From an uncultured virus (IMG/VR IMGVR_UViG_3300009993_000002) (lineage: Duplodnaviria > Heunggongvirae > Uroviricota > Caudoviricetes): DNA of 64,000 bases. Below are positions 1-64,000 of this stretch, in pieces. Under the pieces are notes generated by a model. That model was given only the letters and a program-made list of their open reading frames with translations. It was not told where the DNA came from and searched no databases. The stretch lies in the IMG/VR virus record IMGVR_UViG_3300009993_000002, one strand, 5' to 3'. The first letter of the stretch is position 1; every line of letters starts with the position of its first letter. A program made the position numbers and the translations under genes.

Positions 1-520
1 ACCTACATGACAGGAGGATTCTTCTGTTCTTAAAGAGTGGGTGTTTGTGCAGGTCAGGGCCTGAGTAGGGCCCTCGATACGTTCGTTTTTCCAAACCTAG
101 AGCACAGTTTTCTGAGTGGACATTTAAGGATGAATCGGACACGAATACCCCACCCTGCTCCGCTCAGGTCAGGGTTGAGGCCGACATCCTGAACCCTGAC
201 CTCTCTGGAAAAGATCAGCACTGTGAGCTGGGAGGATTAACTCAAATCCTCTAGGCGATCTCCATGGTGGGGTTAGGGGTACGGCGTCTTGCGTTCTTCC
301 GGATTCGAATCGGGCGAATCGGATCGCGAACCCGCAGGTCAGGCCACATGACATACCCTGGGGTGGTATTAAATCGGACTTATTTGGAGTTAATCTACAT
401 TTAGGGCTGGCATACGGCGTGGTCATGTCAAGTTGACCTCTAGAATCAGGACATCCTGGGAGAAAGTTCGTACCTCTGCACCCCGGTACGATGCAGGCAC
501 CGACACGCTGGAGGTACCTG

Positions 521-1009
521 ATGGCAGCCGCTGGAACCACCGCATCGCTCGACGTCTACCCGCCGGACTTCGGCTCCGCGATCGGACAGATCCGGGCCCT
601 CATCCCCGACGTGGAGCAGGTGGACTACTCCGATACCGGCACGTCGGAGTACATGTTCTCGGACTCGCACCTGCGGGGCCTGTACGCCATCGCCATGGGG
701 GACGGCTCGGCCAAGGTGTACCGGGCGGCGGCCTCCGCGCTGCGCGCCCTCGCGGTTTCCGAGGGTCTGATCCAGAAGGTCATCCGAACGGAAGACCTCC
801 AGACGGACGGCGCGAAGCTGGCCGGTGCTCTGCTCTCGGCGGCGAAGCAGCTCGACGACCAGGCGAACTCGGCCGACGAGGACTCCGAGATCATGGCGAT
901 CGTGGACTTCCAGCCGCTTCCGCAGGACGGCTTCCCCCTCTCACTCCACGGGTTCCCCGCAGAGTGGATGGTCGGAGCGGGGGGCGCGACCTTCTCTCGC
1001 TGGCTTTGA
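521..1009 (+). CDS. Putative head-to-tail adaptor
   Basis: GGAGG RBS before ATG 521; 'IGQIRALIPD...MFSD...AAASALRALA' resembles actinophage adaptors; first gene of the connector block. Confidence 0.7.
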   Translation: MAAAGTTASLDVYPPDFGSAIGQIRALIPDVEQVDYSDTGTSEYMFSDSHLRGLYAIAMGDGSAKVYRAAASALRALAVSEGLIQKVIRTEDLQTDGAKLAGALLSAAKQLDDQANSADEDSEIMAIVDFQPLPQDGFPLSLHGFPAEWMVGAGGATFSRWL

Positions 1010-1112
1010 CAAGGGTTCCTCGCCAGAAGAGGTGAAGATTCCTGGAACTTGGATCCTACTGATCCGTAGGCGGGTAGCTTCCCTGGATCCAGCTTTCAAG
1101 AAGGCAGGGACC

Positions 1113-1301
1113 ATGGAAAAGAAGGACTTCGAGCCGCCGATCGTGATCGGTCAGGAAGGAGACTTGATCCACATCTCCTACGACCAGGTGGAAGTGGACA
1201 TTCCCCAGAAGGGCCCGATCCCCGAGGGAACGCCGCCGATGGCGTGTCGCATCTTCAAGGCGCTGATGGGCGATCTTCCAGGGCGTTTGCGTGCAGAATA
1301 G
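1113..1301 (+). CDS. Small hypothetical protein
   Basis: MEKKDFEPP..., GC3-biased codons, fills the gap between connector genes. Confidence 0.5.
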   Translation: MEKKDFEPPIVIGQEGDLIHISYDQVEVDIPQKGPIPEGTPPMACRIFKALMGDLPGRLRAE

Positions 1302-1306
1302 GCTGC

Positions 1307-1876
1307 ATGGCCTCACTCAACAGGCGTTCCGCCCTGGACCCGCGCTGGCAACTGCACCAGCGTTCGGTTCCCCGTGGGCACATGAATGCGGCGGTCGAGA
1401 TTTTCCGCAGGCCGTCGCAGGGTGGTGAGTACGGATTCGACCCCCTCTCGGGCGGCCTGACGATTCCGGACGGCCAGGGTGGCGAGAAGTTCCCCGAGCT
1501 GATCCTGCTGTACCGGGGCCCGGGGCGCATCGTGAACAACAAGGACTGGCGTGCCAGGGTCCGGACCCAGCGTGGCGACATGGGCACAGACCACGCGATC
1601 CGCGTGCAGGTTCCGATCCGGACGTGCCCACCGGTACACGCGAACGACCTGGTACGCGCGATCGAGCCGGACCCCAACGATCCGGAACTCGGGCACCTGA
1701 TCCTCGGTGACCCGGAGCTGGTCCATTACCTTCTCCATGTGCGAAACCCGCTCATGTCCTCGAACGCATGGCTGAGGAATGTCCTCTGCGACGTGGACGC
1801 GGCGCACCCGCAGACGCTGCCGCCGCCGTTCTCGATGGAGCCTGTCGCCGCGAACTTCGGCGTCATGGGTCCTTGA
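1307..1876 (+). CDS. Putative head-to-tail stopper (DUF6093-like)
   Basis: 'LYRGPGRI...IRVQVPI...DLVRAI...RNVLCD' pattern and position. Confidence 0.6.
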   Translation: MASLNRRSALDPRWQLHQRSVPRGHMNAAVEIFRRPSQGGEYGFDPLSGGLTIPDGQGGEKFPELILLYRGPGRIVNNKDWRARVRTQRGDMGTDHAIRVQVPIRTCPPVHANDLVRAIEPDPNDPELGHLILGDPELVHYLLHVRNPLMSSNAWLRNVLCDVDAAHPQTLPPPFSMEPVAANFGVMGP

Positions 1877-1895
1877 CCAGGGGAGAGGAAACTAC

Positions 1896-2810
1896 GTGGG
1901 CCTGAAGATTGCGCTGCTCAGCCGGGACAACGGCGTGGGCCTCTCGCTTGACGCCAATCTCCTGACCGACATGTTCGAATCTGCGGGCCACGAGGTCAAC
2001 TTTTTCGACTGGCAGGAAAGCGCAATGCCGCGTGCCGACGTGGCAATTCACCTCGAACTTGTCAGCAAGAACCTTGCGCAGTATGCCGACAAGAACATCG
2101 CCGTCCTGAACCTGGAATGGTTTCCGGCGGAATGGATGAAATACATTCCGGCCTTCGACCAGATCTGGGCGAAGAGTGCCTACGCCCTTCGCTTCTGCCG
2201 GAACCGGGGCGGCAAGAACGTGCAGCTCACCGGCTTTCTCGGCACCGACATCTACGATCCGACCGTGGAGCGCAAGCTGAAGTGCGTCCACCTGCGCGGC
2301 CGGTCGATGATGAAGGGAACCGAGCAGGTCATCGGGGCATGGGTCGGCGACACCACGCTGCCCCCGCTCACGATCATCTCGAAGGACCCGGTACACATCC
2401 CGGCGGAGCTGGAGAAGCGCGTCACCGTGGTCATGTCGCCCTCCGACGAGGAGCGCAACCGCTTGATGAACGAGGCGGAGATCCACGTCTGCCCGTCCAT
2501 CGCGGAGGGGTGGGGCCACTACATCACCGAGGGCATGTCGGTGGGCGGGGTGGTCGTGACCACCGACGCTTCCCCGATGAACGAGCACATTCGGCCCGAG
2601 TGGGGCTACCTGCTCGGAGTCACCCAGACGCGCCTGCACCACCAGGCCGTCCTGACGTACACCACGTCAAAGCTGATCGCCGAGGCGGTACGCCGGGCCG
2701 CTGCCCTCGATCCGGAGAAGCGGCACAAGGTGGGCCAGGTGGCGCGCGACCGCTTTCTCCGGCGGAACGCGGAGTTCAGAGAAGTCGCACTGAGGCTGGT
2801 GGAGCGGTGA
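1896..2810 (+). CDS. Glycosyltransferase, GT-B fold (GT4-like)
   Basis: 'HVCPSIAEGWGHYITEGMSVGGVVVTTDASPMNE' carries the EX7E motif; GAGAGG RBS before GTG 1896. Confidence 0.85.
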   Translation: MGLKIALLSRDNGVGLSLDANLLTDMFESAGHEVNFFDWQESAMPRADVAIHLELVSKNLAQYADKNIAVLNLEWFPAEWMKYIPAFDQIWAKSAYALRFCRNRGGKNVQLTGFLGTDIYDPTVERKLKCVHLRGRSMMKGTEQVIGAWVGDTTLPPLTIISKDPVHIPAELEKRVTVVMSPSDEERNRLMNEAEIHVCPSIAEGWGHYITEGMSVGGVVVTTDASPMNEHIRPEWGYLLGVTQTRLHHQAVLTYTTSKLIAEAVRRAAALDPEKRHKVGQVARDRFLRRNAEFREVALRLVER

Positions 2811-3634
2811 AGCACATAGTCCTGGTTCCGGCCTGGCGCAGGCCCGACATGCTGCACGCCTGCCTGACCAGGCTCTCCAAGGCGGCCACCGATGACGTGC
2901 GCGTGGTGGTCAGCCTGGACCGGCAAGGAACCTTCGAGTGCCGACAGGTGGCGCAGTCGTTCTCCACCTCCTTCGCCGACATCTACCTGCGGGTCATGAA
3001 CCACCACCAGTTCCACGGGAACTCCTACAACGTGCTCTCCGGGGTCACCGATGTGCTGAAGCTGGGCGGCGACCTGATCCACGTCGTGGAGGACGACATC
3101 ATGGTCTCCCTCGGGTACTTCGCCTTCCATGAGGCGGCGCACGAGGCGGCGCCGGACGCCTTCGCCGTGAGCGCCTGCAAGAACCAGAACCTCCTGGGCG
3201 ATCCGCCTGCGCTGGCCTACCGGCATGCCTCCTATCAGTCGCTCGGAGTCTCCTTCCGGCCGGACGTGGCCCGCCAGGTGGTCAAGCACGGCACCCCGGC
3301 CTACTTCGGCAACATGGTGGAGTACTGCAAGCGGACCTTCCCTGGGAGCCTGATCCCCCCGGGCCACGCCGAGCAGGACGGTCTCTTCAACCGGGTGCGC
3401 GAGAGTCGGAGGGGTGTCACGGTCTACGCGGCCCAGCCGCGTGCATTTCATGCTGGTTTCTACGGATACAACCGGTCAGGCATGAAGCTCGGTGGCTCAA
3501 TCGGACGCCGGTCGGAGAAGATTCTCTCGATGACGACCGAGGAGATGAACCAGATGGCCGGTTCCATCAAGGATCATGAGGTCATCGACCTGGATCAGAA
3601 CCTGCCGGTCGACGAGGTGAGGGAGGCCCTGTAA
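2807..3634 (+). CDS. Glycosyltransferase, GT-A fold (GT2-like)
   Basis: N-terminal 'VLVPAWRRPDML', 'VVSLD' and 'VVEDD' DxD-like motif; GTGA overlap with the upstream gene. Confidence 0.75.
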   Translation: MKHIVLVPAWRRPDMLHACLTRLSKAATDDVRVVVSLDRQGTFECRQVAQSFSTSFADIYLRVMNHHQFHGNSYNVLSGVTDVLKLGGDLIHVVEDDIMVSLGYFAFHEAAHEAAPDAFAVSACKNQNLLGDPPALAYRHASYQSLGVSFRPDVARQVVKHGTPAYFGNMVEYCKRTFPGSLIPPGHAEQDGLFNRVRESRRGVTVYAAQPRAFHAGFYGYNRSGMKLGGSIGRRSEKILSMTTEEMNQMAGSIKDHEVIDLDQNLPVDEVREAL

Positions 3635-4044
3635 TGGCCCAGATCGGCATCAAGTACAACTACCAGTTCGGTGGCGCCAAGCGGTACTACGGTGGCGGAA
3701 CTCCGAACGGCGCGTTCGACATCGGCCTTTCCGCTTTCGTGATCGACCACCTGAACAAGTCCCGCCAGAAGCTGGTTCTGGACATGTCGAACTCGCGACG
3801 CCGGGGCGAGGGGCTGGTGCGGGCGAAGTCGCGCGTCGACACCGGCAAGATGAAGTCCTCGGTCACCGGCACGGGTGACTTCGGAACGGACATCCTGAAG
3901 ATCTCCTTCGGCTGGGAGAGCTTCAATCCGTACTACGCCCCGTTCCAGGAGTTCGGTACGCGCAACGGCATCACGCCGATGATGGCCGTGCTCGACGCCT
4001 TCAACCAGGTGACGGCGGAACTCCAGTCGCGCATCGGAAGGTGA
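3634..4044 (+). CDS. HK97 gp10-like neck/tail completion protein
   Basis: 'RVDTGKMKSS...YAPFQEFGT' signature. Confidence 0.8.
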   Translation: MAQIGIKYNYQFGGAKRYYGGGTPNGAFDIGLSAFVIDHLNKSRQKLVLDMSNSRRRGEGLVRAKSRVDTGKMKSSVTGTGDFGTDILKISFGWESFNPYYAPFQEFGTRNGITPMMAVLDAFNQVTAELQSRIGR

Positions 4045-4047
4045 CCC

Positions 4048-4533
4048 GTGGTTTCCCTCCTGGACTGGCAGCTCGACATCTACAACCGCCTGGATACAGG
4101 GCTGCCCAATACGCCTGTTTTTCTCGAAGGCGTTCCTGAGAACACGGACATCGTGAAGGACCCGTCAGGCTTCTACAAGCCGAGTCTGATTCTCTGGTTC
4201 GGCCAGGCGTTTGACCTCTCCGGGTTCGGTGGCCGCATTTCCGTGGCGGACCTCTGCGGCCTTTCCGGAGAGGACAAGGGCATCACGAAGCAGGCCGGTT
4301 TCATCGTGGAGTCGGTGGCCCCCTCTGGCCTGTCCCTGCTTCAGCTAGCGCAGGCGGCTCGCGACCTTCTGGTGGGATACGCGCCGCTCCAGCAGGGTGA
4401 GATCAGTGAAGCGGGTTCCGGAACAGTGCGTGATCCCTACCCAGTTGGCGTCGGCGACACTCTGCGTTTCTATCTCGCGATCGGATTCCGGGGGATCGTG
4501 AATGTAGGCCAGCACACGGGCGCAGGTTCCTGA
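4048..4533 (+). CDS. Putative tail terminator
   Basis: Size and position between the gp10-like gene and major tail gene. Confidence 0.55.
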   Translation: MVSLLDWQLDIYNRLDTGLPNTPVFLEGVPENTDIVKDPSGFYKPSLILWFGQAFDLSGFGGRISVADLCGLSGEDKGITKQAGFIVESVAPSGLSLLQLAQAARDLLVGYAPLQQGEISEAGSGTVRDPYPVGVGDTLRFYLAIGFRGIVNVGQHTGAGS

Positions 4534-4626
4534 CGGAATTCACGTCGGGCGTCCTACGTCCCGAGCGGGCTCTTTCACGGTTAGACTCCGGGCAGGCACG
4601 ATCATGCCTTCCGGCCGGAGGTACGA

Positions 4627-5193
4627 ATGGCAGCAGTCAAGAGTCTCCCTCCGTCCCTCACGATCTGGTGGGTGGACGAGAGCGACCAGACGTCGCTCGG
4701 ATACGAGGGAACGTACGGCGAGGGTTTCGCGGACATCGACCACCCGACCGCCGCAGAGATCAACGCGGGTCTGAACATCTCCTGCGCCCTGACGACCGAC
4801 ATCACGCTCGGTTGGACGGACCGGGACACGGACGACACCCGTGGTCTCTGCGACGACTCGAACGTGGCGACGCCGACCGCGAAGAACTACGAAGGTCAGC
4901 TCAACATCTTCCTGGACCGCGACCCGAACAAGCTCGACCCGTCGATCTACAACGACGTGATGCGCCTGTTCAAGAAGCCCCTGCGGTCCGGGTACCTGGT
5001 GCAGCGGATCTCGAAGCACCCGGTCAACAACCCGACGGCGTCGAACACCGACTGGGTCACCGTCTTCAAGTTCCTTTCCGGTGACCCGAACGTGATCAAC
5101 GACGCCACGGCCCCGCTTCAGCTTCAGCCCACGTTCTACGCACAGGGTCAGTCCTCGGACGGCCTGGTGCAGGTGGGCAGCACCGGAAGCTGA
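4627..5193 (+). CDS. Major tail (tube) protein
   Basis: 'PTAAEINAGLNISCAL...LCD' typical of actinophage tail tubes; GGAGG RBS. Confidence 0.85.
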   Translation: MAAVKSLPPSLTIWWVDESDQTSLGYEGTYGEGFADIDHPTAAEINAGLNISCALTTDITLGWTDRDTDDTRGLCDDSNVATPTAKNYEGQLNIFLDRDPNKLDPSIYNDVMRLFKKPLRSGYLVQRISKHPVNNPTASNTDWVTVFKFLSGDPNVINDATAPLQLQPTFYAQGQSSDGLVQVGSTGS

Positions 5194-5221
5194 CGACTCG
5201 TACGACCGAAGGAACGGACGC

Positions 5222-6031
5222 ATGACGCAGGAAACGACGGTGCCGGGCAGCCCGGAGCCCGGCCCCGACAACTTCAGCTTCGAGGACTACCTCGAAGGCC
5301 ACTCGACCTTTCCCGTCTTCGAGCACACTGCTTACCTCGACCAGCGAAGCGGCGCCGAGCTGGGCGTCGTGGACGAGGATCTGGCGGCGCTCACCCACCA
5401 GCTCGGCGTGGTCGAGGGGCAGATCCGCAAGCGGATCGAGTCCTCGGCGAACTCCTTCGTCGACTCGGTGCTCGACAACCTGAACGAGCAGAGGGAAGAG
5501 CTGGAGCGGGAGATCCAGAAGTTCTCCGCGCGCCGCGAGGAACTTCGCAAGAAGATCATCGAGACCAGCATCACCCTCGTCTTCCAGGTCAAGACGCCGG
5601 AGGAGCTGGGCACGGTCACCCGCGAGGCGACCCGTCAGTTCCACAAGGAGAACCCGAACTTCAAGGACGCGAGCGAGAACGATCTCGACTACATCACCGC
5701 TCGCAGCCGCTACACCCTGACGGCGCAGATCGCCCACTTCTGCATCGAGGTCAGGCTGGCGGACGGCCGAGTCGTACCGGCCCCCACCCGCAGCGGCGCC
5801 GACATGCTCCTGAAGAAGCTCATCGCCTCCGAGACGATGCGCCTGATGGAGTCCGTAGGCAACGGTCTGTCGGCCTCTCGCGACTGGGCTGACAAGATCG
5901 ATGCCGGGTTTCCTGGCGGAAGCCCTGACGTGGAAGAAGTCGGCGTGGCTGAAGCCGATCCTGAAGACCGCCCGGTCGTGGAACGTGCCGCCCCTGACGA
6001 TGATCACGGGTCAGCCGAGCGACTGGTCTGA
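5222..6031 (+). CDS. Tail assembly chaperone (G)
   Basis: Between tail tube and tape measure; acidic coiled-coil protein. Confidence 0.75.
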   Translation: MTQETTVPGSPEPGPDNFSFEDYLEGHSTFPVFEHTAYLDQRSGAELGVVDEDLAALTHQLGVVEGQIRKRIESSANSFVDSVLDNLNEQREELEREIQKFSARREELRKKIIETSITLVFQVKTPEELGTVTREATRQFHKENPNFKDASENDLDYITARSRYTLTAQIAHFCIEVRLADGRVVPAPTRSGADMLLKKLIASETMRLMESVGNGLSASRDWADKIDAGFPGGSPDVEEVGVAEADPEDRPVVERAAPDDDHGSAERLV

Positions 6032-6335
6032 GGAGCGCAACCGCAAGCTGGCCATGGCTCTGACGATCCTGGAGGAGGAGACGTGCAAGTCCTGCGGAAC
6101 ACCCGCCTGGATCGGCATGTCGACGAACAACGAGATCGTCTTCGACCTCAAGGGCGCGATCTGTTACGGCTGCGCAGAGATCGAGAAGGAGCGCGAGGAC
6201 GCCGAGAAGCGGCGCGGAAAGTCCCGCCAGAAGGGGGAGACCCGGTACGTCTCCCCACGTAACGTATGGGGCGCGGGTCATCCACTTCCCTCCCGGGCGC
6301 ACGCGTATCAGCACGACATGCCTGACGGCAATTGA
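5901..6335 (+). CDS. Tail assembly chaperone C-terminal extension (T), probably reached by frameshift
   Basis: Overlaps G by 131 nt in the +1 frame; two CxxC pairs; GGG TTT C at 5906-5912. Confidence 0.65.
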   Translation: MPGFLAEALTWKKSAWLKPILKTARSWNVPPLTMITGQPSDWSEERNRKLAMALTILEEETCKSCGTPAWIGMSTNNEIVFDLKGAICYGCAEIEKEREDAEKRRGKSRQKGETRYVSPRNVWGAGHPLPSRAHAYQHDMPDGN

Positions 6336-6348
6336 AGCGGAGGTCTAG

Positions 6349-9300
6349 GTGGCGACGTCGTTCGATGCGACGGCGAGGATCAACCTCGACATCCGCGCGT
6401 TCGCGCAGGGGGCCCAGGCCGTCACCAAGTCCGGTGGCGAAATGGAGAAGGTCTTCTCCAACCTGAACTCCGTTCTCAGTAAGGTCGCGAATGTTGAAAG
6501 CGGCCTTGCTGCGAAGCTCAGGACGTCGCTCACCGTCTACAACCAGATCGCCACCGCCACCAAGAACTACGCTTCCGCCGTTCAGGCGCTCCAGAAGAAC
6601 GAGGCTTCTGGAGCGAACGGCGCCAAGCTGATGACGCAGGCTTTTCAGCAGCTCCGATCCGCCCTTGCGCAGGTGCAGGGAATCAGCGAGAAGGAGTATC
6701 AGCGTCTCAATCGGACCGTCACGCTGTACACGAAGATGGCCGCCGCGATCAATGCGCTGGCCAGTGCGCAGAAGTCGATGTCGTCCATCACGCAGAACGC
6801 CATCTCCGCCCAGCAGAAGGAGGAGCAGGCCAAGAGGAAGGCGGCCGAGACCTCCCAGCGGCTCGCCCTCGAAGAGCAGAAGCTGTCGCTCCAGCGGGAG
6901 AAGCTGGCGCAGTCAGCACAGCGCATCGCGCAGCAGGAGCAGGCCCTGGCCAACTCCCGGGCCCGCGTAGCGCAGGCAACCCAGAACGCCAATCAGTCGA
7001 CGGTCTCCTTCTCGGGCTCGACCTTCGCCCTGCGCAACACCGTCGGCGAGCTGGAGAGCGCCTTCCAGTCGCTGTTCAATGTCCTGACGAAGATCCCCAC
7101 AGCATTCGCCAGCGCGGCCATCTCGCAGGAAGCCGCGTTCGCCCAGGTCGCCCGTGTCGTTGGCGAGACGGAAGCGGCCTCGGTCGGCCTGCTCGCGAGG
7201 TTCCAGGAGATCGCCCAGCAGGCGCCTATCTCCTTCGAGGAAGTGGCCCGCATCGGTCAGCTCGGTGCGGCCATCGGTATTTCCTCGCAGAACCTGGGCG
7301 ACTTCACCGACACCATCGTGAAGTTCTCGCTGACCACAGGCGTGGCATCCGAGGAGGCCACGATTCTGCTCGGGCGTATCGCACAGATGCAGAACGTGCC
7401 GGTCTCCGAGATCGATCAGCTCGGCTCGGCGATTCTCGCCCTGGGTACCGCCTCGGCCGCGACCGACCAGGAGATCCTGCGCGTCAACGCCTCGATCGCC
7501 ACCGTGTCGAACCTGTTCGGCCTCACGGCTCAGCAGACGGCCGGTCTGTCGGCCGCCCTCGCCACCCTCCAGGTTCGCCCTGAGCTGTCGCGTGGTGCCC
7601 TGACCCGCGTGTTCAACGAACTCAGCCTGGCCGTGAGCGACGGCGGCACCGAGCTGTCGAAGCTGGCCACCGTGATGGGCATGACCGACGAGGAGGTCAC
7701 CAAGCTCTTCAACAACCCGGGCACGCGCGGCGACTTCCTGCTGGCCTTCATCCAGGGCCTGAGCCGGGCGGCCGGAGTGGGTGGTGACGTCCAGGGCGTC
7801 CTGCGCGAGCTGGGCGTCAACGCAGTCCGTGACATCGACGTGTTCTCGCGACTCGCGAACAACGTGGACATCGTCAGCGAGTCCTTCGACCGGGCCAACC
7901 TGGAGTTCGCCCGGGGAACCGAGCTGAACCGGCAGTCGAAGGGCATCTACGAGACCACGTCGGCCGAACTCCAGAACCTCTCCGACGCCTTCAAGACGCT
8001 GCTGGCCACCCTCGGCGGCCCGCTGGCCACGGCCATCGGCGGGGTCGCGGCGAACCTGGCCGAGGTCATCGGCTTCTTCGCACACCTCGGCCCGGTGGTG
8101 CCCATCGTGGGTACGCTCACGGCAGTCGTCATCTCGGCCGGTGCCGCCTGGGCCCTGTACCAGCTCGCACTGTCGAAGACGATCCAGTCTCTGATCGCCA
8201 CCAGGGAACTCCAGGCCCGCCTCGGAGTGACGACGCTGAACGCGAAGACGGCGTTCGACGTCTACCGGGGAAGCGCCCTGGGTGCCGCCCAGGCGACGAC
8301 CACGGCCACCCAGAGCGTGAGCGCCTACACGTCCGCCACGGGGCGGCTCGCGGTCGCCACGGCCCAGGCGACCACCTCGTACCGCGCGAACCTCATCACG
8401 AACCAGCAGGCGGCTGTGGCGGCAACGCAGGCCGTGGCCGGGACGAACGCCCAGGCGCGTGCCGTATCCGGAGCGCTGCCCGGATTCCGGGCCTACGCCA
8501 TCGCGACCGACTTCGCGGCCCAGGCGACGGCGCGCAACACCGCAGCACAGGTGGCTTCGGTGCCGACGACAAGGGCACTGGCCAACGCCGCCGCCCTGGC
8601 CGCCGTTCCCCTGCGCCAGCAGGCCACCGCCACGGCGGCGAACACGGCTGCCCAGGCTGCCTTCCGCACCGGCACCTTCGCCTCGGCGACGTCGATGCAG
8701 CAGTATGCGGCCTCGGCCAACACGGCAGTCCTGGCCCAGCGTGGCCTGGCCACCCAGACCGCGCTTACCAACACGGCTGTTACGGCAGGTGCGGCGAACA
8801 CGGCTCGTGCCACGACGGCCATCGCCTCCACCGGCATTGCGGCCCGCGCCGCCGCATTCGCGTTCGGCCCCTGGGGTCTGGCGATTTCGACGGCGGCCAT
8901 TCTCCTGGGTCCGCTCATCGGCAAGATGTTCGACTTCCGCTCGGAGTCGGAGAGGATCGCTTCGGCCGCCTTCGAGGCGAGCGGTGGCACCACGGCCCTG
9001 GCCAACGCAATCAAGGCCGATACCGACGCGGCGGTCAAGGCGGCCGGGAGCGTCAAGAACTACAACGAGGCGGTCCGGAACGGGTCGCAGGAGGCGCTGA
9101 ACTCGATCGGCGTCTACCGCACGATCACCACCACGAAGAGCGACCTCGCCGACGCCGACCAGAAGTCGGCCGAGGCAGCCCGCGCCCAGGCGCGGGAGCA
9201 GATCCGCGCGATCGAGGCGACCAAGGGATCGAAGGAAGCACTGGAGGCCCAGGCCGAGGGGCATGGCACGGGAGCCCAGGCCGCCGCCCGCTACCTGCGT

Positions 9301-11586
9301 GAAATTCTCAAGGCCGAGGGCGTCATCGATCAGACCACCGACGCCCTCGGCGAGAACACGGCAGCTCTCGGTGAGAACACCAAGCAGTGGCTGCTCGACA
9401 CCGCCCAGGCGGCGGTCGAGGCGTCCAAGCTCGCTGACGGAAGTGACCTGAGCCGCCGATCCCTGGAGCAGCTTGGCGAGGCCGGAGTCAACGTCGGCGA
9501 TCTGCTGGAACTCTCCCTGACGCAGCCCGACGAAGCACTCAGCCAGCTCGACGCGGCGCTCAGGGAAGTCGGCAAGACAGCCGACAACTACGCGCCTGCT
9601 GGTACCAGCAGCAAGCTGGCCGATCAGATCAACGGAGAGGCCGCTTCCGCCATCCGGCTGAAGAACTTCCTGGAGGCTCTGCGCACGACGATCTCCTCCG
9701 AGGACAGTGCGGCCACGAAGCTCTCCATCACGAAGGGCCTCCTGGCCGACGCGCTCGACGACACGGGCACCTCGGCCAGCTCGGCGAGCGGGCAGATCAA
9801 GCTGACGAAGGACGCCCTGGAAGACCTCGACACCACGGGCGAGGAAGCACAGCAGGCGATCGACCAGCTTGCCCAGTCGTTCGAGAAGTTCGGCACTCCG
9901 CTGGACGCCTTCAAGTCGGCGGCCGAGTCGGCGTTCGGCAAGGCCGAGGATGCGATCGACAAGTTCTCGCTGAAGACCAAGGGCGGCCTGGACGCCTATA
10001 TCAAGGAACTGGAGAAGATCGCCAAGGCTCAGCGCGACTGGTCGGCGAACCTGATCAAGATCTCCACGACCCTCGGGCCAGAGGTTGCCGAGCAGTTCCG
10101 CAAGCTGGGCCCGGAGGCGGCGCCCGCCGTTGCCGAGCTGGCCAACCTGTCTGTTGCCGAGCTGAAGAAGCTGGGCCCGCGCCTGGCCGAGATCGGCGGA
10201 GACGCCACCAGCAACCTCGCGGCGGCCATCATCCAGAACTCGGGCAAGATCGAGAATGCCACGCTTCAGGCGAGGACCGTCATTGCCAACCTCTTCGAGA
10301 AGGCGATCGACAGCTCCAAGACGTCGGACGAGTTCGCCAAGGTGTCAACGCAGTACCAGGGCCTGCTGACGAAGCTCTCCGGCCTGAAGGGCGTGAAGAT
10401 CGATATCAGCGCCAACGACGCCAAGGCGCTGAAGTCCCTGAAGGACGTGGAGACCTTCATTGACCTGGTCGGCGCGAAGAAGATCAAGCCCGAGGTCGCG
10501 ATTGACATCATCAAGGCGCAGGGGGACCTGGGCAAGCTGACCACCCTGCTGAAGACCGCCGAGGCGAACGGCTCGCTCGACGCCAAGGGCAAGGCGTACC
10601 TCCAGGGCGAGATCTACACCATGCAGCTCACCCAGCTCACGGCAATGATCAAGGACTTCGAGCTGCGCAAGCAGCTCGACGCCGAGGGCAAGGCCACCCT
10701 GAGCGATGAGCTGTACCGCCAGAAGGTGCTCGCCCTGACCGAGTTCCTGGCCTCCTCCGAGGGGCAGGGCCTGCTCAACCCCAAGGGCAAGGCCCAGCTC
10801 GACGACAAGGCGTACCGCGCGCAGATGGAGGCCCTGGCCGGTCTCATCCTGGGCGAGGAGGCGGCCGGGAAGTTCGACGTCAACGGTGACGGTGACCTCG
10901 ACGACGACGAATTCAAGGCCCTGCTGGAGGCCCTGAAGGCGGCCGTCGCCAAGGCGAACCGGGGGCAGCTCGACCCGAAGGGAACCGTCACCCTGGCAGG
11001 TGTCGGCAACTTCAACCGCCAGCTCGGCGGGATCGTCCAGGCCGCCTACACCGCTGGCGGCCGGATCACGAACGCACTGACCCGGCAGGCCACCGTGTCG
11101 GTGGGCTACTACTACTACGCCAAGAACAGCCCGCCGAAGGTCGCCGCCGCCGCAACCGGTGGATGGATCAACGGGCCTGGCGGCCCGACCTCCGACTCGA
11201 TTCCCGCGATGCTCTCGAACGGCGAGTTCGTGGTGAACGCGGCGGCGGCCCGGCGCTTCGGCGCCCTGCTGGAGGTCATCAACCGGTCCGGCGGGCGTGG
11301 GTTCTCCAACGTGGTCAGCAGGATGATGGACGATTTCGGCGTCACGGGAGGCGCCCGCCAGGTCAAGGTCCGCCAGTCGGCTGGCAGCAACATGATGCTC
11401 GGCGGCAACCAGGCAATCCAGCAGGTCCCGCCGGAGTCGGTGTCGGTGTTCACCGCTCGCTTCGTTCCGCAGAACACCGGGCCGACGAACGTCTTCAACA
11501 TCAACAACCAGTACCCGCAGGCTGAGCCCACGTCGACTACGATCAACCGGTCCCTGGCGTACGCGGCGACCATCTCGGGGGTGTGA
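6349..11586 (+). CDS. Tape measure protein (1745 aa)
   Basis: Long Ala-rich helical ORF with TP901-like core and C-terminal 'ATGGWINGPGGPTSDSIPAMLSNGEFVVNA'. Confidence 0.95.
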   Translation: MATSFDATARINLDIRAFAQGAQAVTKSGGEMEKVFSNLNSVLSKVANVESGLAAKLRTSLTVYNQIATATKNYASAVQALQKNEASGANGAKLMTQAFQQLRSALAQVQGISEKEYQRLNRTVTLYTKMAAAINALASAQKSMSSITQNAISAQQKEEQAKRKAAETSQRLALEEQKLSLQREKLAQSAQRIAQQEQALANSRARVAQATQNANQSTVSFSGSTFALRNTVGELESAFQSLFNVLTKIPTAFASAAISQEAAFAQVARVVGETEAASVGLLARFQEIAQQAPISFEEVARIGQLGAAIGISSQNLGDFTDTIVKFSLTTGVASEEATILLGRIAQMQNVPVSEIDQLGSAILALGTASAATDQEILRVNASIATVSNLFGLTAQQTAGLSAALATLQVRPELSRGALTRVFNELSLAVSDGGTELSKLATVMGMTDEEVTKLFNNPGTRGDFLLAFIQGLSRAAGVGGDVQGVLRELGVNAVRDIDVFSRLANNVDIVSESFDRANLEFARGTELNRQSKGIYETTSAELQNLSDAFKTLLATLGGPLATAIGGVAANLAEVIGFFAHLGPVVPIVGTLTAVVISAGAAWALYQLALSKTIQSLIATRELQARLGVTTLNAKTAFDVYRGSALGAAQATTTATQSVSAYTSATGRLAVATAQATTSYRANLITNQQAAVAATQAVAGTNAQARAVSGALPGFRAYAIATDFAAQATARNTAAQVASVPTTRALANAAALAAVPLRQQATATAANTAAQAAFRTGTFASATSMQQYAASANTAVLAQRGLATQTALTNTAVTAGAANTARATTAIASTGIAARAAAFAFGPWGLAISTAAILLGPLIGKMFDFRSESERIASAAFEASGGTTALANAIKADTDAAVKAAGSVKNYNEAVRNGSQEALNSIGVYRTITTTKSDLADADQKSAEAARAQAREQIRAIEATKGSKEALEAQAEGHGTGAQAAARYLREILKAEGVIDQTTDALGENTAALGENTKQWLLDTAQAAVEASKLADGSDLSRRSLEQLGEAGVNVGDLLELSLTQPDEALSQLDAALREVGKTADNYAPAGTSSKLADQINGEAASAIRLKNFLEALRTTISSEDSAATKLSITKGLLADALDDTGTSASSASGQIKLTKDALEDLDTTGEEAQQAIDQLAQSFEKFGTPLDAFKSAAESAFGKAEDAIDKFSLKTKGGLDAYIKELEKIAKAQRDWSANLIKISTTLGPEVAEQFRKLGPEAAPAVAELANLSVAELKKLGPRLAEIGGDATSNLAAAIIQNSGKIENATLQARTVIANLFEKAIDSSKTSDEFAKVSTQYQGLLTKLSGLKGVKIDISANDAKALKSLKDVETFIDLVGAKKIKPEVAIDIIKAQGDLGKLTTLLKTAEANGSLDAKGKAYLQGEIYTMQLTQLTAMIKDFELRKQLDAEGKATLSDELYRQKVLALTEFLASSEGQGLLNPKGKAQLDDKAYRAQMEALAGLILGEEAAGKFDVNGDGDLDDDEFKALLEALKAAVAKANRGQLDPKGTVTLAGVGNFNRQLGGIVQAAYTAGGRITNALTRQATVSVGYYYYAKNSPPKVAAAATGGWINGPGGPTSDSIPAMLSNGEFVVNAAAARRFGALLEVINRSGGRGFSNVVSRMMDDFGVTGGARQVKVRQSAGSNMMLGGNQAIQQVPPESVSVFTARFVPQNTGPTNVFNINNQYPQAEPTSTTINRSLAYAATISGV

Positions 11587-11589
11587 CAG

Positions 11590-12432
11590 ATGGCCACCGC
11601 CTACAAGATCAACGGATACACCATCGGCGGAAACGCCATCACGCAGGGCATCTACCTGCTCGGGGGCACGGAGTACGCTCCGGCCCTGGCGCCGCGCCGT
11701 GCGGTCATCGAGCCGCCGAACACCCACTACTCCATCCCCCAGTGGAACGACCCCCTGTCGCAGGTCACGGTGGCCCTGAAGGTGCGCATCGTCGACCTCA
11801 CCCCAGAGACCCTGGCGTCCCGCTGGAACACCCTGATGGGCCTGCTCGGCATGGGCACGAATCAGCCCGTCACGCTGACCCGCGTACGCGGATCGATCGA
11901 GGAGACGGCCGACGCCCAGCTCGTCTCCATGACGACCCCCGACTTCTCCTGCCCGAGCAACCGGGCCGACACGACGATCATCTTCAACATCCCGGGTGGC
12001 GCCTGGCGCGGCGCGGAGACGACTGTCACCTTCTTCAACAGCTCCTCGAACACGCTGGCCAACGCCCTTGCCTCCACGGTTCCCATCGCCGACGCCCTGC
12101 TGCTCCTGAAGGGCCCGGCCACCTCCCTGACGGTCACCGACAACACGTCCGTGACTTCCATCTTCTGGGGAGACGGAAGCTCCTCGGTCAGCTCGGCGCA
12201 GTGGCTCCTGATCGACCCTCGCTACATGAGGGCCCGGATTCAGTCCTCGGAAGTCTGGACATTCACCACCGGAACGAACGTAACCGGCGCCCTGGAATAC
12301 CGTGGCAACGGGCCGCTGACTTTCACCTCGCGCGGCTCCGGATCTTTCGGGAACAGGAGCGGTACATTCACCGTTACAACTGCTGGCGGAAACAACGGAG
12401 TGCAGGTGCGATCCCGGTATGCGGTGGTGTAG
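11590..12432 (+). CDS. Distal tail protein (Dit-like minor tail)
   Basis: Immediately after the tape measure; beta-rich, 280 aa. Confidence 0.7.
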   Translation: MATAYKINGYTIGGNAITQGIYLLGGTEYAPALAPRRAVIEPPNTHYSIPQWNDPLSQVTVALKVRIVDLTPETLASRWNTLMGLLGMGTNQPVTLTRVRGSIEETADAQLVSMTTPDFSCPSNRADTTIIFNIPGGAWRGAETTVTFFNSSSNTLANALASTVPIADALLLLKGPATSLTVTDNTSVTSIFWGDGSSSVSSAQWLLIDPRYMRARIQSSEVWTFTTGTNVTGALEYRGNGPLTFTSRGSGSFGNRSGTFTVTTAGGNNGVQVRSRYAVV

Positions 12433-12435
12433 TAC

Positions 12436-15400
12436 ATGGCCCTGGTAAATACGCTGGTAGTACGGTTCCGCGTTTACGCGCCGAACGGGGCATCGCTGGG
12501 AGTCCTTCCGCATCCACTTTCGTGGGAAGCCGGAATCCCCCTGAACGACATGCCGTCGCTGACGATGACCTACCCCGACGGATCGGATGCGGCGGATCTT
12601 CTGAAGTCGCCCTGCGAAGTAGCCCTTGAGCTGCGTGATCCGGCCACGGGAACCTTCACCGAGCACCCCGGATGCCGGTTCATCAACATCCGTCGATCCG
12701 TGGATCTCGCGGATCGACCGCGCATCATCTCCTTCACCATGCCGTCCTACGGATGGATGCTGAAGAAGGTCCGCTTCATGGACCCGGACAACCCGCGCCT
12801 GAACAAGGACAATCAGGTCTACTACCTGTCCCTGATCAGCCCCGCAACTCCACTCGTTGACATCGTCGCCCTGGCGAAGGCGCGCGGCAATGTGCCCGGC
12901 CTTACTGTTCCCTTCACGCCCATCTTCGACTCCAACGGAGATGGGTGGCCGAACTTCATCAAGAACATCACTTTCGACTACGGGCAGGATGCCTGGTCGA
13001 TTCTCGACACCTTCTCCCGGCAGGGTCTTTTTGACTGGCGGATGAACAAGCGGGCCCTGGAGCTGTTCAAAACTGACGGTGCCCTGAAGCGTCTTCTCGA
13101 TACCGACACGGGCGTCCACATTCACAGCATGCTGGCCACCACCGAAGAACCGGTGGAGCGCACGTGGGAGGAGGTCGCCGGTACGGCCGTGGCCATCGGC
13201 GACCAGGGCCTGACGGCGGGCATGGTCGTCATGCCGGACAACCCGACCAACTACCCCTGGGGCAAGTGGGACGAGGCCATTTCGGCATCGGGCGTCAAGG
13301 ACGTCCAGCTACTTGCCCAGATCACCGACAACCTGCTGGCAACGAAGTACAAGGCGCGCACCCAGTACACGAAGAAGTTCACCTGGACCGAGGGCGCCCC
13401 GGTTCCACTGGTTGACTACCGGCCGGGCGACTTCATCCGCGCCATGAGCGATGCGACCTCCGGTGCCCAGAAGGCGTCGATGCGCATCTACCAGCTCACC
13501 CTCTCCGGGACGGATCCGTACGGCGTCGGCATCTCGCTCACCCTGAACGACCGTTTCACCGACCGCGCACTCCAGAGCGAGCGCTGGATTTCCCGGGTGA
13601 GCAATGGCGGAGGCCCGGTTGGCGGCGGCGGTACCGGTGCGGGTAACGGCAAGCCGTCCCCTCCGGCCGTCGACACCACCCTGCCGAAGGCACCGGTCCT
13701 GAACTCGGTCACCAATGAGCCGTACTTCAGCTCCATCGGCGACCCGGTGTCGATGGCTGACGTCGCCTTCACGGTGGTCACCCAGGACGTCAACAACCGC
13801 GAGATCGACATGTCGCGGTACATCGTCATGGCCAGGCGAAGCGACTTCAACTGGCAGCAGGCCCGGTCGGTCACGGTGGCACAGCCGGACTCTCCGTCCA
13901 CCGGTCAGGTCATTCACGCCAAGGTGCCACTGCTGGACTCCGGTTACTCCTACGAGTTCCGGGTGCAGGCGGTGCGGCTGTCGGGCTACGTGTCGGCCGC
14001 CTCGAACTCCATCTCGCAGACGATGGGGTATCCGACGGCGGCGCTCGACCGGCCATCGGCGCCGATCCTGTCGAGCAAGCTGAGCACGGTGAAGGCGGAG
14101 TGGAACGGCCTGTCGTTCTCCGGTGCCGCGTACCCGGCCGAGTTCCGCGAGGTGCAGGTCGAGGTCTCGATCAACAACTCCACCTGGTTCCATGCGGGCG
14201 ACATCTTCTCCGGCGGCGCCTCGCTCATCATGAGCGGCAAGGGCGGGGTTCCGACGTGGAATGTCGGCGACACCGTCTACGTGCGCTTCAAGGCGATGAA
14301 CAGCGCATCGGTGATTTCCACCGTTTCCTCGACAAGCTCCATTGTCGTGCTCGGTGTGGTGGGTCCCGACATTGCCGCGAACACCATAACGGCGAACAAT
14401 ATCGTCGCGGGTACCCTCACCGCTGAGCAGATCAAGGCCCACAGTCTTTCGGTGGAAACTCTGGCCGTCGGAAACCCGTCGAACCTGGTTGTCGATCCAA
14501 CGTTTTCCTCGGCTGCGCTCAATACCGCGCGCCTAACGCAGGCCACCGGCTCCTCTGCCGCAGGTGTCGCCTGGTCGATTACGCCGGGCACCGGAATTCG
14601 CATCGACAACAACACGACGGCCAGCACTTTCAACCGTTTCGGGTTCACGAACAACACGCTTGTGAACTACCCGATCCAGACCTCCCCCGGTCCGAGCCTG
14701 AGCAGCAACGAGCTGGCCATTCCCTTCACGCGGCCAGGCAACACCGACGGTGTCGCCACCGGAAGCGTGAAGTGCCGCTTCGTCGTGACGGCGACCGGCA
14801 TCCCCGCCAGCCCCGGCGCGGCCACGATCAACGTCGCCATGCTGGCCCGGCAGTTCCAGAGCAGCGGTGCCCCGATCTCCATCTCGGGCATCATCCGTGC
14901 CGACTTCACCATCTCGGCGAACGGCACGTACACCGTCGAATCCACGACCGGCTGGAACCCGGCGGCCGGAACGGTCAGCTACATCCCCTACCTGTACGTG
15001 AAGTTCGAGAACGGCGTGGGAGTGGATGTTGCGCTGGACTTCTCGCAGATCGAGATCTGGCAGGAGCAGTCGGTCTTCATCGGGAACGGCCTGATCAAGA
15101 CCCCGCTGCTCGCGGCCAACGCGGTGACGACCGACATCCTGAATGCCGACGCCATCACGGCGAAGCATTCGATCAGGTCCGCTTACTACGAGATGGTCAG
15201 CCAGTCGGGCGCCGTCACCGTGAAGATCACGGAGAATGCCAACTACTCGGGCCAGTCCGGAATCAGATGGGACGGACTGATCGGAGCGAGCGGATCCGGC
15301 CCTCGCATTTTCCAGGTGGACGCCTCGGGAACGGGTGGCTGGGATGCGCGCGGCTTCGTCATCTGCGGGCCGGAGGCGACGACAAACTCCTCCGGCCGTG

Positions 15401-15771
15401 TCGACATGCAGCTCGCTTACGGGGTCCAGAACTCCAGGCTTTCACGCACGTACGGAACAGAGACGATCAGCTATCAGGGCATCTACTGGGATTCCTCTGT
15501 GGCCCGTTTCCGTATCGGCGGCATGTTCAACACGGGCCATTTCAACAATGACATGTTCCGCATGGACCGCATCGGATTCCAGAACGGCACGTACTCGTAC
15601 GGGATCGTCACGACGCGCAAGTACTACCCGGTCCTGTGCCCGAACGGCGGGTCCACCGCCGTCACAAGTTCGATCGTCACCTTCCCCAGTGGAACTGAGG
15701 GTGGATTCCAGTACGTTTCCAGCACTGGTGTGAGCGAGGTATTCTTCATCGCCATGTGCGGAACCCCGTGA
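12436..15771 (+). CDS. Tail tip hub/central fibre with FN3-like domains
   Basis: 1111 aa; FN3-like 'LDSGYSYEFRVQAV'; 'IAANTITANNIVAGTLTA' repeats flanking a beta-rich insert. Confidence 0.8.
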   Translation: MALVNTLVVRFRVYAPNGASLGVLPHPLSWEAGIPLNDMPSLTMTYPDGSDAADLLKSPCEVALELRDPATGTFTEHPGCRFINIRRSVDLADRPRIISFTMPSYGWMLKKVRFMDPDNPRLNKDNQVYYLSLISPATPLVDIVALAKARGNVPGLTVPFTPIFDSNGDGWPNFIKNITFDYGQDAWSILDTFSRQGLFDWRMNKRALELFKTDGALKRLLDTDTGVHIHSMLATTEEPVERTWEEVAGTAVAIGDQGLTAGMVVMPDNPTNYPWGKWDEAISASGVKDVQLLAQITDNLLATKYKARTQYTKKFTWTEGAPVPLVDYRPGDFIRAMSDATSGAQKASMRIYQLTLSGTDPYGVGISLTLNDRFTDRALQSERWISRVSNGGGPVGGGGTGAGNGKPSPPAVDTTLPKAPVLNSVTNEPYFSSIGDPVSMADVAFTVVTQDVNNREIDMSRYIVMARRSDFNWQQARSVTVAQPDSPSTGQVIHAKVPLLDSGYSYEFRVQAVRLSGYVSAASNSISQTMGYPTAALDRPSAPILSSKLSTVKAEWNGLSFSGAAYPAEFREVQVEVSINNSTWFHAGDIFSGGASLIMSGKGGVPTWNVGDTVYVRFKAMNSASVISTVSSTSSIVVLGVVGPDIAANTITANNIVAGTLTAEQIKAHSLSVETLAVGNPSNLVVDPTFSSAALNTARLTQATGSSAAGVAWSITPGTGIRIDNNTTASTFNRFGFTNNTLVNYPIQTSPGPSLSSNELAIPFTRPGNTDGVATGSVKCRFVVTATGIPASPGAATINVAMLARQFQSSGAPISISGIIRADFTISANGTYTVESTTGWNPAAGTVSYIPYLYVKFENGVGVDVALDFSQIEIWQEQSVFIGNGLIKTPLLAANAVTTDILNADAITAKHSIRSAYYEMVSQSGAVTVKITENANYSGQSGIRWDGLIGASGSGPRIFQVDASGTGGWDARGFVICGPEATTNSSGRVDMQLAYGVQNSRLSRTYGTETISYQGIYWDSSVARFRIGGMFNTGHFNNDMFRMDRIGFQNGTYSYGIVTTRKYYPVLCPNGGSTAVTSSIVTFPSGTEGGFQYVSSTGVSEVFFIAMCGTP

Positions 15772-15777
15772 GGAACT

Positions 15778-16548
15778 ATGACAGCAATTGACGTGATTCG
15801 GCACGTCGTCCGACCACACCAGCCGGTCGATGGCGAAGAGTACGACCCGTCGCACGACATGCTGATCGTCGTGCACAAGAATCCCAACGACCCGGACGAC
15901 CCTACGGAGTGGGGGCACCACATCCGGCTCCAGGGCCTGTCGTACCGCAAGGAGATGTGGGGCCTGCCGGACTACGCCAGCACCATCGACATGGAGCTGC
16001 GGGATCTGGAGCGGTACTACGACCGGGACGAGGAGACGGACTACGGAGTTCACCCCCTGGCCACCATCACGGGGCACTACTTCGAGGGACCCCGCAGTCG
16101 CATGAAGAGCTTCGCTCCTGACTATGTCTTCGACCGGGTGCAGAGTGCCATGGGCGCGAGGCCGGGCACCACGGACGGCACCGTGCGCATGTGCATGGAC
16201 GTGGTTCTGTCAGGCATCGACGACGTCAAGGGATGTCTGGCCTCCTCGGAGCACCAGACGTTCCCCTGCAAGGGAATGACCGGCCTGTCGGGCGACACGG
16301 TCAAGAAGCGGAAGCAGACGATGGACCGCATGGAGGAGCAGACGCAGCGGATCGAGCTTGTCTCCTCGGGCCCGCTGGATACGGTCCGCCAGCTCCTGAC
16401 CGACCGGGAGTCCGAGCTGGAGACCGCGCGGGACAACTTCGTGAACTACACGCTGATCGAAACCAGCGTGCCGGAGATCATGCGGAAGAGGGTTGTGGAG
16501 ACCGCAGTGAAACGCGGTCTCCTGGAGGAGAAAATGACATGGATGTAG
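15778..16548 (+). CDS. Hypothetical protein
   Basis: GAGG RBS, GC3 bias, cotranscribed with tail genes. Confidence 0.6.
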   Translation: MTAIDVIRHVVRPHQPVDGEEYDPSHDMLIVVHKNPNDPDDPTEWGHHIRLQGLSYRKEMWGLPDYASTIDMELRDLERYYDRDEETDYGVHPLATITGHYFEGPRSRMKSFAPDYVFDRVQSAMGARPGTTDGTVRMCMDVVLSGIDDVKGCLASSEHQTFPCKGMTGLSGDTVKKRKQTMDRMEEQTQRIELVSSGPLDTVRQLLTDRESELETARDNFVNYTLIETSVPEIMRKRVVETAVKRGLLEEKMTWM

Positions 16549-16721
16549 GAACGGTTTCCTCGGAGGATGTGCTGGCTTCGTATGAAGACCAACTCATCGA
16601 GGCGCACAGGAAGATCGCGATGCTGGAAGCTGCGCTGAAGCGGGAGCAGCGCGCTCTTGCCCAGGCACGCATCACGGCGAACTCGCCCGAAGATTTCCAG
16701 GAAGAACCGAGGGAGCAATGA
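16539..16721 (+). CDS. Small coiled-coil hypothetical protein
   Basis: GGAGG RBS; MDVGTVSSEDVLASYEDQL... Confidence 0.5.
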   Translation: MDVGTVSSEDVLASYEDQLIEAHRKIAMLEAALKREQRALAQARITANSPEDFQEEPREQ

Positions 16722-16722
16722 C

Positions 16723-17187
16723 ATGCAGATTCCCCCCAGCGGAGTGACCGCCAAGCTGCCGTTCGAGATCCCCCCGCCCGGAGACCTGCCGACGATCGGC
16801 GGAGTCCGGATCTACCTGACGTTCAGCCAGGACAACCCCTCCGTGCTCTACCCGGCGCTGCGCATCAACGACGAGAACTGGACGCTCTCGCAGAGCGGCG
16901 GCGGCCCGATGAGCAAGACGTACATCTCGCAGTTCCCCGAGTCGCTGCCCGCCCCGCAGCAGGCCGAGCTGTGGCTGAACGAGGGCATCACGCTCCAGCC
17001 CGGCTGCACCGTCACCGCATACGCCTGGGGCGCCCAGACCGAGTCCGGCACGGGCGCCCTGAACCCGGACGAGGGCGGTCAACCCAGCCTGATGACCGAC
17101 ACTATCGAACTGGGGATGGTCGAGGTCATCACCTGGCAGGAGTGGAACCGCCTCACGGGTGCGAACGAGGGCGCGGAAGGGTCCTGA
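16723..17187 (+). CDS. Hypothetical protein (possible virion accessory)
   Basis: GGAG RBS, last + strand gene of the tail operon. Confidence 0.55.
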   Translation: MQIPPSGVTAKLPFEIPPPGDLPTIGGVRIYLTFSQDNPSVLYPALRINDENWTLSQSGGGPMSKTYISQFPESLPAPQQAELWLNEGITLQPGCTVTAYAWGAQTESGTGALNPDEGGQPSLMTDTIELGMVEVITWQEWNRLTGANEGAEGS

Positions 17188-17701
17188 CGCCACCACCACG
17201 CGGGTAGGCGACGCGGCAGACGGGCAGGTACCGCATCCGCGTCAGGTGCGTAACCGCGTGCCGCAGTGAATCCCTGACGTGGCGCTGGGCGTGCTTGTGA
17301 TCCAGGTGCAGGCCCAGCGCCTCCAGCACCTCGTCGGTGGCCATGTGCTTGGCCTCGACCGGTTCCTGGGCGTGCACAGCCTCGTACAGCCTGCGCTCGA
17401 AGATGACCTGCTCCACGGACCCGATGACCCGCAGGGCCGTTGTGTCCTTGTCGGCGTCGTTGTTGCGCAGATGGAAGTTCTCGTACAGGAGCTGATGCCT
17501 GCCGGGATACCTTTCGGCCCACTCGATGAGCTTCATCGAGGGCATCGAGTCGGGATCCTCCAGGCCCGGGTTGTACGAGATCGTTGCCCAGTCGACCAGC
17601 TCGAACTTCTTCGGCTCGATGCGCAGCAGGCTCATGCCCGTCTGGCCGCCCGGGTCCATGTTGTTCAGGAAATACCCGCGTCGCGGAGTTTCTTCATCCA
17701 T
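17153..17701 (-). CDS. RuvC-like Holliday junction resolvase
   Basis: 'MDPGGQTG' acidic motif, 'LLYENF', C-terminal 'HVRDSLRHA'. Confidence 0.6.
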   Translation of the reverse strand: MDEETPRRGYFLNNMDPGGQTGMSLLRIEPKKFELVDWATISYNPGLEDPDSMPSMKLIEWAERYPGRHQLLYENFHLRNNDADKDTTALRVIGSVEQVIFERRLYEAVHAQEPVEAKHMATDEVLEALGLHLDHKHAQRHVRDSLRHAVTHLTRMRYLPVCRVAYPRGGGVRTLPRPRSHP

Positions 17702-17882
17702 CGGAACCTTGTTCCCCTTTCCTGTAATTGGTGCCTAATGAGCGAAAAGTCATGGCGCTATGTCCACATGTGGCCGGTGCCCGTTACCGACACGTCTGGG
17801 AACCGGCACGCTGTGCAGTACCAGGAGAATGCCGAGACCCGGCAGGTGCGGTACGTACACCTGCCGACTTGCTGGTGCCGGG

Positions 17883-19850
17883 CTATGCCGCCTTCTCGTA
17901 GCACCCGATCCACGACTTCGACGCCGGGCTGACCCCGCATGTGATCGGGACCGTCTCGAAGAACGTGGTGAGTGCCGCCATGGCCTTCCCTGCGATCTCC
18001 TCGACGCGATCCTGGGGAACCTCCAGCACGATCTCGTCATGGATCACGAGGACCAGCATCTCCAGCACCTCGCGGTCCATCCTCAGCAGGCCGTCGCAGA
18101 GCAGGTCGCGAGTTGTTGACTGGCCGACCTGTGCAGGGGCCTGCGTGTACTCCTGGCCCGGGATGACGCGCAGCACGCGGCCCCACTTGCTGGGCACCGT
18201 GCCCGTCTGCTCGGCCCGGCGGCGGATGCGGTCGCGCCAGCGGCACAGCACCGGGAACGCCCGCTTCATCCCGTCGTCGAACTTCCGGGTGACCTCCAGT
18301 GGAAGCTCGGTGTGGGCCGAGGCGCCCTTCGGGCCCTGGCCGTAGTTCCAGGCGTGGGTGATTGCCTTGGCCCGGCCGCGCGCATCGTCGTCGCGGCTGC
18401 CGAAGACGCGGAACGCGACCTCGCGGTGCATGTCCATCCCCGGCCGGGCGAGCTTCATGTACTCGGGGTCCTGACACCATCCGGCCACGGCGCGGGCGTC
18501 GACCTGGTCGAGGTCAATGGCGATGAAGACGTGCCCCCACTTCGCCCGGAACATCCGGCGCTGGAGCAGTGCGGCGCCGCGCTTGCCGATGTTCGTGACT
18601 GACGGCTTGATGTGCGCCCATCGGCCGGATGCCTGGATGTCCCCGATCTGCGGGTGCACGCGGCCGTCGGGGCAGACGTTCTCCAGCACCTCTTCGGCCT
18701 TGGCGCTGGCGGAGCCGACCATGATGGCCGCCTCGCACAGCTCCAGCACCTCGGGATTGTCTGCGTACTTCCGGCTCAGGCCCGGAACGGAGTCGTTTCC
18801 GCGCAGCCACGCGTCCTTTCCGAGGGCGTCCTTGGACAGCGCGAGCTTTCCGCCGTTGGGGGTGTACGGCACATCCTCGTCACGCACCCCGGCCCGGCGC
18901 AGTGCCCGTTCGAACGCGTCGCGTCCCTCGTTCGTGGTGAGCGGCGAGGCACCGATCGTCTTGCTGCGCCACTTCCAGCCCATGCGCAGGTCGGGGCACG
19001 GGCGCTTGTACAGCGACTCGTACAGGGAGCGCACCCGTTTGCCGTGCTTGGTCGTGCGGGGGATGCGGACCTCGACGCGCTCCTGCCAGTGCACCTCGGA
19101 GTGGGGGAGCGGGACCCCGGCTTTCTCGTGCAGCAGCTTGTACGCCTGAGCGCGCTGCTGCTCCGCCATCTTGATCTGCCGGTGGACCTCGTCCATGTCG
19201 ACGCCGAGGCCCTTGAGGTACATGCCGTTCTGGATGGCGGCGATCAGCATCTCGCGCTTGACCACGGGGATCAGGTTCTTGCGGTAGGCCCGCTGGCCCA
19301 TCTCCCGGTAGATCTGGCGCGCGGCGATCAGGTCGCCACGAAGGTAGTCCCAGTACTCGGCCAGCAGGATAGGGATCTTGTCGTAGCCGCCGTACTGCGC
19401 GGCCAGCCGGGGGAGGTGGTCCGTCTTCCCCGCGAAGCCATAACGCTCGGCCACGTCGTTGAGCCGGTAGCTGATGCGCAGGTCGGCCGGGGTGAGCCCG
19501 CGCCGGGCGAGGGCCTTGAAGTTCAGCTTCACGTTGGGGCGCAGCTTCGGGTAGGGCGGGTTGATGGTGCGCTCGCCCACGAGGGTGTCAATCGCCTTCT
19601 CGGCCAGGTCGTGGTAGTTCGCTCCGCAGTGCACGGCCAGGGCCACGAGGTCGAACCCGAGGATGTTGTGCCCGTAGATCACGCTCGCTTCCTTGAGAAC
19701 GTTGATCAAATCCTGGGGGTCCGTGGAGATCTGCGGCTCGCCGTCGTCGACCACCCACCCGACGAGCCGGACGAACGGGCCTTCGTACCCGCCCTTGAAG
19801 AGCAGGTCGGCGCTGGCGGTCTCGATGTCGAAGCCGACTACACCGGCCAT
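17883..19850 (-). CDS. polA: Family A DNA polymerase with 3'-5' exonuclease
   Basis: Exo motifs FDIET, GHNILGFDL, YLRGD; pol motifs DLDQVDAR, RAKAITHAWNYG, IHDEIV. Confidence 0.92.
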   Translation of the reverse strand: MAGVVGFDIETASADLLFKGGYEGPFVRLVGWVVDDGEPQISTDPQDLINVLKEASVIYGHNILGFDLVALAVHCGANYHDLAEKAIDTLVGERTINPPYPKLRPNVKLNFKALARRGLTPADLRISYRLNDVAERYGFAGKTDHLPRLAAQYGGYDKIPILLAEYWDYLRGDLIAARQIYREMGQRAYRKNLIPVVKREMLIAAIQNGMYLKGLGVDMDEVHRQIKMAEQQRAQAYKLLHEKAGVPLPHSEVHWQERVEVRIPRTTKHGKRVRSLYESLYKRPCPDLRMGWKWRSKTIGASPLTTNEGRDAFERALRRAGVRDEDVPYTPNGGKLALSKDALGKDAWLRGNDSVPGLSRKYADNPEVLELCEAAIMVGSASAKAEEVLENVCPDGRVHPQIGDIQASGRWAHIKPSVTNIGKRGAALLQRRMFRAKWGHVFIAIDLDQVDARAVAGWCQDPEYMKLARPGMDMHREVAFRVFGSRDDDARGRAKAITHAWNYGQGPKGASAHTELPLEVTRKFDDGMKRAFPVLCRWRDRIRRRAEQTGTVPSKWGRVLRVIPGQEYTQAPAQVGQSTTRDLLCDGLLRMDREVLEMLVLVIHDEIVLEVPQDRVEEIAGKAMAALTTFFETVPITCGVSPASKSWIGCYEKAA

Positions 19851-19864
19851 CTCTTCCCCCTCCG

Positions 19865-20806
19865 TCAGGTCACGATCGCGGGAAGGAGGTACTTGTCCTC
19901 CCACGAATACAGCAGGTCGTAGTACCTGCTTCCGAGGTGCCGCGCACGATGTGGCCTAGGCAGCTCGGGAATGCACAAATGGTAACAGTCCTCACCGTTT
20001 CTGGGTACGGGAGTGGCCGTGAACACGTAGTCCTTCAGGAGCATTTCCGGGAACAGGTCACGCACCCACTCCTGGCCGTAGACGTATGGCTCCAGCTCGA
20101 CGTCACGATCGGACGTCATACCGGTCCAAATCATGACCTCTTCCCGGGAGCGAACCGACAGCGTGTCGAGGTCCGGGCCGACCGGAGTGAACTGGACACC
20201 CCGGCCGGGCTCCAGCAGGGCATGCCTGGGGACTCCGGTCAGGCGCGAGGCCATCGCCTCCGGCACGCCCTTGTCGCGGATGATGTCGGCCGCGAAGATG
20301 CGGAACGCGTTGTCCCCCCGGGAGGCGGCCTCCAGTGCCAGGTGCACGATCCGCATGTCGCACGAGCCGGTGACGCGGGTGGCCCGCATCCCCTCGGGGC
20401 GCACCATCCACTTCTGGCAGGTGTTCGCGCCGAGGTCCGTCATCTCCTCGAAGAACGACGAGCTGAACAGCATCAGCGGACTGAGGAGGGTGACGGATGC
20501 CAGTCGGCGCCGCCTGCTCCACCTGTGACGGTTCACGTAAGCCCACCAGGTGAACGAGAGGATCTGCCCCCTCTCGGCCGGGCTGTACACGTGGAGCAGG
20601 TCGACGTCGGCAGGGTTCCAGTTGTAGGGGCTGCGGAACACGGTCCGGTTCGGAGCCCTCATGACGCGCTCCACGGCCCTCAGGAGGTGCGGGAAGCGGT
20701 GCAGTGAGGAAAGGAGCGTCATGGCCCGGGAGACGCGCTCCTGGGGCGTTCCGTGGCGGTCCCCAGGTGGCCTCCCCGGCGGACGCCCGGTCGGCTTTCG
20801 GGCCAC
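19865..20806 (-). CDS. Hypothetical protein, possible DNA-binding (AT-hook-like GRP repeats)
   Basis: N-terminus MARKPTGRPPGRPP; between primase and polymerase genes. Confidence 0.5.
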   Translation of the reverse strand: MARKPTGRPPGRPPGDRHGTPQERVSRAMTLLSSLHRFPHLLRAVERVMRAPNRTVFRSPYNWNPADVDLLHVYSPAERGQILSFTWWAYVNRHRWSRRRRLASVTLLSPLMLFSSSFFEEMTDLGANTCQKWMVRPEGMRATRVTGSCDMRIVHLALEAASRGDNAFRIFAADIIRDKGVPEAMASRLTGVPRHALLEPGRGVQFTPVGPDLDTLSVRSREEVMIWTGMTSDRDVELEPYVYGQEWVRDLFPEMLLKDYVFTATPVPRNGEDCYHLCIPELPRPHRARHLGSRYYDLLYSWEDKYLLPAIVT

Positions 20807-20818
20807 GCTTCCTCCGGG

Positions 20819-23107
20819 TCAGGTCCGGGCGATCGGTACGTAGCGCACCCTTCCGCGTTCCATCGTCTTGTGAATCAGGCCAGCCTTGGCGAGCACATGC
20901 AGGTCCGACTCGATGTCCCTCTCCTGGATCTTAGAGCGGAACCGCGAGTAAATGTCCTGCTCCGTCACGCCTTCCCTCCGTGCCTGGATCGCGGTGAGGA
21001 TTTCGTTCTGACGGGCCGCCCATTCCGAGTGCAGAATCTTGCCCGCCACCCGGGCCGTCGAGCGGTACCACTCCTCGGTCATCTCCATGGCCTTGAGCAG
21101 GTGCGGCATCCGGACCATCTTCTGCCGCTCCGACATGGCGATGAGCACGGCCATCTTCATCATGGAGTCGCCCATGCGGTCGGTCGTGGGAAGCAGCACT
21201 TCAGACAGCTCGTGCCGGTCGGCCGCGTTGTACAGCTCCCACTTGGCCTTCTGGAGCCGGTTCCATGTCGAGTCGTCGAAGGGGATCATCACCGTGTCGC
21301 CGGGCGTGGTCTCCTCCATCCAGAAGGCCCTCGCGGCGAACATGTCGTTGAGCAGTCCCTGCCGCATCACGTCCTCGGAAAGCACCTGGCCGTCGAACTG
21401 CTCGGTGAACATGCTCTCCTCGGTCATCGGAGGCGGGTCGGCCTCCGCGATGAGGAACCGGGCGAGGTGGCCGGACTGGTAGTCGCCGATCGTCAGGTGC
21501 TCGGTGACCTGCTGGAGCGTGCCGCACAGGAACATCAGGAAGTTCGTGCGGATGACCGACAGGTCGCGGTCCTCGTGCTCCTTCAGGTTGCCCACACGCA
21601 GGGCGATACGGACGCGGCCGGTGAACAGCTCCGTCATGTGCTCGCGTACGCCAGCCAGGTAGCGCTTCGCCGCCTGCTCGTACAGCAGACCGTGCGCCTC
21701 GTCCCGGTAGAACACCGAGGAGCGGCCGTTGCGGTCCGGCAGGATGACGCTCAGGGCCTCCGACGTGACGTCGGAGCCGAGCAGGTACGGGAAGGCGTCG
21801 CCGGACAGCTCGTCGAGGAAGTCGACCCACATCATCATCGCGGTCGTCTTCCGGGCCCGCGTCGTCGGGCCGAGGATGAAGAACCACAACGTCAGGTTCG
21901 TGTCGAACTTCGTCGAGCACTTCCCGAATTCGCCGAACACGGCGGACATGATGGTCGCGGCGCCCGCCCGGTGGTAGCAGGACGGCGCGTCGGTGCGCGT
22001 CTGGGCCCACTGCTGATACCGGTCGATGAACGTGTCGTGGGGTACCAGGTCGCGCTCTTCCGGCCGCAGGATCGAGACCGACTCGGCGAACGCGGTGAGC
22101 TTGTTCTCCGGGTTCTCCTCGCTCTCGTCGGCCTCCTTGCGATAGCCGAGGTCGGAGAAGCTGTTGCGTACCGGCTGGTTGTCGGGATGGTCGTACGCCT
22201 TGCAGAGCTGCTGCCACAGCTCCTCTTCGGGGCGGCCGTCGATCTTGTACTTGTTGCACTTCGCCGACCAGGCGACATGCATGGCCGTGATGCGTGAGAC
22301 GTTCAGCCGGGACAGCAGGCTGAGCAGCTTCCACAGCGTCTTCGAGCGGTCCTGGTCCGGCTTCAGGTCGGCCGCGTACAGGTCGTAGACCTCGGGGCTG
22401 GAGCGGAACACCTCGGACGACTCGCGGATGGACTGGGCCGAGAAGTACCAGTCGGACTTCGGCGGCATATCGCTGGCGACGCTCGGCCGGTCCTGCGTGC
22501 TGAAGGGCGGGTACTGGCTGGCCAGCGCCTTCAACGTGTAGGTGGGGCCCATCTTCGGCGTGCCGGGGATCTGCCACGGGGGGCGCCCCTGGCGGGTGTA
22601 CTTGTTGTTCGCGGTGCCCGGCACGCGCAGGAGCTGGCCAGCATCCCACCCACTGGGGTCGCAGCCCTCGCGGACATGCTCGGAGGCGATGGTCCGGGAG
22701 ATGTCGATGAGCTGTTCCGGGTCGTCGGTCTCGGTGACCCAGTACAGGTGGTGCCGACCTTCGGAGGTCTCGACCGCCATGGTCGGCTGCGCCTTCAGCT
22801 TGTCCAGCGGAAGGTGTTCGGCGTCGGCGTACGCGGCCCACTGGTGCGCGATGTTGCTGCCCTTGCGGCTTCCCCGGGTGCGGAAGAGGGCGGGCACCGT
22901 GTAGACGTCCTTGTCGCTGCTGCCCAGGCAGAAGGCGATCAGGTCGTCACGCTGCGAAGGCCATGCGAAGAAAGTGGTCTGCGTCGGACCCGTCTTTTCG
23001 TCCGGGTCGTACACGCCGCCCGGGAACAACGAGACCGCGACGAAGCCCAGATCCTTTCCGTCGTCATTGACCTTCGGAAAGAGGGTGTCGAAGAAGACGA
23101 AGCTCAC
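20819..23107 (-). CDS. RepB-like primase fused to DUF3987-type helicase
   Basis: 'YADA', 'VETSEGRHHLYW', 'LLRVPGTAN'; helicase part 'LGPTTRARKTT', 'YRDE', 'SGHLARF'. Confidence 0.85.
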   Translation of the reverse strand: MSFVFFDTLFPKVNDDGKDLGFVAVSLFPGGVYDPDEKTGPTQTTFFAWPSQRDDLIAFCLGSSDKDVYTVPALFRTRGSRKGSNIAHQWAAYADAEHLPLDKLKAQPTMAVETSEGRHHLYWVTETDDPEQLIDISRTIASEHVREGCDPSGWDAGQLLRVPGTANNKYTRQGRPPWQIPGTPKMGPTYTLKALASQYPPFSTQDRPSVASDMPPKSDWYFSAQSIRESSEVFRSSPEVYDLYAADLKPDQDRSKTLWKLLSLLSRLNVSRITAMHVAWSAKCNKYKIDGRPEEELWQQLCKAYDHPDNQPVRNSFSDLGYRKEADESEENPENKLTAFAESVSILRPEERDLVPHDTFIDRYQQWAQTRTDAPSCYHRAGAATIMSAVFGEFGKCSTKFDTNLTLWFFILGPTTRARKTTAMMMWVDFLDELSGDAFPYLLGSDVTSEALSVILPDRNGRSSVFYRDEAHGLLYEQAAKRYLAGVREHMTELFTGRVRIALRVGNLKEHEDRDLSVIRTNFLMFLCGTLQQVTEHLTIGDYQSGHLARFLIAEADPPPMTEESMFTEQFDGQVLSEDVMRQGLLNDMFAARAFWMEETTPGDTVMIPFDDSTWNRLQKAKWELYNAADRHELSEVLLPTTDRMGDSMMKMAVLIAMSERQKMVRMPHLLKAMEMTEEWYRSTARVAGKILHSEWAARQNEILTAIQARREGVTEQDIYSRFRSKIQERDIESDLHVLAKAGLIHKTMERGRVRYVPIART

Positions 23108-23147
23108 CCGCGTCTCTCCTTTTCTCGTGCGACTTTCCGGATGCAGA

Positions 23148-23177
23148 ACGGGCGGGACCTCGGAAGGCCCCGCCCGT
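23148..23177 (-). terminator. Intrinsic terminator-like hairpin
   Basis: ACGGGCGGG...CCCGCCCGT inverted repeat in the intergenic gap. Confidence 0.55.
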
Positions 23178-23228
23178 CAGGAACCGGGCGGATGCTCGAT
23201 CGTATCCGCACAGCTCAGTACACCGCGA

Positions 23229-24509
23229 TCAGAGGTTCTTGGCGCTCGCGAACTCGTCGAGGCCGCCACCCTGACCGTCCTCCGTCTTCGGAGGCTGCTC
23301 GTTCCACTGCGTCCCCAGCCAGACCGCCGTGATGGTCTGGCCGATGCGCTTGCCCGCGCCGGACCCGAGGACGACGTCCACCGGCACGCCGGGGGCCTTG
23401 TTGAGCGTGATCGCGCCCACGGTGTCCCACGTGATCTCGCCCTTGGCGACGACCGGCTCCGCGTCGACATCGGCCTCGGGGTCGTACAGCTCGACCTCGA
23501 TCTTGCGCTCCGGGACCGGCATGAACTTCGTCTTGAGGTAGTCGGTCGTCTGGACCTGGTCCTCCATCAGGGCGCCGGAGTTCTCGCTGGAGTCGGCGAT
23601 GGCGTAGACCTGGTCCTTGATGTGGACCAGCAGCTTCTCGTTGCCCTCGTAGAAGCTGCCGCTCTCGTCGTTGTAGATGTAGACCTGCGGGTCCTCGTCG
23701 TTCTGCTTCTGGGCCGCGAAGACCGTGACCGGGGCGCCGGTCTCCGGGTTGACCAGGACGGTGACCGGCTGGTTGTTGGCGTCGAGGCGCGGGCGCGGCT
23801 TGTTCTTGGTGGACAGCGTGATCTGCGCCATCACGATCTTGTCCTCCATGCGCTTGGCGATGACCGGCATGGTCTTCAGGTTCACCGCCTCGCCGGGCTG
23901 CGTCGCACCGGCCGCCATCCGCAGGGAGCGGCCGTCCTCGTTCTTGTAGCCCGTGCGGCCGGACCGGTTCTGCTTGAAGAGCGCCGTCTTGATCGTGAGG
24001 GCCGGGACCTCGATCTCGTACGGGTACCGGCGCTGGCCGTACTTCGGGGCGACGTGGTTCGCCTCGCAGATGAAGTACGGAAGCTCGTGCTCGCGGATGA
24101 CCTCGGTGGCGCCCGCAGCGATCTGCGCCTCGACCTGCTCGAAGGGCACGTAGACGCGCTTCTTGCCGCTCTCCGGGTCGACCTTCACCGCGAGGCAGAC
24201 CTTGGAGGAGAGGCGCGGGGTGTGCTTCTCCTTGAAGGCCGCCGTGGTGATGCGGACCGGGACCCACATCTTGTCCTGGAGGCCGACGTCGAGCGGGTTG
24301 ACGTAGGTGCTGCCGGACTCGTAGACCTGCACCGCCTCGTCGGTCTCGTCCTCCGACAGCTCCATGTCGGCGTCGTCGAAGAGGTCGTCCAGCTCGGTGT
24401 CCAGGTCGATGCCGTCGAGGACGTCGCCGCCCGGGACCGCGTCGGCGGGCTCACCCTGTGCACCCTCGGCGGGCTGGTTGAACGGGTCGAACTCGGTGTT
24501 GTCGCTCAT
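23229..24509 (-). CDS. Acidic hypothetical protein, candidate ssDNA-binding protein
   Basis: Strong codon bias, acidic N- and C-terminal tails, between RecT-like and primase genes. Confidence 0.45.
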   Translation of the reverse strand: MSDNTEFDPFNQPAEGAQGEPADAVPGGDVLDGIDLDTELDDLFDDADMELSEDETDEAVQVYESGSTYVNPLDVGLQDKMWVPVRITTAAFKEKHTPRLSSKVCLAVKVDPESGKKRVYVPFEQVEAQIAAGATEVIREHELPYFICEANHVAPKYGQRRYPYEIEVPALTIKTALFKQNRSGRTGYKNEDGRSLRMAAGATQPGEAVNLKTMPVIAKRMEDKIVMAQITLSTKNKPRPRLDANNQPVTVLVNPETGAPVTVFAAQKQNDEDPQVYIYNDESGSFYEGNEKLLVHIKDQVYAIADSSENSGALMEDQVQTTDYLKTKFMPVPERKIEVELYDPEADVDAEPVVAKGEITWDTVGAITLNKAPGVPVDVVLGSGAGKRIGQTITAVWLGTQWNEQPPKTEDGQGGGLDEFASAKNL

Positions 24510-24544
24510 GGTGTCCTTGTCCTTGTCCTTGTGGTCCGCGTTTT

Positions 24545-25705
24545 TCAGGCGCGGAGGGATTTGACGATGTTCTCCAGGTGAGCGCTCAGCGGACCCTGGG
24601 CTTCACCCTGGCCCACCGCCTCTTCCCCCTTGCCCGCCTCGTTCGCCGCCTTCTGGACGGCGTAGATGCGGGAGATCTTGTCGTCGGTGGACAGCCTTGC
24701 GTCCCCGGCGGTGCGCTCGGCCCATTCGGCGAGCTGCTGCGGCGTGCCCTGCTCGACCGCCCGGGTGGCGGCCTCGGTCACAAGTCGCTGCTTCTTGCTG
24801 CCCCCCTTGGTGACGTCGATGACCTCACCGTGGATCGGCCGCTCGTTCTCGTCGACCTCGGCGCCCAGTTCCTCGGGCGGGTACAGGGCGTTCGACATGG
24901 CGAGCTGGTCGTCGTCATCCTCGGAGAGGACCAGACCCATCTCGCTCAGGATGTTCTTGACGCCCAGGATCACGTCAATCGCACCGTCGCGGACCACGCC
25001 GGACTTGCAGCGGTTCTTCAGCATCTCGGGGCCGAACTTCTGCCAGACGCCCTTGCCGCCGAGGCCGATCTGCTGAGCACGGGCCATCGTCCACGTGGAC
25101 TCGAACCTGACCAGCTTGGTCAGGTCGAAGTCGGTGGTGGAGACCGTCTTGCGCAGCTCGTCGAAGTCGTACTGGCCGTGCAGGTCGGCGAGCTGCTTGC
25201 GCAGGCCCGCAAGTTCCTCCTCGGACGGCGTCTCGCCGAACGAGTCGAGAGTGCGCAGGTCTTCGATCCGCTCCAGGAGCTGGCCGCGCTGCATCCTGTA
25301 CAGCCGGTCCATGTCCTCCAGCCGGGCGACCTTCAGGCGACGCTCCTGCTCGCGCATCATCTCGAAGCGCTGAAGCTGATCGGCGGTCGTCTTGCGCACC
25401 AAGACGGCGGTCGCCTTGATGGCGTTGCCCTCGACGTGCACGGTGTGCCCGGCGGCGATGGCCAGGGCCTGCATCAGGTGGGCCGACATGCCCGCCTTGA
25501 GGCGCCCGTCGCCGTCCTTGAAGACGAAGATGTGCTGGAAGGCGGACATCGGATCGATGCCCAGTGCGGCGCCGAATCGCATCATGTACTCGACGGATGC
25601 CGCATCACCGGCGATGTGCTCCGGCATCAGCTTCGACTTCGAAAGCCGAGCTGCTTCGACGGGATCCACCTCTCCGCCGGTCTTACGAGGGACAAGCTCA
25701 CTCAT
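24545..25705 (-). CDS. RecT/ERF-like single-strand annealing protein
   Basis: 'SKLMPEH...GAALGIDPMSAFQHI...MSAHLM' and 'WTMARAQQIGL...WQKFGPEMLKNR'. Confidence 0.75.
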   Translation of the reverse strand: MSELVPRKTGGEVDPVEAARLSKSKLMPEHIAGDAASVEYMMRFGAALGIDPMSAFQHIFVFKDGDGRLKAGMSAHLMQALAIAAGHTVHVEGNAIKATAVLVRKTTADQLQRFEMMREQERRLKVARLEDMDRLYRMQRGQLLERIEDLRTLDSFGETPSEEELAGLRKQLADLHGQYDFDELRKTVSTTDFDLTKLVRFESTWTMARAQQIGLGGKGVWQKFGPEMLKNRCKSGVVRDGAIDVILGVKNILSEMGLVLSEDDDDQLAMSNALYPPEELGAEVDENERPIHGEVIDVTKGGSKKQRLVTEAATRAVEQGTPQQLAEWAERTAGDARLSTDDKISRIYAVQKAANEAGKGEEAVGQGEAQGPLSAHLENIVKSLRA

Positions 25706-25789
25706 GCGTGCCTCGTTTTCAGTGCTTGTTCTCGTGTCGTTTTTAGTATCTTGTGGCGTCGTGTTCTTGTAGCTCCACTCTACCACTAA

Positions 25790-26632
25790 CTAGCCGCGTA
25801 GCCTAGGCCGAATCGAGCAGGGGAAGCACTCGGGGTGCGCCGTCAGCTCGCCGACCTTGCCCGCCCTGACGAGAGACGCCAGGTGAGCGGCCCTGTTCAG
25901 AACGGCTTGAGCCACCTCCGGCCGGTAAGAACAGGAGGCCACCCAGATGTCGCTCACGTTGTTCGAGTCCCGGGGGATGAACGCGAGGACAGCGTAGTCC
26001 GCCTCGCGCCCCATCGCCCGCAGTCCGTACAGGTAGAGCATCGTCTGGCCCATGTACTCCTGCGGGACCCCACCGGAGTGCTCCTTCGAGTTGGCCATCA
26101 GCATGACCAGCCTGCCCATGTCGGACTCCTGGAGCATGCCCGCGCGGTCCATGGCCGTCAGCCTGGTCAGCTCCTCGCGCTCCGGCGCGGTGAGCCCCTG
26201 CGTGTACGAGCCGGGACCCGCCTGTTTCCGGTAGCCCTGGAGCTTCTTCATGTCGGTCGTCTTCCAGTCGACCAGGGTCTTCTTGCGCGGGAGGAAGACG
26301 TCCACGTGCCCCTTCACCAGCCCGAGGCCGGGGACCTCCGCGATGTCCACGGTGATCTCCTGCTCGGCGTGCGCGTACACCTGCGGAAGGTCTCGCTCCA
26401 GCTTCTCGTGCACGGCTGTTCCCAGCCACGCCTTGAGGCTGAACCCGCGATCGGTGCTGGCCCCCATGTTCAGCGAGGCGGAGATCTTCCGCGCCACACA
26501 CAGGTCGCACTTGTCGGCCAGATCGCTGGGCCCGGGGGCCCGCTGCTGGTCGCGCGCCGAGGGTTTCGTGATGGTGGCCACCGCGATTCCTTCGACGAAA
26601 GTGCGAATATTTTCCTGATCTTCTGCTGTCAT
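25790..26632 (-). CDS. Cas4-like PD-(D/E)XK exonuclease
   Basis: 'GPSDL..CxxC', 'GTAVH', 'GHVD', 'DWKT', 'QTMLY', C-terminal CxxC. Confidence 0.8.
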   Translation of the reverse strand: MTAEDQENIRTFVEGIAVATITKPSARDQQRAPGPSDLADKCDLCVARKISASLNMGASTDRGFSLKAWLGTAVHEKLERDLPQVYAHAEQEITVDIAEVPGLGLVKGHVDVFLPRKKTLVDWKTTDMKKLQGYRKQAGPGSYTQGLTAPEREELTRLTAMDRAGMLQESDMGRLVMLMANSKEHSGGVPQEYMGQTMLYLYGLRAMGREADYAVLAFIPRDSNNVSDIWVASCSYRPEVAQAVLNRAAHLASLVRAGKVGELTAHPECFPCSIRPRLRG

Positions 26633-26641
26633 GTCGCAACC

Positions 26642-27349
26642 CTACACCGGGGCACTGACACTGGACGCCAGCTCGCGAGCCTTCCTCAGCAGGTCGTCCC
26701 ACCTGCCGTGTATCCGCGCCTCCTTGTAGAGCTGGAGCCTGGCCAGGGATTCGGCCGAGCCCGCGTACCTGCTGATCCTCGGAGGCTTCTCGTGCCAGAG
26801 GTGGTACAGCGGCGCCACACCCCGCCATGGGGCTCCGTACAGGCCGTTCAGGGCGAGCGCCCAGGACTCGTCCTCCTGTCCCCATCCGACGAAGCCCGGA
26901 TCCAGGGGGCAGTCGAGGTAGACATCGCGGCGAAGCACCGTGATGCCGCCGCCCTCGTAGCCCTTGTAGGGGTTCTGATCCAGCCAGCGGTTCTGGATGG
27001 TCAGCGATCCGGGATTGACCCCCTCGAAGATCTTCTTCGAGGCCGCCTGGCCCATCCGGTAGACCTTCAGGTGCGGCATGGCCCAGGGGGCGCCCTGCTG
27101 GACGGCGCGGACCGCCCCCTTCAGGCCGGACGTGACGGAGTCGGCATCGGCGATGACCACGATCGGTTCCGTGGTGTTCGCCAGCGCGTTGGCCACGGCC
27201 TTGGCCTTGCACCAGGGGTCGGCGTGAAACCCGACTTCGATCCTGGGGCTTTCCAGCTCTTCGGTGTACCACTTCTTCACGTGGTCCAGAGCCATCTTGC
27301 GCCAGGGGGTTTCGTTCCCGTAGGGGATCAGGACGGCGATGTCGTTCAT
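26642..27349 (-). CDS. Glycosyltransferase (GT2/GT7 galactosyltransferase-like)
   Basis: 'VLIPY', 'IADADS', 'GG', 'DPGFVGWGQED', 'YHLWH'. Confidence 0.85.
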   Translation of the reverse strand: MNDIAVLIPYGNETPWRKMALDHVKKWYTEELESPRIEVGFHADPWCKAKAVANALANTTEPIVVIADADSVTSGLKGAVRAVQQGAPWAMPHLKVYRMGQAASKKIFEGVNPGSLTIQNRWLDQNPYKGYEGGGITVLRRDVYLDCPLDPGFVGWGQEDESWALALNGLYGAPWRGVAPLYHLWHEKPPRISRYAGSAESLARLQLYKEARIHGRWDDLLRKARELASSVSAPV

Positions 27350-27364
27350 GGCCGTATCCTGACA

Positions 27365-27408
27365 TGGAAACGGGCTCGCGCTCAGGGGACGACGCGGGCC
27401 CGTTTCCA
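27365..27408 (-). terminator. Intrinsic terminator-like hairpin
   Basis: TGGAAACGGG...CCCGTTTCCA inverted repeat. Confidence 0.6.
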
Positions 27409-27417
27409 CTGGGGACG

Positions 27418-28113
27418 TCAGTCCTCGAAGCTGAAGTCCTCGTCGCCCTGCGGGACGTCGGCCTGGAACTTCGCCCGGTCCTCGTCGGTCGCCCGGCGGA
27501 CGGTGAGCGTCGGGCCGTTGTCCTTCATGCAGGCGGCCAGCTTCTCGGGCTCGTTCTCGAAGATCTTCCGGGCCATCGTGGCGTCGGGCTTCGGCAGGAG
27601 GATGCGCTGGTAGTCGACCGGGTTGAGGTTGCGCGCGGCCAGCTTGCCGTCGAACTTCTCGCCGGAGGTGAAGACGAGCGCGATGTCGTCCTTGATGTCG
27701 AGCCCGAGCTTGCCGTTCCGGCGGGCCTTGGCGATGACCTTGGCGCGGTCGGCAAGGTCAGCCGCGTCCTTCTTGATGCGCTCCTGCTCCAGGATGAACG
27801 CGGCCAGGGCCTCGTCGTCCAGGGTGTCGATGCTGTCGATGTCCACGGTGCTCCAGTCGGTCTTCGGCGCCTTCACGGCGTGGGGGTGGTCCTCCGGGAG
27901 CGCCGTCAGCGGCACGTAACCGGAGGCGTGGGGCTGGCCGTCGCGGGCCAGGTAGTCCTCGTGGAAGGCTGCGGCCCGGGTGGACCGGCTGCGGCCGATC
28001 ACGCCGTCCTTGACGGTGGCGATCGAGGTGTTGCGCCCGTCGGTCCCCAGGACGGTGACGATCGTGTTCGTCCGGATGTTCAGGTGCAGGTTCTTCACGT
28101 CGGTGCTGCTCAT
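27418..28113 (-). CDS. Hypothetical protein
   Basis: GC3-biased ORF with GGAG RBS upstream. Confidence 0.55.
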   Translation of the reverse strand: MSSTDVKNLHLNIRTNTIVTVLGTDGRNTSIATVKDGVIGRSRSTRAAAFHEDYLARDGQPHASGYVPLTALPEDHPHAVKAPKTDWSTVDIDSIDTLDDEALAAFILEQERIKKDAADLADRAKVIAKARRNGKLGLDIKDDIALVFTSGEKFDGKLAARNLNPVDYQRILLPKPDATMARKIFENEPEKLAACMKDNGPTLTVRRATDEDRAKFQADVPQGDEDFSFED

Positions 28114-28199
28114 CACGTGTTCATCTCCCATCCGAAGCCCCGTGTCCCCGGGGCTTGTGAGTACTACTCTATCAGAACCTTGAGGTTTGCCTGCAAGGT

Positions 28200-28709
28200 T
28201 TACAGCGGCTGATTTTCCGGCCCCTGGTTCTCGCTGAGTTCGAAGGAGATCTTCCATCCGAGGATTCGCAGGGCGGCCTGGATGGTTCCGATCGGGTGGT
28301 CGGCGATGTGCCGGGCGAGCGCGTCGGCCGACGGGTTGTCGGGCTCCTCCGTGTTCAGTTCGAACCTACGCCACGCCTCTGACATCGCCCTGTCGGCGCC
28401 CTCCTGGAAGGCGCGGTCCAGGATGTCGGCCAAGTGGCCGTGGGTGGCGTTCAGGGCCGCCGTCAGGCGCCGCTTGGCCTCTCCTTCGGTCATGTAGCCC
28501 GGCAGTCCGGGGAAGGCCGCGTCGTACGCCGCGTTGATGATGGAGGCAGGCAGTGCGCTGGCCTTGGAGCCGACCGGGACGATGGCGGCGATGGCCTTGC
28601 CGTGCCGGGTCAGATAGGAGATCTTTCCGTCACCGTGCGCCTCGTCGGCCAGCTTGCCCAGCTTGGCCCTCGCGTTCTCCAGCGACACGTACTCGGGCTT
28701 GCTGCTCAT
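28200..28709 (-). CDS. Protein with N-terminal Phd/YefM antitoxin-like domain
   Basis: 'VSLENARAKLGKLADEA...YLTRHGKAIAAIVPV'. Confidence 0.7.
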   Translation of the reverse strand: MSSKPEYVSLENARAKLGKLADEAHGDGKISYLTRHGKAIAAIVPVGSKASALPASIINAAYDAAFPGLPGYMTEGEAKRRLTAALNATHGHLADILDRAFQEGADRAMSEAWRRFELNTEEPDNPSADALARHIADHPIGTIQAALRILGWKISFELSENQGPENQPL

Positions 28710-29260
28710 CGTTCCTCCACGGTGGCGGCCCAGTCGGCGAGGGCCTTGAAGTCGGGTTCGAGCAGCCCCAGGCGGGGGCTGACGTGGTGCAGGAGGGCCG
28801 GGCCCGGGTGGTTGGCCGCGACATACTCACGGTCGGCCTGGGTGATCTCATCGTCGATCCAGGCGAACGGACGGCCCCCGGCGTAGGTGACGAGCAGCGG
28901 CGTTTTCCAGTACACGCCACTGCTGCGCTCGGGCTTCTCGGGCGTCTTGCTCTGGGCCCAGAAGTTCACGTACTCCAGCTCGGGCAGGCCGACGGCCGGA
29001 CCGATTAGGCGGTTCGCCTCCGGGCCCCAGGTGCTGGCCCAGACGAGATCGAAGGCATCGGCCAGCACGAGCAGGTCGGCGCCATGAGACTCCTTCAGCC
29101 AGACGCGGAGCGGCTTGCGGGACAGGCTGGTCCACGGCTGCCCGTACTGGTCGACCGGGTCCATGCGGTGGGTGCTGTACCCCTCGGGGCGACGGTGCGG
29201 TTTGGCGGCCCACGGGTTGAGCGGGCCGTCCACATCGATCATGAGTAAGGGTTTCTGCAT
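28706..29260 (-). CDS. HAD phosphatase (Swiss-army-knife RNA-repair type)
   Basis: 'IDVDGPLN', 'VWASTW', 'WK', 'FAWIDD'. Confidence 0.85.
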   Translation of the reverse strand: MQKPLLMIDVDGPLNPWAAKPHRRPEGYSTHRMDPVDQYGQPWTSLSRKPLRVWLKESHGADLLVLADAFDLVWASTWGPEANRLIGPAVGLPELEYVNFWAQSKTPEKPERSSGVYWKTPLLVTYAGGRPFAWIDDEITQADREYVAANHPGPALLHHVSPRLGLLEPDFKALADWAATVEER

Positions 29261-29304
29261 GGTTCAACTGTAAGGTACTTACGGGGAAACCTCAAGGGAA
29301 AACA

Positions 29305-29335
29305 GCAGGGCCCCGAGGGGGAGACGGGGCCCTGT
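29305..29335 (-). terminator. Intrinsic terminator-like hairpin
   Basis: CAGGGCCCCG...CGGGGCCCTG followed by a T-run on the - strand. Confidence 0.6.
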
Positions 29336-29343
29336 TCCTGCGG

Positions 29344-29685
29344 TCACTCTGGCGGTTCGATGCCCAGCCTGGCGTAGACCTCCTCCATCGGAGGGGCCAG
29401 CCTCAGCTCGGGCCACTCCAGGCGCTCGCCGCCCTCGTGCTCGAACGGTGGCGGATCGCTCAGGTCGATCCGGGTCATGAAATGCTTGCCCTCCAGGGAC
29501 ATCACGTCCGTGGTGCCAGCCGCCTCCAGGAACGGCGCGGCATGGGTGAGTACCGCGCGCCGGAGGGACCACGAGGTGACGACCCAGACCTTGCGCGGGT
29601 CGTCGTCGCAGCAGTCCATCGCGTCGTGGTCGATCTCGGCTTTCAGGATGTACACCGGGGACGGCAGGTAGGAGTGCTCCTTCAT
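29344..29685 (-). CDS. Hypothetical protein
   Basis: Coupled overlap with the upstream ORF, AGGA RBS. Confidence 0.5.
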   Translation of the reverse strand: MKEHSYLPSPVYILKAEIDHDAMDCCDDDPRKVWVVTSWSLRRAVLTHAAPFLEAAGTTDVMSLEGKHFMTRIDLSDPPPFEHEGGERLEWPELRLAPPMEEVYARLGIEPPE

Positions 29686-29882
29686 GGGGCGTCCTTCCTG
29701 CCCGCGAGACGGGCCACGGTGCGCGCCTCGACAATCTCCTCCAGCTTGCCGATCAGATCCTTGACGTGATCCGCATCCCAGGCGGGCAGAAACACCAGGC
29801 TCTCCGAGATGTCGCGCCGGATCTCCCTGAGCCGCCGATCGGCTTCCTGGATGACCTCCTCGATGATATGAATCTCCGCCAT
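29682..29882 (-). CDS. Small hypothetical protein
   Basis: MAEIHIIEE..., GGAGG RBS. Confidence 0.5.
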   Translation of the reverse strand: MAEIHIIEEVIQEADRRLREIRRDISESLVFLPAWDADHVKDLIGKLEEIVEARTVARLAGRKDAP

Positions 29883-30508
29883 CAGTCCTCCAGCAGTTCG
29901 ACGCCACAGGCCACGCGTACGGCCCTGGAGTGCTCCAGCAGGAACTCGTGGACCGCGCGGTCCCACTGGGCGTCGTACAGGGCGTGGTGGGCCCTGGCGT
30001 CGTCCTTCGGCGGCAGGGCCAGGCCGTTGGGGAGTCGGCCGTCCTCGACCCGGGCGATGTCCTCCAGCGTGGCCAGGTCGTGGAAGGGACGCTTCGGCAC
30101 CGAAGAGGGCATCCGGCCGAACCAGTCGTTGTGGAAGAAGTTGTGGAGCCTCTGCATGTCCTGGGTGCCGTGGTCGGCGACGATGCCGATGTGCTTGCGG
30201 TAGTTCCGGCCGCCCGTTAGGAAGGTGAAGTACCGGGCGAACTCGACGGCCATCTGGTCGTACGGCACCACATGCTCGTCGCTCGGGTCGATCCGGCCGT
30301 CCTCCAGGAGCGGCAGCTTGCTCCAGATGTGCTCCTCGCGGAACGACGCGGAGCAGAAGTCCTTCCGGTCGGCCTCCTGGTTGACCAGGTACAGGCTGCC
30401 GGACCTGGAGTGGGCGGCGAACGAGACCAGTCCGCCGGGGGTGTGGTTGTCGGGGGTGAACTCCGCGTCGATGTACACGAACTCGAAGCCGGGAAGTGTT
30501 GCCCTCAT
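29882..30508 (-). CDS. DEDDh 3'-5' exoribonuclease (RNase AS/Rv2179c-like)
   Basis: 'YIDAEF', 'ADHGTQD', 'HHALYDA'. Confidence 0.8.
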   Translation of the reverse strand: MRATLPGFEFVYIDAEFTPDNHTPGGLVSFAAHSRSGSLYLVNQEADRKDFCSASFREEHIWSKLPLLEDGRIDPSDEHVVPYDQMAVEFARYFTFLTGGRNYRKHIGIVADHGTQDMQRLHNFFHNDWFGRMPSSVPKRPFHDLATLEDIARVEDGRLPNGLALPPKDDARAHHALYDAQWDRAVHEFLLEHSRAVRVACGVELLED

Positions 30509-30530
30509 ATGTTCCTTCTCTTTCCGTTGA

Positions 30531-30812
30531 TCATCGATTGATGCCACCGCCACAGAAGAGGCAATGGACGTTGCTGTCAGTGGGCTTGATCTCGAACACG
30601 CAGTTCCCGATCAGCGACCCGGGGCAGGCGTGGTGCGAGTCCAGCAAGGCGGCGCCGGGGCGCCCGATGAGAACAGCCAGCTCGCGCAGGAACTCGCCTT
30701 CGATCTGCTGGCGTTTCTGCGCGAGCTGGAAAATCTCCGCGTTGATCTCCGCGATCGTCGCCCGTTTGGACCACAGGGAGGCGAGCGACCTGTCCTGCCG
30801 GTCCGACGTCAC
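30531..30812 (-). CDS. Small hypothetical protein with Cys/His cluster
   Basis: C..S..G.C and CLFC motifs. Confidence 0.5.
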   Translation of the reverse strand: MTSDRQDRSLASLWSKRATIAEINAEIFQLAQKRQQIEGEFLRELAVLIGRPGAALLDSHHACPGSLIGNCVFEIKPTDSNVHCLFCGGGINR

Positions 30813-31174
30813 GTGAGCATCGGATCTTGCAGGTAGGCGCGAGCCGCAGCGATCACTTCACGGCCGTATCCCAGGCCGATCTCCGTGACCGGCGTGCCGT
30901 CCTTGGTCCTGCATGCGCTGTGGTTGTCGAGCAGCGGGTTCATGCCGATCATCCACGACATGGCGATCTCGGCACCCTCGACCTTCCGGATCATCTGGAA
31001 GACCTCATAGCCGATGCGCAGCTTCTCCTCTTCCGAGACGTCCGGAGGGCGCACCTGCCACCTCTTCACCGGGGCGGCGCCCGGCATGCCGCACATCTCC
31101 CCGACCAGGCCGGGGCCGAGCGAGTTCACCAGGCTGCGGACGATGACCTGGATTTCCAGCGGTTCCTGTTTCAT
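30809..31174 (-). CDS. Xre/MbcA/ParS-like antitoxin-type protein
   Basis: HTH-like N-terminus and 'AMSWMIGMNPLLD...TPV'. Confidence 0.6.
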   Translation of the reverse strand: MKQEPLEIQVIVRSLVNSLGPGLVGEMCGMPGAAPVKRWQVRPPDVSEEEKLRIGYEVFQMIRKVEGAEIAMSWMIGMNPLLDNHSACRTKDGTPVTEIGLGYGREVIAAARAYLQDPMLT

Positions 31175-31439
31175 GCCTCTCCCTGCGGGGGAGGAGACCC
31201 GTCCCCGCTGCTCATCACTTCCCATTGGTCTGGACTTCGGTCCGCATCCCAGGTGCTGTGCCATTCGGCCATCACCTCGGCCCGGCGCGCGGACCGGCTC
31301 GGCTTCGGGCTGACCCAGGGCATCCCCGGCCGATTGCGCCCGGGGCAGTGGACCGTCTGGTCTCCACGCCGGAAGGCGTGGCCGACGTGGTTGAACGGTT
31401 CCCACAGGTGGCACGGAATCCTGGGTGTCGGCTTCCCCA

Positions 31440-31865
31440 TCACTTCTCCTCGTCCCTCACCACGACGATATGGCGCCGGATCGTGCCGGACGACCGAACC
31501 ATCGTGTGACCGTCGCTGACCACCTTCCAGTCGTGTGTGACTCCGTGGCCGTGGTGCTTGCCCAGGCACGAGCATGTGCAGTCCCGGCTGCGTGCGTTCC
31601 GGCACCTTGCGTCACAGCGCTCGACCTGCCGGAAGTCCATGTAGACGTCGATCTTGCCCAGCCGGTTGGCCAACGCCTCCACGACTGGGCCGAAGTGGTT
31701 CCGGGCGATCTCCCAGCGTTTCTCCTCGCCGTTCCAGTCGGGCCGGATCCGGCTCCCCAGGACGGCCTTCAGCCACGCCCGGTTCGTCTTGGCGTAGGGC
31801 ATCTTGATGACCAACCGGCCTTCGACCGGGCGCCATACGCCGTACTGCGGCTTAGGCTGAAACAT
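31440..31865 (-). CDS. Hypothetical protein with zinc-binding motif
   Basis: 'CDARCRNA...CTCSCLGKHHG'. Confidence 0.55.
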   Translation of the reverse strand: MFQPKPQYGVWRPVEGRLVIKMPYAKTNRAWLKAVLGSRIRPDWNGEEKRWEIARNHFGPVVEALANRLGKIDVYMDFRQVERCDARCRNARSRDCTCSCLGKHHGHGVTHDWKVVSDGHTMVRSSGTIRRHIVVVRDEEK

Positions 31866-32172
31866 TTTTCGCCACCTTCCAGAAGGTCTTCGCCTTCCGG
31901 CGGGAGAGGTTGGGCCGCTGGCCTGCCACGGACTCGATCTGATACAGGTGCACTTCGCTGTGACCTGTCGTCGTCCAGGAGATGACCGCCTTCAGGTGCA
32001 CGTCATCCTTCTTGGCGGAGAGGCTGCCCCGAGCAGGACGCTCGGCCAGGGCCGGGAGTCCGGGCGGACCCTTGTAGGTCACCCGGAATCCCAGACCCAG
32101 CAGACCTGACGCCGTGTTCCAGAGCCGTTCAGGTACGTGCCTGCGTACCTGCTCTTCGCTCAGCAGCGCCAT
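31852..32172 (-). CDS. Hypothetical protein
   Basis: GGAGG RBS before ATG. Confidence 0.5.
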   Translation of the reverse strand: MALLSEEQVRRHVPERLWNTASGLLGLGFRVTYKGPPGLPALAERPARGSLSAKKDDVHLKAVISWTTTGHSEVHLYQIESVAGQRPNLSRRKAKTFWKVAKNVSA

Positions 32173-32173
32173 G

Positions 32174-32716
32174 TCACCTCCTCCAGCCCTCCTCCAGCAC
32201 CACGTAGGCGCCGGGGATCGCTTCGCCGAGCAGCCCCTTCTTCTTGCTCGACAGATGCACGCAGCGCGGGTTCCAGTCGCACCGGTAGGCGCGCTGGAGA
32301 CCGTCACTGCCCGCCTCCTTGGCGACCATCCGGGCGAACGCCTCGCCACGGACCAGGGACCGGTGGCGCTTCTTGTCGCACGGACAGTGCGTGGGCCGCG
32401 TGAAGTGCGATCCCTTGTTCAGGCCGTCGGCGCCGCTGGCGAGGAATCCGAAGAAGGCTTCCTGGTCGCACTCGACCCACTCCGGGATGCCGCGCTGAAG
32501 GACGTACATCTTCAGCAACAGCCGCCCGTCATCATCGAAACGGGCGGTGACCATGGCTTCGTCGAGACCTCGCGGGTTGGCCTTCCTTCCGTGGACGAAC
32601 TCCTGGAAAGTCTTCCGCTGGTAACCGGTCTCGACGCTCCAGCCGAGCTGGCCGAGTTCCATGATGGAGCCCGCCAGCTCGGCCTTCAGCCAGTCACGGT
32701 CCACCTCAGACGACAT
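32174..32716 (-). CDS. Hypothetical protein with C-terminal Cys/His motif
   Basis: 'CPC...RAYRC...HL'. Confidence 0.5.
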   Translation of the reverse strand: MSSEVDRDWLKAELAGSIMELGQLGWSVETGYQRKTFQEFVHGRKANPRGLDEAMVTARFDDDGRLLLKMYVLQRGIPEWVECDQEAFFGFLASGADGLNKGSHFTRPTHCPCDKKRHRSLVRGEAFARMVAKEAGSDGLQRAYRCDWNPRCVHLSSKKKGLLGEAIPGAYVVLEEGWRR

Positions 32717-34214
32717 CGGTCTTCGGGGTCGAGTAGCCGTCGATCCAGGCGAGACCACCACGGTCGAGGTGGCGGCGCGCACGGGTGACGGCGACGTAGT
32801 GCACCATCGCTTCGTACTTGTCGATCACGCCCACCTCCAGTTCCCGGGTGATCGGGTTGTCGAACGGCGGCGGCTCGAAGAAATCGTCGGCGATCTGAAC
32901 GCGGTCCCACTCCAGCCCCTTGATGCTGTGGCACGTGGTCACGGCGACGTCGTGGGGCCTGCGGTAGTCCGTCATCTTCTTGCACATGTCGATGAGCGGA
33001 CCGATCTTGTACGCGTTGATCATCTTGACCAGCGCCTTGAGGTGGCCGCCGCCCGGCTCATCCGTGAACTCGATGAAGGCGTTCCAGTCCTCAAACGCGC
33101 TCAGCTCCAGGTTCATCGGCCGCTTGCCCTGCATCAGGTCGCGGGCCGCGTACGCCAGGCTGAGGATCTGGTCGGTTCCCCTGACCATGGCGACCCGCTT
33201 ACCGGCGGCCAGGTAGCTGATCGCATGCTCCATGGCGCCAGCGTTGGTCCGTGCGAGGACGACCTGAGGGTCCTCCATGTCGTTCTGGGTGACCAGGTCA
33301 CGCACGTCGGGGTGACCCTTGATCGTGACGCCGGTCAGCGTGTGGGGGAGGTGCTTCATGGCCTCCTCGGCGACCGCGTTGCCGAACCGGAAGCTCTGCG
33401 TCAGGTACAGGCGCGGGGCGTCGTACCGCATGATCTGGTCGCTGGCCCCGCGCCAGGCGTACATCGTCTGGGCGGGGTCGCCGATCAGGATCCCCTGCGC
33501 CCCGCGCTGCGATGCGAGGAAGGCCATCGTGGCGTCGTTGCTGTCCTGCGCCTCGTCGATGATCACGACGTCGTAGCCGTAGTCGCGGTCCTCCTCGACG
33601 AGCAGCTTGAAGGCGTGCTGCATCGTGAAGCGGAGCTTCGAGTCCGGCATCATCGCCTGGTTCCACAGCGCCTGCGCGAGACGTGCGATGTACGCGCGAG
33701 CCGCGTCGATGGACACCTGGTCGGCCCCGGCGATCACCAGTCGGACGTCCTGCATGGTGATTCGCTGGCGGTTGGAGTTCGCGAAGTGGTCGATCGCTTC
33801 GCTGGCCAGGCGAGCCTGCTGGAACCCGTCGAGGACGACGTTGTTGCCGAAGTCCTTGGGCTGGAGGTTCATCACCTTGGCCACCTCGCGCGCCGGAACC
33901 GCCTTGGCCCCGGGCTTCATGCGCTCCTGGTAGCGCTCGCCTGCGCCGTCGGGCAGGTAGGCGAACTTGCGCCAGCCCAGAGCGCTGGTGGTGCGCACGT
34001 CGACCCAGGTGAGTCCGGCCTTGTTGAACTTGGCCTCGGCGTCCTTCTTCGCCTGCGAGTTGTAGACCAGGTAGAGGACCCGCTTGCCCCGGAGTTCCTG
34101 GGCGATCTTGCGAGCGGTCTCACTCTTGCCGGATCCTGCGGGTGCTACAAGCGCGAACGGGCTCCCCTTGGCGGCGAGGTCGATCGCTTCCTGCTGCTCC
34201 TCCGTGGGCTTCAC
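32706..34214 (-). CDS. UvrD/REP-like SF1 helicase
   Basis: 'APAGSGKS', 'IDEAQD', 'GDPAQ', 'LTQSFRF', 'HSIKGLEW', 'YVAVTRAR'. Confidence 0.92.
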   Translation of the reverse strand: MKPTEEQQEAIDLAAKGSPFALVAPAGSGKSETARKIAQELRGKRVLYLVYNSQAKKDAEAKFNKAGLTWVDVRTTSALGWRKFAYLPDGAGERYQERMKPGAKAVPAREVAKVMNLQPKDFGNNVVLDGFQQARLASEAIDHFANSNRQRITMQDVRLVIAGADQVSIDAARAYIARLAQALWNQAMMPDSKLRFTMQHAFKLLVEEDRDYGYDVVIIDEAQDSNDATMAFLASQRGAQGILIGDPAQTMYAWRGASDQIMRYDAPRLYLTQSFRFGNAVAEEAMKHLPHTLTGVTIKGHPDVRDLVTQNDMEDPQVVLARTNAGAMEHAISYLAAGKRVAMVRGTDQILSLAYAARDLMQGKRPMNLELSAFEDWNAFIEFTDEPGGGHLKALVKMINAYKIGPLIDMCKKMTDYRRPHDVAVTTCHSIKGLEWDRVQIADDFFEPPPFDNPITRELEVGVIDKYEAMVHYVAVTRARRHLDRGGLAWIDGYSTPKTDVV

Positions 34215-34222
34215 GGTTTCTC

Positions 34223-34495
34223 CTATTCCGTTTCATCCTCTTGGCCCGGAACGAAGTCGCCGGGCCACATGCCGAAGAAGTCGGCGAGCTGGTCCAGCTC
34301 ATCAGCATCCCACGTACCTGCCTTCAGCTTGCGAGGCATGTACTCCGGTGTGACGCCGAGATGAGCTGCCAGCTCATTCAGTTTCTTTGTGTACACCTTG
34401 CGGACCGTGCTTCCGGCGAGACCGTCTCGGTCCTCGCTGACCTGGATCGCCAGCAGGTTTTCGACGGTCTGGCTGATGGTCGCGCCCGTGGTCAT
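34223..34495 (-). CDS. HTH DNA-binding protein (XRE/BetR-like)
   Basis: 'ELAAHLGVT...WDADELDQLADFFG'. Confidence 0.7.
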   Translation of the reverse strand: MTTGATISQTVENLLAIQVSEDRDGLAGSTVRKVYTKKLNELAAHLGVTPEYMPRKLKAGTWDADELDQLADFFGMWPGDFVPGQEDETE

Positions 34496-34576
34496 CACAG
34501 TGGTACCTCCTCGTGAACTAGTCACTTAAAGATACCTGCGTTTTCCTCTCTTCTGCGATTCTATCACCGAGAGAGG

Positions 34577-35140
34577 TCAACTGCCAAGCAGGGAACTGAG
34601 ATACGCACCCAACGTGGTGACATCCCCGTCGATGGCGATGGAGTAGTCGAGGAGCTGGTTCTCTTCGGCCTCGTCCATCAGGCGCCGCTTGTGGATCATC
34701 GCCTTGGCGACCTTGGCCCGGTTGATCAGGGAGTCCACCCGCTCCTTGCGCTGCTTCTCGATGAAGCGGCGAGCGTGTTCCTGCTTCTGCGGAACAGCCC
34801 CTCGCGCCACGAGGGGGATGACCTCCGCCTCCCGTTCGGGGGCTGCGTCTTCCGTCACCTGCTCGGCCGCCGGTTCGGCGGGGGGCTCAATGACGGCGGG
34901 GGTGACCGCAGGTGCGGGCGCCTCAGGCTCGGAGGGCGGTGCCGGGTCCGGGTCCGCCGTTGGCTCAACGGCCGCGCCGAAGCCGGGGCACAGGGCGAAC
35001 GCCGCATCCTTGCCGCCACGGATGTACGCCTCGACGACCTCCGTCATGGCGATGAAGTCGGCGGGCGGCGGCGGCACGGTGGACATCAGGGTGGCAGTCG
35101 CCTGCGCTGCGGCAGCACGGATCTGCTGTTCTGGATTCAC
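34577..35140 (-). CDS. Hypothetical protein with Pro/Ala/Glu linker
   Basis: RBS before GTG; low-complexity central linker. Confidence 0.55.
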   Translation of the reverse strand: MNPEQQIRAAAAQATATLMSTVPPPPADFIAMTEVVEAYIRGGKDAAFALCPGFGAAVEPTADPDPAPPSEPEAPAPAVTPAVIEPPAEPAAEQVTEDAAPEREAEVIPLVARGAVPQKQEHARRFIEKQRKERVDSLINRAKVAKAMIHKRRLMDEAEENQLLDYSIAIDGDVTTLGAYLSSLLGS

Positions 35141-35162
35141 GTCTTCACCTTTCCAGGCCCCG

Positions 35163-35288
35163 CTACTTCCAGCGGGGCCACTCCTGGTAGATCGCCAGGT
35201 GGCCGAGAATGAATAGAACGGAGAATATAACCGCCGCGACAACGGCGAACACCAGCTCCTTCACGACCCGCCTGGCGATCTCTTTCAC
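35163..35288 (-). CDS. Small membrane protein
   Basis: 41-aa ORF VKEIARRVVKELVFAVVAAVIFSVLFILG..., overlapping the upstream stop. Confidence 0.4.
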   Translation of the reverse strand: MKEIARRVVKELVFAVVAAVIFSVLFILGHLAIYQEWPRWK

Positions 35289-35470
35289 TGCTGGTACATC
35301 CGCTTCACGTCGTAGACGTCGTCGAGTCGGTAGCGAATCCCCTGGGCCGTACGTACGGGCCGGATCAGATTCTTCGCCAGAACGAGGCGAGCGCGGCGCT
35401 CCTTCATTCCCATGCGGGCGGCGGCCTCGGAAATGTCCACCAGGACATCGATGGGGGCAGGGTTCGTCAT
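35285..35470 (-). CDS. Small MerR/excisionase-like HTH protein
   Basis: 'VDISEAAARMG...RYRLDDV'. Confidence 0.6.
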   Translation of the reverse strand: MTNPAPIDVLVDISEAAARMGMKERRARLVLAKNLIRPVRTAQGIRYRLDDVYDVKRMYQQ

Positions 35471-35474
35471 GTGA

Positions 35475-35678
35475 TCACTCTGCCACGTTTTCCCCCGCGT
35501 TGACCAGCAGCTCATCCACCGCAGCCAGGGCAAAATTCCGCACGACATCCACCTCGTGCTTCAGGCCGAGGATCTTGCGGGCCCGCTCGATCCGCTGCTT
35601 CTCGGATTCCGTGAAGCGGGCGACGATTCGCTTGTCTCGCTTCTCGTCGCCCTGCTCCGACTTGGGGCGTCCGGACAT
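35475..35678 (-). CDS. MobC/MobA-like ribbon-helix-helix protein
   Basis: 'GRPK...RDKRIVARFTESEKQRIERA'. Confidence 0.6.
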   Translation of the reverse strand: MSGRPKSEQGDEKRDKRIVARFTESEKQRIERARKILGLKHEVDVVRNFALAAVDELLVNAGENVAE

Positions 35679-35685
35679 CAGGGCC

Positions 35686-35910
35686 TCACTCGGTGTAGTC
35701 GATGCCGGAAACGGCCCGGCTGCCCGGTCCGCTTGCCGTGGCACTGCCCGTGTTCTTGACGACGATCCGCTGGCCGCGCCGGGGCGGCGGTCCGACGTAG
35801 CCACTCACGGCCCTGCCGCCGTCGGCTTCCGTGACCGCCCCCGTGTTCTCGACGACCAGGGCCCCGCTCTCGCGGTTGAAGAACCGCGCGATGCGATCGA
35901 TGGCTCCCAT
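35686..35910 (-). CDS. Small protein with internal duplication
   Basis: Two copies of VV(E/K)NTG.(V/A)T...G.RAVSG. Confidence 0.5.
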   Translation of the reverse strand: MGAIDRIARFFNRESGALVVENTGAVTEADGGRAVSGYVGPPPRRGQRIVVKNTGSATASGPGSRAVSGIDYTE

Positions 35911-35963
35911 GAACTTCCCTTCCGTTTCGGTGAGTTCAGTCTATGGCAGCCATCTCGCTGGCG

Positions 35964-36386
35964 TCAATCCATCTCTCGGTACTGCTGGCCGGGAGAGGAC
36001 ATGAGGGCGAACACGACCGCGACACCGGCTATGGCCAGGTGCATCAGGTCGAACGTGAGGAAGGCGGTCACAGCGCTCAGACCAGCCACGATCCACATGC
36101 CGATGTACAGGCGGTAGTCGTGGATCTTGTGCTCGACGACCTCCTCGCGGATATACGGGGACTCCTGCTGGATCAGCTTGGTCCGCTCGTAGGCCATCAT
36201 CTGGGCCCGCTCGACCGCCTCGGGTCCGAAGGAATCGCCCTGGCCGACCGGCATGGTCGGCACGTCAGGGCGCGCGGGGGCCACGGGCGGCCGGAAGTCC
36301 ATCGTGGGCAGCTCGTCCTGGGTACGCGTGTACGCCAGGGTCCGGCGCGTCGTCGAGCCGTAGACCTCGTCCTTGTCGTACGTCAC
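35964..36386 (-). CDS. Membrane protein (2 TM)
   Basis: Two C-terminal hydrophobic segments. Confidence 0.55.
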   Translation of the reverse strand: MTYDKDEVYGSTTRRTLAYTRTQDELPTMDFRPPVAPARPDVPTMPVGQGDSFGPEAVERAQMMAYERTKLIQQESPYIREEVVEHKIHDYRLYIGMWIVAGLSAVTAFLTFDLMHLAIAGVAVVFALMSSPGQQYREMD

Positions 36387-36460
36387 CGGAATCGCATCAC
36401 CTTTCCCTCCACTTCCATATCTGATTGTGCGCTAGAACCAGGCCATTCGCCAAGAGCAGA

Positions 36461-36484
36461 AAAGCCCGGCCGGAGCCGGGCCTT
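36461..36484 (-). terminator. Intrinsic terminator
   Basis: GCCCGGC-CGGA-GCCGGGC with a T-run on the - strand. Confidence 0.6.
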
Positions 36485-36486
36485 CC

Positions 36487-37200
36487 TCACATCGACAGCA
36501 GAACCAGGAGGGCGTTCGAGGCCATCGCCACTCCGATGGCCGGACCCTTCTCGGCCGCCGACCCTGATGCCACGATCCCGCCCAGAAGCCGGATGTTCCA
36601 CCAGCGCTTCCCCTGGATGCGCAGCGGCCAGAAGGCGGGCACGCCACCCGCCGTGCAGCCGTCGGCCACCACGTGGCTGACGTATCCGCCAGTCACTGCC
36701 AATGCGATGAGCCAGGGATTCAGGTACAGAACGGCGCCAACGGCACACACCGCAGCACCCAGTGCGACCAGTCCAAGGCTCTTGCGGTAGAGCGGCCACA
36801 GCATGAAAACGCCGAACGCGGCGACCGCGCCCATCGCCACCGGAGACAGGAGGGAAGCCACGTACACGAGGATTCCCATGACCACCGACGCCAGCAGAGT
36901 GTGCGTCAGGGTGCGGTGGTACGGATCCCTCTTGTTGATCAGCTTCCACCGGATGTAACTCCGGTCCCTGCCCACGGATGTGGCATCGACGACCGTCTTG
37001 CACAGCCTGTGGACGACCTTGTGGACGGGCTTGCCCAGAGCTTGCGTCGCGCACGCTTTCGGGTGGTCGAGGTCGGGCATCAGCGAGAAGCCAGCCGAGA
37101 TCGCGCCCATCACGGCACCCTGGAGGATGCTGGCGTTCTGTGTCACGACGAGGCCGACCGGCGCCGAGGCGCCGATCGCCGCGTGCACGGTGCCCCTCAC
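36487..37200 (-). CDS. Membrane-bound metal-dependent hydrolase (YdjM family)
   Basis: 'H..G', 'PDLDHP', 'HRTLTHT', 'SHVVAD..T..GVP..WP'. Confidence 0.85.
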   Translation of the reverse strand: MRGTVHAAIGASAPVGLVVTQNASILQGAVMGAISAGFSLMPDLDHPKACATQALGKPVHKVVHRLCKTVVDATSVGRDRSYIRWKLINKRDPYHRTLTHTLLASVVMGILVYVASLLSPVAMGAVAAFGVFMLWPLYRKSLGLVALGAAVCAVGAVLYLNPWLIALAVTGGYVSHVVADGCTAGGVPAFWPLRIQGKRWWNIRLLGGIVASGSAAEKGPAIGVAMASNALLVLLSM

Positions 37201-37526
37201 TGGATCAGCCTGGCGCTGAGGACGTTCGGGCTCTTCTGGACGAGGGTGGCGAACGCCTGTGCCGAGATCCACTCCTCCCCGTGGTACGACGCCTGCCACG
37301 TGTAGTCGGTCAGCCGCTCCGGGGTTTCGAGGATCGTGTCGTCGTCGGCGGGCCCCCTGCCGATGCTCACCACAGCCCGGTCGAGCTGCATGGAGTCACC
37401 CGAGAGAGGGAGTGCCAGCATGTCGGGCCACGCCACCTCGACGGCGACCTTCCTGTGGCGGCTGAGCGGCTTCAGCAGCTCAACCTCCAGCAGCAGAACG
37501 CCCGCTCTCTTGTTCCTCTTGCTCAC
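37197..37526 (-). CDS. Hypothetical protein
   Basis: Coupled to the downstream hydrolase; purine-rich RBS. Confidence 0.5.
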   Translation of the reverse strand: MSKRNKRAGVLLLEVELLKPLSRHRKVAVEVAWPDMLALPLSGDSMQLDRAVVSIGRGPADDDTILETPERLTDYTWQASYHGEEWISAQAFATLVQKSPNVLSARLIQ

Positions 37527-37589
37527 GTTTTTCCCTTTCCGCTCGTCTTGCGAGCCGATGACATCGGGTCATCCGGCCGGGCTTCTCGG

Positions 37590-38135
37590 CTACGGCTTCT
37601 TCGGTTCGCCGTCGGTGAGGCCGTAGCGGGCCGCGATGGAGGCGATGTCCTCGCCCCGCAGTCCGGCCGTGAGAACTTCGGTGATCTGCTCCGGGGTGAG
37701 GCCGTGTTCCATGAGTTCGATGGATGCGATGAACGACTTCGCGATCTCCATCGGGACTCCCAGCGCGACGGAGATCGCGGTGGCCCGGTCCTGGCCCGCC
37801 TCCTTCGCCTTGGCCACGATCTCCTTGACCTGGGGCAGGAACTGCCTGGAGAAGACGCTGACGGAGGCCATCGCCCAGTCCTCGCCCGCCTTCACCGCCT
37901 TCATCATCCGCTCCTGGAAGTCCGCCTCGGCGGCCTCCGGGCTGCTGGCGTTCCGCAGCGTGGCGCTGACCCGCTCGATGAGGAACTTCGTCGCGACCTC
38001 GGCGGGCATTCCGAAGTCCTTCGCGACTGCCTGAATCGCGTGCTGGTCGATCTCCTGCGTGAGCACGGTGTCCTCGGAGACCTCGACGGAAACCTTGATG
38101 GTCGGGTTTCCCATTTCGACGACTGTCTTCTTCAT
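37590..38135 (-). CDS. Hypothetical helical protein
   Basis: AGGAG RBS, GC3 bias. Confidence 0.55.
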   Translation of the reverse strand: MKKTVVEMGNPTIKVSVEVSEDTVLTQEIDQHAIQAVAKDFGMPAEVATKFLIERVSATLRNASSPEAAEADFQERMMKAVKAGEDWAMASVSVFSRQFLPQVKEIVAKAKEAGQDRATAISVALGVPMEIAKSFIASIELMEHGLTPEQITEVLTAGLRGEDIASIAARYGLTDGEPKKP

Positions 38136-38155
38136 GGTGATCTTCTCCTGCTTCG

Positions 38156-38449
38156 TCAGCTATCGGTCTGGCCGAGGAATGTGTCCCCGAACTCTTCCTT
38201 AATTGCCTGGTCCATCAGGGCGAAATCCCCGAGTCCCTGCGACCGGCCATCGGGAAGCTCGACCCGGACGTAGACCCGCAGGGCCCGGCCGCCCGATGCG
38301 TATTCGGCATCGATTGCCATCTTGAGGGCCGAGTCTGCATCGCGGGCTTCCAGGGAAACCTCGTCGTGCTCCAGGTTCTTGATCCTGGTGGGGTTGCCGA
38401 GAATCGGCCTCTTGCGGCGCCAGATCTTTACCTTGAATTCGGACATCAA
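38156..38449 (-). CDS. Hypothetical protein
   Basis: Overlaps the NlpC/P60 stop. Confidence 0.5.
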   Translation of the reverse strand: MMSEFKVKIWRRKRPILGNPTRIKNLEHDEVSLEARDADSALKMAIDAEYASGGRALRVYVRVELPDGRSQGLGDFALMDQAIKEEFGDTFLGQTDS

Positions 38450-39048
38450 GCCACCCTCGTCGCTCCGAAGTAGTCGGACATGTAATGCACGTCGTTAATG
38501 CGGATCAGCGTGCCGGTCCGGGGGGCATGCAGCATCTTGCCGTCACCGATGTAGATCCCCACGTGATGGATCGAGCGCGAGTTTCCTTTCTGGCCGAAGA
38601 AGACCAGGTCACCCGGCTTCAGCTCATTCCAGGAAGGGTGCACGTTGGTCGTGTTGTACTGGTCGTTCGCGACGCGGGGGATTCGGATGCCCGCCTTGGC
38701 GTAAGCCGCCTGTGTCAGGCCCGAGCAGTCGAACCGGCCGCCCTGCGACGCCGTACCGGTGCCGCCCCACAGGTACGGAACGCCGATCTTCGTCCGGGCG
38801 TACGCGATGGCCACGGCCGCAGCGTTGCTGGAGCGCAAGGTCGAGACATCGCTGGCGTCACGCTCCTGGCGCTTTTTCTCCTTGGCTCGCTCCTTCGGTG
38901 AATACCAGTTGATCTTCTCAATCGCCGGATTCGTGTTGGCCGTGGCGTTGGAAATGGGACTGGCATTCAAAGCCGAACAGGCAGCGGCCGAAGGTACGAG
39001 CAGCGTCACGGAGGCAACCGCGAGGGCTGCTTGTTGGGTCCGGTTCAC
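38446..39048 (-). CDS. NlpC/P60 cell-wall peptidase, probable lipoprotein
   Basis: Signal peptide ending AAAC; 'GVPYLWGG', 'FDCSGL', 'PGDLVFF', 'HVGIY'. Confidence 0.9.
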   Translation of the reverse strand: MNRTQQAALAVASVTLLVPSAAACSALNASPISNATANTNPAIEKINWYSPKERAKEKKRQERDASDVSTLRSSNAAAVAIAYARTKIGVPYLWGGTGTASQGGRFDCSGLTQAAYAKAGIRIPRVANDQYNTTNVHPSWNELKPGDLVFFGQKGNSRSIHHVGIYIGDGKMLHAPRTGTLIRINDVHYMSDYFGATRVA

Positions 39049-39680
39049 TGCTCGTACTTCCTCGTCTTCTGTTCGATCATTTTTACGTAGGTGTAGGTCT
39101 CGCACTTGGCGAAAGAACACGGCGGGACGCCGTTGTACTGCTTCACCCGGAAGCCGCCCGCGTTGTATCCGGCGAGCATGTTTTTCCAGGTGGGGCCCGG
39201 CACGTTCTTCAGGCCGTTCGCGAGCTTGCAGTCCAGCGTCGCGGCCGAAGGGATGGCGTCTTCGGGGTCGTACTTGTTGCGCTTGCCGTCCCCGTTCGCG
39301 TCGATTCCCTCGGTGGCCCACGTGCCGTCGATGAACTGGGCCATGCCCTTGGCGGAAGCCGGGGAATCCAGCCGCCCGTCGATGACTTCGGGCTTGAATC
39401 CCATGCTTTCCTGGTCGAGCTGGGCCGCCAGGAGGGCCGGGGTCAACGTCTTGCACTTGTTGCCCCACTTGTTGATCAGTTCTTCCCAGCGCTTCTTCGG
39501 AACCGAGCCGGGCCGGATCGGGGCGGACGTGCCCGTGAACTTGTAGTTCCCGGTGGTCTCCTGCCTAGGGGGCGCCGCAACGGATGCGGCAGACGGGACC
39601 GCCGGAATGAAACCGGTGACGGCCTGAACTGCCCCAACTGCGAGAAATACGCCGACGAATGCTCCGCCTGCCCTGCGCAT
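39045..39680 (-). CDS. Lytic transglycosylase (SLT), secreted
   Basis: 'AAQLDQES', 'AKGMAQF', 'LAGYNAG', 'ETYTYV'; hydrophobic N-terminus. Confidence 0.85.
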   Translation of the reverse strand: MRRAGGAFVGVFLAVGAVQAVTGFIPAVPSAASVAAPPRQETTGNYKFTGTSAPIRPGSVPKKRWEELINKWGNKCKTLTPALLAAQLDQESMGFKPEVIDGRLDSPASAKGMAQFIDGTWATEGIDANGDGKRNKYDPEDAIPSAATLDCKLANGLKNVPGPTWKNMLAGYNAGGFRVKQYNGVPPCSFAKCETYTYVKMIEQKTRKYEQ

Positions 39681-39704
39681 CACGTTCCTCCCTTCTCCGA
39701 GGTC

Positions 39705-39735
39705 CACTCTAACATTGACCTAGGCCAGTCAACAA
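39705..39735 (-). promoter_or_regulatory. Promoter of the SLT-NlpC operon with palindromic operator
   Basis: On - strand TTGTTG-18nt-TAGAGT; CCTAGGCC at 39719-39726 within TTGAC...GTCAA. Confidence 0.55.
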
Positions 39736-39766
39736 GGTGACCCTGTACCGGAGTTGAAATGCAGAA

Positions 39767-39792
39767 CGGCCGGACCCCGAAGAGTCCGGCCG
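39767..39792 (-). terminator. Intrinsic terminator-like hairpin
   Basis: CGGCCGGAC...GTCCGGCCG. Confidence 0.6.
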
Positions 39793-39807
39793 CTCGAACC
39801 GCCCACC

Positions 39808-40386
39808 TCAGTGGAACGGGCTCTGCATGAGCTGCGGGATCCAGTTGCCGATCTGGAGCGTGATCTCGGCCCAGGTCCCGCCGCCGAGCGGGAAGAAGAA
39901 CCCGCAGATGGCGCCGTACATCAGATCCTGCTTGTCGTCGTCCTTGTTCCGCATCGCGAGGAACCCGAGGAAGAGGCAGATACCTCCGGCTCCGATGTCG
40001 GACAGGATCGGCCACTCGGCCAGTGCCATGACGAGGCCCTGGAACCAGTCGACCAGGTTGATGACGAACCCACCGGTCGAGCTGACGATCGACGTCATGG
40101 CCCACATTCCCACGAGGAATGTCATTGCGGACCGCCAGTCGAACCCTTCGCTCGGACCTCCGTGGAGCTTCGTCATCATGCGGCTGGTCGGCTGCTGCAC
40201 AGCCTTAGTCATCAGCGTCTTGGTCAGCCCGCCCCAGAGGAACATCTGCTGACCCTTCTTGTTCCCCTTGATGCAGAGGAACGAGAGCACCAGCAAGATG
40301 ATTCCGAAGCCCGCCATCGTGGTGTGACCGATCCACGAGTTCTCCGGAACCTGGATCTGCTGCTGCTGCGTCAGTGCCAGAAACAC
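39808..40386 (-). CDS. Multi-pass membrane protein
   Basis: Four or more hydrophobic segments. Confidence 0.6.
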   Translation of the reverse strand: MFLALTQQQQIQVPENSWIGHTTMAGFGIILLVLSFLCIKGNKKGQQMFLWGGLTKTLMTKAVQQPTSRMMTKLHGGPSEGFDWRSAMTFLVGMWAMTSIVSSTGGFVINLVDWFQGLVMALAEWPILSDIGAGGICLFLGFLAMRNKDDDKQDLMYGAICGFFFPLGGGTWAEITLQIGNWIPQLMQSPFH

Positions 40387-40611
40387 CTTTCCCTCACCTT
40401 CCCAGTGGGGCCGCCCTTCGACGGCCCCACTAACTCACCGACCGGGACCGGCGGGCTTCAGGATCGGCAGCCCACCGTGGTCGTCGTCCTCTCGGAGCAC
40501 GACTCGTCCCCTTTCCAAGCGGCTCGTTCGTCCGCTTCGTACCTCCGGCCGGATGCGAACCGGCTTCCAGCGGTAGCTGGGCTGCCACACGGCAGCGAAG
40601 GCCCTTGTGCA

Positions 40612-41574
40612 TCACCAGGCGGCGCCCGGTGCGTAGAGCAGGATCCCGGTGACGATCGACGCCAGCGGGATCATGAGCACGGCGTGGAAGATGCCCGGCC
40701 CCATGCTCTGGGACTTCTCGCGCTCCTCCTCCGACATGGCCGACCGCTCGCGGTTGAGTCGTTCGATCCGGTCAAAGACCCACATGGTCGCGTAGAACGC
40801 CATGCAGAACAGACCGGCGACCCAGAACTGCCACATCTGGAAGGTCCACGGCGAACCGAAGATCGCCGTCACCTCGTCGGGGTACGAGACCCCCACGAAG
40901 AACAGGACCGGAACCAGCCAGGCCGAACGAGTCAGCCACCTGATGCTGAAGGCGACCAGGCGCCCCCGGTACGTGCTCTGGGCCAGGTATCCGGCAACCT
41001 GGTTCCGGGTGAACATCAGGATCATGGGGGTGAGCCCCATGATCGCCGCCCAAATCAGGCTGCCGAGCCGGTCCGACTCGTACGCCATGCCGATCGTGTC
41101 CCTGAACCACCTGCCAGGGCCGTTCAGGATTCCCCATCCGGTGGTCGAGGTGCCGAAGCGGATTCGCTCGTACAGAGCGGTCAGAATCTGCGGTCCGGCA
41201 ACCCACGACATCACCGAGGAGATCATGAACGAAGTGACGTACGGCCGGGTCGTTCCGTTGGCCGGGTCCAACCCGTTCCTGATGGCGGCAGCAGCCGCCT
41301 GGACGGGCTTCATCACTTCGGCCGCGAGCTTCTTCTCCTCTGCGACCTTTTCCTTGACAGGGGCCAGAATCTTCTCGGCTTCCTGGCGTACCTTTTCCTT
41401 CTTGTCCTCCGCCTTGTCCTTGTCCTTCGCCCACTTGTCCTTGGTCGAGGACAACTTCCCCTTGAGCGCCTTGATGTCGCCCTTCAGGGTGCGCGGCGGC
41501 TTCCGGTCCGACTTCTTGAGGTGGACTGTCGGGGCCACCGTCGGCTTCGGCGGAATGACTTCCTTCGTCGCCAC
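40612..41574 (-). CDS. Multi-pass membrane protein with Lys-rich N-terminus (Spd-like)
   Basis: Charged coiled-coil N-terminus plus about 5 TM segments; GGAGG RBS; divergent from the GntR gene. Confidence 0.55.
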   Translation of the reverse strand: MATKEVIPPKPTVAPTVHLKKSDRKPPRTLKGDIKALKGKLSSTKDKWAKDKDKAEDKKEKVRQEAEKILAPVKEKVAEEKKLAAEVMKPVQAAAAAIRNGLDPANGTTRPYVTSFMISSVMSWVAGPQILTALYERIRFGTSTTGWGILNGPGRWFRDTIGMAYESDRLGSLIWAAIMGLTPMILMFTRNQVAGYLAQSTYRGRLVAFSIRWLTRSAWLVPVLFFVGVSYPDEVTAIFGSPWTFQMWQFWVAGLFCMAFYATMWVFDRIERLNRERSAMSEEEREKSQSMGPGIFHAVLMIPLASIVTGILLYAPGAAW

Positions 41575-41589
41575 GTTCCTCCCTCCGGT

Positions 41590-41760
41590 CTACGGCTTTC
41601 CGTCAGACGCCAGCCCGATCGTTTCGGTGACGCGGTCCTCCAGGATCTTGATCGCCTTTTCCACTCCGGCGGTATCCTGGAATGAGTCATAACCGGGGAC
41701 AGAAGTGGTCCCAGTTGCGGCTGTGGTGCCTTCCTCTTCCTCGTTCCGGTTCGTCCCCAT
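41590..41760 (-). CDS. Small acidic protein
   Basis: AGGAG RBS before MGTNRN... Confidence 0.45.
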   Translation of the reverse strand: MGTNRNEEEEGTTAATGTTSVPGYDSFQDTAGVEKAIKILEDRVTETIGLASDGKP

Positions 41761-41796
41761 GACGTCTCCTCGATCACCACTGGCGTTGTGGTGTTC

Positions 41797-41825
41797 AGCA
41801 TGACACAATACGGCCTAGGCCACAA
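41797..41825 (-). promoter_or_regulatory. Promoter of leftward operon overlapping a GGCCTAGGCC operator
   Basis: On - strand TTGTGG-17nt-CATGCT; perfect palindrome at 41812-41821, just upstream of the divergent GntR gene. Confidence 0.6.
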
Positions 41826-41844
41826 GCGAAAGCGAGGAGAAAGA

Positions 41845-42579
41845 GTGAGCGAGCAGATTCCCAAGTACCGTGCCATTGCGGCACATTACCGATCCAGGAT
41901 CACCTCTGGTGAGCTGGCGCCGGGTACCCCGCTGGAGTCGCGCCGGAGGCTCGCCAAGATACACAGGACGTCGCGCGTCACCATCGACAAGGTCGTGGAA
42001 CTGCTGACGGCCGAAGGTGTTCTGGAGCCCTCCAGCGGCAACCGGCCGCCCGTCGTGGCGGACATCTCGGGGCGTACGGCGACGGTCCAGGACCGCGTGG
42101 GTAACTACGCCGCGAGCGGCCGGGCGCTCGGAGCCCGGGAAACGTCGGAGATCCTGCGGGTCGAGAAGGTTCCGTGCCCTGCCGACATCGCCCCCGTTCT
42201 GGGGGTCGAGCCCGGCGAGGACGTGGTGTACCGGGAGCGGCTGAACAAGATCGACGGCAAGCCGGTCGCCACCGGCCACTCCTACTACCCGCCCGAGGTG
42301 ACCGCCGTGACGCCCGAGCTGGCGATGGCGGACGCGACTCCCCGTGGTTCGCGCGAGCTGGCTGCCGAGCGCATGGGCTCCCGGCAGAAGGACCTGATTC
42401 CCGTCATCACGTCGCGCCTGGCGACCGACCGGGAGCGTGAGCTGCTGGAGCTGAAGGGTGCGTATGCGATCGTCACGCAGACCGCACGCCGGGTGCTCCT
42501 GGCGAACGGCAAAGTCGTCGAGGTCGCCGTCAAGGTCAACGAGGGCAGCAGGCCGGTGTCGTTCCACGTCCCCCTGTGA
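41845..42579 (+). CDS. GntR-family (HutC/UTRA) regulator, KorA/TraR-like
   Basis: 'YRAIAAHYRSRITSGELAPGTPLES.R.LA....SRVT' wHTH plus C-terminal UTRA domain. Confidence 0.9.
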   Translation: MSEQIPKYRAIAAHYRSRITSGELAPGTPLESRRRLAKIHRTSRVTIDKVVELLTAEGVLEPSSGNRPPVVADISGRTATVQDRVGNYAASGRALGARETSEILRVEKVPCPADIAPVLGVEPGEDVVYRERLNKIDGKPVATGHSYYPPEVTAVTPELAMADATPRGSRELAAERMGSRQKDLIPVITSRLATDRERELLELKGAYAIVTQTARRVLLANGKVVEVAVKVNEGSRPVSFHVPL

Positions 42580-42600
42580 GGACCCCATGCGGACATGCAG

Positions 42601-42630
42601 AGCCCCCGCCGCTTCACTGCGACGGGGGCT
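42601..42630. terminator. Bidirectional terminator between convergent genes
   Basis: AGCCCCCG...CGGGGGCT. Confidence 0.6.
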
Positions 42631-42638
42631 TCGGCTTT

Positions 42639-42824
42639 TCAGGAGACCTCTCCGTTGTCCATCAGGGACTGGGAGAGCAGCACGAGTTCCTGGCGTATGA
42701 CCTTCAGCTCTTCGGCCGTGTACTTCTGGTTCAGGATCTCCGGCGTGAAGCCATCGCTGATCACCGCGTCAACGATGGCCCCGGCCCACCACTTGGCGAT
42801 CTTCTTTGCGTACCGGCGGTTCAC
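42639..42824 (-). CDS. Small hypothetical protein
   Basis: Coupled to the upstream ORF. Confidence 0.45.
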   Translation of the reverse strand: MNRRYAKKIAKWWAGAIVDAVISDGFTPEILNQKYTAEELKVIRQELVLLSQSLMDNGEVS

Positions 42825-43540
42825 GGCTCGACCAGCTTGAAGGCGTCTTCACCTCGGGCCAGCTCTTCCCTCATGGACTCGTAGTTCCGGTAGTAGCGCT
42901 GCGGGTGCAGCCAGATCAGATGTGCCCGCAGCTCGTCGTCCCATCCCCGCTCGTGCTCGTTGTCCACCTTGACGCACTCCGCCGGGTTCACGCCGTACAG
43001 CCAGGTGAGCGCACCGAAGCCGATCCAGTGGCGCTGACCGTCGTTGACGGAGGTGACCCACCCGGGGACCACGGCGTACTTCTTGCCCTTCAGGCTGCGC
43101 GGGTAGAGCGGGTAGTCACTGGGCTCCGGCTCCCCGGATTCGCGTGCCATCCGGTGCGCCAGCGACCCCTTCTCGCCGAACGGCTTGAAGGGCGTACGGC
43201 GCTTCGCCTCCAGTCGGCCGTCGTCAAGGGACCATCCGTCGGGGATCGGCTTCCAGTTCTTGTCGGCCTTCCTTTTCTCGGGGTCCCACAGGCTCGCCCC
43301 TCCGGCCTTCAGCCAGCTCCGGATGTCGGAGAGGTACGTGGAGGCGAAGACGATCTGCCGACGGTGCCGGTCGAGCGCGGAGAACCGGGTGTCGATCACT
43401 GACCAGTACCCGAACTCCGGCTTGCTGTCCTCGGCGTCGGAGTAGTACGCCTCGACGATCAGGTGGTCATGACCGTGCACCCGGTACTTCTTGTCGTACT
43501 TCCCGGTCGACGGCAGCCGGTGCAGCAGAGGTTCAGCCAC
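42821..43540 (-). CDS. Hypothetical protein
   Basis: GC3-biased ORF in the operon. Confidence 0.55.
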   Translation of the reverse strand: MAEPLLHRLPSTGKYDKKYRVHGHDHLIVEAYYSDAEDSKPEFGYWSVIDTRFSALDRHRRQIVFASTYLSDIRSWLKAGGASLWDPEKRKADKNWKPIPDGWSLDDGRLEAKRRTPFKPFGEKGSLAHRMARESGEPEPSDYPLYPRSLKGKKYAVVPGWVTSVNDGQRHWIGFGALTWLYGVNPAECVKVDNEHERGWDDELRAHLIWLHPQRYYRNYESMREELARGEDAFKLVEP

Positions 43541-44237
43541 TGGACGCCACCACGTTTCCGCTGAAGTCCATCAGGAGAACCTGGGCGGGCGCCTTCTTCG
43601 AGGCGAACTCCACCGTGCCGCTTGCCGTCTCGCCGGGCTCGATCCGGCGGGAGCTGGGCGCCAGGGTGCCCTCTCCGATGACCGCCGGGCGGCCATCCCC
43701 CTTCACCATCGACGACATGACGACCACGGCCTCGTCGGTGCCGTTGTGGATCGTCAGCCTGACCAGAGCCCCCACCGAACCGGATCCGTCCGGCAGCGCA
43801 GTGACGGTGACGACCTTCGGAGCCTGCACCACGGGAGAGCCTGAAGCGTCCTGTGTCGCCTCGGAGGGTCCACCCCCAGCGGCCGGAAGGAAGCCCTCCT
43901 GGGAGGCCGCAGGAGGGGCGGCGGAGCCTGTCTGGTCGTCGGGCATCATGGTGAACACCAAGACTCCGACAGCGGCGGCCCCGGCCGCGCCCAGGAGCAG
44001 GGTCCTGCGCCGGTCCGGCTTCTGTGAAAGGCCCGCCTCGGGCTCTTCCCTTTCTTCCTGCGGTCGGGTGTCAACGAAGCCCCCTTCGGGTGCACGCCTC
44101 CACTCATCCGGTTCCCGCGACAGGTCTTCTCCGCTGCTGGCGATGCGCTCCATGTCGCTGCGAGCGCGGGTCTGCCATCCCGCCGAGTCATCGTCGCCGT
44201 TTCGGCGTACCGGGTCCGTGTTCCACCAGTCGGTCAT
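43533..44237 (-). CDS. Single-pass membrane protein with extracellular Ig-like (DUF4352-like) domain
   Basis: TM after RRR; C-terminal beta-rich 'VRLTIHNGT...IEPGETASGTVEF'. Confidence 0.55.
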   Translation of the reverse strand: MTDWWNTDPVRRNGDDDSAGWQTRARSDMERIASSGEDLSREPDEWRRAPEGGFVDTRPQEEREEPEAGLSQKPDRRRTLLLGAAGAAAVGVLVFTMMPDDQTGSAAPPAASQEGFLPAAGGGPSEATQDASGSPVVQAPKVVTVTALPDGSGSVGALVRLTIHNGTDEAVVVMSSMVKGDGRPAVIGEGTLAPSSRRIEPGETASGTVEFASKKAPAQVLLMDFSGNVVASSG

Positions 44238-44440
44238 TCCTGCCCTTTCTTCATCTTGCGGGCCACGTTGAAGCCCACTCCCGTTACGGCCCCGGCGACA
44301 ACTGCACCGGTTGCCGGAATGCCGATCGCCGAAAAGGTCGCGGTGTCGAGTGCCGCGCCCAGGAGAGCTGCGGTCGCCAGACTGTCGTCGACATCCTCGA
44401 CCGCTTTTGCGATGGCCCAGGTGACGACTTTTTCCATCAT
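44234..44440 (-). CDS. Small hydrophobic Gly/Ala-rich protein
   Basis: Coupled overlaps at both ends. Confidence 0.5.
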   Translation of the reverse strand: MMEKVVTWAIAKAVEDVDDSLATAALLGAALDTATFSAIGIPATGAVVAGAVTGVGFNVARKMKKGQE

Positions 44441-44751
44441 GAGACAGACTCGGTTTTCGCCGTGACGGTGTACGCGGCCAAGTACTCGTAGCTCCAGATC
44501 GAGTGCTCGCCGTCGTCCGCCCCGGACTCGACCATGGCGTAACGCATGATCGTGTACTCCATGCCGATCCGATCGCGGTAAACGAACCCGATGGGGAAGA
44601 GCGGGAGCGTCGGGTGCTCGCGCCCTCCCTTCGGGGAAACCTTGATGATCGCGTGTCGGATGGGATCGTTCGGGTCGTCGTCACTGACGGGCTGGATGAC
44701 AACGAGATTGGCGGACCCGGATCCTCCGGATGCTTCGATTCGCCATGCCAT
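44437..44751 (-). CDS. Hypothetical protein
   Basis: GAGGAG RBS before MAWRIE. Confidence 0.5.
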   Translation of the reverse strand: MAWRIEASGGSGSANLVVIQPVSDDDPNDPIRHAIIKVSPKGGREHPTLPLFPIGFVYRDRIGMEYTIMRYAMVESGADDGEHSIWSYEYLAAYTVTAKTESVS

Positions 44752-44815
44752 GTCATTCTCCTCTCCTACTTCAACACAACCAGAATACAGGCAAGTTGGG
44801 GCACTTAGAAAGCAC

Positions 44816-44845
44816 GAAGCCCCCTCCCGTGAGGGAGAGGGCTTC
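44816..44845 (-). terminator. Intrinsic terminator-like hairpin
   Basis: GAAGCCC...GGGCTTC downstream of the SpdB2-like gene. Confidence 0.55.
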
Positions 44846-44861
44846 TGGGGTGCGGCCGGAC

Positions 44862-46055
44862 TTAGAGCCCCATGGTCGCGCGGTGAGCCTCGGTGGCCTG
44901 CTCCAGGAACTCGTTCAGGCCGTTCTGCGCGAACCACTCCAGGGAGAAGTCCGTCGTGGCCTCGGTCACCCGGGGGGCGCCCTTGCCGATGGCCTTGGCG
45001 AAGGCCGCCTTGGTCAGGCCGCCCTCGGCGGCGTCGGCCGCGTAGTACCGGGCGGCCAGCATCGCCTTGCTCTGCTGCGCCTTGGTCAGGTTCAGCTCGG
45101 CGAAGACGTCACCGCCGCCCTCCTCCTCCGGCTCGCTGTCCTCGCCCTTGGTGAGCTGGGCCCGGGAGGTCACGTGACCCTGGATGATCTGGATCCCCAG
45201 GGGCTGGCGAAGGCGCAGCTCCTGCTCGGCCTCCACCCGCTCCAGCGAGATCTCGGTCTGGGTGCGCAGGGTCGCGATCTGGAGTTCGGCACTCAGTCGC
45301 TGACGCATCGCCTTCAGGCTGTTCTGCCCCTCCAGCTCCGCCTTCTCGGCCTCGAACTTCGCGTCGCGCTCGATCCTCTCGCGCTCGATCTGGGCCAGAA
45401 CCTTCTCGCGCTCGACCTCCGCCTTGCGCTTCTCGTCGGCCAGGGCCGCCTCGTGCAGACGCTGCTTCTCCAGCATCTCCGCCTGGTGCTTCTCGGACGT
45501 CGCCTCGACCTTGGCTCGGATGCGCTTCGCCGCGCGGTGCTCAGCGGCGATCTCCGCCTTCTCCTCGTCGGTCAGGTCGGCCGGGCTCTTCAGCCCGTTC
45601 AGGGCCAGCATCCAGGTCAACTTGGTGAAGACTGGGAGGGCCGCCGCGAACATCGCAGCACCTCCGGCGACCTGCGAGCCGTGGTAGCCGAGGAGGCCCG
45701 CCACGAACAGCACCTCGACCCACCCGACGACCGGCAGTGCGTTGAAGCGGTGCCGCTTGCCCTTCTTGCCCGGGATCGTGGCCGGGATCTTCAGGCCCTG
45801 GTACTCGGCCACCATCGTGGCGCTCCAGACGATGTCCATCGTCACGGCCGCCGAGAGGCCGATGAGGCTGATGCCGCCCAGCTTCTCGATCGTCAGTGCG
45901 TCGATCTGGAACAGGTCCAGGAGTGACCAGGTGGTCCAGGCCAAGGATCCGAGGGACAGCAGGCTCGCCATCAGCACGAGGAAGGAGAACCGCTTCGGCT
46001 TGTCTTCCACCGCCACGACCTTCTCGACCATCTCGCTGTTCTCCGTCGTGTCCAT
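44862..46055 (-). CDS. SpdB2-like plasmid spread protein (4 TM, coiled coil, C-terminal HTH)
   Basis: 'SLAWTTWSL', 'MDIVW', 'VGW', 'LPVFTKLTW', then long E/K/R coiled coil. Confidence 0.6.
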   Translation of the reverse strand: MDTTENSEMVEKVVAVEDKPKRFSFLVLMASLLSLGSLAWTTWSLLDLFQIDALTIEKLGGISLIGLSAAVTMDIVWSATMVAEYQGLKIPATIPGKKGKRHRFNALPVVGWVEVLFVAGLLGYHGSQVAGGAAMFAAALPVFTKLTWMLALNGLKSPADLTDEEKAEIAAEHRAAKRIRAKVEATSEKHQAEMLEKQRLHEAALADEKRKAEVEREKVLAQIERERIERDAKFEAEKAELEGQNSLKAMRQRLSAELQIATLRTQTEISLERVEAEQELRLRQPLGIQIIQGHVTSRAQLTKGEDSEPEEEGGGDVFAELNLTKAQQSKAMLAARYYAADAAEGGLTKAAFAKAIGKGAPRVTEATTDFSLEWFAQNGLNEFLEQATEAHRATMGL

Positions 46056-46119
46056 TTTCTCGCTTCTCCCTTTTCCGAAAGCCCCGATTTTTGGAACTCC
46101 GTGTGGGGCGTTACGCATG

Positions 46120-46149
46120 ACTCTGCCAGTGTGGCCTAGGCCGTGTCAA
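46120..46149 (-). promoter_or_regulatory. Promoter of the SpdB2-like gene with GGCCTAGGCC in its spacer
   Basis: On - strand TTGACA-18nt-CAGAGT; palindrome at 46133-46142. Confidence 0.65.
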
Positions 46150-46304
46150 GCGAACCCGGCTATCTTCCTTCCAGAGTGGCGTTCGTCCGTTTCGGCGGCA
46201 TTCGCCAGATGAGAGATGACTTGCCGCCCTACAGTGTCCAGATTCGTCCGATTCGATCCAAGAATCACCGGTCCAGATTCCATGCAGGGCGGCGATCCGG
46301 AAGC

Positions 46305-46736
46305 CTACGAAGAACTGGAGCCCCCGAAGAACTTCTTCCAGAAGGGCCTCCTCTCGTTGCGATGCCTTCCGGAAGGGGCGGGAACCTCGCCGGAAACAAG
46401 GTGGCCAGCGCTGACACCTTCCTCTGCATGGGTTCGTCCGGTTTCGCCTTCCGGAACCTCGGAAGAAGACGGCTCGATGACCGACATGTTCAGTACGTAG
46501 ACGTTCGCCCCCCGGAGTCCGGAGGACGAGAAGCCGGGCTCCGTCCGCAGGAGGCAGGCGCGGGTCAGTTCCGCCCGAGCGCGGACCATCGCGCCCTGCG
46601 TCAGGCCGCTCTCCCTGGCCAGAACGGGAGAGGGGACCTGGGCCCGCCCGATTTCGTTGACGTGGCCCAGCAGGGTGTCCAGCAGCTTTCCTGCCTCATT
46701 GCTGAGGGCCGTGCGGTCGAAGGCGTTCGCGCTCAT
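46305..46736 (-). CDS. Winged-HTH DNA-binding protein
   Basis: 'PSPVLARESGLTQGAMVRARAEL...G...ANVYVL'. Confidence 0.6.
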   Translation of the reverse strand: MSANAFDRTALSNEAGKLLDTLLGHVNEIGRAQVPSPVLARESGLTQGAMVRARAELTRACLLRTEPGFSSSGLRGANVYVLNMSVIEPSSSEVPEGETGRTHAEEGVSAGHLVSGEVPAPSGRHRNERRPFWKKFFGGSSSS

Positions 46737-46840
46737 GCCGTCACCTTTCCAGTGATCGATGTCGGACATCAGCGTACGGCGAAGGGGCACCGGAAGATGC
46801 TCCGGTGCCCCTTCGGGTAGGCCACTTCGGGTGGCCTCGT

Positions 46841-48289
46841 TCAGCCAGCCCAGGGATCGTCGCTGAGCCACCGCGTAATCGTGGACGGATCCACCCCGAG
46901 CATGCGGGACGCTTCGGCCCGGTTCAGATGCTCAGCGGAGATCTCCTCACGCAGCCACGCGATCATCTCGGAACGCGCCTGGTCCTTCTCCTCGGTCGTG
47001 AAACTCGACTTCGGCGCCTGGGAGGCGAAGTAGGCGAGGACGATCGGGTGGTGGCGCCCAGCAGCCCTCTCTGCGGCTTCCTGCCGCACCGGCTCGGCCG
47101 GAACCAGAGCCGGTGCGGTTTCGTCCGGCTCTGGCCCGACAGGCGTCTCCACAGGGGCGTCCACGGCCGTCTCCCCCTCGGGCCCGGACTCGATGTCGGG
47201 TGCCACGATCCACCAGTCTTCGTGCACCGGCTCGTCTTCCATGGGGTACGGCCCGGACGGGGCGAACTGGACCTGCAAGACGCCCTGCAACGGTTGCTGC
47301 ACATCCTCCTTCAACAGGTTGACCTGCGGAGATTCCATTGCAGGGGCCTCTGCATGCAACTCCTGCTGCACCGTCGGCCGCAACGGGGTGGTCGGCTGAT
47401 CGCCGATCGCCCCGTCGTCACTCTCTGTAGATGTCGATACGTCCAGACTTGTCCACCCTGAAGTGGTCTGGTGCAAGTCAGGCCGCACGGGCTCAACATT
47501 CCCCTTGACCAGCGAATATGCGGGTTCGGGAGTGGCCTGTTGCACATCCTTCTGCCGGAACTCCTCAACCGCCGAAACGATGGCGTCGAACGACCGATCC
47601 GATTCCGCACCGTTTGCACCGCTCGAAGTGGCCTGTTGCACGGCCGTCGGCAACACCGCAGTAGGTGCCTCCGGGGCAGCAATCACAACGGTTTCGGGCT
47701 CCAGGCCAGTGGCCTGATGCGGGAGCGACTGCAAATCGGGTCGTTCGATTTGGGCAGTTTCTGTCGAAAATACCGAATCGCCCTCCTCGATTTCGCCGGT
47801 CTCGCTGGATCCCGAGTCCGCGACCTGCGCGTTCTCAATAACGCGCGTCTCCTCTTCCGGCGACGGGTCGACGAGCGTCTTCTTCTCGTCATCGTCACTT
47901 TCCGTATCGGAGTCATCGTCCTGCTCGAAGTCCTGCCATGGCTCCTCGCGGCCCAGCCTGCGCTCGCGGGCAGAGAAGACGGCCAGGCCGACCAGCAGGA
48001 CCAGGAGGGCGCCCACCACAGACTGGAACGTCCCGACGGAGTGGCCGCCGCGCTCCGGGCCGCCCGTCATCGCGCTCGCGACGATCCAGACCGGCGCAAG
48101 GACAACGAGTGCGCGGAACAGCTTGGCCCACGGCGACCTGTGCTCGCCGCTCTCGTCCAGCTCCAGCACCCAGTTCTTGCTGCCGTGCAGACCACGCCTC
48201 AGCATCCTCGCGACGCCCCTGGTGCCGTGCTTCACCTCCACCGAGCGGCGGATTCCGGCAGCCTGCGGGACTCTCATGCGTACAGCCAT
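46841..48289 (-). CDS. Membrane protein (2 TM) with long acidic linker and C-terminal HTH
   Basis: Two TMs; linker with QQAT repeats; 'RAEASRMLGVDPSTITRW'. Confidence 0.65.
   Translation of the reverse strand: MAVRMRVPQAAGIRRSVEVKHGTRGVARMLRRGLHGSKNWVLELDESGEHRSPWAKLFRALVVLAPVWIVASAMTGGPERGGHSVGTFQSVVGALLVLLVGLAVFSARERRLGREEPWQDFEQDDDSDTESDDDEKKTLVDPSPEEETRVIENAQVADSGSSETGEIEEGDSVFSTETAQIERPDLQSLPHQATGLEPETVVIAAPEAPTAVLPTAVQQATSSGANGAESDRSFDAIVSAVEEFRQKDVQQATPEPAYSLVKGNVEPVRPDLHQTTSGWTSLDVSTSTESDDGAIGDQPTTPLRPTVQQELHAEAPAMESPQVNLLKEDVQQPLQGVLQVQFAPSGPYPMEDEPVHEDWWIVAPDIESGPEGETAVDAPVETPVGPEPDETAPALVPAEPVRQEAAERAAGRHHPIVLAYFASQAPKSSFTTEEKDQARSEMIAWLREEISAEHLNRAEASRMLGVDPSTITRWLSDDPWAG
47462..47720. 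repeat. Four degenerate direct repeats AGTGGYCTGNTGC inside a CDS
   Basis: Copies at 47462, 47531, 47627, 47708. Confidence 0.7.
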
Positions 48290-48368
48290 AACCCCCTCAT
48301 CTCCTCTCCGAATGGCCCGCCGGAACGGTTCCGACGGGCCGCTTTCGTTTCGCTTTGCAGGCCACTTT

Positions 48369-48614
48369 TCAGTGGCCTGGGACCCACTTTCGAGGGTCGT
48401 TGTGATTCTCCCAGGAGGGGACCACGATCGGGTCCCCGTACCTGTTGTAGCCGATGTGCGTGCCCGGCGGGATGAGCGTGTTGCCGATCGACGGGCCGCC
48501 GCACGAGAGGCAGGGATCCCCCTCCAGGCGGCCGTGCTCGCAGCGGTGCAGATCCAGGAGCAGCTTGGCCAGGCGGCTCGTCTCGACCTCTTGCGGGGTC
48601 GGCGACTCAGCCAT
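48369..48614 (-). CDS. Small Cys/His-containing hypothetical protein
   Basis: 'CEHGR...CLSCGG'. Confidence 0.5.
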   Translation of the reverse strand: MAESPTPQEVETSRLAKLLLDLHRCEHGRLEGDPCLSCGGPSIGNTLIPPGTHIGYNRYGDPIVVPSWENHNDPRKWVPGH

Positions 48615-48816
48615 GAGCGGCTTCCGGAGTCCGCTTCGAAACGGGCGAATCGGTCTGAACGCCCTTGAATCCGGTACAGGCGCAGACCCCCCGGCCCTGC
48701 GCCAGCTTGTGACGGCAGGCCGTCCGGGATCCCTTCAGGTGCGTTCCGGTGTGCTCGTGTCGGGGGTGCCCGCACCCCGAGGGGCCGGTGCAGAGCGTCT
48801 TCTCGTACAGACCCAT
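48607..48816 (-). CDS. Small Cys/His-rich protein
   Basis: 'C....CGH....H......C......C.C..F'. Confidence 0.5.
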   Translation of the reverse strand: MGLYEKTLCTGPSGCGHPRHEHTGTHLKGSRTACRHKLAQGRGVCACTGFKGVQTDSPVSKRTPEAAHG

Positions 48817-48839
48817 GGCGTTCTCCTCGTTCCTGCTGG

Positions 48840-49109
48840 TCAGCGTTCGGCGGCCAGCTCGTTCAGCTTCACTGCCAGCTTCGCATTCAGGTCCAGCGCC
48901 TGTTCGTAGGTCAGCTCGGCGAAGATGCCGGGGTCCTCGTCGATCTGGACTTCGCTCAGCGGTACCGTCAGGCGGTCGCCGAAGCCGGTCTTCACCGGAC
49001 CGAAGCCGCCGATGACGATGTGGCACCCCGGGGTCATGCTCTTCTCTACGACGAGCCGGGCCTTCCGGTCGATGTCGCCCAGGCTGTTCAGGGCGCGGAT
49101 CTCGCTCAC
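48840..49109 (-). CDS. Hypothetical protein
   Basis: GGAGG RBS, coupled. Confidence 0.5.
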   Translation of the reverse strand: MSEIRALNSLGDIDRKARLVVEKSMTPGCHIVIGGFGPVKTGFGDRLTVPLSEVQIDEDPGIFAELTYEQALDLNAKLAVKLNELAAER

Positions 49110-49447
49110 TTCTCCTCCTCGGTGTTCACCCAGGTCCGCCCCAGGTAGTCCTTGTGCGGGGCCGTATGGCCCCGCTCCGGCTCTTCGCAGGACTCTCCGT
49201 CGTCGGGATGCTGCGCGTCGCAGAAGAGCAGTACCCCGTGCTCCTTGAAGGCGGCGACGATTGTGGGCTCCGCGTCGTACACGCCGACCGTCGCCTCCGC
49301 GTTGCCCCAGCCGAACCCCAGCAGACCGCCGATCAGCTTGGAGGCGATGCGCTGAAGAGCGGCCTCGCCGATCTGGTCCTTGAGGGGCAGTAGCTCGTCC
49401 ATCACGGGCTCGAACACGGCAGTGCCCGATTCGTACTTTGCTCCCAC
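49106..49447 (-). CDS. Hypothetical protein
   Basis: AGGAG RBS. Confidence 0.5.
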   Translation of the reverse strand: MGAKYESGTAVFEPVMDELLPLKDQIGEAALQRIASKLIGGLLGFGWGNAEATVGVYDAEPTIVAAFKEHGVLLFCDAQHPDDGESCEEPERGHTAPHKDYLGRTWVNTEEEK

Positions 49448-49512
49448 GTGCTCTCCTTGTTCCGAAGGTTCTTACTTGGGTTCGCCATGTAATCCAAGGC
49501 GAACCCCTTCCG

Positions 49513-49731
49513 TCATGCCGTCTCTACGCGGGTTACGTGGTAGATGCCCGCGTAGATCTCACGCACATCCTCCGCGCTGTCCACCTCGTCCAGCTCGACG
49601 AGGAAGGTGTGGTGCTCGCCCGTCACGTCGGTGCAGGGTTTGCCGTTGACCGGGCACGGCCCGGTCTTCTTGTCGCGCGGGTTGTGCTCGGGGTTCTTGG
49701 CCAGCCTCACCGTGACCACGAAGGTGGCCAT
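49513..49731 (-). CDS. Hypothetical protein
   Basis: Coupled to the NlpC/P60 gene. Confidence 0.5.
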   Translation of the reverse strand: MATFVVTVRLAKNPEHNPRDKKTGPCPVNGKPCTDVTGEHHTFLVELDEVDSAEDVREIYAGIYHVTRVETA

Positions 49732-50198
49732 CAGCCGTTCACCCGGCCGATGTAGACCTTCCGGCCGCCGTACTTGTACTCGGAGATCGGGGCGACGACG
49801 ACCTTGTAGCCCCGGTAGGAGCCGGAGTTGGCGTTCACGATCTTGTTGTTGCCGACGTAGATGCCGACGTGCTTGATGTTCCTCGACGAGGTGCCGAAGA
49901 AGACCAGGTCACCCTTGGCGCGCTTGCTCCAGGAGATGTGCGTGGACTTGTTGTACTGGCCCTGCGCCGTGGCCGCGAGCTTCTTGCCGTGCTTCTTGTA
50001 CGAGTAGTACGTGAGGCCCGAGCAGTCGAAGTAAGTCGGGCCCTTGCCGCCCGCGCGGTACGGGCTGCCCTTCTTGTCGAGGGCGGTATTCAGCGCCTTG
50101 GTCCGTATCGGGGTGGCCGCTTCGGAGCTGGGGGCCAGCGTCAGCACGAGACCGCCGCTCAGGGCTGCGGACAGGGCGACGGAGGTCAGCTTGTTCAC
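49731..50198 (-). CDS. Second NlpC/P60 secreted peptidase
   Basis: Signal peptide; 'GSPY', 'FDCSGL', 'GDLVFF', 'HVGIY'. Confidence 0.9.
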   Translation of the reverse strand: MNKLTSVALSAALSGGLVLTLAPSSEAATPIRTKALNTALDKKGSPYRAGGKGPTYFDCSGLTYYSYKKHGKKLAATAQGQYNKSTHISWSKRAKGDLVFFGTSSRNIKHVGIYVGNNKIVNANSGSYRGYKVVVAPISEYKYGGRKVYIGRVNG

Positions 50199-50256
50199 GG
50201 GGATTCTCCTTGGATTCTGAGGTTCTTCCGGATGTTCGAGCTGGAATTCTGGAGAA

Positions 50257-50724
50257 CTACCAGCTCATTCCTTCAGGACTGAAGAAGACGGGGATGCCCG
50301 CCTTCCGGGCTCGTTTCACGCAGTCGGCGGTCCCGTGAGAGGGGTGTTCGCCGGGCGGACACCAGCGGCCGTTCTTCCGGCACGGGTTCGCCCACGCCAT
50401 GACGGCCTGGGCTCCGGCATCGACCATGTCCTGGTTGCGCAGGTTGCCCGCGTAGTTGCCGTGTGTGTCCCAGTCGGGCAGGTACGGCCGTTCCAGGACC
50501 AGCTCGTCGATGAAGTGGGAGGACCAGTCGCTCACGATCCTGTCGGCGCCCCGCCTGTTCTTTCCGTTGCGGATGAGCAGGCGGCCGTGGCGTTTCAGCA
50601 GACGCGTCAGCGGCAGGTGGACCGACCTGCGGTCCACCCAGTCCCTGGAGCCGGTAATGATCAGCTCGAAGTACGGCAAGTTGATGACCAACTTGCTTGT
50701 CTCTAGCTGCGATTGGGCGTCCAC
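50257..50724 (-). CDS. SLOG-family (DUF2493/YspA-like) protein
   Basis: 'IITGSRDW', 'GAD', 'AGNLRNQDMV', 'SHGTADCVKRA..AGIP'. Confidence 0.8.
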   Translation of the reverse strand: MDAQSQLETSKLVINLPYFELIITGSRDWVDRRSVHLPLTRLLKRHGRLLIRNGKNRRGADRIVSDWSSHFIDELVLERPYLPDWDTHGNYAGNLRNQDMVDAGAQAVMAWANPCRKNGRWCPPGEHPSHGTADCVKRARKAGIPVFFSPEGMSW

Positions 50725-50959
50725 GATCCTCCTTTCAAACGGCCTAGGCCGATCCTACCCGATGGCCTACTTCCGAGGTAGGCCACTTCCTGGGACTGGT
50801 TGCCCCGTTTCGCCCCGATTCGGAGATGCTTCGAATCACAACGAATGCTCCTGAACTAGACATACCGGACCACTTTTTATGGATCTCCGACACGCTACAG
50901 CAGGACATACTGGACTATTTTGGACAGGGCGAATTGGCATGCTTGCGTAGTTTGTCTTG

Positions 50960-51069
50960 TACCGTTCGGTAACTTCTCTTCCTGGATTCGGCCCAGTTCC
51001 GAGCCGATTCTCGTTACCTCCGAGTAACTTCTCTTCGCTTCGCCCGGGAAGGAAAGTTACCGAACGGTA
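50960..51069. repeat. Perfect 16-bp inverted repeat enclosing internal hairpins (candidate structured RNA)
   Basis: TACCGTTCGGTAACTT 50960-50975 / AAGTTACCGAACGGTA 51054-51069. Confidence 0.7.
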
Positions 51070-51085
51070 GCCACGGGGCACACGA

Positions 51086-51114
51086 AAGGCCCGCCGGGCG
51101 CTCCGGCGGGCCTT
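51086..51114. terminator. Intrinsic terminator-like hairpin
   Basis: AAGGCCCGCCGG...CCGGCGGGCCTT. Confidence 0.7.
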
Positions 51115-51117
51115 GGG

Positions 51118-51402
51118 TCAGTCGAACGGAATCCAGGACGGGATGACGTCCGGCTCGATGGCGAACTCTTCGATCATCGGCCCGTAGTCGTCTCGCCGGA
51201 TTTGACCGCTCTCGGTGAACATGTACCGCTCGATGTAGACGTACGGCCCCTCGCGCCAGATGTCGGGCCACAGGGGGACGGTTCTGGGGTCGACGCCACA
51301 GGACTTCAGCATGGCGACCGTCTCCTGCTTTCTTCTCTCCAGGAGCTTCGCAGCCGCATCGGCCACCCATGCCAGGTGGAGCGTCACGGGATCCAGGTTC
51401 AT
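51118..51402 (-). CDS. Hypothetical protein
   Basis: GGAGG RBS. Confidence 0.5.
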   Translation of the reverse strand: MNLDPVTLHLAWVADAAAKLLERRKQETVAMLKSCGVDPRTVPLWPDIWREGPYVYIERYMFTESGQIRRDDYGPMIEEFAIEPDVIPSWIPFD

Positions 51403-51459
51403 CTCTCTCCTCCCACGCGAAAGAGGGGCACGGCTTCCGCCGCACCCCTCAGTCCGCTC

Positions 51460-51873
51460 TCAGCCGATCGAGACTTCGGTCCCGTCGGGCCACAGGAAGC
51501 GCGCGTTCTCCTTGCGCACTCCGTTCTCGTCGGCGACCACGCGCCAGAGGTCACCGGCCCACTCGCCGTCCACGACCATCTGACCCTTGACCGTCCTGCC
51601 GATTTCCTTCATCTCGGCGACAAGCGCCTCGACGTCCTGCTTCAGATTCCGGCAGTCGAATGACTCTCGCCACGGAATGGCGACCTTCGACGTGAAGAGG
51701 ATGGACACACCATCGTCTGTCTCCACCTCTGAGCGCTCGACGCCCAGCACGACACCCGGATCGTCACGCGAACCGGGTTTGTCGGCCAGGTAGAACCGGC
51801 TCTTCTTGATCTCAGACCAGTTCAGTGGAGGCTCGATGTCGAAGAGTCCGTTCACGGATCCTTCGTAGCTCAC
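51460..51873 (-). CDS. Hypothetical protein
   Basis: GGAG RBS before GTG. Confidence 0.55.
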   Translation of the reverse strand: MSYEGSVNGLFDIEPPLNWSEIKKSRFYLADKPGSRDDPGVVLGVERSEVETDDGVSILFTSKVAIPWRESFDCRNLKQDVEALVAEMKEIGRTVKGQMVVDGEWAGDLWRVVADENGVRKENARFLWPDGTEVSIG

Positions 51874-51958
51874 CTTCTTCTCCCTTCCAGGAACAGGAAC
51901 ACGCGGGTGGCCACCCCGGATCCTGCCAGGATGGCCACCCATTCGATCGCGTACCTCA

Positions 51959-52609
51959 TCAGCCTTCGGTGCAGAGCGGGAAGAGCTTGCTCTTCAGGCC
52001 GGTGGGGATCTCGGCCGCCAGGCACTTCTCGTAGTCGACCTGGCGGACGTCCTGCTCGTACAGGTCGCCGTCGTCCGTGAGGACGAAGATCTCGTACTCG
52101 GTCTCGCACCCGTGGGGCTTGACCTTGTACTTGAGCTTGGGGACCTGCTTGCCCTTCAGCTTCTCGGGCTTCTCGGGCTTCTGCTTCAGCTTGACGCCCT
52201 TGTTCTTCACCTTCGTGGCGGTCGGGCTCGGCTTCGGGCTCGACTTCTGGCTGGGCGTCGAGGAGGTTCCCCGCCGGGATGTGCCGGACTTCGCGGAGGG
52301 CGTGGGCGTGGGCTTCTTGACGGGCTCCTGCTTCGCCTCCTGCTCGATGGCAGAGTCCGAGTCCGCCTTCTTGTCCGAGGACTTCTTGCCTGCGCTTCCG
52401 CCTCCGCTCTTCTTGCCGCCGCCCTTGCCTGCGACGAAGGCGACAGCCTCCATTGCGACGTTCTCGTTGGGGCAGTCGTAGTCGAGCTGCTGCGCCTGCA
52501 CGGCGCCTGAAACCTGGTAGTCGTAGGTCCCACTACCACACGCAGAGAGCGCGAGGATGCCGGTAGCGACCCCGGAAACGATCGTCATGGTCTTCTTGTT
52601 CACGTTCAA
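51959..52609 (-). CDS. Lipoprotein with Lys/Pro/Ser-rich linker
   Basis: Lipobox LALSAC; paired Cys flanking a low-complexity basic region. Confidence 0.65.
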   Translation of the reverse strand: MNVNKKTMTIVSGVATGILALSACGSGTYDYQVSGAVQAQQLDYDCPNENVAMEAVAFVAGKGGGKKSGGGSAGKKSSDKKADSDSAIEQEAKQEPVKKPTPTPSAKSGTSRRGTSSTPSQKSSPKPSPTATKVKNKGVKLKQKPEKPEKLKGKQVPKLKYKVKPHGCETEYEIFVLTDDGDLYEQDVRQVDYEKCLAAEIPTGLKSKLFPLCTEG

Positions 52610-52711
52610 TCCCCTTTCCTAGAAACAGTCTTGCAGAAAACCGAGAAGTTGTCGAGTCGCTTCTTCGTAGATTCGTGCGAAGCTATGACCATCACACGGA
52701 GGGAGGAACCC

Positions 52712-53812
52712 GTGTCTACACCGATGAGCGCAGCCAAATTTCTGGCAGCGCTGAAGGCGGAAGGTGTGGAGGTCGTCGAGGTTGGCGACTGGGAGCATCA
52801 CAACCGGAACAGCAAGGGTCCATGGGGGCCGGTTCACGGCGTGGTGATTCACCACACCGTGACCAGTGGCACCCAGAACACCGTGAACATCGTGAGGAAC
52901 GGGTACTCGGGACTGCCGGGTCCGCTCTGTCACGGCATGATCGCCAAGAGCGGCACCGTCTACCTGGTTGGCTACGGCCGTGCCAACCATGCGGGCCTGG
53001 GCGACCCGGACGTACTCGCAGCAGTCATCGACGAGCGGTCTACGCCCGTCGACAACGAGGCCACGGTGGACGGCAACAGGGCCTTCTACGGCTTCGAGTG
53101 CGAGAACCTGGGCAACGGGAAGGACCCGTGGCCTGCGGCTCAACTGGAGGCCATCGAGCGCGTCTCTGCGGCCATCTGCCGGGCGCACGACTGGGGGCCG
53201 CTGTCGATCATCGGGCACAAGGAGTGGCAGCCGGGCAAGGTCGATCCGCTCGGCTTCACGATGGACTCCATGCGTGCGCGTGTGAGGTCCCGTCTCGGCA
53301 GCTCGCCGGACAAGCCCACCCCGCCGCCGTCCACCGGTACCACGTACACGGTCAAGCCGGGCGACACCCTGAGCGGGATCGCGAAGGCGCTGGGCGTGAC
53401 GGCCGATGCCCTGTACGCGGCCAACAAGGACAAGATCAAGAACAAGAACGAGATCTTCCCGGGCCAGGAGCTGACGATCCCCAAGGGGTCGGGGCTGCCG
53501 ACGCCGGTCAAGCCGAAGGTCGACCTGTCGCAGATCATCGCGGCGGCCAAGTCGAACCCCAAGGCATCCGGACAGCCGGTGACTTACTCCGGAGTCAAGA
53601 CTGTCGAGGCTGCCCTGGTCGACGAAGGGCTCCTGGAGAAGGAACTCCTGGACGGTCACTACGGCACGAGCACTGTCGAGGCGTACCGGAAGTGGCAGCT
53701 CAAGCTGTACCCCGGTGCCAGTACGGCTCCGGGTGGTGCAGCAGACGGCATACCTGGGAACGACAGCCTCACTAGGCTCGGCAACAAGCACGGTTTCACT
53801 GTCGTCGCGTGA
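52712..53812 (+). CDS. Endolysin: amidase_2, LysM and PG-binding domain
   Basis: 'VIHHT', 'GRANHAG', 'GFECEN', 'IGHKEW...KVDP'; LysM 'YTVKPGDTLSGIA'; 'DGHYG..T','DGIPG'. Confidence 0.92.
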   Translation: MSTPMSAAKFLAALKAEGVEVVEVGDWEHHNRNSKGPWGPVHGVVIHHTVTSGTQNTVNIVRNGYSGLPGPLCHGMIAKSGTVYLVGYGRANHAGLGDPDVLAAVIDERSTPVDNEATVDGNRAFYGFECENLGNGKDPWPAAQLEAIERVSAAICRAHDWGPLSIIGHKEWQPGKVDPLGFTMDSMRARVRSRLGSSPDKPTPPPSTGTTYTVKPGDTLSGIAKALGVTADALYAANKDKIKNKNEIFPGQELTIPKGSGLPTPVKPKVDLSQIIAAAKSNPKASGQPVTYSGVKTVEAALVDEGLLEKELLDGHYGTSTVEAYRKWQLKLYPGASTAPGGAADGIPGNDSLTRLGNKHGFTVVA

Positions 53813-53829
53813 CCACGAGAGGTGGCCAA

Positions 53830-54207
53830 ATGCGTATCTTCGGTCGTGAACCGGTGTACATCCTGGCTTTCATCGCCGTCGCCCTGAAGCTGGCGACGGC
53901 GTACGGCCTGGATGTCTCCGATGAGATGCAGGGCGCCATCATGGCGTTCCTCAGTCTGGTGGTCGCGTTCGCCGAGGCGATCGTCCTGAAGACGGGCGCC
54001 GTGGGTGCGGCCGTGATCAACCTGGCGCAGGGTGCACTGGCCCTCTTCCTCGCCTTCGGGCTGGAGATGAGTGCCGAACAGCAGGCGCTGTGGATGCTCA
54101 TCGTGGAGAGCGCGGTCGCGCTGTGGCTGCGTGAGCGCGTCACGGCACCGGTCGTCGCCCTGCCGATCGAGCAGCGGGCCCCGGCAGCCGTCACCAAGGC
54201 GGCCTGA
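53830..54207 (+). CDS. Holin
   Basis: 'IFGREP' start, multi-TM, directly after the endolysin. Confidence 0.8.
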   Translation: MRIFGREPVYILAFIAVALKLATAYGLDVSDEMQGAIMAFLSLVVAFAEAIVLKTGAVGAAVINLAQGALALFLAFGLEMSAEQQALWMLIVESAVALWLRERVTAPVVALPIEQRAPAAVTKAA

Positions 54208-54641
54208 TGGCCACGGCGATCCGGCGAATGCACAAGCGGCTGGGTCGCCGTGGTACCGCACTCGTACTCCTGGGCCTGGGCAAGGTTTGCTTCGGCCTGG
54301 GGTACGCACTCGATCCGGGCCCGAGCCCGGTGGGACTGGGACTTCTGAACAGGCATGGCGGCGTCCAGTGCTGGTCGTCGGTGTGGATCATCTGTGGAGT
54401 CATCACCTTCGGGTGCGCATGGCTCCGGATCGGACGGGACTGGCTCGGGTTCTTCACCGCGCTGATTCCGCCCCTGACGTGGGGTTCCACATTCCTCTGG
54501 AGTGCGGTCTCCGGCGATTACCCCAGAGGGTTCGCCCTCGCCGCGTGGTACGCGATCAGCCACGTCGGTCTCATTTTGTGGGCGGCCTCGGTTCCCGAGT
54601 ACTCGCTGCCGCAACCGACCCTCCAGGAGGAGCGAAGATGA
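54207..54641 (+). CDS. Membrane protein (lysis cassette)
   Basis: About 4 TM, 'LGRRG' motif, coupled to the holin. Confidence 0.65.
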   Translation: MATAIRRMHKRLGRRGTALVLLGLGKVCFGLGYALDPGPSPVGLGLLNRHGGVQCWSSVWIICGVITFGCAWLRIGRDWLGFFTALIPPLTWGSTFLWSAVSGDYPRGFALAAWYAISHVGLILWAASVPEYSLPQPTLQEERR

Positions 54642-55012
54642 CCGAAGACTGGGGGGCCGTCCTGCCCGTTGTCGGGGCCCTGCTGGGGGCGCTCGCCCTT
54701 CTCGGCTCGGGCCTCTTCGCCGCGCGAGCCGCGAAGGCGGCGGCCAGAATGACTGCGGAAGCCCAGCGGGCAACCGCGATGGCCAGCGCCGAGCCTGCCC
54801 AGCGGCAGGCTGACCTGGCCACCTTCAGGGAGATCCGGGACGGGCTGGAGAGGAAGCTGGACCGGCACGAGACGCGCATCGACAGCCTCACGTCGCTGGT
54901 CCGAGCATTCTCCTGGTACGTCTCGGAGCTGACCGGGCAGATGCGCTCTCACGGAATCGAACCACCTGCCCCGCCGGAGCGGATCGTGGAGTACAACCGC
55001 AACGGAACCTGA
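54638..55012 (+). CDS. Single-TM coiled-coil protein (lysis cassette)
   Basis: N-terminal TM, coiled coil, Pro-rich end. Confidence 0.65.
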   Translation: MTEDWGAVLPVVGALLGALALLGSGLFAARAAKAAARMTAEAQRATAMASAEPAQRQADLATFREIRDGLERKLDRHETRIDSLTSLVRAFSWYVSELTGQMRSHGIEPPAPPERIVEYNRNGT

Positions 55013-55016
55013 CGAA

Positions 55017-55048
55017 GAAGGGCCCGGCCGGGGGAGGCCGGGCCCTTC
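55017..55048. terminator. Bidirectional terminator
   Basis: GAAGGGCCCGGCC...GGCCGGGCCCTTC between convergent genes. Confidence 0.75.
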
Positions 55049-55053
55049 CTGGT

Positions 55054-55221
55054 TCATCGGCGCCAAGCACGCCAGGCGGCGACCGCCAGGATGGTCATCA
55101 TCGCCAGCAGGGCGGCGGGGATGATGACGTACCCGATGGCCAGGCCCATGCCGTAGCCGAAGGGGTCGACCTCGCGCATCTGCTCATCACGGAAGATGGC
55201 GTCGTACCAGCCGGGCATCAT
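55054..55221 (-). CDS. Small membrane protein
   Basis: One TM, AGGAG RBS. Confidence 0.5.
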   Translation of the reverse strand: MMPGWYDAIFRDEQMREVDPFGYGMGLAIGYVIIPAALLAMMTILAVAAWRAWRR

Positions 55222-55532
55222 CCACTCCTTCTGCGCATCGCCGTACTCTTGATCACTGAACCCTGACGGACCGTGGACTCGCCCTGCCTGCCGTCGTTCA
55301 TGCGCAGGTAGTCCTTCACGCCGGAACCCCCGGACGCCGTGCTGCCGGGAAGCGTCTTGCGCTCCCCCCATGGCAGGTCCGGATGTTCCACCCTGGCTTT
55401 CGCCAGGCGCGTGGTGATGGTCTGCGGAGCGCAGTCGAACTGGACCGACAGATCGAGTTGGGACAGGCCCTCCAGCCAAGCCAGCGCGATCTTGCGGTTG
55501 TCGAGGTCCGGCCGCTTTACGCGTCGGTCCAT
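55218..55532 (-). CDS. Small HTH protein
   Basis: 'GLSQLDLSVQFDCAPQTITTRL'. Confidence 0.55.
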   Translation of the reverse strand: MDRRVKRPDLDNRKIALAWLEGLSQLDLSVQFDCAPQTITTRLAKARVEHPDLPWGERKTLPGSTASGGSGVKDYLRMNDGRQGESTVRQGSVIKSTAMRRRSG

Positions 55533-56059
55533 CGCACCCCCTCGTTCCGGCCCGCCTCGTGCTCCTTCAGCTCGGGGGTGAGGGAAGGGTTCACGATCCG
55601 CAGGATTTCGTAGATGTCGGCAGGTCGCAGGTGTGGCCACATCATCTGCCGGGCCTCCTTGTACTTGCGCTCCAGGCGCTCCCTCGTGGCCCCGTCCAGG
55701 TGCTTGAGGCGGTCGGGCAGGGAGTTGTGGGCGTTGTCGCTCGTCTTCACCAGCATGGCCGCGTAGCCACCCTGGATGACCCGCTCGATCTGCTCGCGCT
55801 TCGTCGAGCCCGGCACCTTCGTAACCGCGTCGATGATCTCCAGGGAGATCTCGGTAACGCCCGCCGCCCGCAGAGACTCCAGGGTCTCGTCGGTGTCCTC
55901 GACGACATCGTGCAGCAGCCCGGCAACCCGCACGGGTTCCGAGAACGACGCGAGGCCAGTGGAGACTGCCCGCGCGTGCTCGATGTACGGAACGCCGTTC
56001 TTGTCGAACTGGTCCTTGTGCGCGTTGGCCGCGATGATGTCGGCTTCCCAAGTGCGCAT
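55517..56059 (-). CDS. HD-domain hydrolase, RelA/SpoT (Mesh1/SAH)-like
   Basis: 'HKDQ...G.PYIEH...AGLLHDVVEDT...VK.SD..HN'. Confidence 0.85.
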   Translation of the reverse strand: MRTWEADIIAANAHKDQFDKNGVPYIEHARAVSTGLASFSEPVRVAGLLHDVVEDTDETLESLRAAGVTEISLEIIDAVTKVPGSTKREQIERVIQGGYAAMLVKTSDNAHNSLPDRLKHLDGATRERLERKYKEARQMMWPHLRPADIYEILRIVNPSLTPELKEHEAGRNEGVRWTDA

Positions 56060-57705
56060 TACGCCTTCTCTCTTTCCGTGTTGTCCAGATAGAGCGCACC
56101 CATGCGAGCACGCTTCTCCAGGTTCTTCATGTAGACCTCATCGTCGATTGTTCCGACGGTGGTAAACCGCCATCTCTGAACCGGCGATGTCTGACCTGGA
56201 CGATGCAGGCGCCCTTCGGCCTGCTCGTTCATCACGTTGTCTTCCGTGTACGAAATGATCGCCTCGCACCGGCAGACATCCTTCAGCCAGTCCACGCCTT
56301 CGGAGAGGGACTGGAGCTGGGCTACGAGGACTCGCCACTGCGTGCCGAAAGTTGTCTCGATCTGTTTGCGCTTGCCTGGAGTCGTCTTCATCGTCCAGGC
56401 CACCGCTTGCGAACCAAGCGCCTTTTCAGCCATACGAGCCCACTTCGCTGAGTGAGTCCACGCGAGCAACGGCTCTCCTGGCGGAAGGTCGGCGAGGAGA
56501 TCTATCAGCGCTGTGAGTTTCGGCTGCGGCATTTCCTCGTCGTAGGAAATCTCCAGCTTGTCCATTGCGTAAGACACGTGCAATTTGACGTGCCCACTGG
56601 CTGGATCTTCCCTCTCTTCCAGGATCTTCAGATCGTAAATCTTCGGATCCATCTTCAGTTCGAAATGCTTCTGCCGGGTGACCCAGCTTTCCTTCCGCAG
56701 GGTCATCTCGTCGGCGCGCAAGGTGCCCAGGGCCGCCTGCCGGAGCCGGGTGCGCTGCTCGACCGGGAGGGGGGCGGCTACCGGCTGGTCGGCCAGCCAC
56801 GCGAGGGACTGTCCCTCGAAGTCGCGGTACTGCTCCTCCTGCTCCTTGGCCATGTGCACGCGGATCTCGCGCTCGATGACCGGTGGGAGCTGGTCGACGA
56901 CCTCCTCGGTCCGGTACCGGACTACGGCCGGGATGTCGCGCCAGACGCCACCGGGAACCAGCTCTTCGCCGATCTCCTCGCGTTCGACCTTCTGGCCGCC
57001 CTGGTAGTAGCTCTTGTCCTCGAACTTGAAGTGCCTCCGGGCCCAGTCGTGGAAGGACGGGTACCGGTGGGGCCAGATCAGGTTCAGCACGGTCCACAGG
57101 CCCTTGGGGTGGTTGCCGCCTGGGGTGGCCGAGAGCGCGAGCCAGCGGTCCGCGCTGATGCACTTCAGGACATAGCGGGGGACGCCGTGCCGGTTGGTCA
57201 TCCGGTGCGACTCGTCGAGGATCACAAGATCCCAGGTTCCGGTCCTCGTCCACGGCGGGACCGTTCCCTCCTTGATCCCCTTCAGTGCTGCCGCCTTGGT
57301 GGCCTTCGGCTCCTTGCGCAGAGCGTTCCTGCCGTTCGAAGCCCGGCGCCGGATGTCCTCCGGGATGCCGCCGTGCATGGCCTGCCACCCGATGATGAAG
57401 ACGCCGGGCGGCTTCTTCCTGGCCGTCAACAGGGACCAGCCCTCGACGTCCTTGCGGTGAGTGCCGAGGAGTCTGGTGAGCCCCTTCTCGGCCAGCGACG
57501 GAAACTGCTCCTCGAAGGTGCGCTGCCACTGGCCGAGGGTGTTGATCGGGGCGATCACGAGAATGCGCGGCATTCGGCCGAGGTTGAGCAGGCGGACGGC
57601 CTCAACGCTGGTGACCGTTTTACCGGCACCGAGGCCGGAGGCGTTGATGCCGCCTCCGGCCAGGATGCGGCGCGTCTCCTCCTGATAGGGGCGGAGGGTT
57701 TTCAT
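56059..57705 (-). CDS. SF2 (SNF2-like) helicase
   Basis: 'LRPYQ', 'GLGAGKT', 'LDESH', 'LSATP', 'QAEGRLHRPGQ'. Confidence 0.88.
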   Translation of the reverse strand: MKTLRPYQEETRRILAGGGINASGLGAGKTVTSVEAVRLLNLGRMPRILVIAPINTLGQWQRTFEEQFPSLAEKGLTRLLGTHRKDVEGWSLLTARKKPPGVFIIGWQAMHGGIPEDIRRRASNGRNALRKEPKATKAAALKGIKEGTVPPWTRTGTWDLVILDESHRMTNRHGVPRYVLKCISADRWLALSATPGGNHPKGLWTVLNLIWPHRYPSFHDWARRHFKFEDKSYYQGGQKVEREEIGEELVPGGVWRDIPAVVRYRTEEVVDQLPPVIEREIRVHMAKEQEEQYRDFEGQSLAWLADQPVAAPLPVEQRTRLRQAALGTLRADEMTLRKESWVTRQKHFELKMDPKIYDLKILEEREDPASGHVKLHVSYAMDKLEISYDEEMPQPKLTALIDLLADLPPGEPLLAWTHSAKWARMAEKALGSQAVAWTMKTTPGKRKQIETTFGTQWRVLVAQLQSLSEGVDWLKDVCRCEAIISYTEDNVMNEQAEGRLHRPGQTSPVQRWRFTTVGTIDDEVYMKNLEKRARMGALYLDNTEREKA

Positions 57706-57719
57706 GTGCAGGTCTCCCG

Positions 57720-57980
57720 TTAGTTCATGGAGAAGTTGTGCTTCAGCTTCTGGTGCGCCTTCAGCGTTTCTGCGGCCTCCTGGCGGAAGGTGTAAATGTC
57801 GTCAGGCACCTCTTCGTCGAGATTCACCCAGGAGTAGCTGTTGACGCTGCACACATCTTCGCCATCTTCGGGGATGAAGAAGGACCAGCCGACAGGCTTT
57901 TTCGGGAAGCCCGCGAACTCCAGACGGAAGTCCTTGGCCCTCGGGTGAACTTCGCGCGCCTTCTCTTCATGTCTCAGCAC
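57720..57980 (-). CDS. Hypothetical protein
   Basis: GAGG RBS before GTG. Confidence 0.4.
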   Translation of the reverse strand: MLRHEEKAREVHPRAKDFRLEFAGFPKKPVGWSFFIPEDGEDVCSVNSYSWVNLDEEVPDDIYTFRQEAAETLKAHQKLKHNFSMN

Positions 57981-58312
57981 GTTTCCTCTTCTCGTTCCGC
58001 CGCCCGCCGTCGAGCGACTTCCTTGTGTGCTTCCTTCAGTAGGGAGGAGCCGCGAGTCCACGCCTGGGGTACGTCGTCGATGAACTGCGTCAGCCGATCG
58101 CGCAGCTCGATCGCGTCGGCCAGGCTCAGGTGCGGGTCGACAGGCGTCTTGTCGCCAGCCTCGCCGAGGAACAGCCAGACGTGCGGCCCGCTGGCCGCCG
58201 AGGACTCCTGGACGCGTATTTCGACCGGCCGTCCGTAGCTGGTGACGACGGCACTGCCGCCGTAGAGCATGAAGCCGCGAGCGCTGGACGGGACGGCCGG
58301 GTTCAGAGACAT
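57974..58312 (-). CDS. Hypothetical protein
   Basis: 'VQESSAA..PHVWL...HLS..DA..LRD.L'. Confidence 0.55.
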   Translation of the reverse strand: MSLNPAVPSSARGFMLYGGSAVVTSYGRPVEIRVQESSAASGPHVWLFLGEAGDKTPVDPHLSLADAIELRDRLTQFIDDVPQAWTRGSSLLKEAHKEVARRRAAEREEETC

Positions 58313-58545
58313 GCGTACACCGCCGCGATCTCGGCATCTGCGGCCATGCCTTCGGCTTCGGCCATCTCGGCGATGTCGTAGGGCCACCTGAAGTCGGCGT
58401 ACGTGATGATCACGGTCTTGCCTTCCCGGCGGCCCCGGTTGTTCCGTCCCGCCTTCGGGGCCTCGTTGCACCGGTCAATCACCCATTGCGCCGACTTTTC
58501 GTCCAGACATTCGAGCCGGACTTCCGGCAGCTTCTCAGTCTCCAT
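58303..58545 (-). CDS. Hypothetical protein
   Basis: ORF in the operon. Confidence 0.45.
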   Translation of the reverse strand: METEKLPEVRLECLDEKSAQWVIDRCNEAPKAGRNNRGRREGKTVIITYADFRWPYDIAEMAEAEGMAADAEIAAVYACL

Positions 58546-58749
58546 TGAGCTGCACCCTCCCCGCTTCCGCGAGCTTGATTCGCAGGTAGGCGACGGCTCC
58601 GGGCCGCGCCATGGCTTCTTCCGTGGTGTGAGGGGTTTCCGACTCCGCTTCCGCCAGAAGCTCTCGGATCACCCGAACCCTCGCGGGGTCATATTCTCTG
58701 CTGGCCATGGCGGTCCTTTCTGTGGGGCGCCAAGCCTATTTCCAGTCGG

Positions 58750-58950
58750 TCAGTTCAGCATCTCCACGATCGCCCTGACCGCCCCGAGCAGGACTTCTCC
58801 CGTCCTGGTGCCAATCAGGAGGAGGCCGAGGACCAGCGCCAGAACTGCGGTTACCTGAACGCTTGTTGCACTGGACGGCCCCCCGGAAGGGCGGAGCCGG
58901 AAGAACAGGATGACAGCGAGCAGAACTGCGAGATCGACATGGATGCTCAT
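58750..58950 (-). CDS. Small 2-TM protein
   Basis: Hydrophobic, GGAGG RBS. Confidence 0.5.
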   Translation of the reverse strand: MSIHVDLAVLLAVILFFRLRPSGGPSSATSVQVTAVLALVLGLLLIGTRTGEVLLGAVRAIVEMLN

Positions 58951-58965
58951 GCCCCCTCCATGGGG

Positions 58966-59193
58966 CTACCTCGTGAAGACCACCTTCGCCCAGGCGGGCG
59001 AAAGGCAGTGGGACGGGTGATTGAAAGCGATGCCGCAGGCGGTACACAGGCGTACGCCGATGAACCAGTGCGGCACCTGCGGGAGCCGGGTGTCGGCCGA
59101 CTCGCGGTGCGCCGCCTCGGGCTGACCGCAGTTCGGGAAGAGGCAGCGCCGCTCACCCCGGAACACGTGATCGCCAATGAGGGTCAGTGCCAC
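58966..59193 (-). CDS. Small Cys/His-rich protein
   Basis: Duplicated 'H.F.G.R.C..CG' motif. Confidence 0.5.
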   Translation of the reverse strand: MALTLIGDHVFRGERRCLFPNCGQPEAAHRESADTRLPQVPHWFIGVRLCTACGIAFNHPSHCLSPAWAKVVFTR

Positions 59194-59669
59194 CTGCGAC
59201 GCACCTCCTGAAGTGCCTCCACCAGCTCGGGCGAGAGAAACATCATCCGAAGGTGGCGCTCACACCGCTCCGTCGTCTCGATGCCGGTGATTCCGGAACG
59301 AAGGGCAACGAGGAAGGGGGCGGGCTCCCCGCAGACCTGCGACAGGTTGGGTCCGAAGGCTTCCGCGCAGGTGCCTGAGGTGTCCCACTTCTTCGGGACC
59401 CACTGGGTGACGAAGGTTCCCCGGGGGAACACCTCTTCGCCCTTGACGTCCAGCTCGTCGAACCAGGTGTCGACGTGCACCTCGGAGGTGTTCGGCTCCA
59501 GGTAGGAGACCTTCCAGTACCGGTTGTCGTCCTGGATGACGGCCGACCAGAGCGATCCGTACTCCTGGTGCTCGACGAACTGGCGGTGCACCACCTTGTC
59601 GCTCATGCCGGTGACGGCGATGTGGTGGCGCTCCAGCCACTCGACCGGGAAGGAGCGGGTGGCGCTCAC
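59184..59669 (-). CDS. Hypothetical protein
   Basis: Coupled GTG start. Confidence 0.5.
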   Translation of the reverse strand: MSATRSFPVEWLERHHIAVTGMSDKVVHRQFVEHQEYGSLWSAVIQDDNRYWKVSYLEPNTSEVHVDTWFDELDVKGEEVFPRGTFVTQWVPKKWDTSGTCAEAFGPNLSQVCGEPAPFLVALRSGITGIETTERCERHLRMMFLSPELVEALQEVRRRWH

Positions 59670-59905
59670 TTCTTGCGCTCCGGCAGCACCTCGGCGACGA
59701 CCAGCGCGGCGCGATTGACGCCCCGGCGGATCGGACCGACCTTCATGGCCCCGATGCCCACGGCGGTCAGGGCGACAGCCGTCGCGGCACCCAGCGTCGG
59801 ATCGCCGGTCACGCCAGATGCCACAGCACCCAGCGCCGTGGACACGCCGATCGCCGTCACGTCGTGAATCACGAGGTGTTCGTCGGCGCCCTCGATGCCC
59901 TTCAT
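59666..59905 (-). CDS. Small membrane protein
   Basis: Two hydrophobic segments. Confidence 0.5.
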   Translation of the reverse strand: MKGIEGADEHLVIHDVTAIGVSTALGAVASGVTGDPTLGAATAVALTAVGIGAMKVGPIRRGVNRAALVVAEVLPERKK

Positions 59906-60105
59906 GGCTTTTCTTCCCTTCCGTTCGCGATCCGCTCGATCGCCTCATGCAGCTTCGGTGATGTGGAGTAGACGACCAGGTAGGCCATCATGAAAAGAAC
60001 GAATGCGGCGGCACCGAAAAGAATGGCCAGCACGAATGCGACGGCCACGCTCGGCAGGATTGCGATCACGATGTATCGCACCTGATTTTTCACCGACGCC
60101 CCCAT
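59902..60105 (-). CDS. Small membrane protein
   Basis: Two TM segments. Confidence 0.45.
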   Translation of the reverse strand: MGASVKNQVRYIVIAILPSVAVAFVLAILFGAAAFVLFMMAYLVVYSTSPKLHEAIERIANGREEKP

Positions 60106-60235
60106 ATCGTTCGAGAGGATCCGAGAATCACCATCAGGCAGGCAATCGCCCAGATCATCGAACAGAGAAAGCCCATTTCCTCGTTGATGAGGAGTGCAGG
60201 GAGCAGCACGAAGAGCCATCTCGCCAGGTACAGAT

Positions 60236-60553
60236 TCACTGCTCGACTGTTCCCTCCGGGCTGAAGAGCGCGCCCTGATCCTGGTGGCCACCCGGGGGCT
60301 TGCCGCCGTTTTCGATGAGGGCCCAGTGCGCCGCAGGATCACTCAGGCTGAGCCGGTGGGCCAGCCACTCGCGGAGCAGCGGAAGCTGCTCCTGTGACCA
60401 GCCGAGCGTTTCGTTACGGCCCTTCTTGTCGTGCACGACGTGTACGACCGGCATCGGGAAAGCCCCGAAGGGGCGGTCGACCCAGTTCGTAACCGTCTGC
60501 GGTGTGACGCCCAGGTGCTTGGCCACGTAGATCTGGCTGTACAGCTTCTCCAC
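60236..60553 (-). CDS. HTH DNA-binding protein (Cro/Xis-like)
   Basis: 'YVAKHLGVTPQTVTNW...FPMP'. Confidence 0.7.
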   Translation of the reverse strand: MEKLYSQIYVAKHLGVTPQTVTNWVDRPFGAFPMPVVHVVHDKKGRNETLGWSQEQLPLLREWLAHRLSLSDPAAHWALIENGGKPPGGHQDQGALFSPEGTVEQ

Positions 60554-60567
60554 GTTCCTCTCCTTTC

Positions 60568-60598
60568 GGCCTAGGCCAGCTTACCACAAACCTAGGCC
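60568..60598 (-). promoter_or_regulatory. Two CCTAGGCC operators flanking a -10 element
   Basis: Copies at 60568-60577 and 60591-60598 around TGG-TAAGCT on the - strand. Confidence 0.6.
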
Positions 60599-60606
60599 GC
60601 TACGCC

Positions 60607-61005
60607 TCAACCCTGTTGAGATTGAGGCAAGTTGGGGTGACGCGCCTCCAGGAGGTCGGCCACCTCGTTGAGCGTGTCGACCGAGTACGGTTCGAGACCG
60701 TCCTTGCCGTGGCCGACCAAGCGCGCCTCGATGCCCAGATCCCGCAGCCGGGCCTTCGCCAGGGTTCGCCGCCGCTCTTCGGCCACCTCGGTCTTCGTCT
60801 TGAAGTAGAGGGTGTAAGCGCCCTGGAGGGCGTGCCGGGTTTCCCTGCTGAAGGGGACCGGCTTGAATCCGTACGGCGACCCGATGAAGACCCGCTTCGT
60901 GCCGATCTCCGTGATCGGGCACTCCTTCTGAGAGTTGCCGTCGAAGAGGATCACCGTGCTGCCGACCGTAAGGACTTCCCCGCCGGTCTCAAAACTGCGT
61001 GCCAC
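60607..61005 (-). CDS. Hypothetical protein
   Basis: AAGGA RBS. Confidence 0.5.
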   Translation of the reverse strand: MARSFETGGEVLTVGSTVILFDGNSQKECPITEIGTKRVFIGSPYGFKPVPFSRETRHALQGAYTLYFKTKTEVAEERRRTLAKARLRDLGIEARLVGHGKDGLEPYSVDTLNEVADLLEARHPNLPQSQQG

Positions 61006-61059
61006 TTGCTTCCTTTCCGGATGCGGGGCGGCCCTCCGGCCGCCCCGGCTGCTGTCCGA

Positions 61060-62082
61060 TCAGCCCTCGATGACCGTGTCGATCACATAGAGGGACTTCG
61101 AGGTGTTGGGCCGGACCTCGCGCACGGGCTTGCCCGTCGCGAGCCGAACCGCCTCCCACGCCATGTTCACACCCGTCTTCCAGCAGTGGAACAGGCCGTC
61201 CGAGCCGCGCGGGTTGACCTCCAGCAGGACGGGCTGGCCGTCGAGCATGCGGGTCTGCACGTTGCACAGGTACAGGATGTCGAGCTTCGTCGCCATCGCG
61301 CGGGCGATGTGGTGGATCTGCTCGTCGTCGGAGAAGGTGCGCGCGTACTTGCCCTTGATTCGGGCGATGGTGGTGACCACCTCGCCGGTCGGGGCGCGCA
61401 GCACGTCCACGCTGGCCTCCGGCTCGTCCATGACGGGGGCCACGATCAGGGGAGGCAGTTTTTCGCCCTCGGCCTCCATCGCGATCAGGGCCTGCTCGTA
61501 GTCGTCCACCTGCACCGTGCGCCGGGGCGAGACGAAGAGGTCGGCCGGACCGGGCCGGTTGCGCTTCAGCACGCGGAAGCCGTCGGCCGCCCAGCCCGTG
61601 TCGGGCTTCACGCAGACCTCGCGGCCGTCGGCCTCGATGGTCTCGAACGCCTCACGGAAGGCGGCGGAGTCTGTCACCTGGAAGTGCTGCGGGACGAACA
61701 GCCCGGCCTCCTTGGCGGCGGCGTACGTGGCCGTCTTGGAGTCGGCGATGGCCGCACCTGTCACGCTCGGCTGGGACAGCAGGGTCACGCCCAGGGCCTC
61801 GAACTCGTGCTGGTAGGTAGCCAGCACGTGGAACCGGTCGGACGGGATGAGGATGTCGATGCCGTTGGCCTGCGCGAAGTGCAGCGCCCACTCGGCGTAG
61901 TCCTCGTCGCTCACATCACGGTCCGGCTCGGTTCCGGCGATGTCGGCCTTGGCGAGCGCGGGTCCCATCTGCGGGTGGGTGGCGTAGACGGTGACCTGCT
62001 CACCGTCGGGGTTGTCGTGCAGCATGTCGACCAGGTGCGCCTTGTAGGTGCGGGCCCGGTTGATCCATACGCGTACGCTCAC
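61060..62082 (-). CDS. ATP-grasp ligase (Ter-associated type)
   Basis: N-terminus 'RVWINR...VYATH'; 'CVKP..G..A.GFRVL'; 'SVD'; 'LLEVNPR'. Confidence 0.8.
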   Translation of the reverse strand: MSVRVWINRARTYKAHLVDMLHDNPDGEQVTVYATHPQMGPALAKADIAGTEPDRDVSDEDYAEWALHFAQANGIDILIPSDRFHVLATYQHEFEALGVTLLSQPSVTGAAIADSKTATYAAAKEAGLFVPQHFQVTDSAAFREAFETIEADGREVCVKPDTGWAADGFRVLKRNRPGPADLFVSPRRTVQVDDYEQALIAMEAEGEKLPPLIVAPVMDEPEASVDVLRAPTGEVVTTIARIKGKYARTFSDDEQIHHIARAMATKLDILYLCNVQTRMLDGQPVLLEVNPRGSDGLFHCWKTGVNMAWEAVRLATGKPVREVRPNTSKSLYVIDTVIEG

Positions 62083-62163
62083 GTCTTCTCCTTTTCCGTT
62101 TCTCAACATACCCAATATTAGCGGAAGTTGAGGGCTGTAAGCAACCTAGGCCACTTACGGGAA

Positions 62164-62191
62164 GAGCCCCCTCCGGAATCAGAGGGGGCTC
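62164..62191 (-). terminator. Intrinsic terminator-like hairpin after the TROVE gene
   Basis: GAGCCCCCTC...GAGGGGGCTC. Confidence 0.65.
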
Positions 62192-62228
62192 AAGGGGCGC
62201 ACGCAGGGTCAGATCGTGCGCCCGGCCG

Positions 62229-63857
62229 TCAGACCATCCACGGCCACGGAGCGTTCTTGCGGTTCTCCACCAGCTCGACCAGGCCGAAGCTGGCATCCGA
62301 CAGGCCGCCGAAGGTGTGCCGGTTCGGGCTGCGGTTGTCCAGGATCGAGGCGGAGTAGCCCGCCATGTTCCAGACGTAGACCGGGACGTCCTGCGGGATC
62401 AGGTCGTCGATCTTGACCTCCTCCTGGCGCCCCCACCGGTAGGTGCCGTCGTGCTTGACGAAGTAGCCCGGCTTCGACTGCTCGTCGGTGACGATCACGA
62501 CGCGGGTGTGGCTGCGCGTGAGGTTGTCACGCACGGCCGCCGGGATGTCCGTGTAGTTGATCGCGTCCCCGAAGGAGTCGGTGACCTTCAGCACGCTGGA
62601 ACCGCGCGGGACCGCGACCCTCCTGGAGGTGCCGCCGAATGCCACGAGCGTGGCACCCTGCGCCTTCACTGCGAGGGAGGTGCCGAACAGCGCCGCCTGG
62701 TCGGCCAGCGTGATCTCACCCTTGTGCGGGGTCGAGAACGAGTGGTTCGGGAACATGCTCGGGCTGCGGTCCACCAGGATCAGCGTCTCGCCGGAAAGCG
62801 ACGGGACCAGCTCCAGGGAACCGGCCAGGCCGCGCTCCAGCACGTGACCCCAGCGCAGCGACGGCGCCATGCGGTAGGCCAGCAGGAACTGGTACGGGAA
62901 GACCCGCGCCCGGCGCACCCGCTCGCCGTCCGAGAGGACGGCTGCCACCCGGTCGGCCGCCTGGTCGGAGATCCCGTTCTCGTCGAAGTTGCGGAGGTTC
63001 TTCAGCAGCGCGTGCGGCGCCATGATGTGCGTCGCCGCCTCCCACAGCAGCTTCTTGTCGACCTTGCTGCCCAGCTCCGACAGCACGTCCTCCCACGACA
63101 GACCGGCCGCCTTGATGAAGTCCCGCTGGAGCAGGGCCGGGTCGGTCGGGCTGGACGCGGCGAGTGCACGCCACCTCTTCAGCTCGGCCGTCATCGTCAG
63201 GTTCTCGGTCCGGCGCCCGGGACGCTTGTGGCGCCGGTCGATGATGAAACGGAACAGGTCCGACTGCGCGGAGTCCTTCGGCTTCGGGTGGACGATCTCG
63301 ATGACGTCGGCGAACCGGTAGGCCCGGCGGTCGGAATCCCACTTGCCGTACGTGAACTCGTTGTAGAGGCGCACGACGGCACGCGCGATGCCCTGCCGGA
63401 CCGGCATGTAGCGCTTCGGCCACGCCTTGCCCGCGATCGAGAACCAGTAGCTCAGGAACTCGCCCGGCTCGTCGGCGCGCTGAAGCACCCCGTCGACCAT
63501 GTCCTCGACGTGCTCGTACCGGTGCTGGTCGCACAGCGCCTTCGCCACCTCGGCCGCGCCGAGCGCGGAGGCCGTGCGCATGTAGCCGTCCTTGCGCAGC
63601 CACGGCAGCATGTGCGTGACGTGGTACTGCTCCAGCAGGGCGGTGCCGCGAAGGAGGTCCACGTAGCGCTCGTTGCGCGGGTCGGCGCCCTCGTGGAACA
63701 TCTCGGCGGTCACGAGGTTGGACACCGAGAGCAGGTAGAGGTCCGACAGCGGGTTCCGACCGAAGCCGGATGCACCGAGGGCGGTCGTCGCCGGGCCGGT
63801 CGTGCTGACCGGGGACGTGACGCGCGGGCGGACCGTGCGCTTGTTGAAGGTGGCCAT
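62229..63857 (-). CDS. Ro60-related TROVE-vWA RNA-binding protein (Rsr-like)
   Basis: 'QRADEPGE', 'GIA.A...LYNE....KWD', 'ALLKNLRNF', vWA 'LVDRSPSM', 'VTDEQ', 'GLSD'; GAGGAG RBS before ATG 63857. Confidence 0.92.
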   Translation of the reverse strand: MATFNKRTVRPRVTSPVSTTGPATTALGASGFGRNPLSDLYLLSVSNLVTAEMFHEGADPRNERYVDLLRGTALLEQYHVTHMLPWLRKDGYMRTASALGAAEVAKALCDQHRYEHVEDMVDGVLQRADEPGEFLSYWFSIAGKAWPKRYMPVRQGIARAVVRLYNEFTYGKWDSDRRAYRFADVIEIVHPKPKDSAQSDLFRFIIDRRHKRPGRRTENLTMTAELKRWRALAASSPTDPALLQRDFIKAAGLSWEDVLSELGSKVDKKLLWEAATHIMAPHALLKNLRNFDENGISDQAADRVAAVLSDGERVRRARVFPYQFLLAYRMAPSLRWGHVLERGLAGSLELVPSLSGETLILVDRSPSMFPNHSFSTPHKGEITLADQAALFGTSLAVKAQGATLVAFGGTSRRVAVPRGSSVLKVTDSFGDAINYTDIPAAVRDNLTRSHTRVVIVTDEQSKPGYFVKHDGTYRWGRQEEVKIDDLIPQDVPVYVWNMAGYSASILDNRSPNRHTFGGLSDASFGLVELVENRKNAPWPWMV

Positions 63858-63887
63858 GACCGTTCTCCTCTCCGAGAAAACGCGAAA

Positions 63888-63915
63888 CCCCCTCTTCCCA
63901 AAACGGGAGAGGGGG
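63888..63915 (-). terminator. Hairpin between the putative Y RNA and the TROVE gene
   Basis: CCCCCTC..CCC/GGGAGAGGGGG, followed by TTTCGCGTTTT on the - strand. Confidence 0.55.
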
Positions 63916-63934
63916 CGCATGTCAATGTGTGGAT

Positions 63935-64000
63935 GGGGTGCCCGGCCAACAAGTAGACGCCGGTGGTTCTTTCGAACCTTCCTCGACCAACGCTCTGCCA
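63935..64000 (-). ncRNA. Putative Y RNA (YrlA-like), 3' part, truncated by the window edge
   Basis: - strand TGGCAGAGCG (tRNA D-arm-like), stem-loops, then CTTGTTGGCCGGGCACCCC; directly upstream of the Ro60 homolog. Confidence 0.65.

Follow-up and report, generated by a model that had tools for sequence, protein, structure and literature searches.

Regulators of the GntR/HutC subfamily such as DasR of Streptomyces coelicolor and NagR/YvoA of Bacillus subtilis combine a winged-helix domain (wHTH) with a UTRA domain, act on sugar-use genes, and have a site on the regulator's own promoter. Their dre operators are CTAG-centred palindromes with GG at positions -5 and -4 from the dyad. In NagR, Arg38 reads G-5 and Arg48 reads G-4, together with Gly69 of the wing, and positions -3 to -1 are touched via the backbone only (PMC4333415). 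The Kor/TraR-type GntR repressors of Streptomyces conjugative plasmids and integrative elements (KorSA of pSAM2, TraR of pSVH1) are described as autoregulating repressors of mobile-element functions (PMC8584621, PMC4447253). Among phages, the published account of the Cluster A mycobacteriophages has one phage repressor acting at many short intergenic stoperators spread genome-wide (PMC9283540). That repressor is monomeric, lies outside the GntR family, and is without a ligand domain, and the stoperators are 13-14 bp long, asymmetric, and oriented with transcription. In the Streptomyces phage phiC31, a conserved inverted repeat recurs at many early promoters as the operator of the c-gene repressor; this protein belongs to yet another family, its repeat is 17 bp, and the phage is temperate and integrating.

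The window analysed here, the whole 64,000-nucleotide stretch of DNA from an uncultured virus, is that of a cluster BM Streptomyces siphophage, with relatives Frankenweenie, JustBecause, and Satis whose genomes are about 185-200 kb. In this family of large Streptomyces phages, many blocks of leftward genes have a 12-base palindrome, YGRCCTAGGCCR, at their starts. It probably serves as operator for a dimeric repressor of GntR/HutC type that the phage itself encodes. Each winged-helix domain would read one half-site, with Arg34 and Arg44 contacting the guanines at -5 and -4 in the manner of NagR and DasR on dre. About 18 leftward operons per genome (eight regions in the window) have a site on their core promoter or start region, where a bound dimer would block initiation until a small molecule on the UTRA domain released it. 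The predicted regulon takes in polA and a RecT-like gene, genes for wall hydrolases and membrane proteins, a small HTH gene, and the divergent promoter of the regulator itself. DNA binding and any ligand response we infer, and repression is read from the position of the sites. The proposed design of one repressor serving many dispersed sites is shared with Cluster A, and a repeated inverted-repeat operator at many promoters with phiC31; a control network of these large phages built on a GntR protein and a palindrome is, however, undescribed.

Comparison across 63 sites supports the 12-bp motif as real. In the window, the 8-mer CCTAGGCC has 13 strand matches against 1.35 +/- 1.23 expected from 100 dinucleotide-preserving shuffles, none of which reached 13, and the 10-mer GGCCTAGGCC has four against 0.07. 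CTAG is itself four times rarer than expected, with 22 occurrences in the window against 88.6 +/- 8.3, a scarcity that the first-pass annotation had suspected; nine of the 22 lie inside copies of the motif. As the 8-mer does not exceed its reversed word in the phage genomes (24 strand matches against 49 in Frankenweenie), the enrichment is one over a CTAG-aware expectation and over the host. All nine window sites that the annotation had listed are present, one of them displaced by a single base (given as 25801; the 10-mer begins at 25800). Four are perfect copies of GGCCTAGGCC, and five combine one perfect with one degenerate half (GGCA, AGCC, GACC, AACC, and AACC). Across the 63 sites, the free half-site reads GG 21 times and GA about 30 times, and the degenerate half is found on either side relative to the gene, a pattern suggestive of dimer-type symmetry. 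The BM sites differ from stoperators in being palindromic, in standing at operon heads, and in having degenerate halves that face both ways. Outside the core, only a pyrimidine at -6 (125/126 half-sites) and the matching purine at +6 are constrained, and the longer 16-mer consensus proposed earlier, AGTGG...CCACT, is not supported.

Proposed operator sites of the window and the two candidate regulators (positions in the window)
Feature	Position	Strand	Context
Weakest site, GGCCTAGGCA	19953-19962		Inside 3' end of gene 19865-20806
Half-degenerate operator, AGCCTAGGCC	25800-25809		Over last codons of Cas4-like gene, before weakly RecT-like gene
Half-degenerate operator, GACCTAGGCC	39717-39726		Upstream of SLT transglycosylase and NlpC/P60 genes (Pfam SLT, NLPC_P60)
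Perfect operator, GGCCTAGGCC	41812-41821		Divergent region between GntR gene and leftward small gene plus membrane-protein genes
GntR/HutC-type regulator (wHTH + UTRA), proposed binder	41845-42579	+	Pfam GntR and UTRA
Perfect operator	46133-46142		Upstream of membrane-protein gene 44862-about 46054
Perfect operator	50741-50750		Heads SLOG/DprA-like gene (50257-50724) and NlpC/P60 hydrolase operon
Small HTH protein P0002	60236-60553	-	Weak Pfam HTH_3/YdaS matches, below cut-off; predicted regulon member
Perfect operator	60568-60577		Abuts -10-like TAAGCT (60583-60578); 3 nt before SD of 60236-60553
Half-degenerate operator, AACCTAGGCC	60589-60598		21 bp centre-to-centre from 60568-60577
Half-degenerate operator, AACCTAGGCC	62143-62152		After terminator-like hairpin (62195-62160), before ATP-grasp gene 61060-62115

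The sites stand at the heads of leftward operons, and with the GntR start set to 41845, following Frankenweenie gp109, seven of nine are intergenic, as the first-pass annotation had counted (six of nine with raw GC3 gene calls); for the seven, with 10.4% of the DNA non-coding, P = 3.9e-6. The -10 of Streptomyces promoters takes the form TAnnnT, on which the -10 and -35 readings given here are based. Relative to such elements, placement varies from the promoter spacer, to the -35, to the -10 and start region. At 46133, the operator sits in the spacer of the minus-strand pair TTGACA (46149-46144)-18-CAGAGT (46125-46120), and TTGACA plus operator recur in Frankenweenie, JustBecause, and Satis. 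At 41812, it overlaps TTGTGG (41825-41820)-17-CATGCT (41802-41797), also on the minus strand, and covers the -35, as happens at a tRNA promoter in the relatives. Both hexamer pairs had been named before and read as written. A sigma-70 scan of E. coli type, run around seven of the operators, gave 0 promoter-like hits. In the minus-strand order at 50741, a hairpin (50790-50762) and TAGGAT (50757-50752) are followed after 1 nt by the operator and, 6 nt on, by GAAAGGAGG and GTG; Pfam matches downstream are to YAcAr/SLOG and NLPC_P60. The order of TAAGCT or TAGACT, operator, and SD at the small HTH gene recurs in all three relatives and in three more distant phage-like records. The second site there, 60589-60598, has no counterpart in Frankenweenie, JustBecause, or Satis and is specific to the window; G003:C6 also has a pair with 21-bp spacing, at 126729/126750.

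The remaining sites show comparable arrangements. That at 39717, flanked by TTGACT (39732-39727) and TAGAGT (39711-39706), and that at 25800, 17 nt upstream of TAGAGT (25782-25777), are both kept in three of three relatives; the RecT-like gene beyond the latter is a weak match (phrog_4171, E 5.6e-6). Between the weakest site, at 19953, and the polA ATG downstream (near 19849) there are about 104 nt; this site is kept in Frankenweenie and JustBecause and lost in Satis (TGCCAAAGGCC). The two in-coding sites do precede the polA and RecT-like genes by about 100 nt, as had been noted. The ATP-grasp gene beyond the 62143 site (Pfam ATPgrasp_Ter, 92.7 bits) is missing here in the three relatives, where the Ro-like gene comes immediately after the ProQ-like gene.

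Across the larger set, a site directly follows a TAnnnT hexamer in 12 of 63 cases against 0.52 expected per offset, and many sites are only 3-8 nt upstream of the SD. This proximity bears on whether the word might act in some way other than as a repressor site, as a promoter or discriminator element for RNA polymerase and sigma factor, as an RNA-level 5' element, or as a leftover of restriction avoidance. Since many sites lie between a -10-like hexamer and the SD, transcripts may include part of the word. The motif also contains CCTAGG, and CTAG words are strongly avoided elsewhere. Against such roles, the word is palindromic with its degenerate half on either side, and its position relative to the -10-like hexamer ranges from upstream of the -35 to +1; in at least seven of the 18 site families the word precedes that hexamer and would therefore be absent from the RNA. 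A loopless perfect 10-nt palindrome cannot form a hairpin, and restriction avoidance predicts loss, whereas conservation is observed at matching intergenic positions. We regard these roles as highly improbable, and the placement fits operators rather than promoter elements.

That conservation extends over the three relatives, whose genomes hold 18, 19, and 17 sites at positions matching those of the window. Of 21 orthologous comparisons that start from window sites, 20 keep the 8-mer, and identity is 0.99 in the motif columns against 0.66 for the +/-30-nt flanks, a difference that is partly by construction because the families were picked for having the motif. The sites thus appear to be real and selected. 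The 96.7-140 kb region of Frankenweenie carries no site despite many operons.

The product of 41845-42579 is most likely the binder, to judge from its domains and residues. Its identification as a GntR-UTRA protein in the first-pass annotation is borne out by Pfam, strongly for UTRA (PF07702, 58.8 bits against a cut-off of 23.8, residues 96-231) and narrowly for the GntR wHTH (PF00392, 28.4 bits against 27, residues 8-65). Its best relatives in the PDB are DasR (9i0v/4zs8, E 2e-8) and NagR/YvoA; similarity to either is only of the order of E 1e-8. In a phmmer alignment to 2wv0, R34, R44, and G65 pair with R38, R48, and G69 of NagR, and GG stands at -5/-4 of the motif, at the same dyad distance as the bases read by NagR. 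The protein is 80-88% identical across seven BM phage records, and its recognition helix, TSR(V/A)TIDK, is nearly invariant, differing as TSRVTIDK from the TSRTTVRQ of DasR and NagR. The perfect site that had been placed just upstream of the gene lies 24 nt before its GTG start, within a block, CAGCATGACACAAT(A/T)CGGCCTAGGCCACAAG, kept in eight of eight viral contigs; the perfect-site block is conserved in 17 of 17 BM-like loci. Against the published HutC consensus NyGTMTAKACNy (PMC4494728), GCCTAGGC matches at six of eight core positions (M, TA, K, and both outer G/C), and carries C and G where the GT/AC signature wants T and A.

The resemblance to the DasR operator noticed in the annotation amounts to eight of ten core positions of dre as quoted there, with the arginine-read GG kept and C replacing T at -3 (GGCC for GGTC). 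In principle, DasR or a paralogue could bind these sites as a HutC-type regulator of the host and let host amino-sugar status gate phage transcription directly, with or without the phage GntR, the more so as backbone-only contact at -3 to -1 might allow DasR to tolerate C at -3. All 126 half-sites, however, have C at -3, a count built into the choice of search word, and the canonical dre core GGTCTAGACC is absent from the window, Frankenweenie, and JustBecause and occurs once in Satis, at 27483, away from any motif site. Nor does a Streptomyces assembly show sign of a host regulon, as 44 of its 103 strand matches lie on a 185-kb phage-like contig and the other 59 in about 9.3 Mb compare with about 2000 for the reversed word. 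A host regulator also leaves the phage's own HutC protein, with a site at its promoter, unexplained, and we consider it very unlikely to be the binder. The phage protein differs from DasR and NagR in being virus-encoded and predicted to act on about 18 phage promoters.

The association between regulator and motif also points to the phage protein. In 18 of 18 loci whose homologue has R34, R44, and a helix of the form T[ST]RxT[IV]D[KR], GGCCTAGGCC occurs upstream at a distance of no more than 220 nt; these loci are mostly close relatives that represent perhaps two or three independent lineages. The palindrome is found upstream of none of 77 other homologues, in most of which R44 is replaced (by Q, N, H, and others); in place of the palindrome these homologues have other CTAG-centred words, for example CTACTAGTAG. 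One motif-positive homologue is only 42% identical, and the upstream block of locus L101 looks homologous rather than convergent. The nearest cellular homologues (40-44% identity) are on plasmids and small contigs, beside Prim-Pol, D5_N, DUF2637, and ParA genes, and we assign them tentatively to the Kor/TraR type. Like the phage protein, they have a strongly conserved UTRA motif, GSRELAAER, and conserved CTAG-centred palindromes near their own genes (about 100 nt upstream); unlike it, they have helices such as VAQTTANR with R44 replaced, different words (CTACTAGTAG, GCGCTAGTGG), and one or few sites per element.

Another DNA-binding protein of the phage could be the reader of the motif instead, mainly the small HTH protein that the annotation had named as an alternative. 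A perfect site abuts the -10-like hexamer of its gene in seven of seven homologous loci, so that autoregulation fits as well as for GntR; two sites precede it in the window, and its homologues are confined to BM-like phages, the carriers of the motif. As both genes are in every BM-like genome searched, presence and absence cannot separate them. Yet the putative recognition helix of the small protein varies among seven homologues (TPQTVTNW, SKSTVTNW, KWNEVVGW, KRRDVLRW) whereas the motif stays constant, which makes it a poor candidate; its Pfam HTH matches are below cut-off, and we know of no link between this fold and a CTAG-centred palindrome of 10-12 bp. HTH_26-like and MerR-like ORFs are also found in the window (34223-34525 and 35285-35548), but the other HTH genes there have no site nearby. 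Binding by any of these proteins is unlikely.

For the phage GntR, the nature of the ligand may be approached through the UTRA domain. The NagR residues described for the sugar phosphate (GlcN-6P or GlcNAc-6P) are Thr90, Arg133, Arg135, Ser165-Ile166-Tyr167, and Tyr228 (PMC4333415). In a phmmer alignment that is weak in this domain the pocket is only partly kept (Thr90 to Ala89, Arg133 to Arg132, Arg135 to Asn134, S165-I166-Y167 to A164-T165-P166), and a small shift would pair R130/R132 and S169 with it instead. The lifestyle switch raised in the annotation is speculative. It is conceivable, if doubtful, that the GntR protein is a virus-encoded metabolite sensor by which such phages persist quietly as separate replicons in a carrier state, until a host ligand would free some 18-30 promoters of early and replication genes together. 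In that case a derivative of the cell wall or of amino sugars might be the signal, given the three wall hydrolases in the predicted regulon and a plasmid TraR that is reportedly peptidoglycan-binding. The regulator gene, one of few rightward genes within the leftward block, is divergent from the leftward blocks in the way of an immunity gene. In bacterial assemblies, contigs of 129 kb and 253 kb carry two further BM-like homologues, at 68-69% identity, and a homologue at 43% is on a contig of 272 kb; one complete BM-like genome forms its own circular-looking contig, with identical 127-bp ends, in the assembly of a Streptomyces isolate.

The nine places in the window at which the 8-mer CCTAGGCC occurs are a real and conserved set of candidate operators. 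All nine had been listed in the first-pass annotation and all were recovered, with 13 strand matches to the 8-mer compared with 1.35 +/- 1.23 in shuffled sequence, four occurrences of the perfect 10-mer GGCCTAGGCC against 0.07 expected, and GGCCTAGG on one strand common to every site. Under an order-2 Markov model, GGCCTAGGCC ranks second among the over-represented 10-mers of the window and is the sole palindrome among the top words. The top-ranked word, TTGTCCTTGT, is unrelated to the operator, with 16 matches at one mismatch or fewer scattered over both strands, along with the short 6-nt tandem run at 24511-24532. The scarcity of CTAG described in the same annotation also holds, 22 occurrences being observed where 88.6 are expected, and nine of the 22 lie inside the motif. 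Positions 1-19,900 hold no site. Six of the nine sites are intergenic by raw GC3 gene calls; with the start of the phage GntR gene placed at 41845, the number becomes the seven proposed earlier (P = 3.9e-6, given 10.4% non-coding DNA).

A confounding issue for any naive claim of enrichment is that the reversed word GGATCCGG is commoner than the motif in the relatives Frankenweenie, JustBecause, and Satis (in Frankenweenie, for example, 49 vs 24 strand matches). As this word contains no CTAG it is unsuitable as a null, and the enrichment holds relative to strong CTAG avoidance. Comparison with a host supports selection on the motif. Of the 103 strand matches in the assembly of Streptomyces cucumeris NEAU-Y11, 44 fall on one 185-kb contig resembling the phages of cluster BM and 59 in the other ~9.3 Mb, and GGATCCGG occurs ~2000 times in the assembly. 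A 260-kb relative with terminal repeats carries 53 strand matches.

Counts taken from the whole genomes of the three relatives give 18 sites in Frankenweenie, 19 in JustBecause, and 17 in Satis, with 6, 6, and 5 of these perfect, respectively. Counterparts at the same gene junctions were found for seven of the nine window sites, and the 8-mer is retained in 20 of 21 orthologous comparisons, the exception being the polA site, which lies within coding sequence and is lost in Satis. The sites unique to the window are those at 60589 and, ahead of an ATP-grasp gene, at 62143. When the 18 site families are aligned on the motif, its ten columns average 0.99 in pairwise identity (in part by construction, as the families were picked by the motif), the adjacent ten 0.75, and those further out ~0.60. 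The ATP-grasp gene, flanked by the ProQ-C-like and Ro/TROVE genes, is absent from this junction in all three relatives, and the insert brings its own hairpin and operator (62143-62152), as if new cargo had been recruited into the regulon. The right arms of Frankenweenie, JustBecause, and Satis also contain another family of CTAG palindromes, ccgg..(A/C)(C/G)CCTAGGGCg.ctcc, with about three mostly intergenic copies per genome; the window has none.

The operator itself is 12 bp long, YGRCCT|AGGCCR, as defined by 126 half-sites pooled from 63 sites. Half-site positions -1 to -3 are TCC, as set by the search word; position -4 is G in 95 and A in 31, position -5 is G in 113, and position -6 is T in 74, C in 51, and A in 1. 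From -7 to -12 the base composition is almost even, so that the longer 16-mer consensus suggested at first, AGTGGCCTAGGCCACT, is not sustained. Where a half is degenerate it almost always reads TGACC, and it may point toward or away from the downstream gene; this fits a symmetric dimer rather than a directional promoter element. The centres of the two operators at 60568-60598 are separated by 21 bp, or two helical turns, and the arrangement recurs at a different gene in a distant relative (locus L142, G003:C6:126729-126759); such pairs suggest cooperative binding of two dimers.

Placement relative to promoters varies in register from -35 to +1, which is how the operators of a repressor typically look. 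The hexamers given in the table are our own readings, made with the Streptomyces TAnnnT form of the -10 box; an E. coli-type scan, not tuned to Streptomyces -10 boxes, returned no promoter-like sites in 39500-51000 and 59800-62600, and terminator-like matches in the same regions were not above shuffles. A TAnnnT hexamer abuts the motif at 12 of 63 sites, representing about four site families, against a mean per offset of 0.52. In the relatives, many right-arm sites are situated 3' of a GC-rich hairpin and 5' of a Shine-Dalgarno sequence (SD). A role for the word at the RNA level is argued against by its position upstream of a -10-like box in at least seven families. The 96.7-140 kb stretch of Frankenweenie is rich in operons yet free of sites, and the word thus marks one promoter class, not all. 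If Frankenweenie gene 290 began where annotated (165106), it would enclose a terminator-like hairpin, an operator (165064-165073, or 25064-25073 of collected locus L138), and an SD; the true start looks like the GTG after that SD, near 165046.

Operator sites with their promoter context, and other features of the window and its relatives
Feature	Position	Strand	Context
Operator site	46133	minus-strand reading	within 18-nt spacer of TTGACA...CAGAGT, then ~60-nt leader
Operator site	39717	minus-strand reading	between TTGACT and TAGAGT
Operator site	25800	minus-strand reading	ends 17 nt ahead of TAGAGT
Operator site	41812	minus-strand reading	overlaps TTGTGG of leftward pair; 24 nt ahead of GntR GTG
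Operator site	50741	minus-strand reading	1 nt after TAGGAT, 6 nt before SD
Operator site	60568	minus-strand reading	abuts TAAGCT, 3 nt before SD
ATP-grasp gene	61060-62115	-	Pfam ATPgrasp_Ter, 92.7 bits
Accessory gene	28200-28709	-	Phd/YefM-like N-terminus, below cut-off
Accessory gene	55517-56059	-	HD/SpoT-like hydrolase
Accessory gene	60607-61005	-	phage ProQ-C-like protein
Accessory gene	62229-63920	-	Ro/TROVE protein
SLT protein gene	39045-39707	-	lytic-transglycosylase domain (Pfam, E 3e-9)
Tandem run	24511-24532		6-nt units GTCCTT/TTGTCC, between genes 23229-24509 and 24545-25786
Second CTAG family, Frankenweenie	181294, 182599, 193629		
Second CTAG family, JustBecause	165134, 166442, 177697		
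Second CTAG family, Satis	169533, 170544, 180708		

The binder of this operator set is most likely the HutC-type GntR protein that the phage itself encodes (41845-42579; the counterparts are gp101 in Satis and gp98 in JustBecause). It scores 28.4 bits for the GntR domain (cut-off 27) and 58.8 bits for the UTRA domain. Its closest solved relatives are DasR (E 2e-8), two uncharacterized HutC proteins, and NagR/YvoA. In the NagR-DNA structure, Arg38 contacts G-5, Arg48 contacts G-4, and the wing, with Gly69, reaches G-7, with positions -3 to -1 contacted via the backbone only (PMC4333415). The phage residues R34, R44, and G65 align at these three NagR positions, and the phage word has GG exactly at -5/-4, the bases read by Arg38 and Arg48. 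The phage core GCCTAGGC fits the HutC operator consensus NyGTMTAKACNy (PMC4494728) at six of eight positions, and its sole difference from dre, the operator of DasR/NagR, is at -3. Position 42 of the helix-turn-helix (HTH) is D48 in the phage protein, Arg in DasR/NagR, and Asn in many plasmid homologues; the base preferences given for this position in the same source, Asp for C and Asn for A, are suggestive of it as the reader of base -3, an idea that is kept here as such, with the counterexample that A at -3 is also seen with Ala there. The GntR recognition helix is nearly invariant.

The small HTH protein P0002 (60236-60553), which the first-pass annotation had allowed as the binder instead, presents a perfect site on its own promoter in all seven homologous loci, and its homologues are confined to these phages. 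In contrast to the GntR helix, however, its putative recognition helix varies between homologues (TPQTVTNW, KWNEVVGW, or KRRDVLRW) with no change in the DNA word, so that P0002 is better taken as a member of the regulon than as its binder.

The assignment to GntR can also be followed across 95 homologue-encoding loci, drawn from four genomes, 9 viral or isolate contigs, 54 genome contigs, and 28 metagenome contigs. GGCCTAGGCC lies no more than 220 nt upstream in all 18 loci with Arg at both positions (R34 and R44) and the helix T[ST]RxT[IV]D[KR], the 18 representing few independent lineages; one of them, L101, has just 42% identity and a further perfect site at a distance of 2 kb. The remaining 77 homologues all lack GGCCTAGGCC upstream. 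In most of these R44 is replaced (Q, N, H, others), and most have other CTAG-centred words, such as CGCTACTAGTAGCG ~100 nt upstream. Searches for more divergent GntR loci with the P0070 and P0069 queries in viral contigs gave one contig already known and nothing, respectively, and P0070 gave nothing in metagenomes; a profile scan gave 36 loci, L101 included.

The motif-negative homologues are found on plasmids and small contigs, beside Prim-Pol, D5_N, DUF2637, and ParA genes. From this gene context they are probably members of the Kor/TraR group, the repressors of mobile elements in Streptomyces (PMC8584621, PMC4447253). GntR/UTRA homologues of plasmids and integrative elements (L043-L097, L104-L129) have conserved CTAG palindromes of their own (CGCTACTAGTAGCG, CGCTAGTACTAGCG, GGACTAGTCC) ~100 nt upstream, in many cases as multiple copies spaced 12-17 bp from one another. 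The pattern resembles an operator code, centred on CTAG and shared across the family, whose details change with the recognition helix.

No canonical dre core occurs in the window, Frankenweenie, or JustBecause. In a weak alignment of the UTRA domain, the phosphate and sugar contacts of NagR are only partly kept, which speaks neither for nor against an amino-sugar phosphate effector. Phage and plasmid homologues alike keep the GSRELAAER motif and an RxR strand, a conservation that suggests a shared ligand or allosteric core.

An 8-kb stretch around the GntR gene matches seven Streptomyces phage records, all of them siphophages of cluster BM, which have prolate heads and genomes of 184-200 kb. 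Frankenweenie is the best match (83% identity over 92%), followed by JustBecause/Kela and Satis/Kradal/EhyElimayoE/Quantum. The 185-260-kb Streptomyces phages of this group are almost without annotation, and 7.7% of Satis proteins match earlier actinophage proteins (PMC6687918). Neither regulator nor motif is mentioned in that announcement of Satis and JustBecause or in the available text of PMC10652959, and no published description of the pair was found in the literature on these phages, on GGCCTAGGCC, or on phage-encoded GntR. The pair is a known kind of regulator and operator in an undescribed viral setting. The operator provides a first map of one transcription class, with its co-switched operons and promoter locations. 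A UTRA repressor as phage master regulator, if true, would mean that the virus reads a host small molecule, and the three cultured relatives make such sensing directly testable. With a specificity that departs from dre by one base in each half-site, the pair would also provide an orthogonal repressor/operator set for engineering in Streptomyces.

Some of these phages may persist in a carrier state or as episomes, as phage-like contigs occur in bacterial assemblies. A BM-like genome of complete length, 185,382 bp, is a separate contig (Scaffold14; L140/L141, G003:C6) of the NEAU-Y11 isolate assembly, and its two ends share an identical 127 bp, an assembler-type circular overlap. Contigs of 129 kb and 253 kb in bacterial assemblies carry two further BM-like GntR homologues (68-69% identical), and one of 272 kb carries a 43% homologue.

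Within the window, the tail genes run rightward over 1-17,200, and nearly all genes from 17,900 onward are leftward, the exceptions being the GntR gene and the lysis cassette. The name 'glycosyltransferase' given to gp104, the Frankenweenie counterpart of the SLT protein, is probably an annotation error.

Follow-up and report, generated by a model that had tools for sequence, protein, structure and literature searches.

The gene block at positions 35475-48289 of the uncultured virus record IMGVR_UViG_3300009993_000002, of which a stretch of 64,000 nt was analysed (the window), raises the question whether a tailed phage carries transfer-related genes of Streptomyces plasmids, and whether its DNA could thereby reach neighbouring hyphal compartments without virions. 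The original prediction held that the block is a Streptomyces plasmid-type spread module. Sequence comparison established that its KorA/TraR-type GntR regulator and a SpdB-family protein have relatives in the kil/kor-spd transfer regions of Streptomyces plasmids. These genes hint at, without proving, a virion-independent spread of phage DNA between neighbouring compartments.

Phage group and lifestyle

The assignment to a tailed phage was borne out by a tape-measure protein, DNA polymerase, primase, endolysin and holin encoded inside the window. Seven Streptomyces phage records matched the region, the top one being Frankenweenie (87% coverage, 80.4% identity), and the source of the window is a relative of the cluster BM Streptomyces jumbo siphophages (Satis, JustBecause, Frankenweenie; approximately 80% nucleotide identity). 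The gene order of the block was kept in the 6 related genomes compared, and the block is therefore not a chance assembly. In the accessible text of the Frankenweenie paper neither an integrase nor a repressor is reported, and the BM relatives are described as non-temperate. ParA and ParB, which the original prediction proposed to look for, were found in none of the three BM relatives searched. Because these relatives are without ParA/ParB and, in that text, without a reported integrase or repressor, the comparison with pZL12-type plasmid-phages does not fit. Positions 35475-48289 are a conserved block of a non-temperate, cluster BM-like Streptomyces jumbo siphophage. The genome assembly of a Streptomyces cucumeris isolate includes a BM-like scaffold of 185,382 bp, which fits culture carriage or contamination.

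Table 1. Positions, strand and basis of the features of the block and its surroundings.
Positions	Strand	Feature	Basis
35475-35678	-	Ribbon-helix-helix-like protein, 67 aa, last of leftward run	NikA-like match below cut-off
35964-36386	-	140-aa protein, two C-terminal hydrophobic helices	Hydropathy; "membrane protein" annotation in relatives
36487-37200	-	YdjM-family membrane-bound putative metal-dependent hydrolase	PF04307 E 5.1e-16
37197-38449	-	Three conserved genes (37197-37526, 37590-38135, 38156-38449)	Synteny with relatives
38446-39057	-	NlpC/P60 endopeptidase, lipoprotein-type signal (…LLVPSAAAC)	PF00877 E 5.4e-27
39045-39680	-	Secreted SLT-family lytic transglycosylase	PF01464 E 3e-9; N-terminal signal-like hydrophobic stretch
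39717-39726	.	One-mismatch palindrome copy GACCTAGGCC, spacer of TTGAC…TAGAGT promoter-like site before SLT gene	
39808-40386	-	Membrane protein, 192 aa	Hydropathy; no family match
40612-41574	-	320-aa protein, Lys-rich N-terminus and multi-TM C-terminal half	Hydropathy
41581-41760	-	Small acidic ORF, 59 aa, first gene of leftward operon	Read from sequence
41786-41826	.	Near-invariant block with exact palindrome GGCCTAGGCC (41812-41821), 24 nt 5′ of GntR start codon	
41845-42579	+	HutC-subfamily GntR regulator (wHTH + UTRA), KorA/TraR-like	Pfam
42821-44756	-	Three conserved genes: 239 aa (phrog_7644), 219 aa single-TM (43533-44192), 106 aa (44437-44756)	
44816-44845	-	Terminator-like hairpin, 13-bp stem, directly 3′ of spdB-like stop codon	
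44862-46055	-	SpdB-family membrane protein, 397 aa	SpdB N-domain homology and AF2 model
46133-46142	.	Exact palindrome, 18-nt spacer of TTGACA…CAGAGT, 78 nt before spdB-like ATG	
46305-46739	-	Conserved protein, 144 aa	Conserved in relatives
46841-48289	-	482-aa protein: Arg-rich N-terminus, 2 TM helices, long acidic low-complexity linker, HTH-like C-terminus	
49731-50198	-	Second NlpC/P60 endopeptidase, signal peptide	PF00877 E 5.4e-24
50257-50724	-	YAcAr/SLOG protein, "DprA-like" in relatives' annotation	PF10686 E 7.9e-9
50741-50750	.	Exact palindrome just 3′ of TAGGAT -10-like hexamer, 17 nt before dprA-like start	

Gene content of the block

All genes listed in the original prediction exist, at the coordinates given there or off by a few codons. 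The adjacent SLT and NlpC/P60 genes and the YdjM hydrolase are present, and their assignments, as well as those of GntR and UTRA, passed the Pfam cut-offs. The YdjM gene also matched phrog_20744 "hydrolase" (E 4.8e-22). The DCSG and HH motifs are readable in the NlpC/P60 protein of 38446-39057, the start of which is uncertain by a few codons, and signal sequences were read from the N-termini of the SLT and both NlpC/P60 proteins. The pairing of SLT and NlpC/P60 is also seen in actinophage tail proteins (PHROG tail families).

Family searches gave no match for the 140-aa protein, nor, at default thresholds, for the three genes between 37197 and 38449. The 192-aa membrane protein was 75-93% identical in three IMG/VR relatives, and the small acidic ORF had an annotated counterpart in 3/3 relatives. 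A search of 1.84e9 representatives at E <= 1e-3 gave 27 relatives for the 320-aa protein, including two from assemblies of Streptomyces genomes. The gene at 35475-35678, kept in three IMG/VR relatives, had been called a MobC-like RHH; this label is weak since it is based on a single NikA-like match below cut-off (E 0.006, 17.1 bits against 27). For the protein of 46841-48289 the two hydrophobic helices and the acidic linker stood, and the HTH-like end is a weaker assignment, with all HTH matches at the C-terminus below cut-off (HTH_23 E 0.003, 17.7 bits against 24.6); a match to 6ama/6amk was weak (E 0.63).

Plasmid counterparts were found for only 2 of the approximately 20 genes of the block. 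Plasmid homology was seen for the SpdB-like protein and GntR, and for none of the remaining genes of the original list (further membrane proteins, wall hydrolases, YdjM, RHH protein): the 320-aa protein and that of 46841-48289 had no plasmid match by tblastn, and SLT, NlpC/P60, YdjM and RHH had no counterpart in the plasmid transfer regions compared.

The SpdB-like membrane protein

Homology to plasmid spread proteins was detected in the protein of 44862-46055, a SpdB-family homologue. Its family profile aligned with the SpdB profile over 138 columns (hhalign 93.5%, E 2.3e-7), and the region shared with pIJ101 SpdB is its N-terminal membrane domain. With this protein as tblastn query, 12 plasmid records, all from Streptomyces, matched at 32-42% identity over residues 55-194, and BLASTP against the pCQ3 protein gave E 5e-24. 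PF27080 was precomputed on pIJ101 SpdB, on 11/51 phage-type homologues and on 5/5 cellular-type homologues, and PF27079, the C-terminal domain of SpdB, on 0/51 phage-type homologues. Among 50,697 phage records, tblastn matches were found only in the 7 BM phages. The phiC31 proteins gp23 and gp25 were considered as relatives and rejected, since the comparison showed no relation.

The original description as a 4-TM, coiled-coil and HTH protein was accurate for the membrane helices and the long helix. The AF2 model has four TM helices (25-48, 64-86, 107-129 and 132-155), one 120-residue helix (163-283) and, after a linker, a compact helical C-terminal domain, which folded alone with a pLDDT of 90.3. 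The best structural neighbours of this domain are HTH DNA-binding domains, at non-significant levels (DnaA domain IV, Z 6.1-6.5; Foldseek rows for Rex, XRE and TrpR, E 2.9-8), and in the model it resembles an HTH that binds DNA. A terminator-like hairpin of its own follows the monocistronic spdB-like gene.

The GntR regulator and its putative operator

The predicted arrangement of a GntR-UTRA gene divergent from a multi-TM operon was recovered, the leftward run comprising the small acidic ORF, the 320-aa multi-TM protein and the 192-aa TM protein. The regulator (ORF 41788/41845-42579) matched UTRA at E 7.8e-16 and GntR at E 1.4e-6, and its likely start is the GTG at 41845, preceded by GAGGAG. 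Its closest matches are plasmid KorA/TraR-type regulators, as had been supposed: 121 plasmid records matched at E <= 1e-10, 108 of them from Streptomyces, with 39% identity to the pSAM1 GntR (E 7e-32) and 32% to pIJ101 KorA (E 2.8e-14). The top plasmid matches are GntR genes divergent from operons ending in DUF2637 proteins.

The block upstream of gntR that holds the palindrome GGCCTAGGCC was unchanged in 4/4 phages, and the flanking sequence was approximately 74% identical. Allowing one mismatch, the palindrome had 12 matches in the window against 2.66 expected, a number reached in 0/100 shuffles, and all 4 exact copies lie 14-80 nt upstream of start codons. The positions are kept in three relatives and three IMG/VR contigs. 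Exact counts in the three relatives were 6, 5 and 6, modestly above the 5, 2 and 1 of a reversed-pattern control. The variant GACCTAGGCC occupies the same site before the SLT gene in 7/7 genomes, where the promoter-scan tool did not flag the TTGAC…TAGAGT site, and the copy in the spdB-like promoter spacer is invariant in 7/7 genomes. The copy at 50741-50750, after which the dprA-like gene is the first, is exact in Frankenweenie, JustBecause and three IMG/VR contigs and has one mismatch in EhyElimayoE. The palindrome thus lies in or beside the promoters of gntR and the divergent membrane-protein operon, spdB-like, the SLT-NlpC/P60-YdjM operon and the dprA-like/NlpC-P60-2 operon, and the block probably forms one regulon. 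At gntR, spdB-like, SLT-NlpC/P60 and the dprA-like operon this promoter position was seen in 7/7 genomes. GntR may bind the palindrome as its operator, and would in that case control when, or how far, products are made that are toxic in plasmids. The palindrome is also found upstream of replication-arm genes (19953, 25800, 60568); it may serve the phage as a general operator, or another HTH protein of the block may bind it.

GntR and the SpdB-like protein might instead mimic KorA/TraR and SpdB of resident conjugative plasmids or AICEs, and silence or hijack the transfer functions of these elements or block their defence-like effects. The 38-44% identity of GntR to many plasmid TraR/KorA-type regulators and the conserved SpdB N-domain would agree with such interference, but the promoters in which the palindrome is conserved are the phage's own, the exact palindrome was absent from the plasmid loci scanned, and most isolation hosts (e.g. 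S. lividans) need not carry such plasmids; we regard it as very improbable. Under a looser search for the CCTAGG core, the plasmid loci yielded one related site, in pSAM1; the gntR-operon intergenic region of this plasmid holds CTAG-centred palindromes.

A Tra-like translocase in related genomes

No TraB/FtsK had been seen in the window, and this was confirmed by comparing its 267 ORFs with pIJ101, the tra region of pCQ3 and complete pSAM1 (0 Tra/TraB matches, E <= 1e-4). Beyond the window, a pIJ101 Tra-type FtsK-like translocase was found in all 11 BM-like genomes examined (7/7 BM isolates and 4/4 further BM-like records), approximately 19-22 kb from the block in related genomes where it could be placed. 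Over 356 aa, gp156 of Frankenweenie and pIJ101 Tra share 31% identity (E 7e-45). The Tra-like protein carries a C-terminal wHTH and is without the N-terminal 185 residues of pIJ101 Tra, including the TM segment that anchors it in the membrane. The palindrome was not found upstream of the gene; a one-mismatch copy lies just 3′ of its stop codon. A search of two relatives for a conserved, clt-like cluster of 8-mers was negative.

Plasmid matches of the Tra-like protein were 14 records, all of 5-16 kb and thus pIJ101-sized, whereas the SpdB-like and GntR matches belong to the pCQ3/pSAM1 group. Since the Tra-like protein had no similarity to TraB of the plasmids carrying the SpdB-like homologue, SpdB-like and GntR on one side and Tra-like on the other appear derived from different plasmid lineages.

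FtsK/SpoIIIE-type pumps move chromosomes through sporulation septa into prespores. The FtsK-family motor with its C-terminal wHTH, together with the SpdB-like partner, might likewise pump phage DNA into prespores, which could give a non-temperate phage a carrier state for survival and dispersal within spores. The S. cucumeris scaffold and, as far as the accessible description goes, the lack of ParA, ParB or an integrase as another route of persistence are consistent with this. One contaminated assembly would, however, account for the scaffold, and both proteins are nearest to conjugation or spread proteins rather than to chromosomal FtsK, so that persistence in spores seems improbable.

Possible spread of phage DNA and alternative readings

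From the homology established above and the probable co-regulation we infer that phage DNA may be spread between compartments. When GntR repression is lifted, the SpdB-like protein would build a channel or platform in the membrane at septa. Through its long cytoplasmic helix and HTH-like end it would grip DNA or bring in the soluble Tra-like motor, and the three exported peptidoglycan hydrolases (SLT and two NlpC/P60) would thin the cross-wall. Replicated phage dsDNA would be pumped into neighbouring hyphal compartments, and infection would thus reach beyond the compartment entered by the virion. Drawn from sequence, this scheme as a whole is tentative, at slightly under an even chance. Against it stand the genome size of 185-200 kb, far larger than that of plasmids with demonstrated spreading, a Tra-like gene that is not part of the block, is without a TM segment and appears to come from a different plasmid lineage, the missing PF27079 domain, the negative clt-like search, the small number of block genes with plasmid homologues (2), and the palindrome at replication-arm genes, with its modest excess over the control in the relatives.

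Several of these points fit a remodelling of the envelope or host takeover without DNA transfer. The SpdB-like protein would then be a pore-former or membrane perturber (superinfection exclusion, holin-like timing or "kil"-like growth arrest), the exported SLT and NlpC/P60 enzymes would alter the wall in the service of growth, lysis or larger plaques, timing would depend on a host metabolite sensed by the UTRA domain of GntR, and the Tra-like protein would serve phage DNA metabolism. Most block genes encode phage-specific membrane or exported proteins without plasmid homologue, another architecture replaces PF27079, the Tra-like gene is unlinked, and the palindrome at replication-arm genes suggests a general timing regulator; SpdB2 forms pores and promotes spheroplast formation according to the accessible text of PMC4447253. 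Yet repressor, SpdB and Tra, the core of the minimal Streptomyces transfer set, are kept in 11/11 BM-like genomes, the phage already has a separate endolysin-holin cassette apart from the block hydrolases, and the SpdB-like C-domain resembles, without significance, a DNA-binding HTH. Envelope remodelling is on this evidence rather unlikely.

Comparison with known systems

The transfer regions of the Streptomyces plasmids pCQ3, pCQ4 and pSAM1 (approximately 85-90 kb) hold some of the closest plasmid homologues, with 39-42% identity for SpdB-like and 39-40% for GntR. In pCQ3 the SpdB-like match, a gene of 304 aa, belongs to an operon divergent from a GntR gene and immediately precedes traA/traB, and pSAM1 has the same layout; gntR and spdB-like homologues thus sit together beside traA/traB, with the spacing of approximately 2 kb that is also seen in the phage. 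The endolysin of pSAM1 is shared with the phage (73% identity, 199 aa), phage genes being verified in pSAM1 only among the three. The plasmid pSAM1 encodes ParA/ParB, an integrase and a TraA/TraB of its own, in contrast to the BM relatives, which are without ParA/ParB and described, in the text accessible, as non-temperate. The TraB of this group is unrelated to the phage Tra-like protein, and its SpdB-like proteins, of approximately 300 aa, are without the long helix.

The korA-tra-spdA-spdB-kilB region of pIJ101 (Streptomyces lividans) shares with the phages a GntR repressor of HutC type transcribed divergently from a leftward operon, the N-terminal 4-TM domain of SpdB and, in related phages, a Tra-type motor with C-terminal wHTH. 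The phage genes differ in not forming one operon, spdB-like being monocistronic and Tra-like 19-22 kb off, and in the 120-residue helix and HTH-like domain that replace PF27079; no homologues of SpdA, KilB or KorB of pIJ101 were found in the phage. The same Tra-type motor is present in Woodruffvirus (TP1604, YDN12, Mischief19), but at full length (632-682 aa), and 13 non-BM Streptomyces phage records match it at E <= 1e-5, whereas the SpdB-like matches are confined to the BM phages.

Gram-positive conjugation systems use bifunctional SLT and NlpC/P60 (or CHAP) wall hydrolases, e.g. CwlT. The adjacent exported lytic transglycosylase and NlpC/P60 endopeptidase beside membrane proteins resemble these, although in the phage they are two separate genes.

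The traR-spdB3-spd79-spdB2/traB locus of pSVH1, by its published description, resembles the functional model proposed for the phage in a GntR repressor bound to repeats between divergent genes and in a 4-TM pore-forming Spd protein interacting with TraB. In the accessible text of that paper (PMC4447253), plasmid TraR represses traB, and SpdB2 is a 4-TM pore-forming protein that binds DNA and peptidoglycan and interacts with TraB. There, Thoma et al. 2015 had already suggested that Spd homologues on actinophages may spread phage DNA.

A conserved block in a jumbo phage of Streptomyces

The 12.8-kb region at positions 35475-48289 (the block, originally predicted to be a plasmid-type spread module) matched seven Streptomyces phage records and no plasmid in a megablast search. 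The best match, Frankenweenie, covered 87% of the region at 80.4% identity, with JustBecause and Kela next (85%, 78.3%), and the block is conserved among these relatives. The matched phages are members of cluster BM, which comprises prolate-headed siphoviruses with genomes of 184-200 kb and 1-kb terminal repeats (PMC6687918). The window encodes a tape-measure protein, DNA polymerase, primase, endolysin and holin, in agreement with the prediction of a tailed phage, and in addition a RecT-like protein, helicases and a Ro-like RNA-binding protein.

Genes were chosen by third-position GC and by the annotation of relatives. Pfam confirmed the predicted GntR-UTRA, YdjM, SLT and NlpC/P60 genes. Two other labels stood only in part: the "MobC-like RHH" is backed by a single NikA-like match below the cut-off (E 0.006), and the HTH of the 2-TM protein matched several HTH families, all below the cut-off, and 6ama/6amk weakly (E 0.63). 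On the opposite strand, and divergent from the GntR gene, come a small ORF and then the genes for a multi-TM protein of 320 aa and a membrane protein of 192 aa.

Features of the window and copies of the shared palindrome GGCCTAGGCC
Feature	Position	Strand	Basis or context
Tape-measure protein	6349-11586
Palindrome, one mismatch, CCTAGG core	19953 and 25800		before replication-arm genes
MobC-like RHH	35475-35678	-
YdjM	36487-37200		Pfam
NlpC/P60 (first)	38446-39057		Pfam
SLT	39045-39680		Pfam
Palindrome, one mismatch, CCTAGG core	39717		before SLT
320-aa protein	40612-41574	-
GntR + UTRA	41788/41845-42579	+	Pfam
SpdB-like protein	44862-46055	-
2-TM + HTH protein	46841-48289	-
NlpC/P60 (second)	49731-50198		Pfam
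Endolysin	52511-53812
Holin	53776-54207
Palindrome, exact	41812 (gntR), 46133 (spdB-like), 50741 (dprA-like), 60568		all 14-80 nt upstream of start codons

N-terminal signal sequences were found on the SLT and both NlpC/P60 proteins, the first NlpC/P60 also having a lipobox-like …AAAC, and the three are therefore predicted to be exported enzymes distinct from the endolysin. In the main rival to the model presented below, the genes of the block would act in remodelling the envelope or taking over the host, with no transfer of DNA; we consider this rival possible, if rather unlikely.

Two further observations concern the surroundings. A SpoT/HD-type phosphohydrolase at 55517-56137 corresponds to a protein annotated in relatives as acting in ppGpp synthesis/degradation. 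In Frankenweenie, a "tRNA-Sec (tca)" is annotated between two membrane-protein genes (10784-10856 of sequence L001); ARAGORN detected no tRNA in the whole window, which has a 225-bp gap at 40387-40611 at that place.

A regulator of the KorA/TraR kind

The most likely start of the GntR gene is the GTG at 41845, which follows GAGGAG and yields 244 aa as in relatives. Both PF00392 (E 1.4e-6) and PF07702 (E 7.8e-16) scored above the cut-off, and pIJ101 KorA has the same two domains. The protein is 39% identical to the GntR of pSAM1 (E 7e-32), 40% to that of pCQ3 and 32% to pIJ101 KorA (E 2.8e-14), and tblastn against plasmids at E <= 1e-10 returned 121 records, 108 of them from Streptomyces and the remainder from other actinomycetes. 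In pIJ101 the GntR gene (korA) is divergent from tra-spdA-spdB-kilB, in pSAM1 it is divergent from an spd/tra-type operon, and in pCQ3 it lies one gene away from the divergent operon. The two top plasmid matches, which were inspected, have GntR divergent from an operon of small unknown genes ending in one for a DUF2637 protein. Judged by sequence, the regulator is of the plasmid KorA/TraR kind (HutC subfamily, wHTH + UTRA), as had been predicted. All conjugative plasmids of Streptomyces code for a repressor of the GntR type that counters toxic traB expression, as stated by Thoma et al. (PMC4447253).

An SpdB-type membrane protein with a new cytoplasmic part

A tblastn search of 72,556 plasmids with the SpdB-like protein (397 aa, 4 TM) gave 12 records, all from Streptomyces, matching residues 55-194 with 32-42% identity. 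In pCQ3 the match, 41% identical across 136 aa by BLASTP (E 5e-24), is to the product of a 304-aa gene labelled "hypothetical" that sits immediately upstream of traA and traB, in an operon divergent from a block containing the GntR gene; the layout in pSAM1 is identical. In a small database, the alignment of the pCQ3 protein itself with pIJ101 SpdB was weak (241 aa, E 0.005). In a large protein collection 57 relatives were found at E <= 1e-3, namely 51 phage-type proteins (364-427 aa, 47-77% identical), five shorter cellular-type ones and one fragment from the window itself.

Precomputed annotation, which describes these relatives and is not a score on the window protein, assigned PF27080 to 11 of the 51 phage-type and all five cellular-type homologues, and PF27080 together with PF27079 to pIJ101 SpdB and 120/120 SpdB relatives among the matches listed. 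PF27079, the C-terminal domain of SpdB, is in the same precomputed column assigned to 0/51 phage-type and 0/5 cellular-type homologues. Comparing a profile of the phage family (26 members) with one of SpdB (16 proteins), the SpdB check proposed with the original prediction, gave a hhalign probability of 93.5% (E 2.3e-7) over 138 columns, which cover the entire membrane domain and end at SpdB residue 145; with a single SpdB sequence the probability was 75% (E 2.5e-5). Motifs shared in the alignment are D..W, AEYRG, GW, HG, LP…K..W and DP..LTDEE. On this profile evidence the 4-TM protein belongs to the SpdB family, its N-terminal 4-TM domain being homologous to SpdB, and two genes of the block are thus homologous to plasmid spread and control genes. 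SpdB2 is required for spread within the mycelium and for pock formation, forms an oligomeric pore and binds dsDNA and peptidoglycan, as reported in the paper of Thoma et al. (PMC4447253).

A relationship to phiC31 was considered and rejected: HMMs of two alignments (A1 and A2) matched no phiC31 ORF, and phiC31 gp25 and gp23 are unrelated to the SpdB-like protein (hhalign probability 0.3%). As a separate observation, phiC31 gp26 (37114-37638 of sequence L012) contains a winged-helix domain of the GntR type (E 9.6e-17), has no UTRA and adjoins gp25 (238 aa).

The C-domain of SpdB is absent from the SpdB-like protein. Its AF2 model (pLDDT 74.6) instead continues from four TM helices into one helix of 120 residues, then a disordered linker and finally a compact C-terminal domain, the last reaching pLDDT 90.3 when modelled by itself. 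Neither VIA nor Foldseek found a significant structural match for this domain. The best VIA rows were DnaA domain IV, which is DNA-binding (Z 6.5, rmsd 3.4, 76/85 residues aligned; further rows Z 6.2 and 6.1), followed by many HTH regulators, and the weak Foldseek rows were mostly HTH proteins (E 2.9-8). An HTH fold is plausible for the modelled domain and is put no higher because the scores fall within the tool's own "uncertain" range. The full model retrieved generic four-helix-bundle and coiled-coil rows only (Foldseek E >= 0.57; VIA Z <= 8.1), and a profile search against PDB sequences gave no match. Complex prediction with four copies of the TM domain (residues 20-165) scored 0.00 and is neutral on oligomerisation.

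A Tra-like translocase in the relatives

The original prediction had noted that no TraB/FtsK is visible in the window, and none was found among its 267 ORFs when these were compared with pIJ101, the pCQ3 region and all of pSAM1. The search beyond the window that it proposed was successful in the relatives, where the gene has been seen. A PF01580 scan of two BM genomes gave a below-cut-off match in a gene annotated "FtsK-like DNA translocase", and its product in Frankenweenie, the 433-aa gp156, shares 31% identity with pIJ101 Tra across 356 aa (E 7e-45) and has a C-terminal wHTH (HTH_IclR, E 4.6e-4). Plasmid matches to this Tra-like protein numbered 14 records of 5-16 kb, 13 from Streptomyces and one labelled Pseudomonas. 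Among 50,697 phage records there were 20 matches, all in Streptomyces phages (7 BM and 13 others), and it was also present in 4/4 additional BM-like records, three of them IMG/VR contigs and the fourth an assembly of Streptomyces cucumeris, so that all 11 BM-like genomes examined carry the Tra-type motor. In the relatives the gene lies 19-22 kb from the block, about 3-4 kb past the point matching the end of the window.

Residues 156-174 of pIJ101 Tra form a hydrophobic helix. The phage proteins begin at about Tra residue 187 and lack this N-terminal membrane-association helix, whereas Woodruffvirus phages have full-length versions. The Tra-like protein has no similarity to pCQ3 TraB or to the 651-aa protein of pSAM1, so different plasmid lineages seem to have supplied the SpdB/GntR pair on the one hand and the Tra-like gene on the other. 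No clt-like 8-mer cluster near the Tra-like gene was common to Frankenweenie and JustBecause; such a repeat could be shorter or degenerate.

A shared operator-like palindrome

About 40 nt directly upstream of the GntR start are near-invariant in four phages, with flanks about 74% identical, and contain the perfect palindrome GGCCTAGGCC. With up to one mismatch the window has 12 copies against 2.66 expected, a number reached in 0/100 shuffles. Exact copies in three relatives numbered 6, 5 and 6, compared with 5, 2 and 1 for a reversed-pattern control, and since this excess is modest the argument is built on position, not number. The positions repeat in Frankenweenie, JustBecause, EhyElimayoE and three IMG/VR contigs. 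The palindrome is conserved in four promoters of the block, among them those of the GntR and spdB-like genes, which lie 2.3 kb apart.

In the spdB-like promoter the palindrome sits inside the 18-nt spacer of TTGACA…CA(C/G)AGT, and in the SLT promoter between TTGTTGA and TAnnnT, downstream of a conserved hairpin (both in 7/7 genomes). These promoters were identified by eye, and a sigma-70 scan flags none of them. Because its placement relative to the -35 and -10 hexamers varies, the palindrome fits an operator better than a promoter element. HutC-type operators, for example the DasR box, resemble GGCCTAGGCC, and in pSAM1 palindromes centred on CTAG lie in the interval that separates the GntR gene from the transfer operon. 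We infer that GntR may be the protein binding the candidate operator in the gntR, spdB-like and SLT promoters.

A hairpin with a 13-bp stem directly follows the spdB-like stop codon, so that spdB-like looks like a separate transcription unit. In the genomes whose aligned sequence extends to it, a conserved GC-rich hairpin (CGGCCGGAC…GTCCGGCCG, 39740-39790, minus strand) precedes the SLT promoter and probably terminates the upstream membrane-protein operon. Copies or near-copies with the CCTAGG core at 19953, 25800, 60568, 60591 and 62146 lie upstream of replication and RNA-related genes, and the candidate regulon therefore extends past the block. A YAcAr/SLOG "DprA-like" protein (50257-50724) is encoded first in the palindrome-bearing operon containing the second NlpC/P60 gene. 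In Frankenweenie (12403 of sequence L005) and JustBecause (32988 of L011), a one-mismatch palindrome, GGCCTAGGTC, is found 13-22 nt past the Tra-like stop codon, before a tRNA cluster.

Plasmid relationships and lifestyle

In the plasmid comparison of the 267 ORFs described above, matches were limited to GntR, the SpdB-like protein, the endolysin and a lysis-cassette membrane protein. A nucleotide search of the block against plasmids gave no match, and neither did tblastn with the 320-aa and 2-TM + HTH proteins; ESM Atlas yielded no usable lead for these two, and the block's membrane proteins had no match in Pfam or NCBIfam. A search of 1.84 billion representatives gave 27 relatives of the 320-aa protein, two of them from Streptomyces genome assemblies, and a profile search of genome contigs with this family returned solely a BM-like scaffold of phage size. 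Of the proposed plasmid-type spread module, the GntR and SpdB-like genes thus have plasmid homologues, and the 320-aa and 2-TM + HTH genes gave none in these searches.

The endolysin is 73% identical to the pSAM1 amidase over 199 aa and the adjoining lysis-cassette membrane protein 48% identical to its pSAM1 counterpart (window 52511-54641 against 22100-24300 of pSAM1 sequence L010), which suggests that BM phages and phage-plasmids of the pSAM1 type have exchanged genes recently. pSAM1 (CP012383) is a phage-plasmid with terminase, major capsid protein and tail genes, ParA/ParB and an integrase. It is typed "non-mobilizable" by MOB-suite, yet carries a transfer-type region with GntR and SpdB-like genes, in which one gene is annotated as a type IV conjugative DNA transfer protein.

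Known plasmid-phages with tra genes include pZL12, as described in two citing papers. The comparison of the present phage with pZL12 did not hold: ParA and ParB (PF02195/PF01656), which were to be looked for according to the original prediction, were absent from 3/3 BM relatives, and the Frankenweenie paper reports no integrase and no repressor. A BM-like scaffold of phage-genome size (Scaffold14, NZ_JANCLX010000014.1, 185,382 bp; L020) is part of the assembly of the isolate Streptomyces cucumeris NEAU-Y11 and encodes homologues of the 320-aa and SpdB-like (P0041) proteins, with the Tra-like gene in the same assembly; it could be a non-temperate phage carried in the culture, or contamination. 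Two other uses for plasmid-type genes in a non-temperate phage are ranked lower than the main rival: a role in spore carriage is improbable, and interference with plasmids very improbable.

A proposed model for movement between hyphal compartments

The evidence may be assembled as follows. GntR would repress the palindrome-bearing units through the palindrome, and the SpdB-like protein would make a septal channel, its cytoplasmic helix and HTH-like end holding DNA or the anchor-less Tra-like motor. The exported hydrolases would thin the cross-wall, and phage dsDNA would pass to the next hyphal compartment. We hold this model as a whole tentatively, at somewhat less than an even chance. The wider reading is more doubtful, namely that a jumbo phage, strictly lytic and infecting a multicellular bacterium, has built a conjugation-derived apparatus from at least two plasmid lineages and moves its genome from compartment to compartment without virions. 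The motor of this apparatus would be a soluble Tra and its septal channel an SpdB-type protein whose tail binds DNA, joined by exported wall hydrolases, all under a KorA-like repressor.

Thoma et al. 2015 (PMC4447253) suggest that Spd homologues might spread phage DNA, and a literature search found no test of this suggestion. The FtsK-like gene is already annotated in GenBank records of the relatives. The search found no paper linking Streptomyces phages with both FtsK-like and TraB and, by titles and abstracts, no description of SpdB homologues in BM phages; the two BM phage announcements do not mention these genes. New is that a non-temperate jumbo phage combines a KorA-like repressor with an SpdB-type protein whose cytoplasmic architecture is new and with an anchor-less Tra motor, and that it has a shared operator-like palindrome, which extends to exported wall hydrolases.

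How phage infection travels through septate mycelium is barely understood. The block offers a concrete, genetically testable system with three recognisable conjugation-type parts and a candidate operator, and its relatives are culturable and plate on S. lividans, the host of the pSVH1 transfer experiments and source species of pIJ101. Should the model fail, the block still shows plasmid kil/kor logic reused by a non-temperate phage together with three wall hydrolases exported during infection. If true, it would mean that a bacterial virus can move from cell to cell independently of virions and that conjugation genes are reused by a new route, and the apparatus would then correspond, in bacteria, to the movement proteins of plant viruses.
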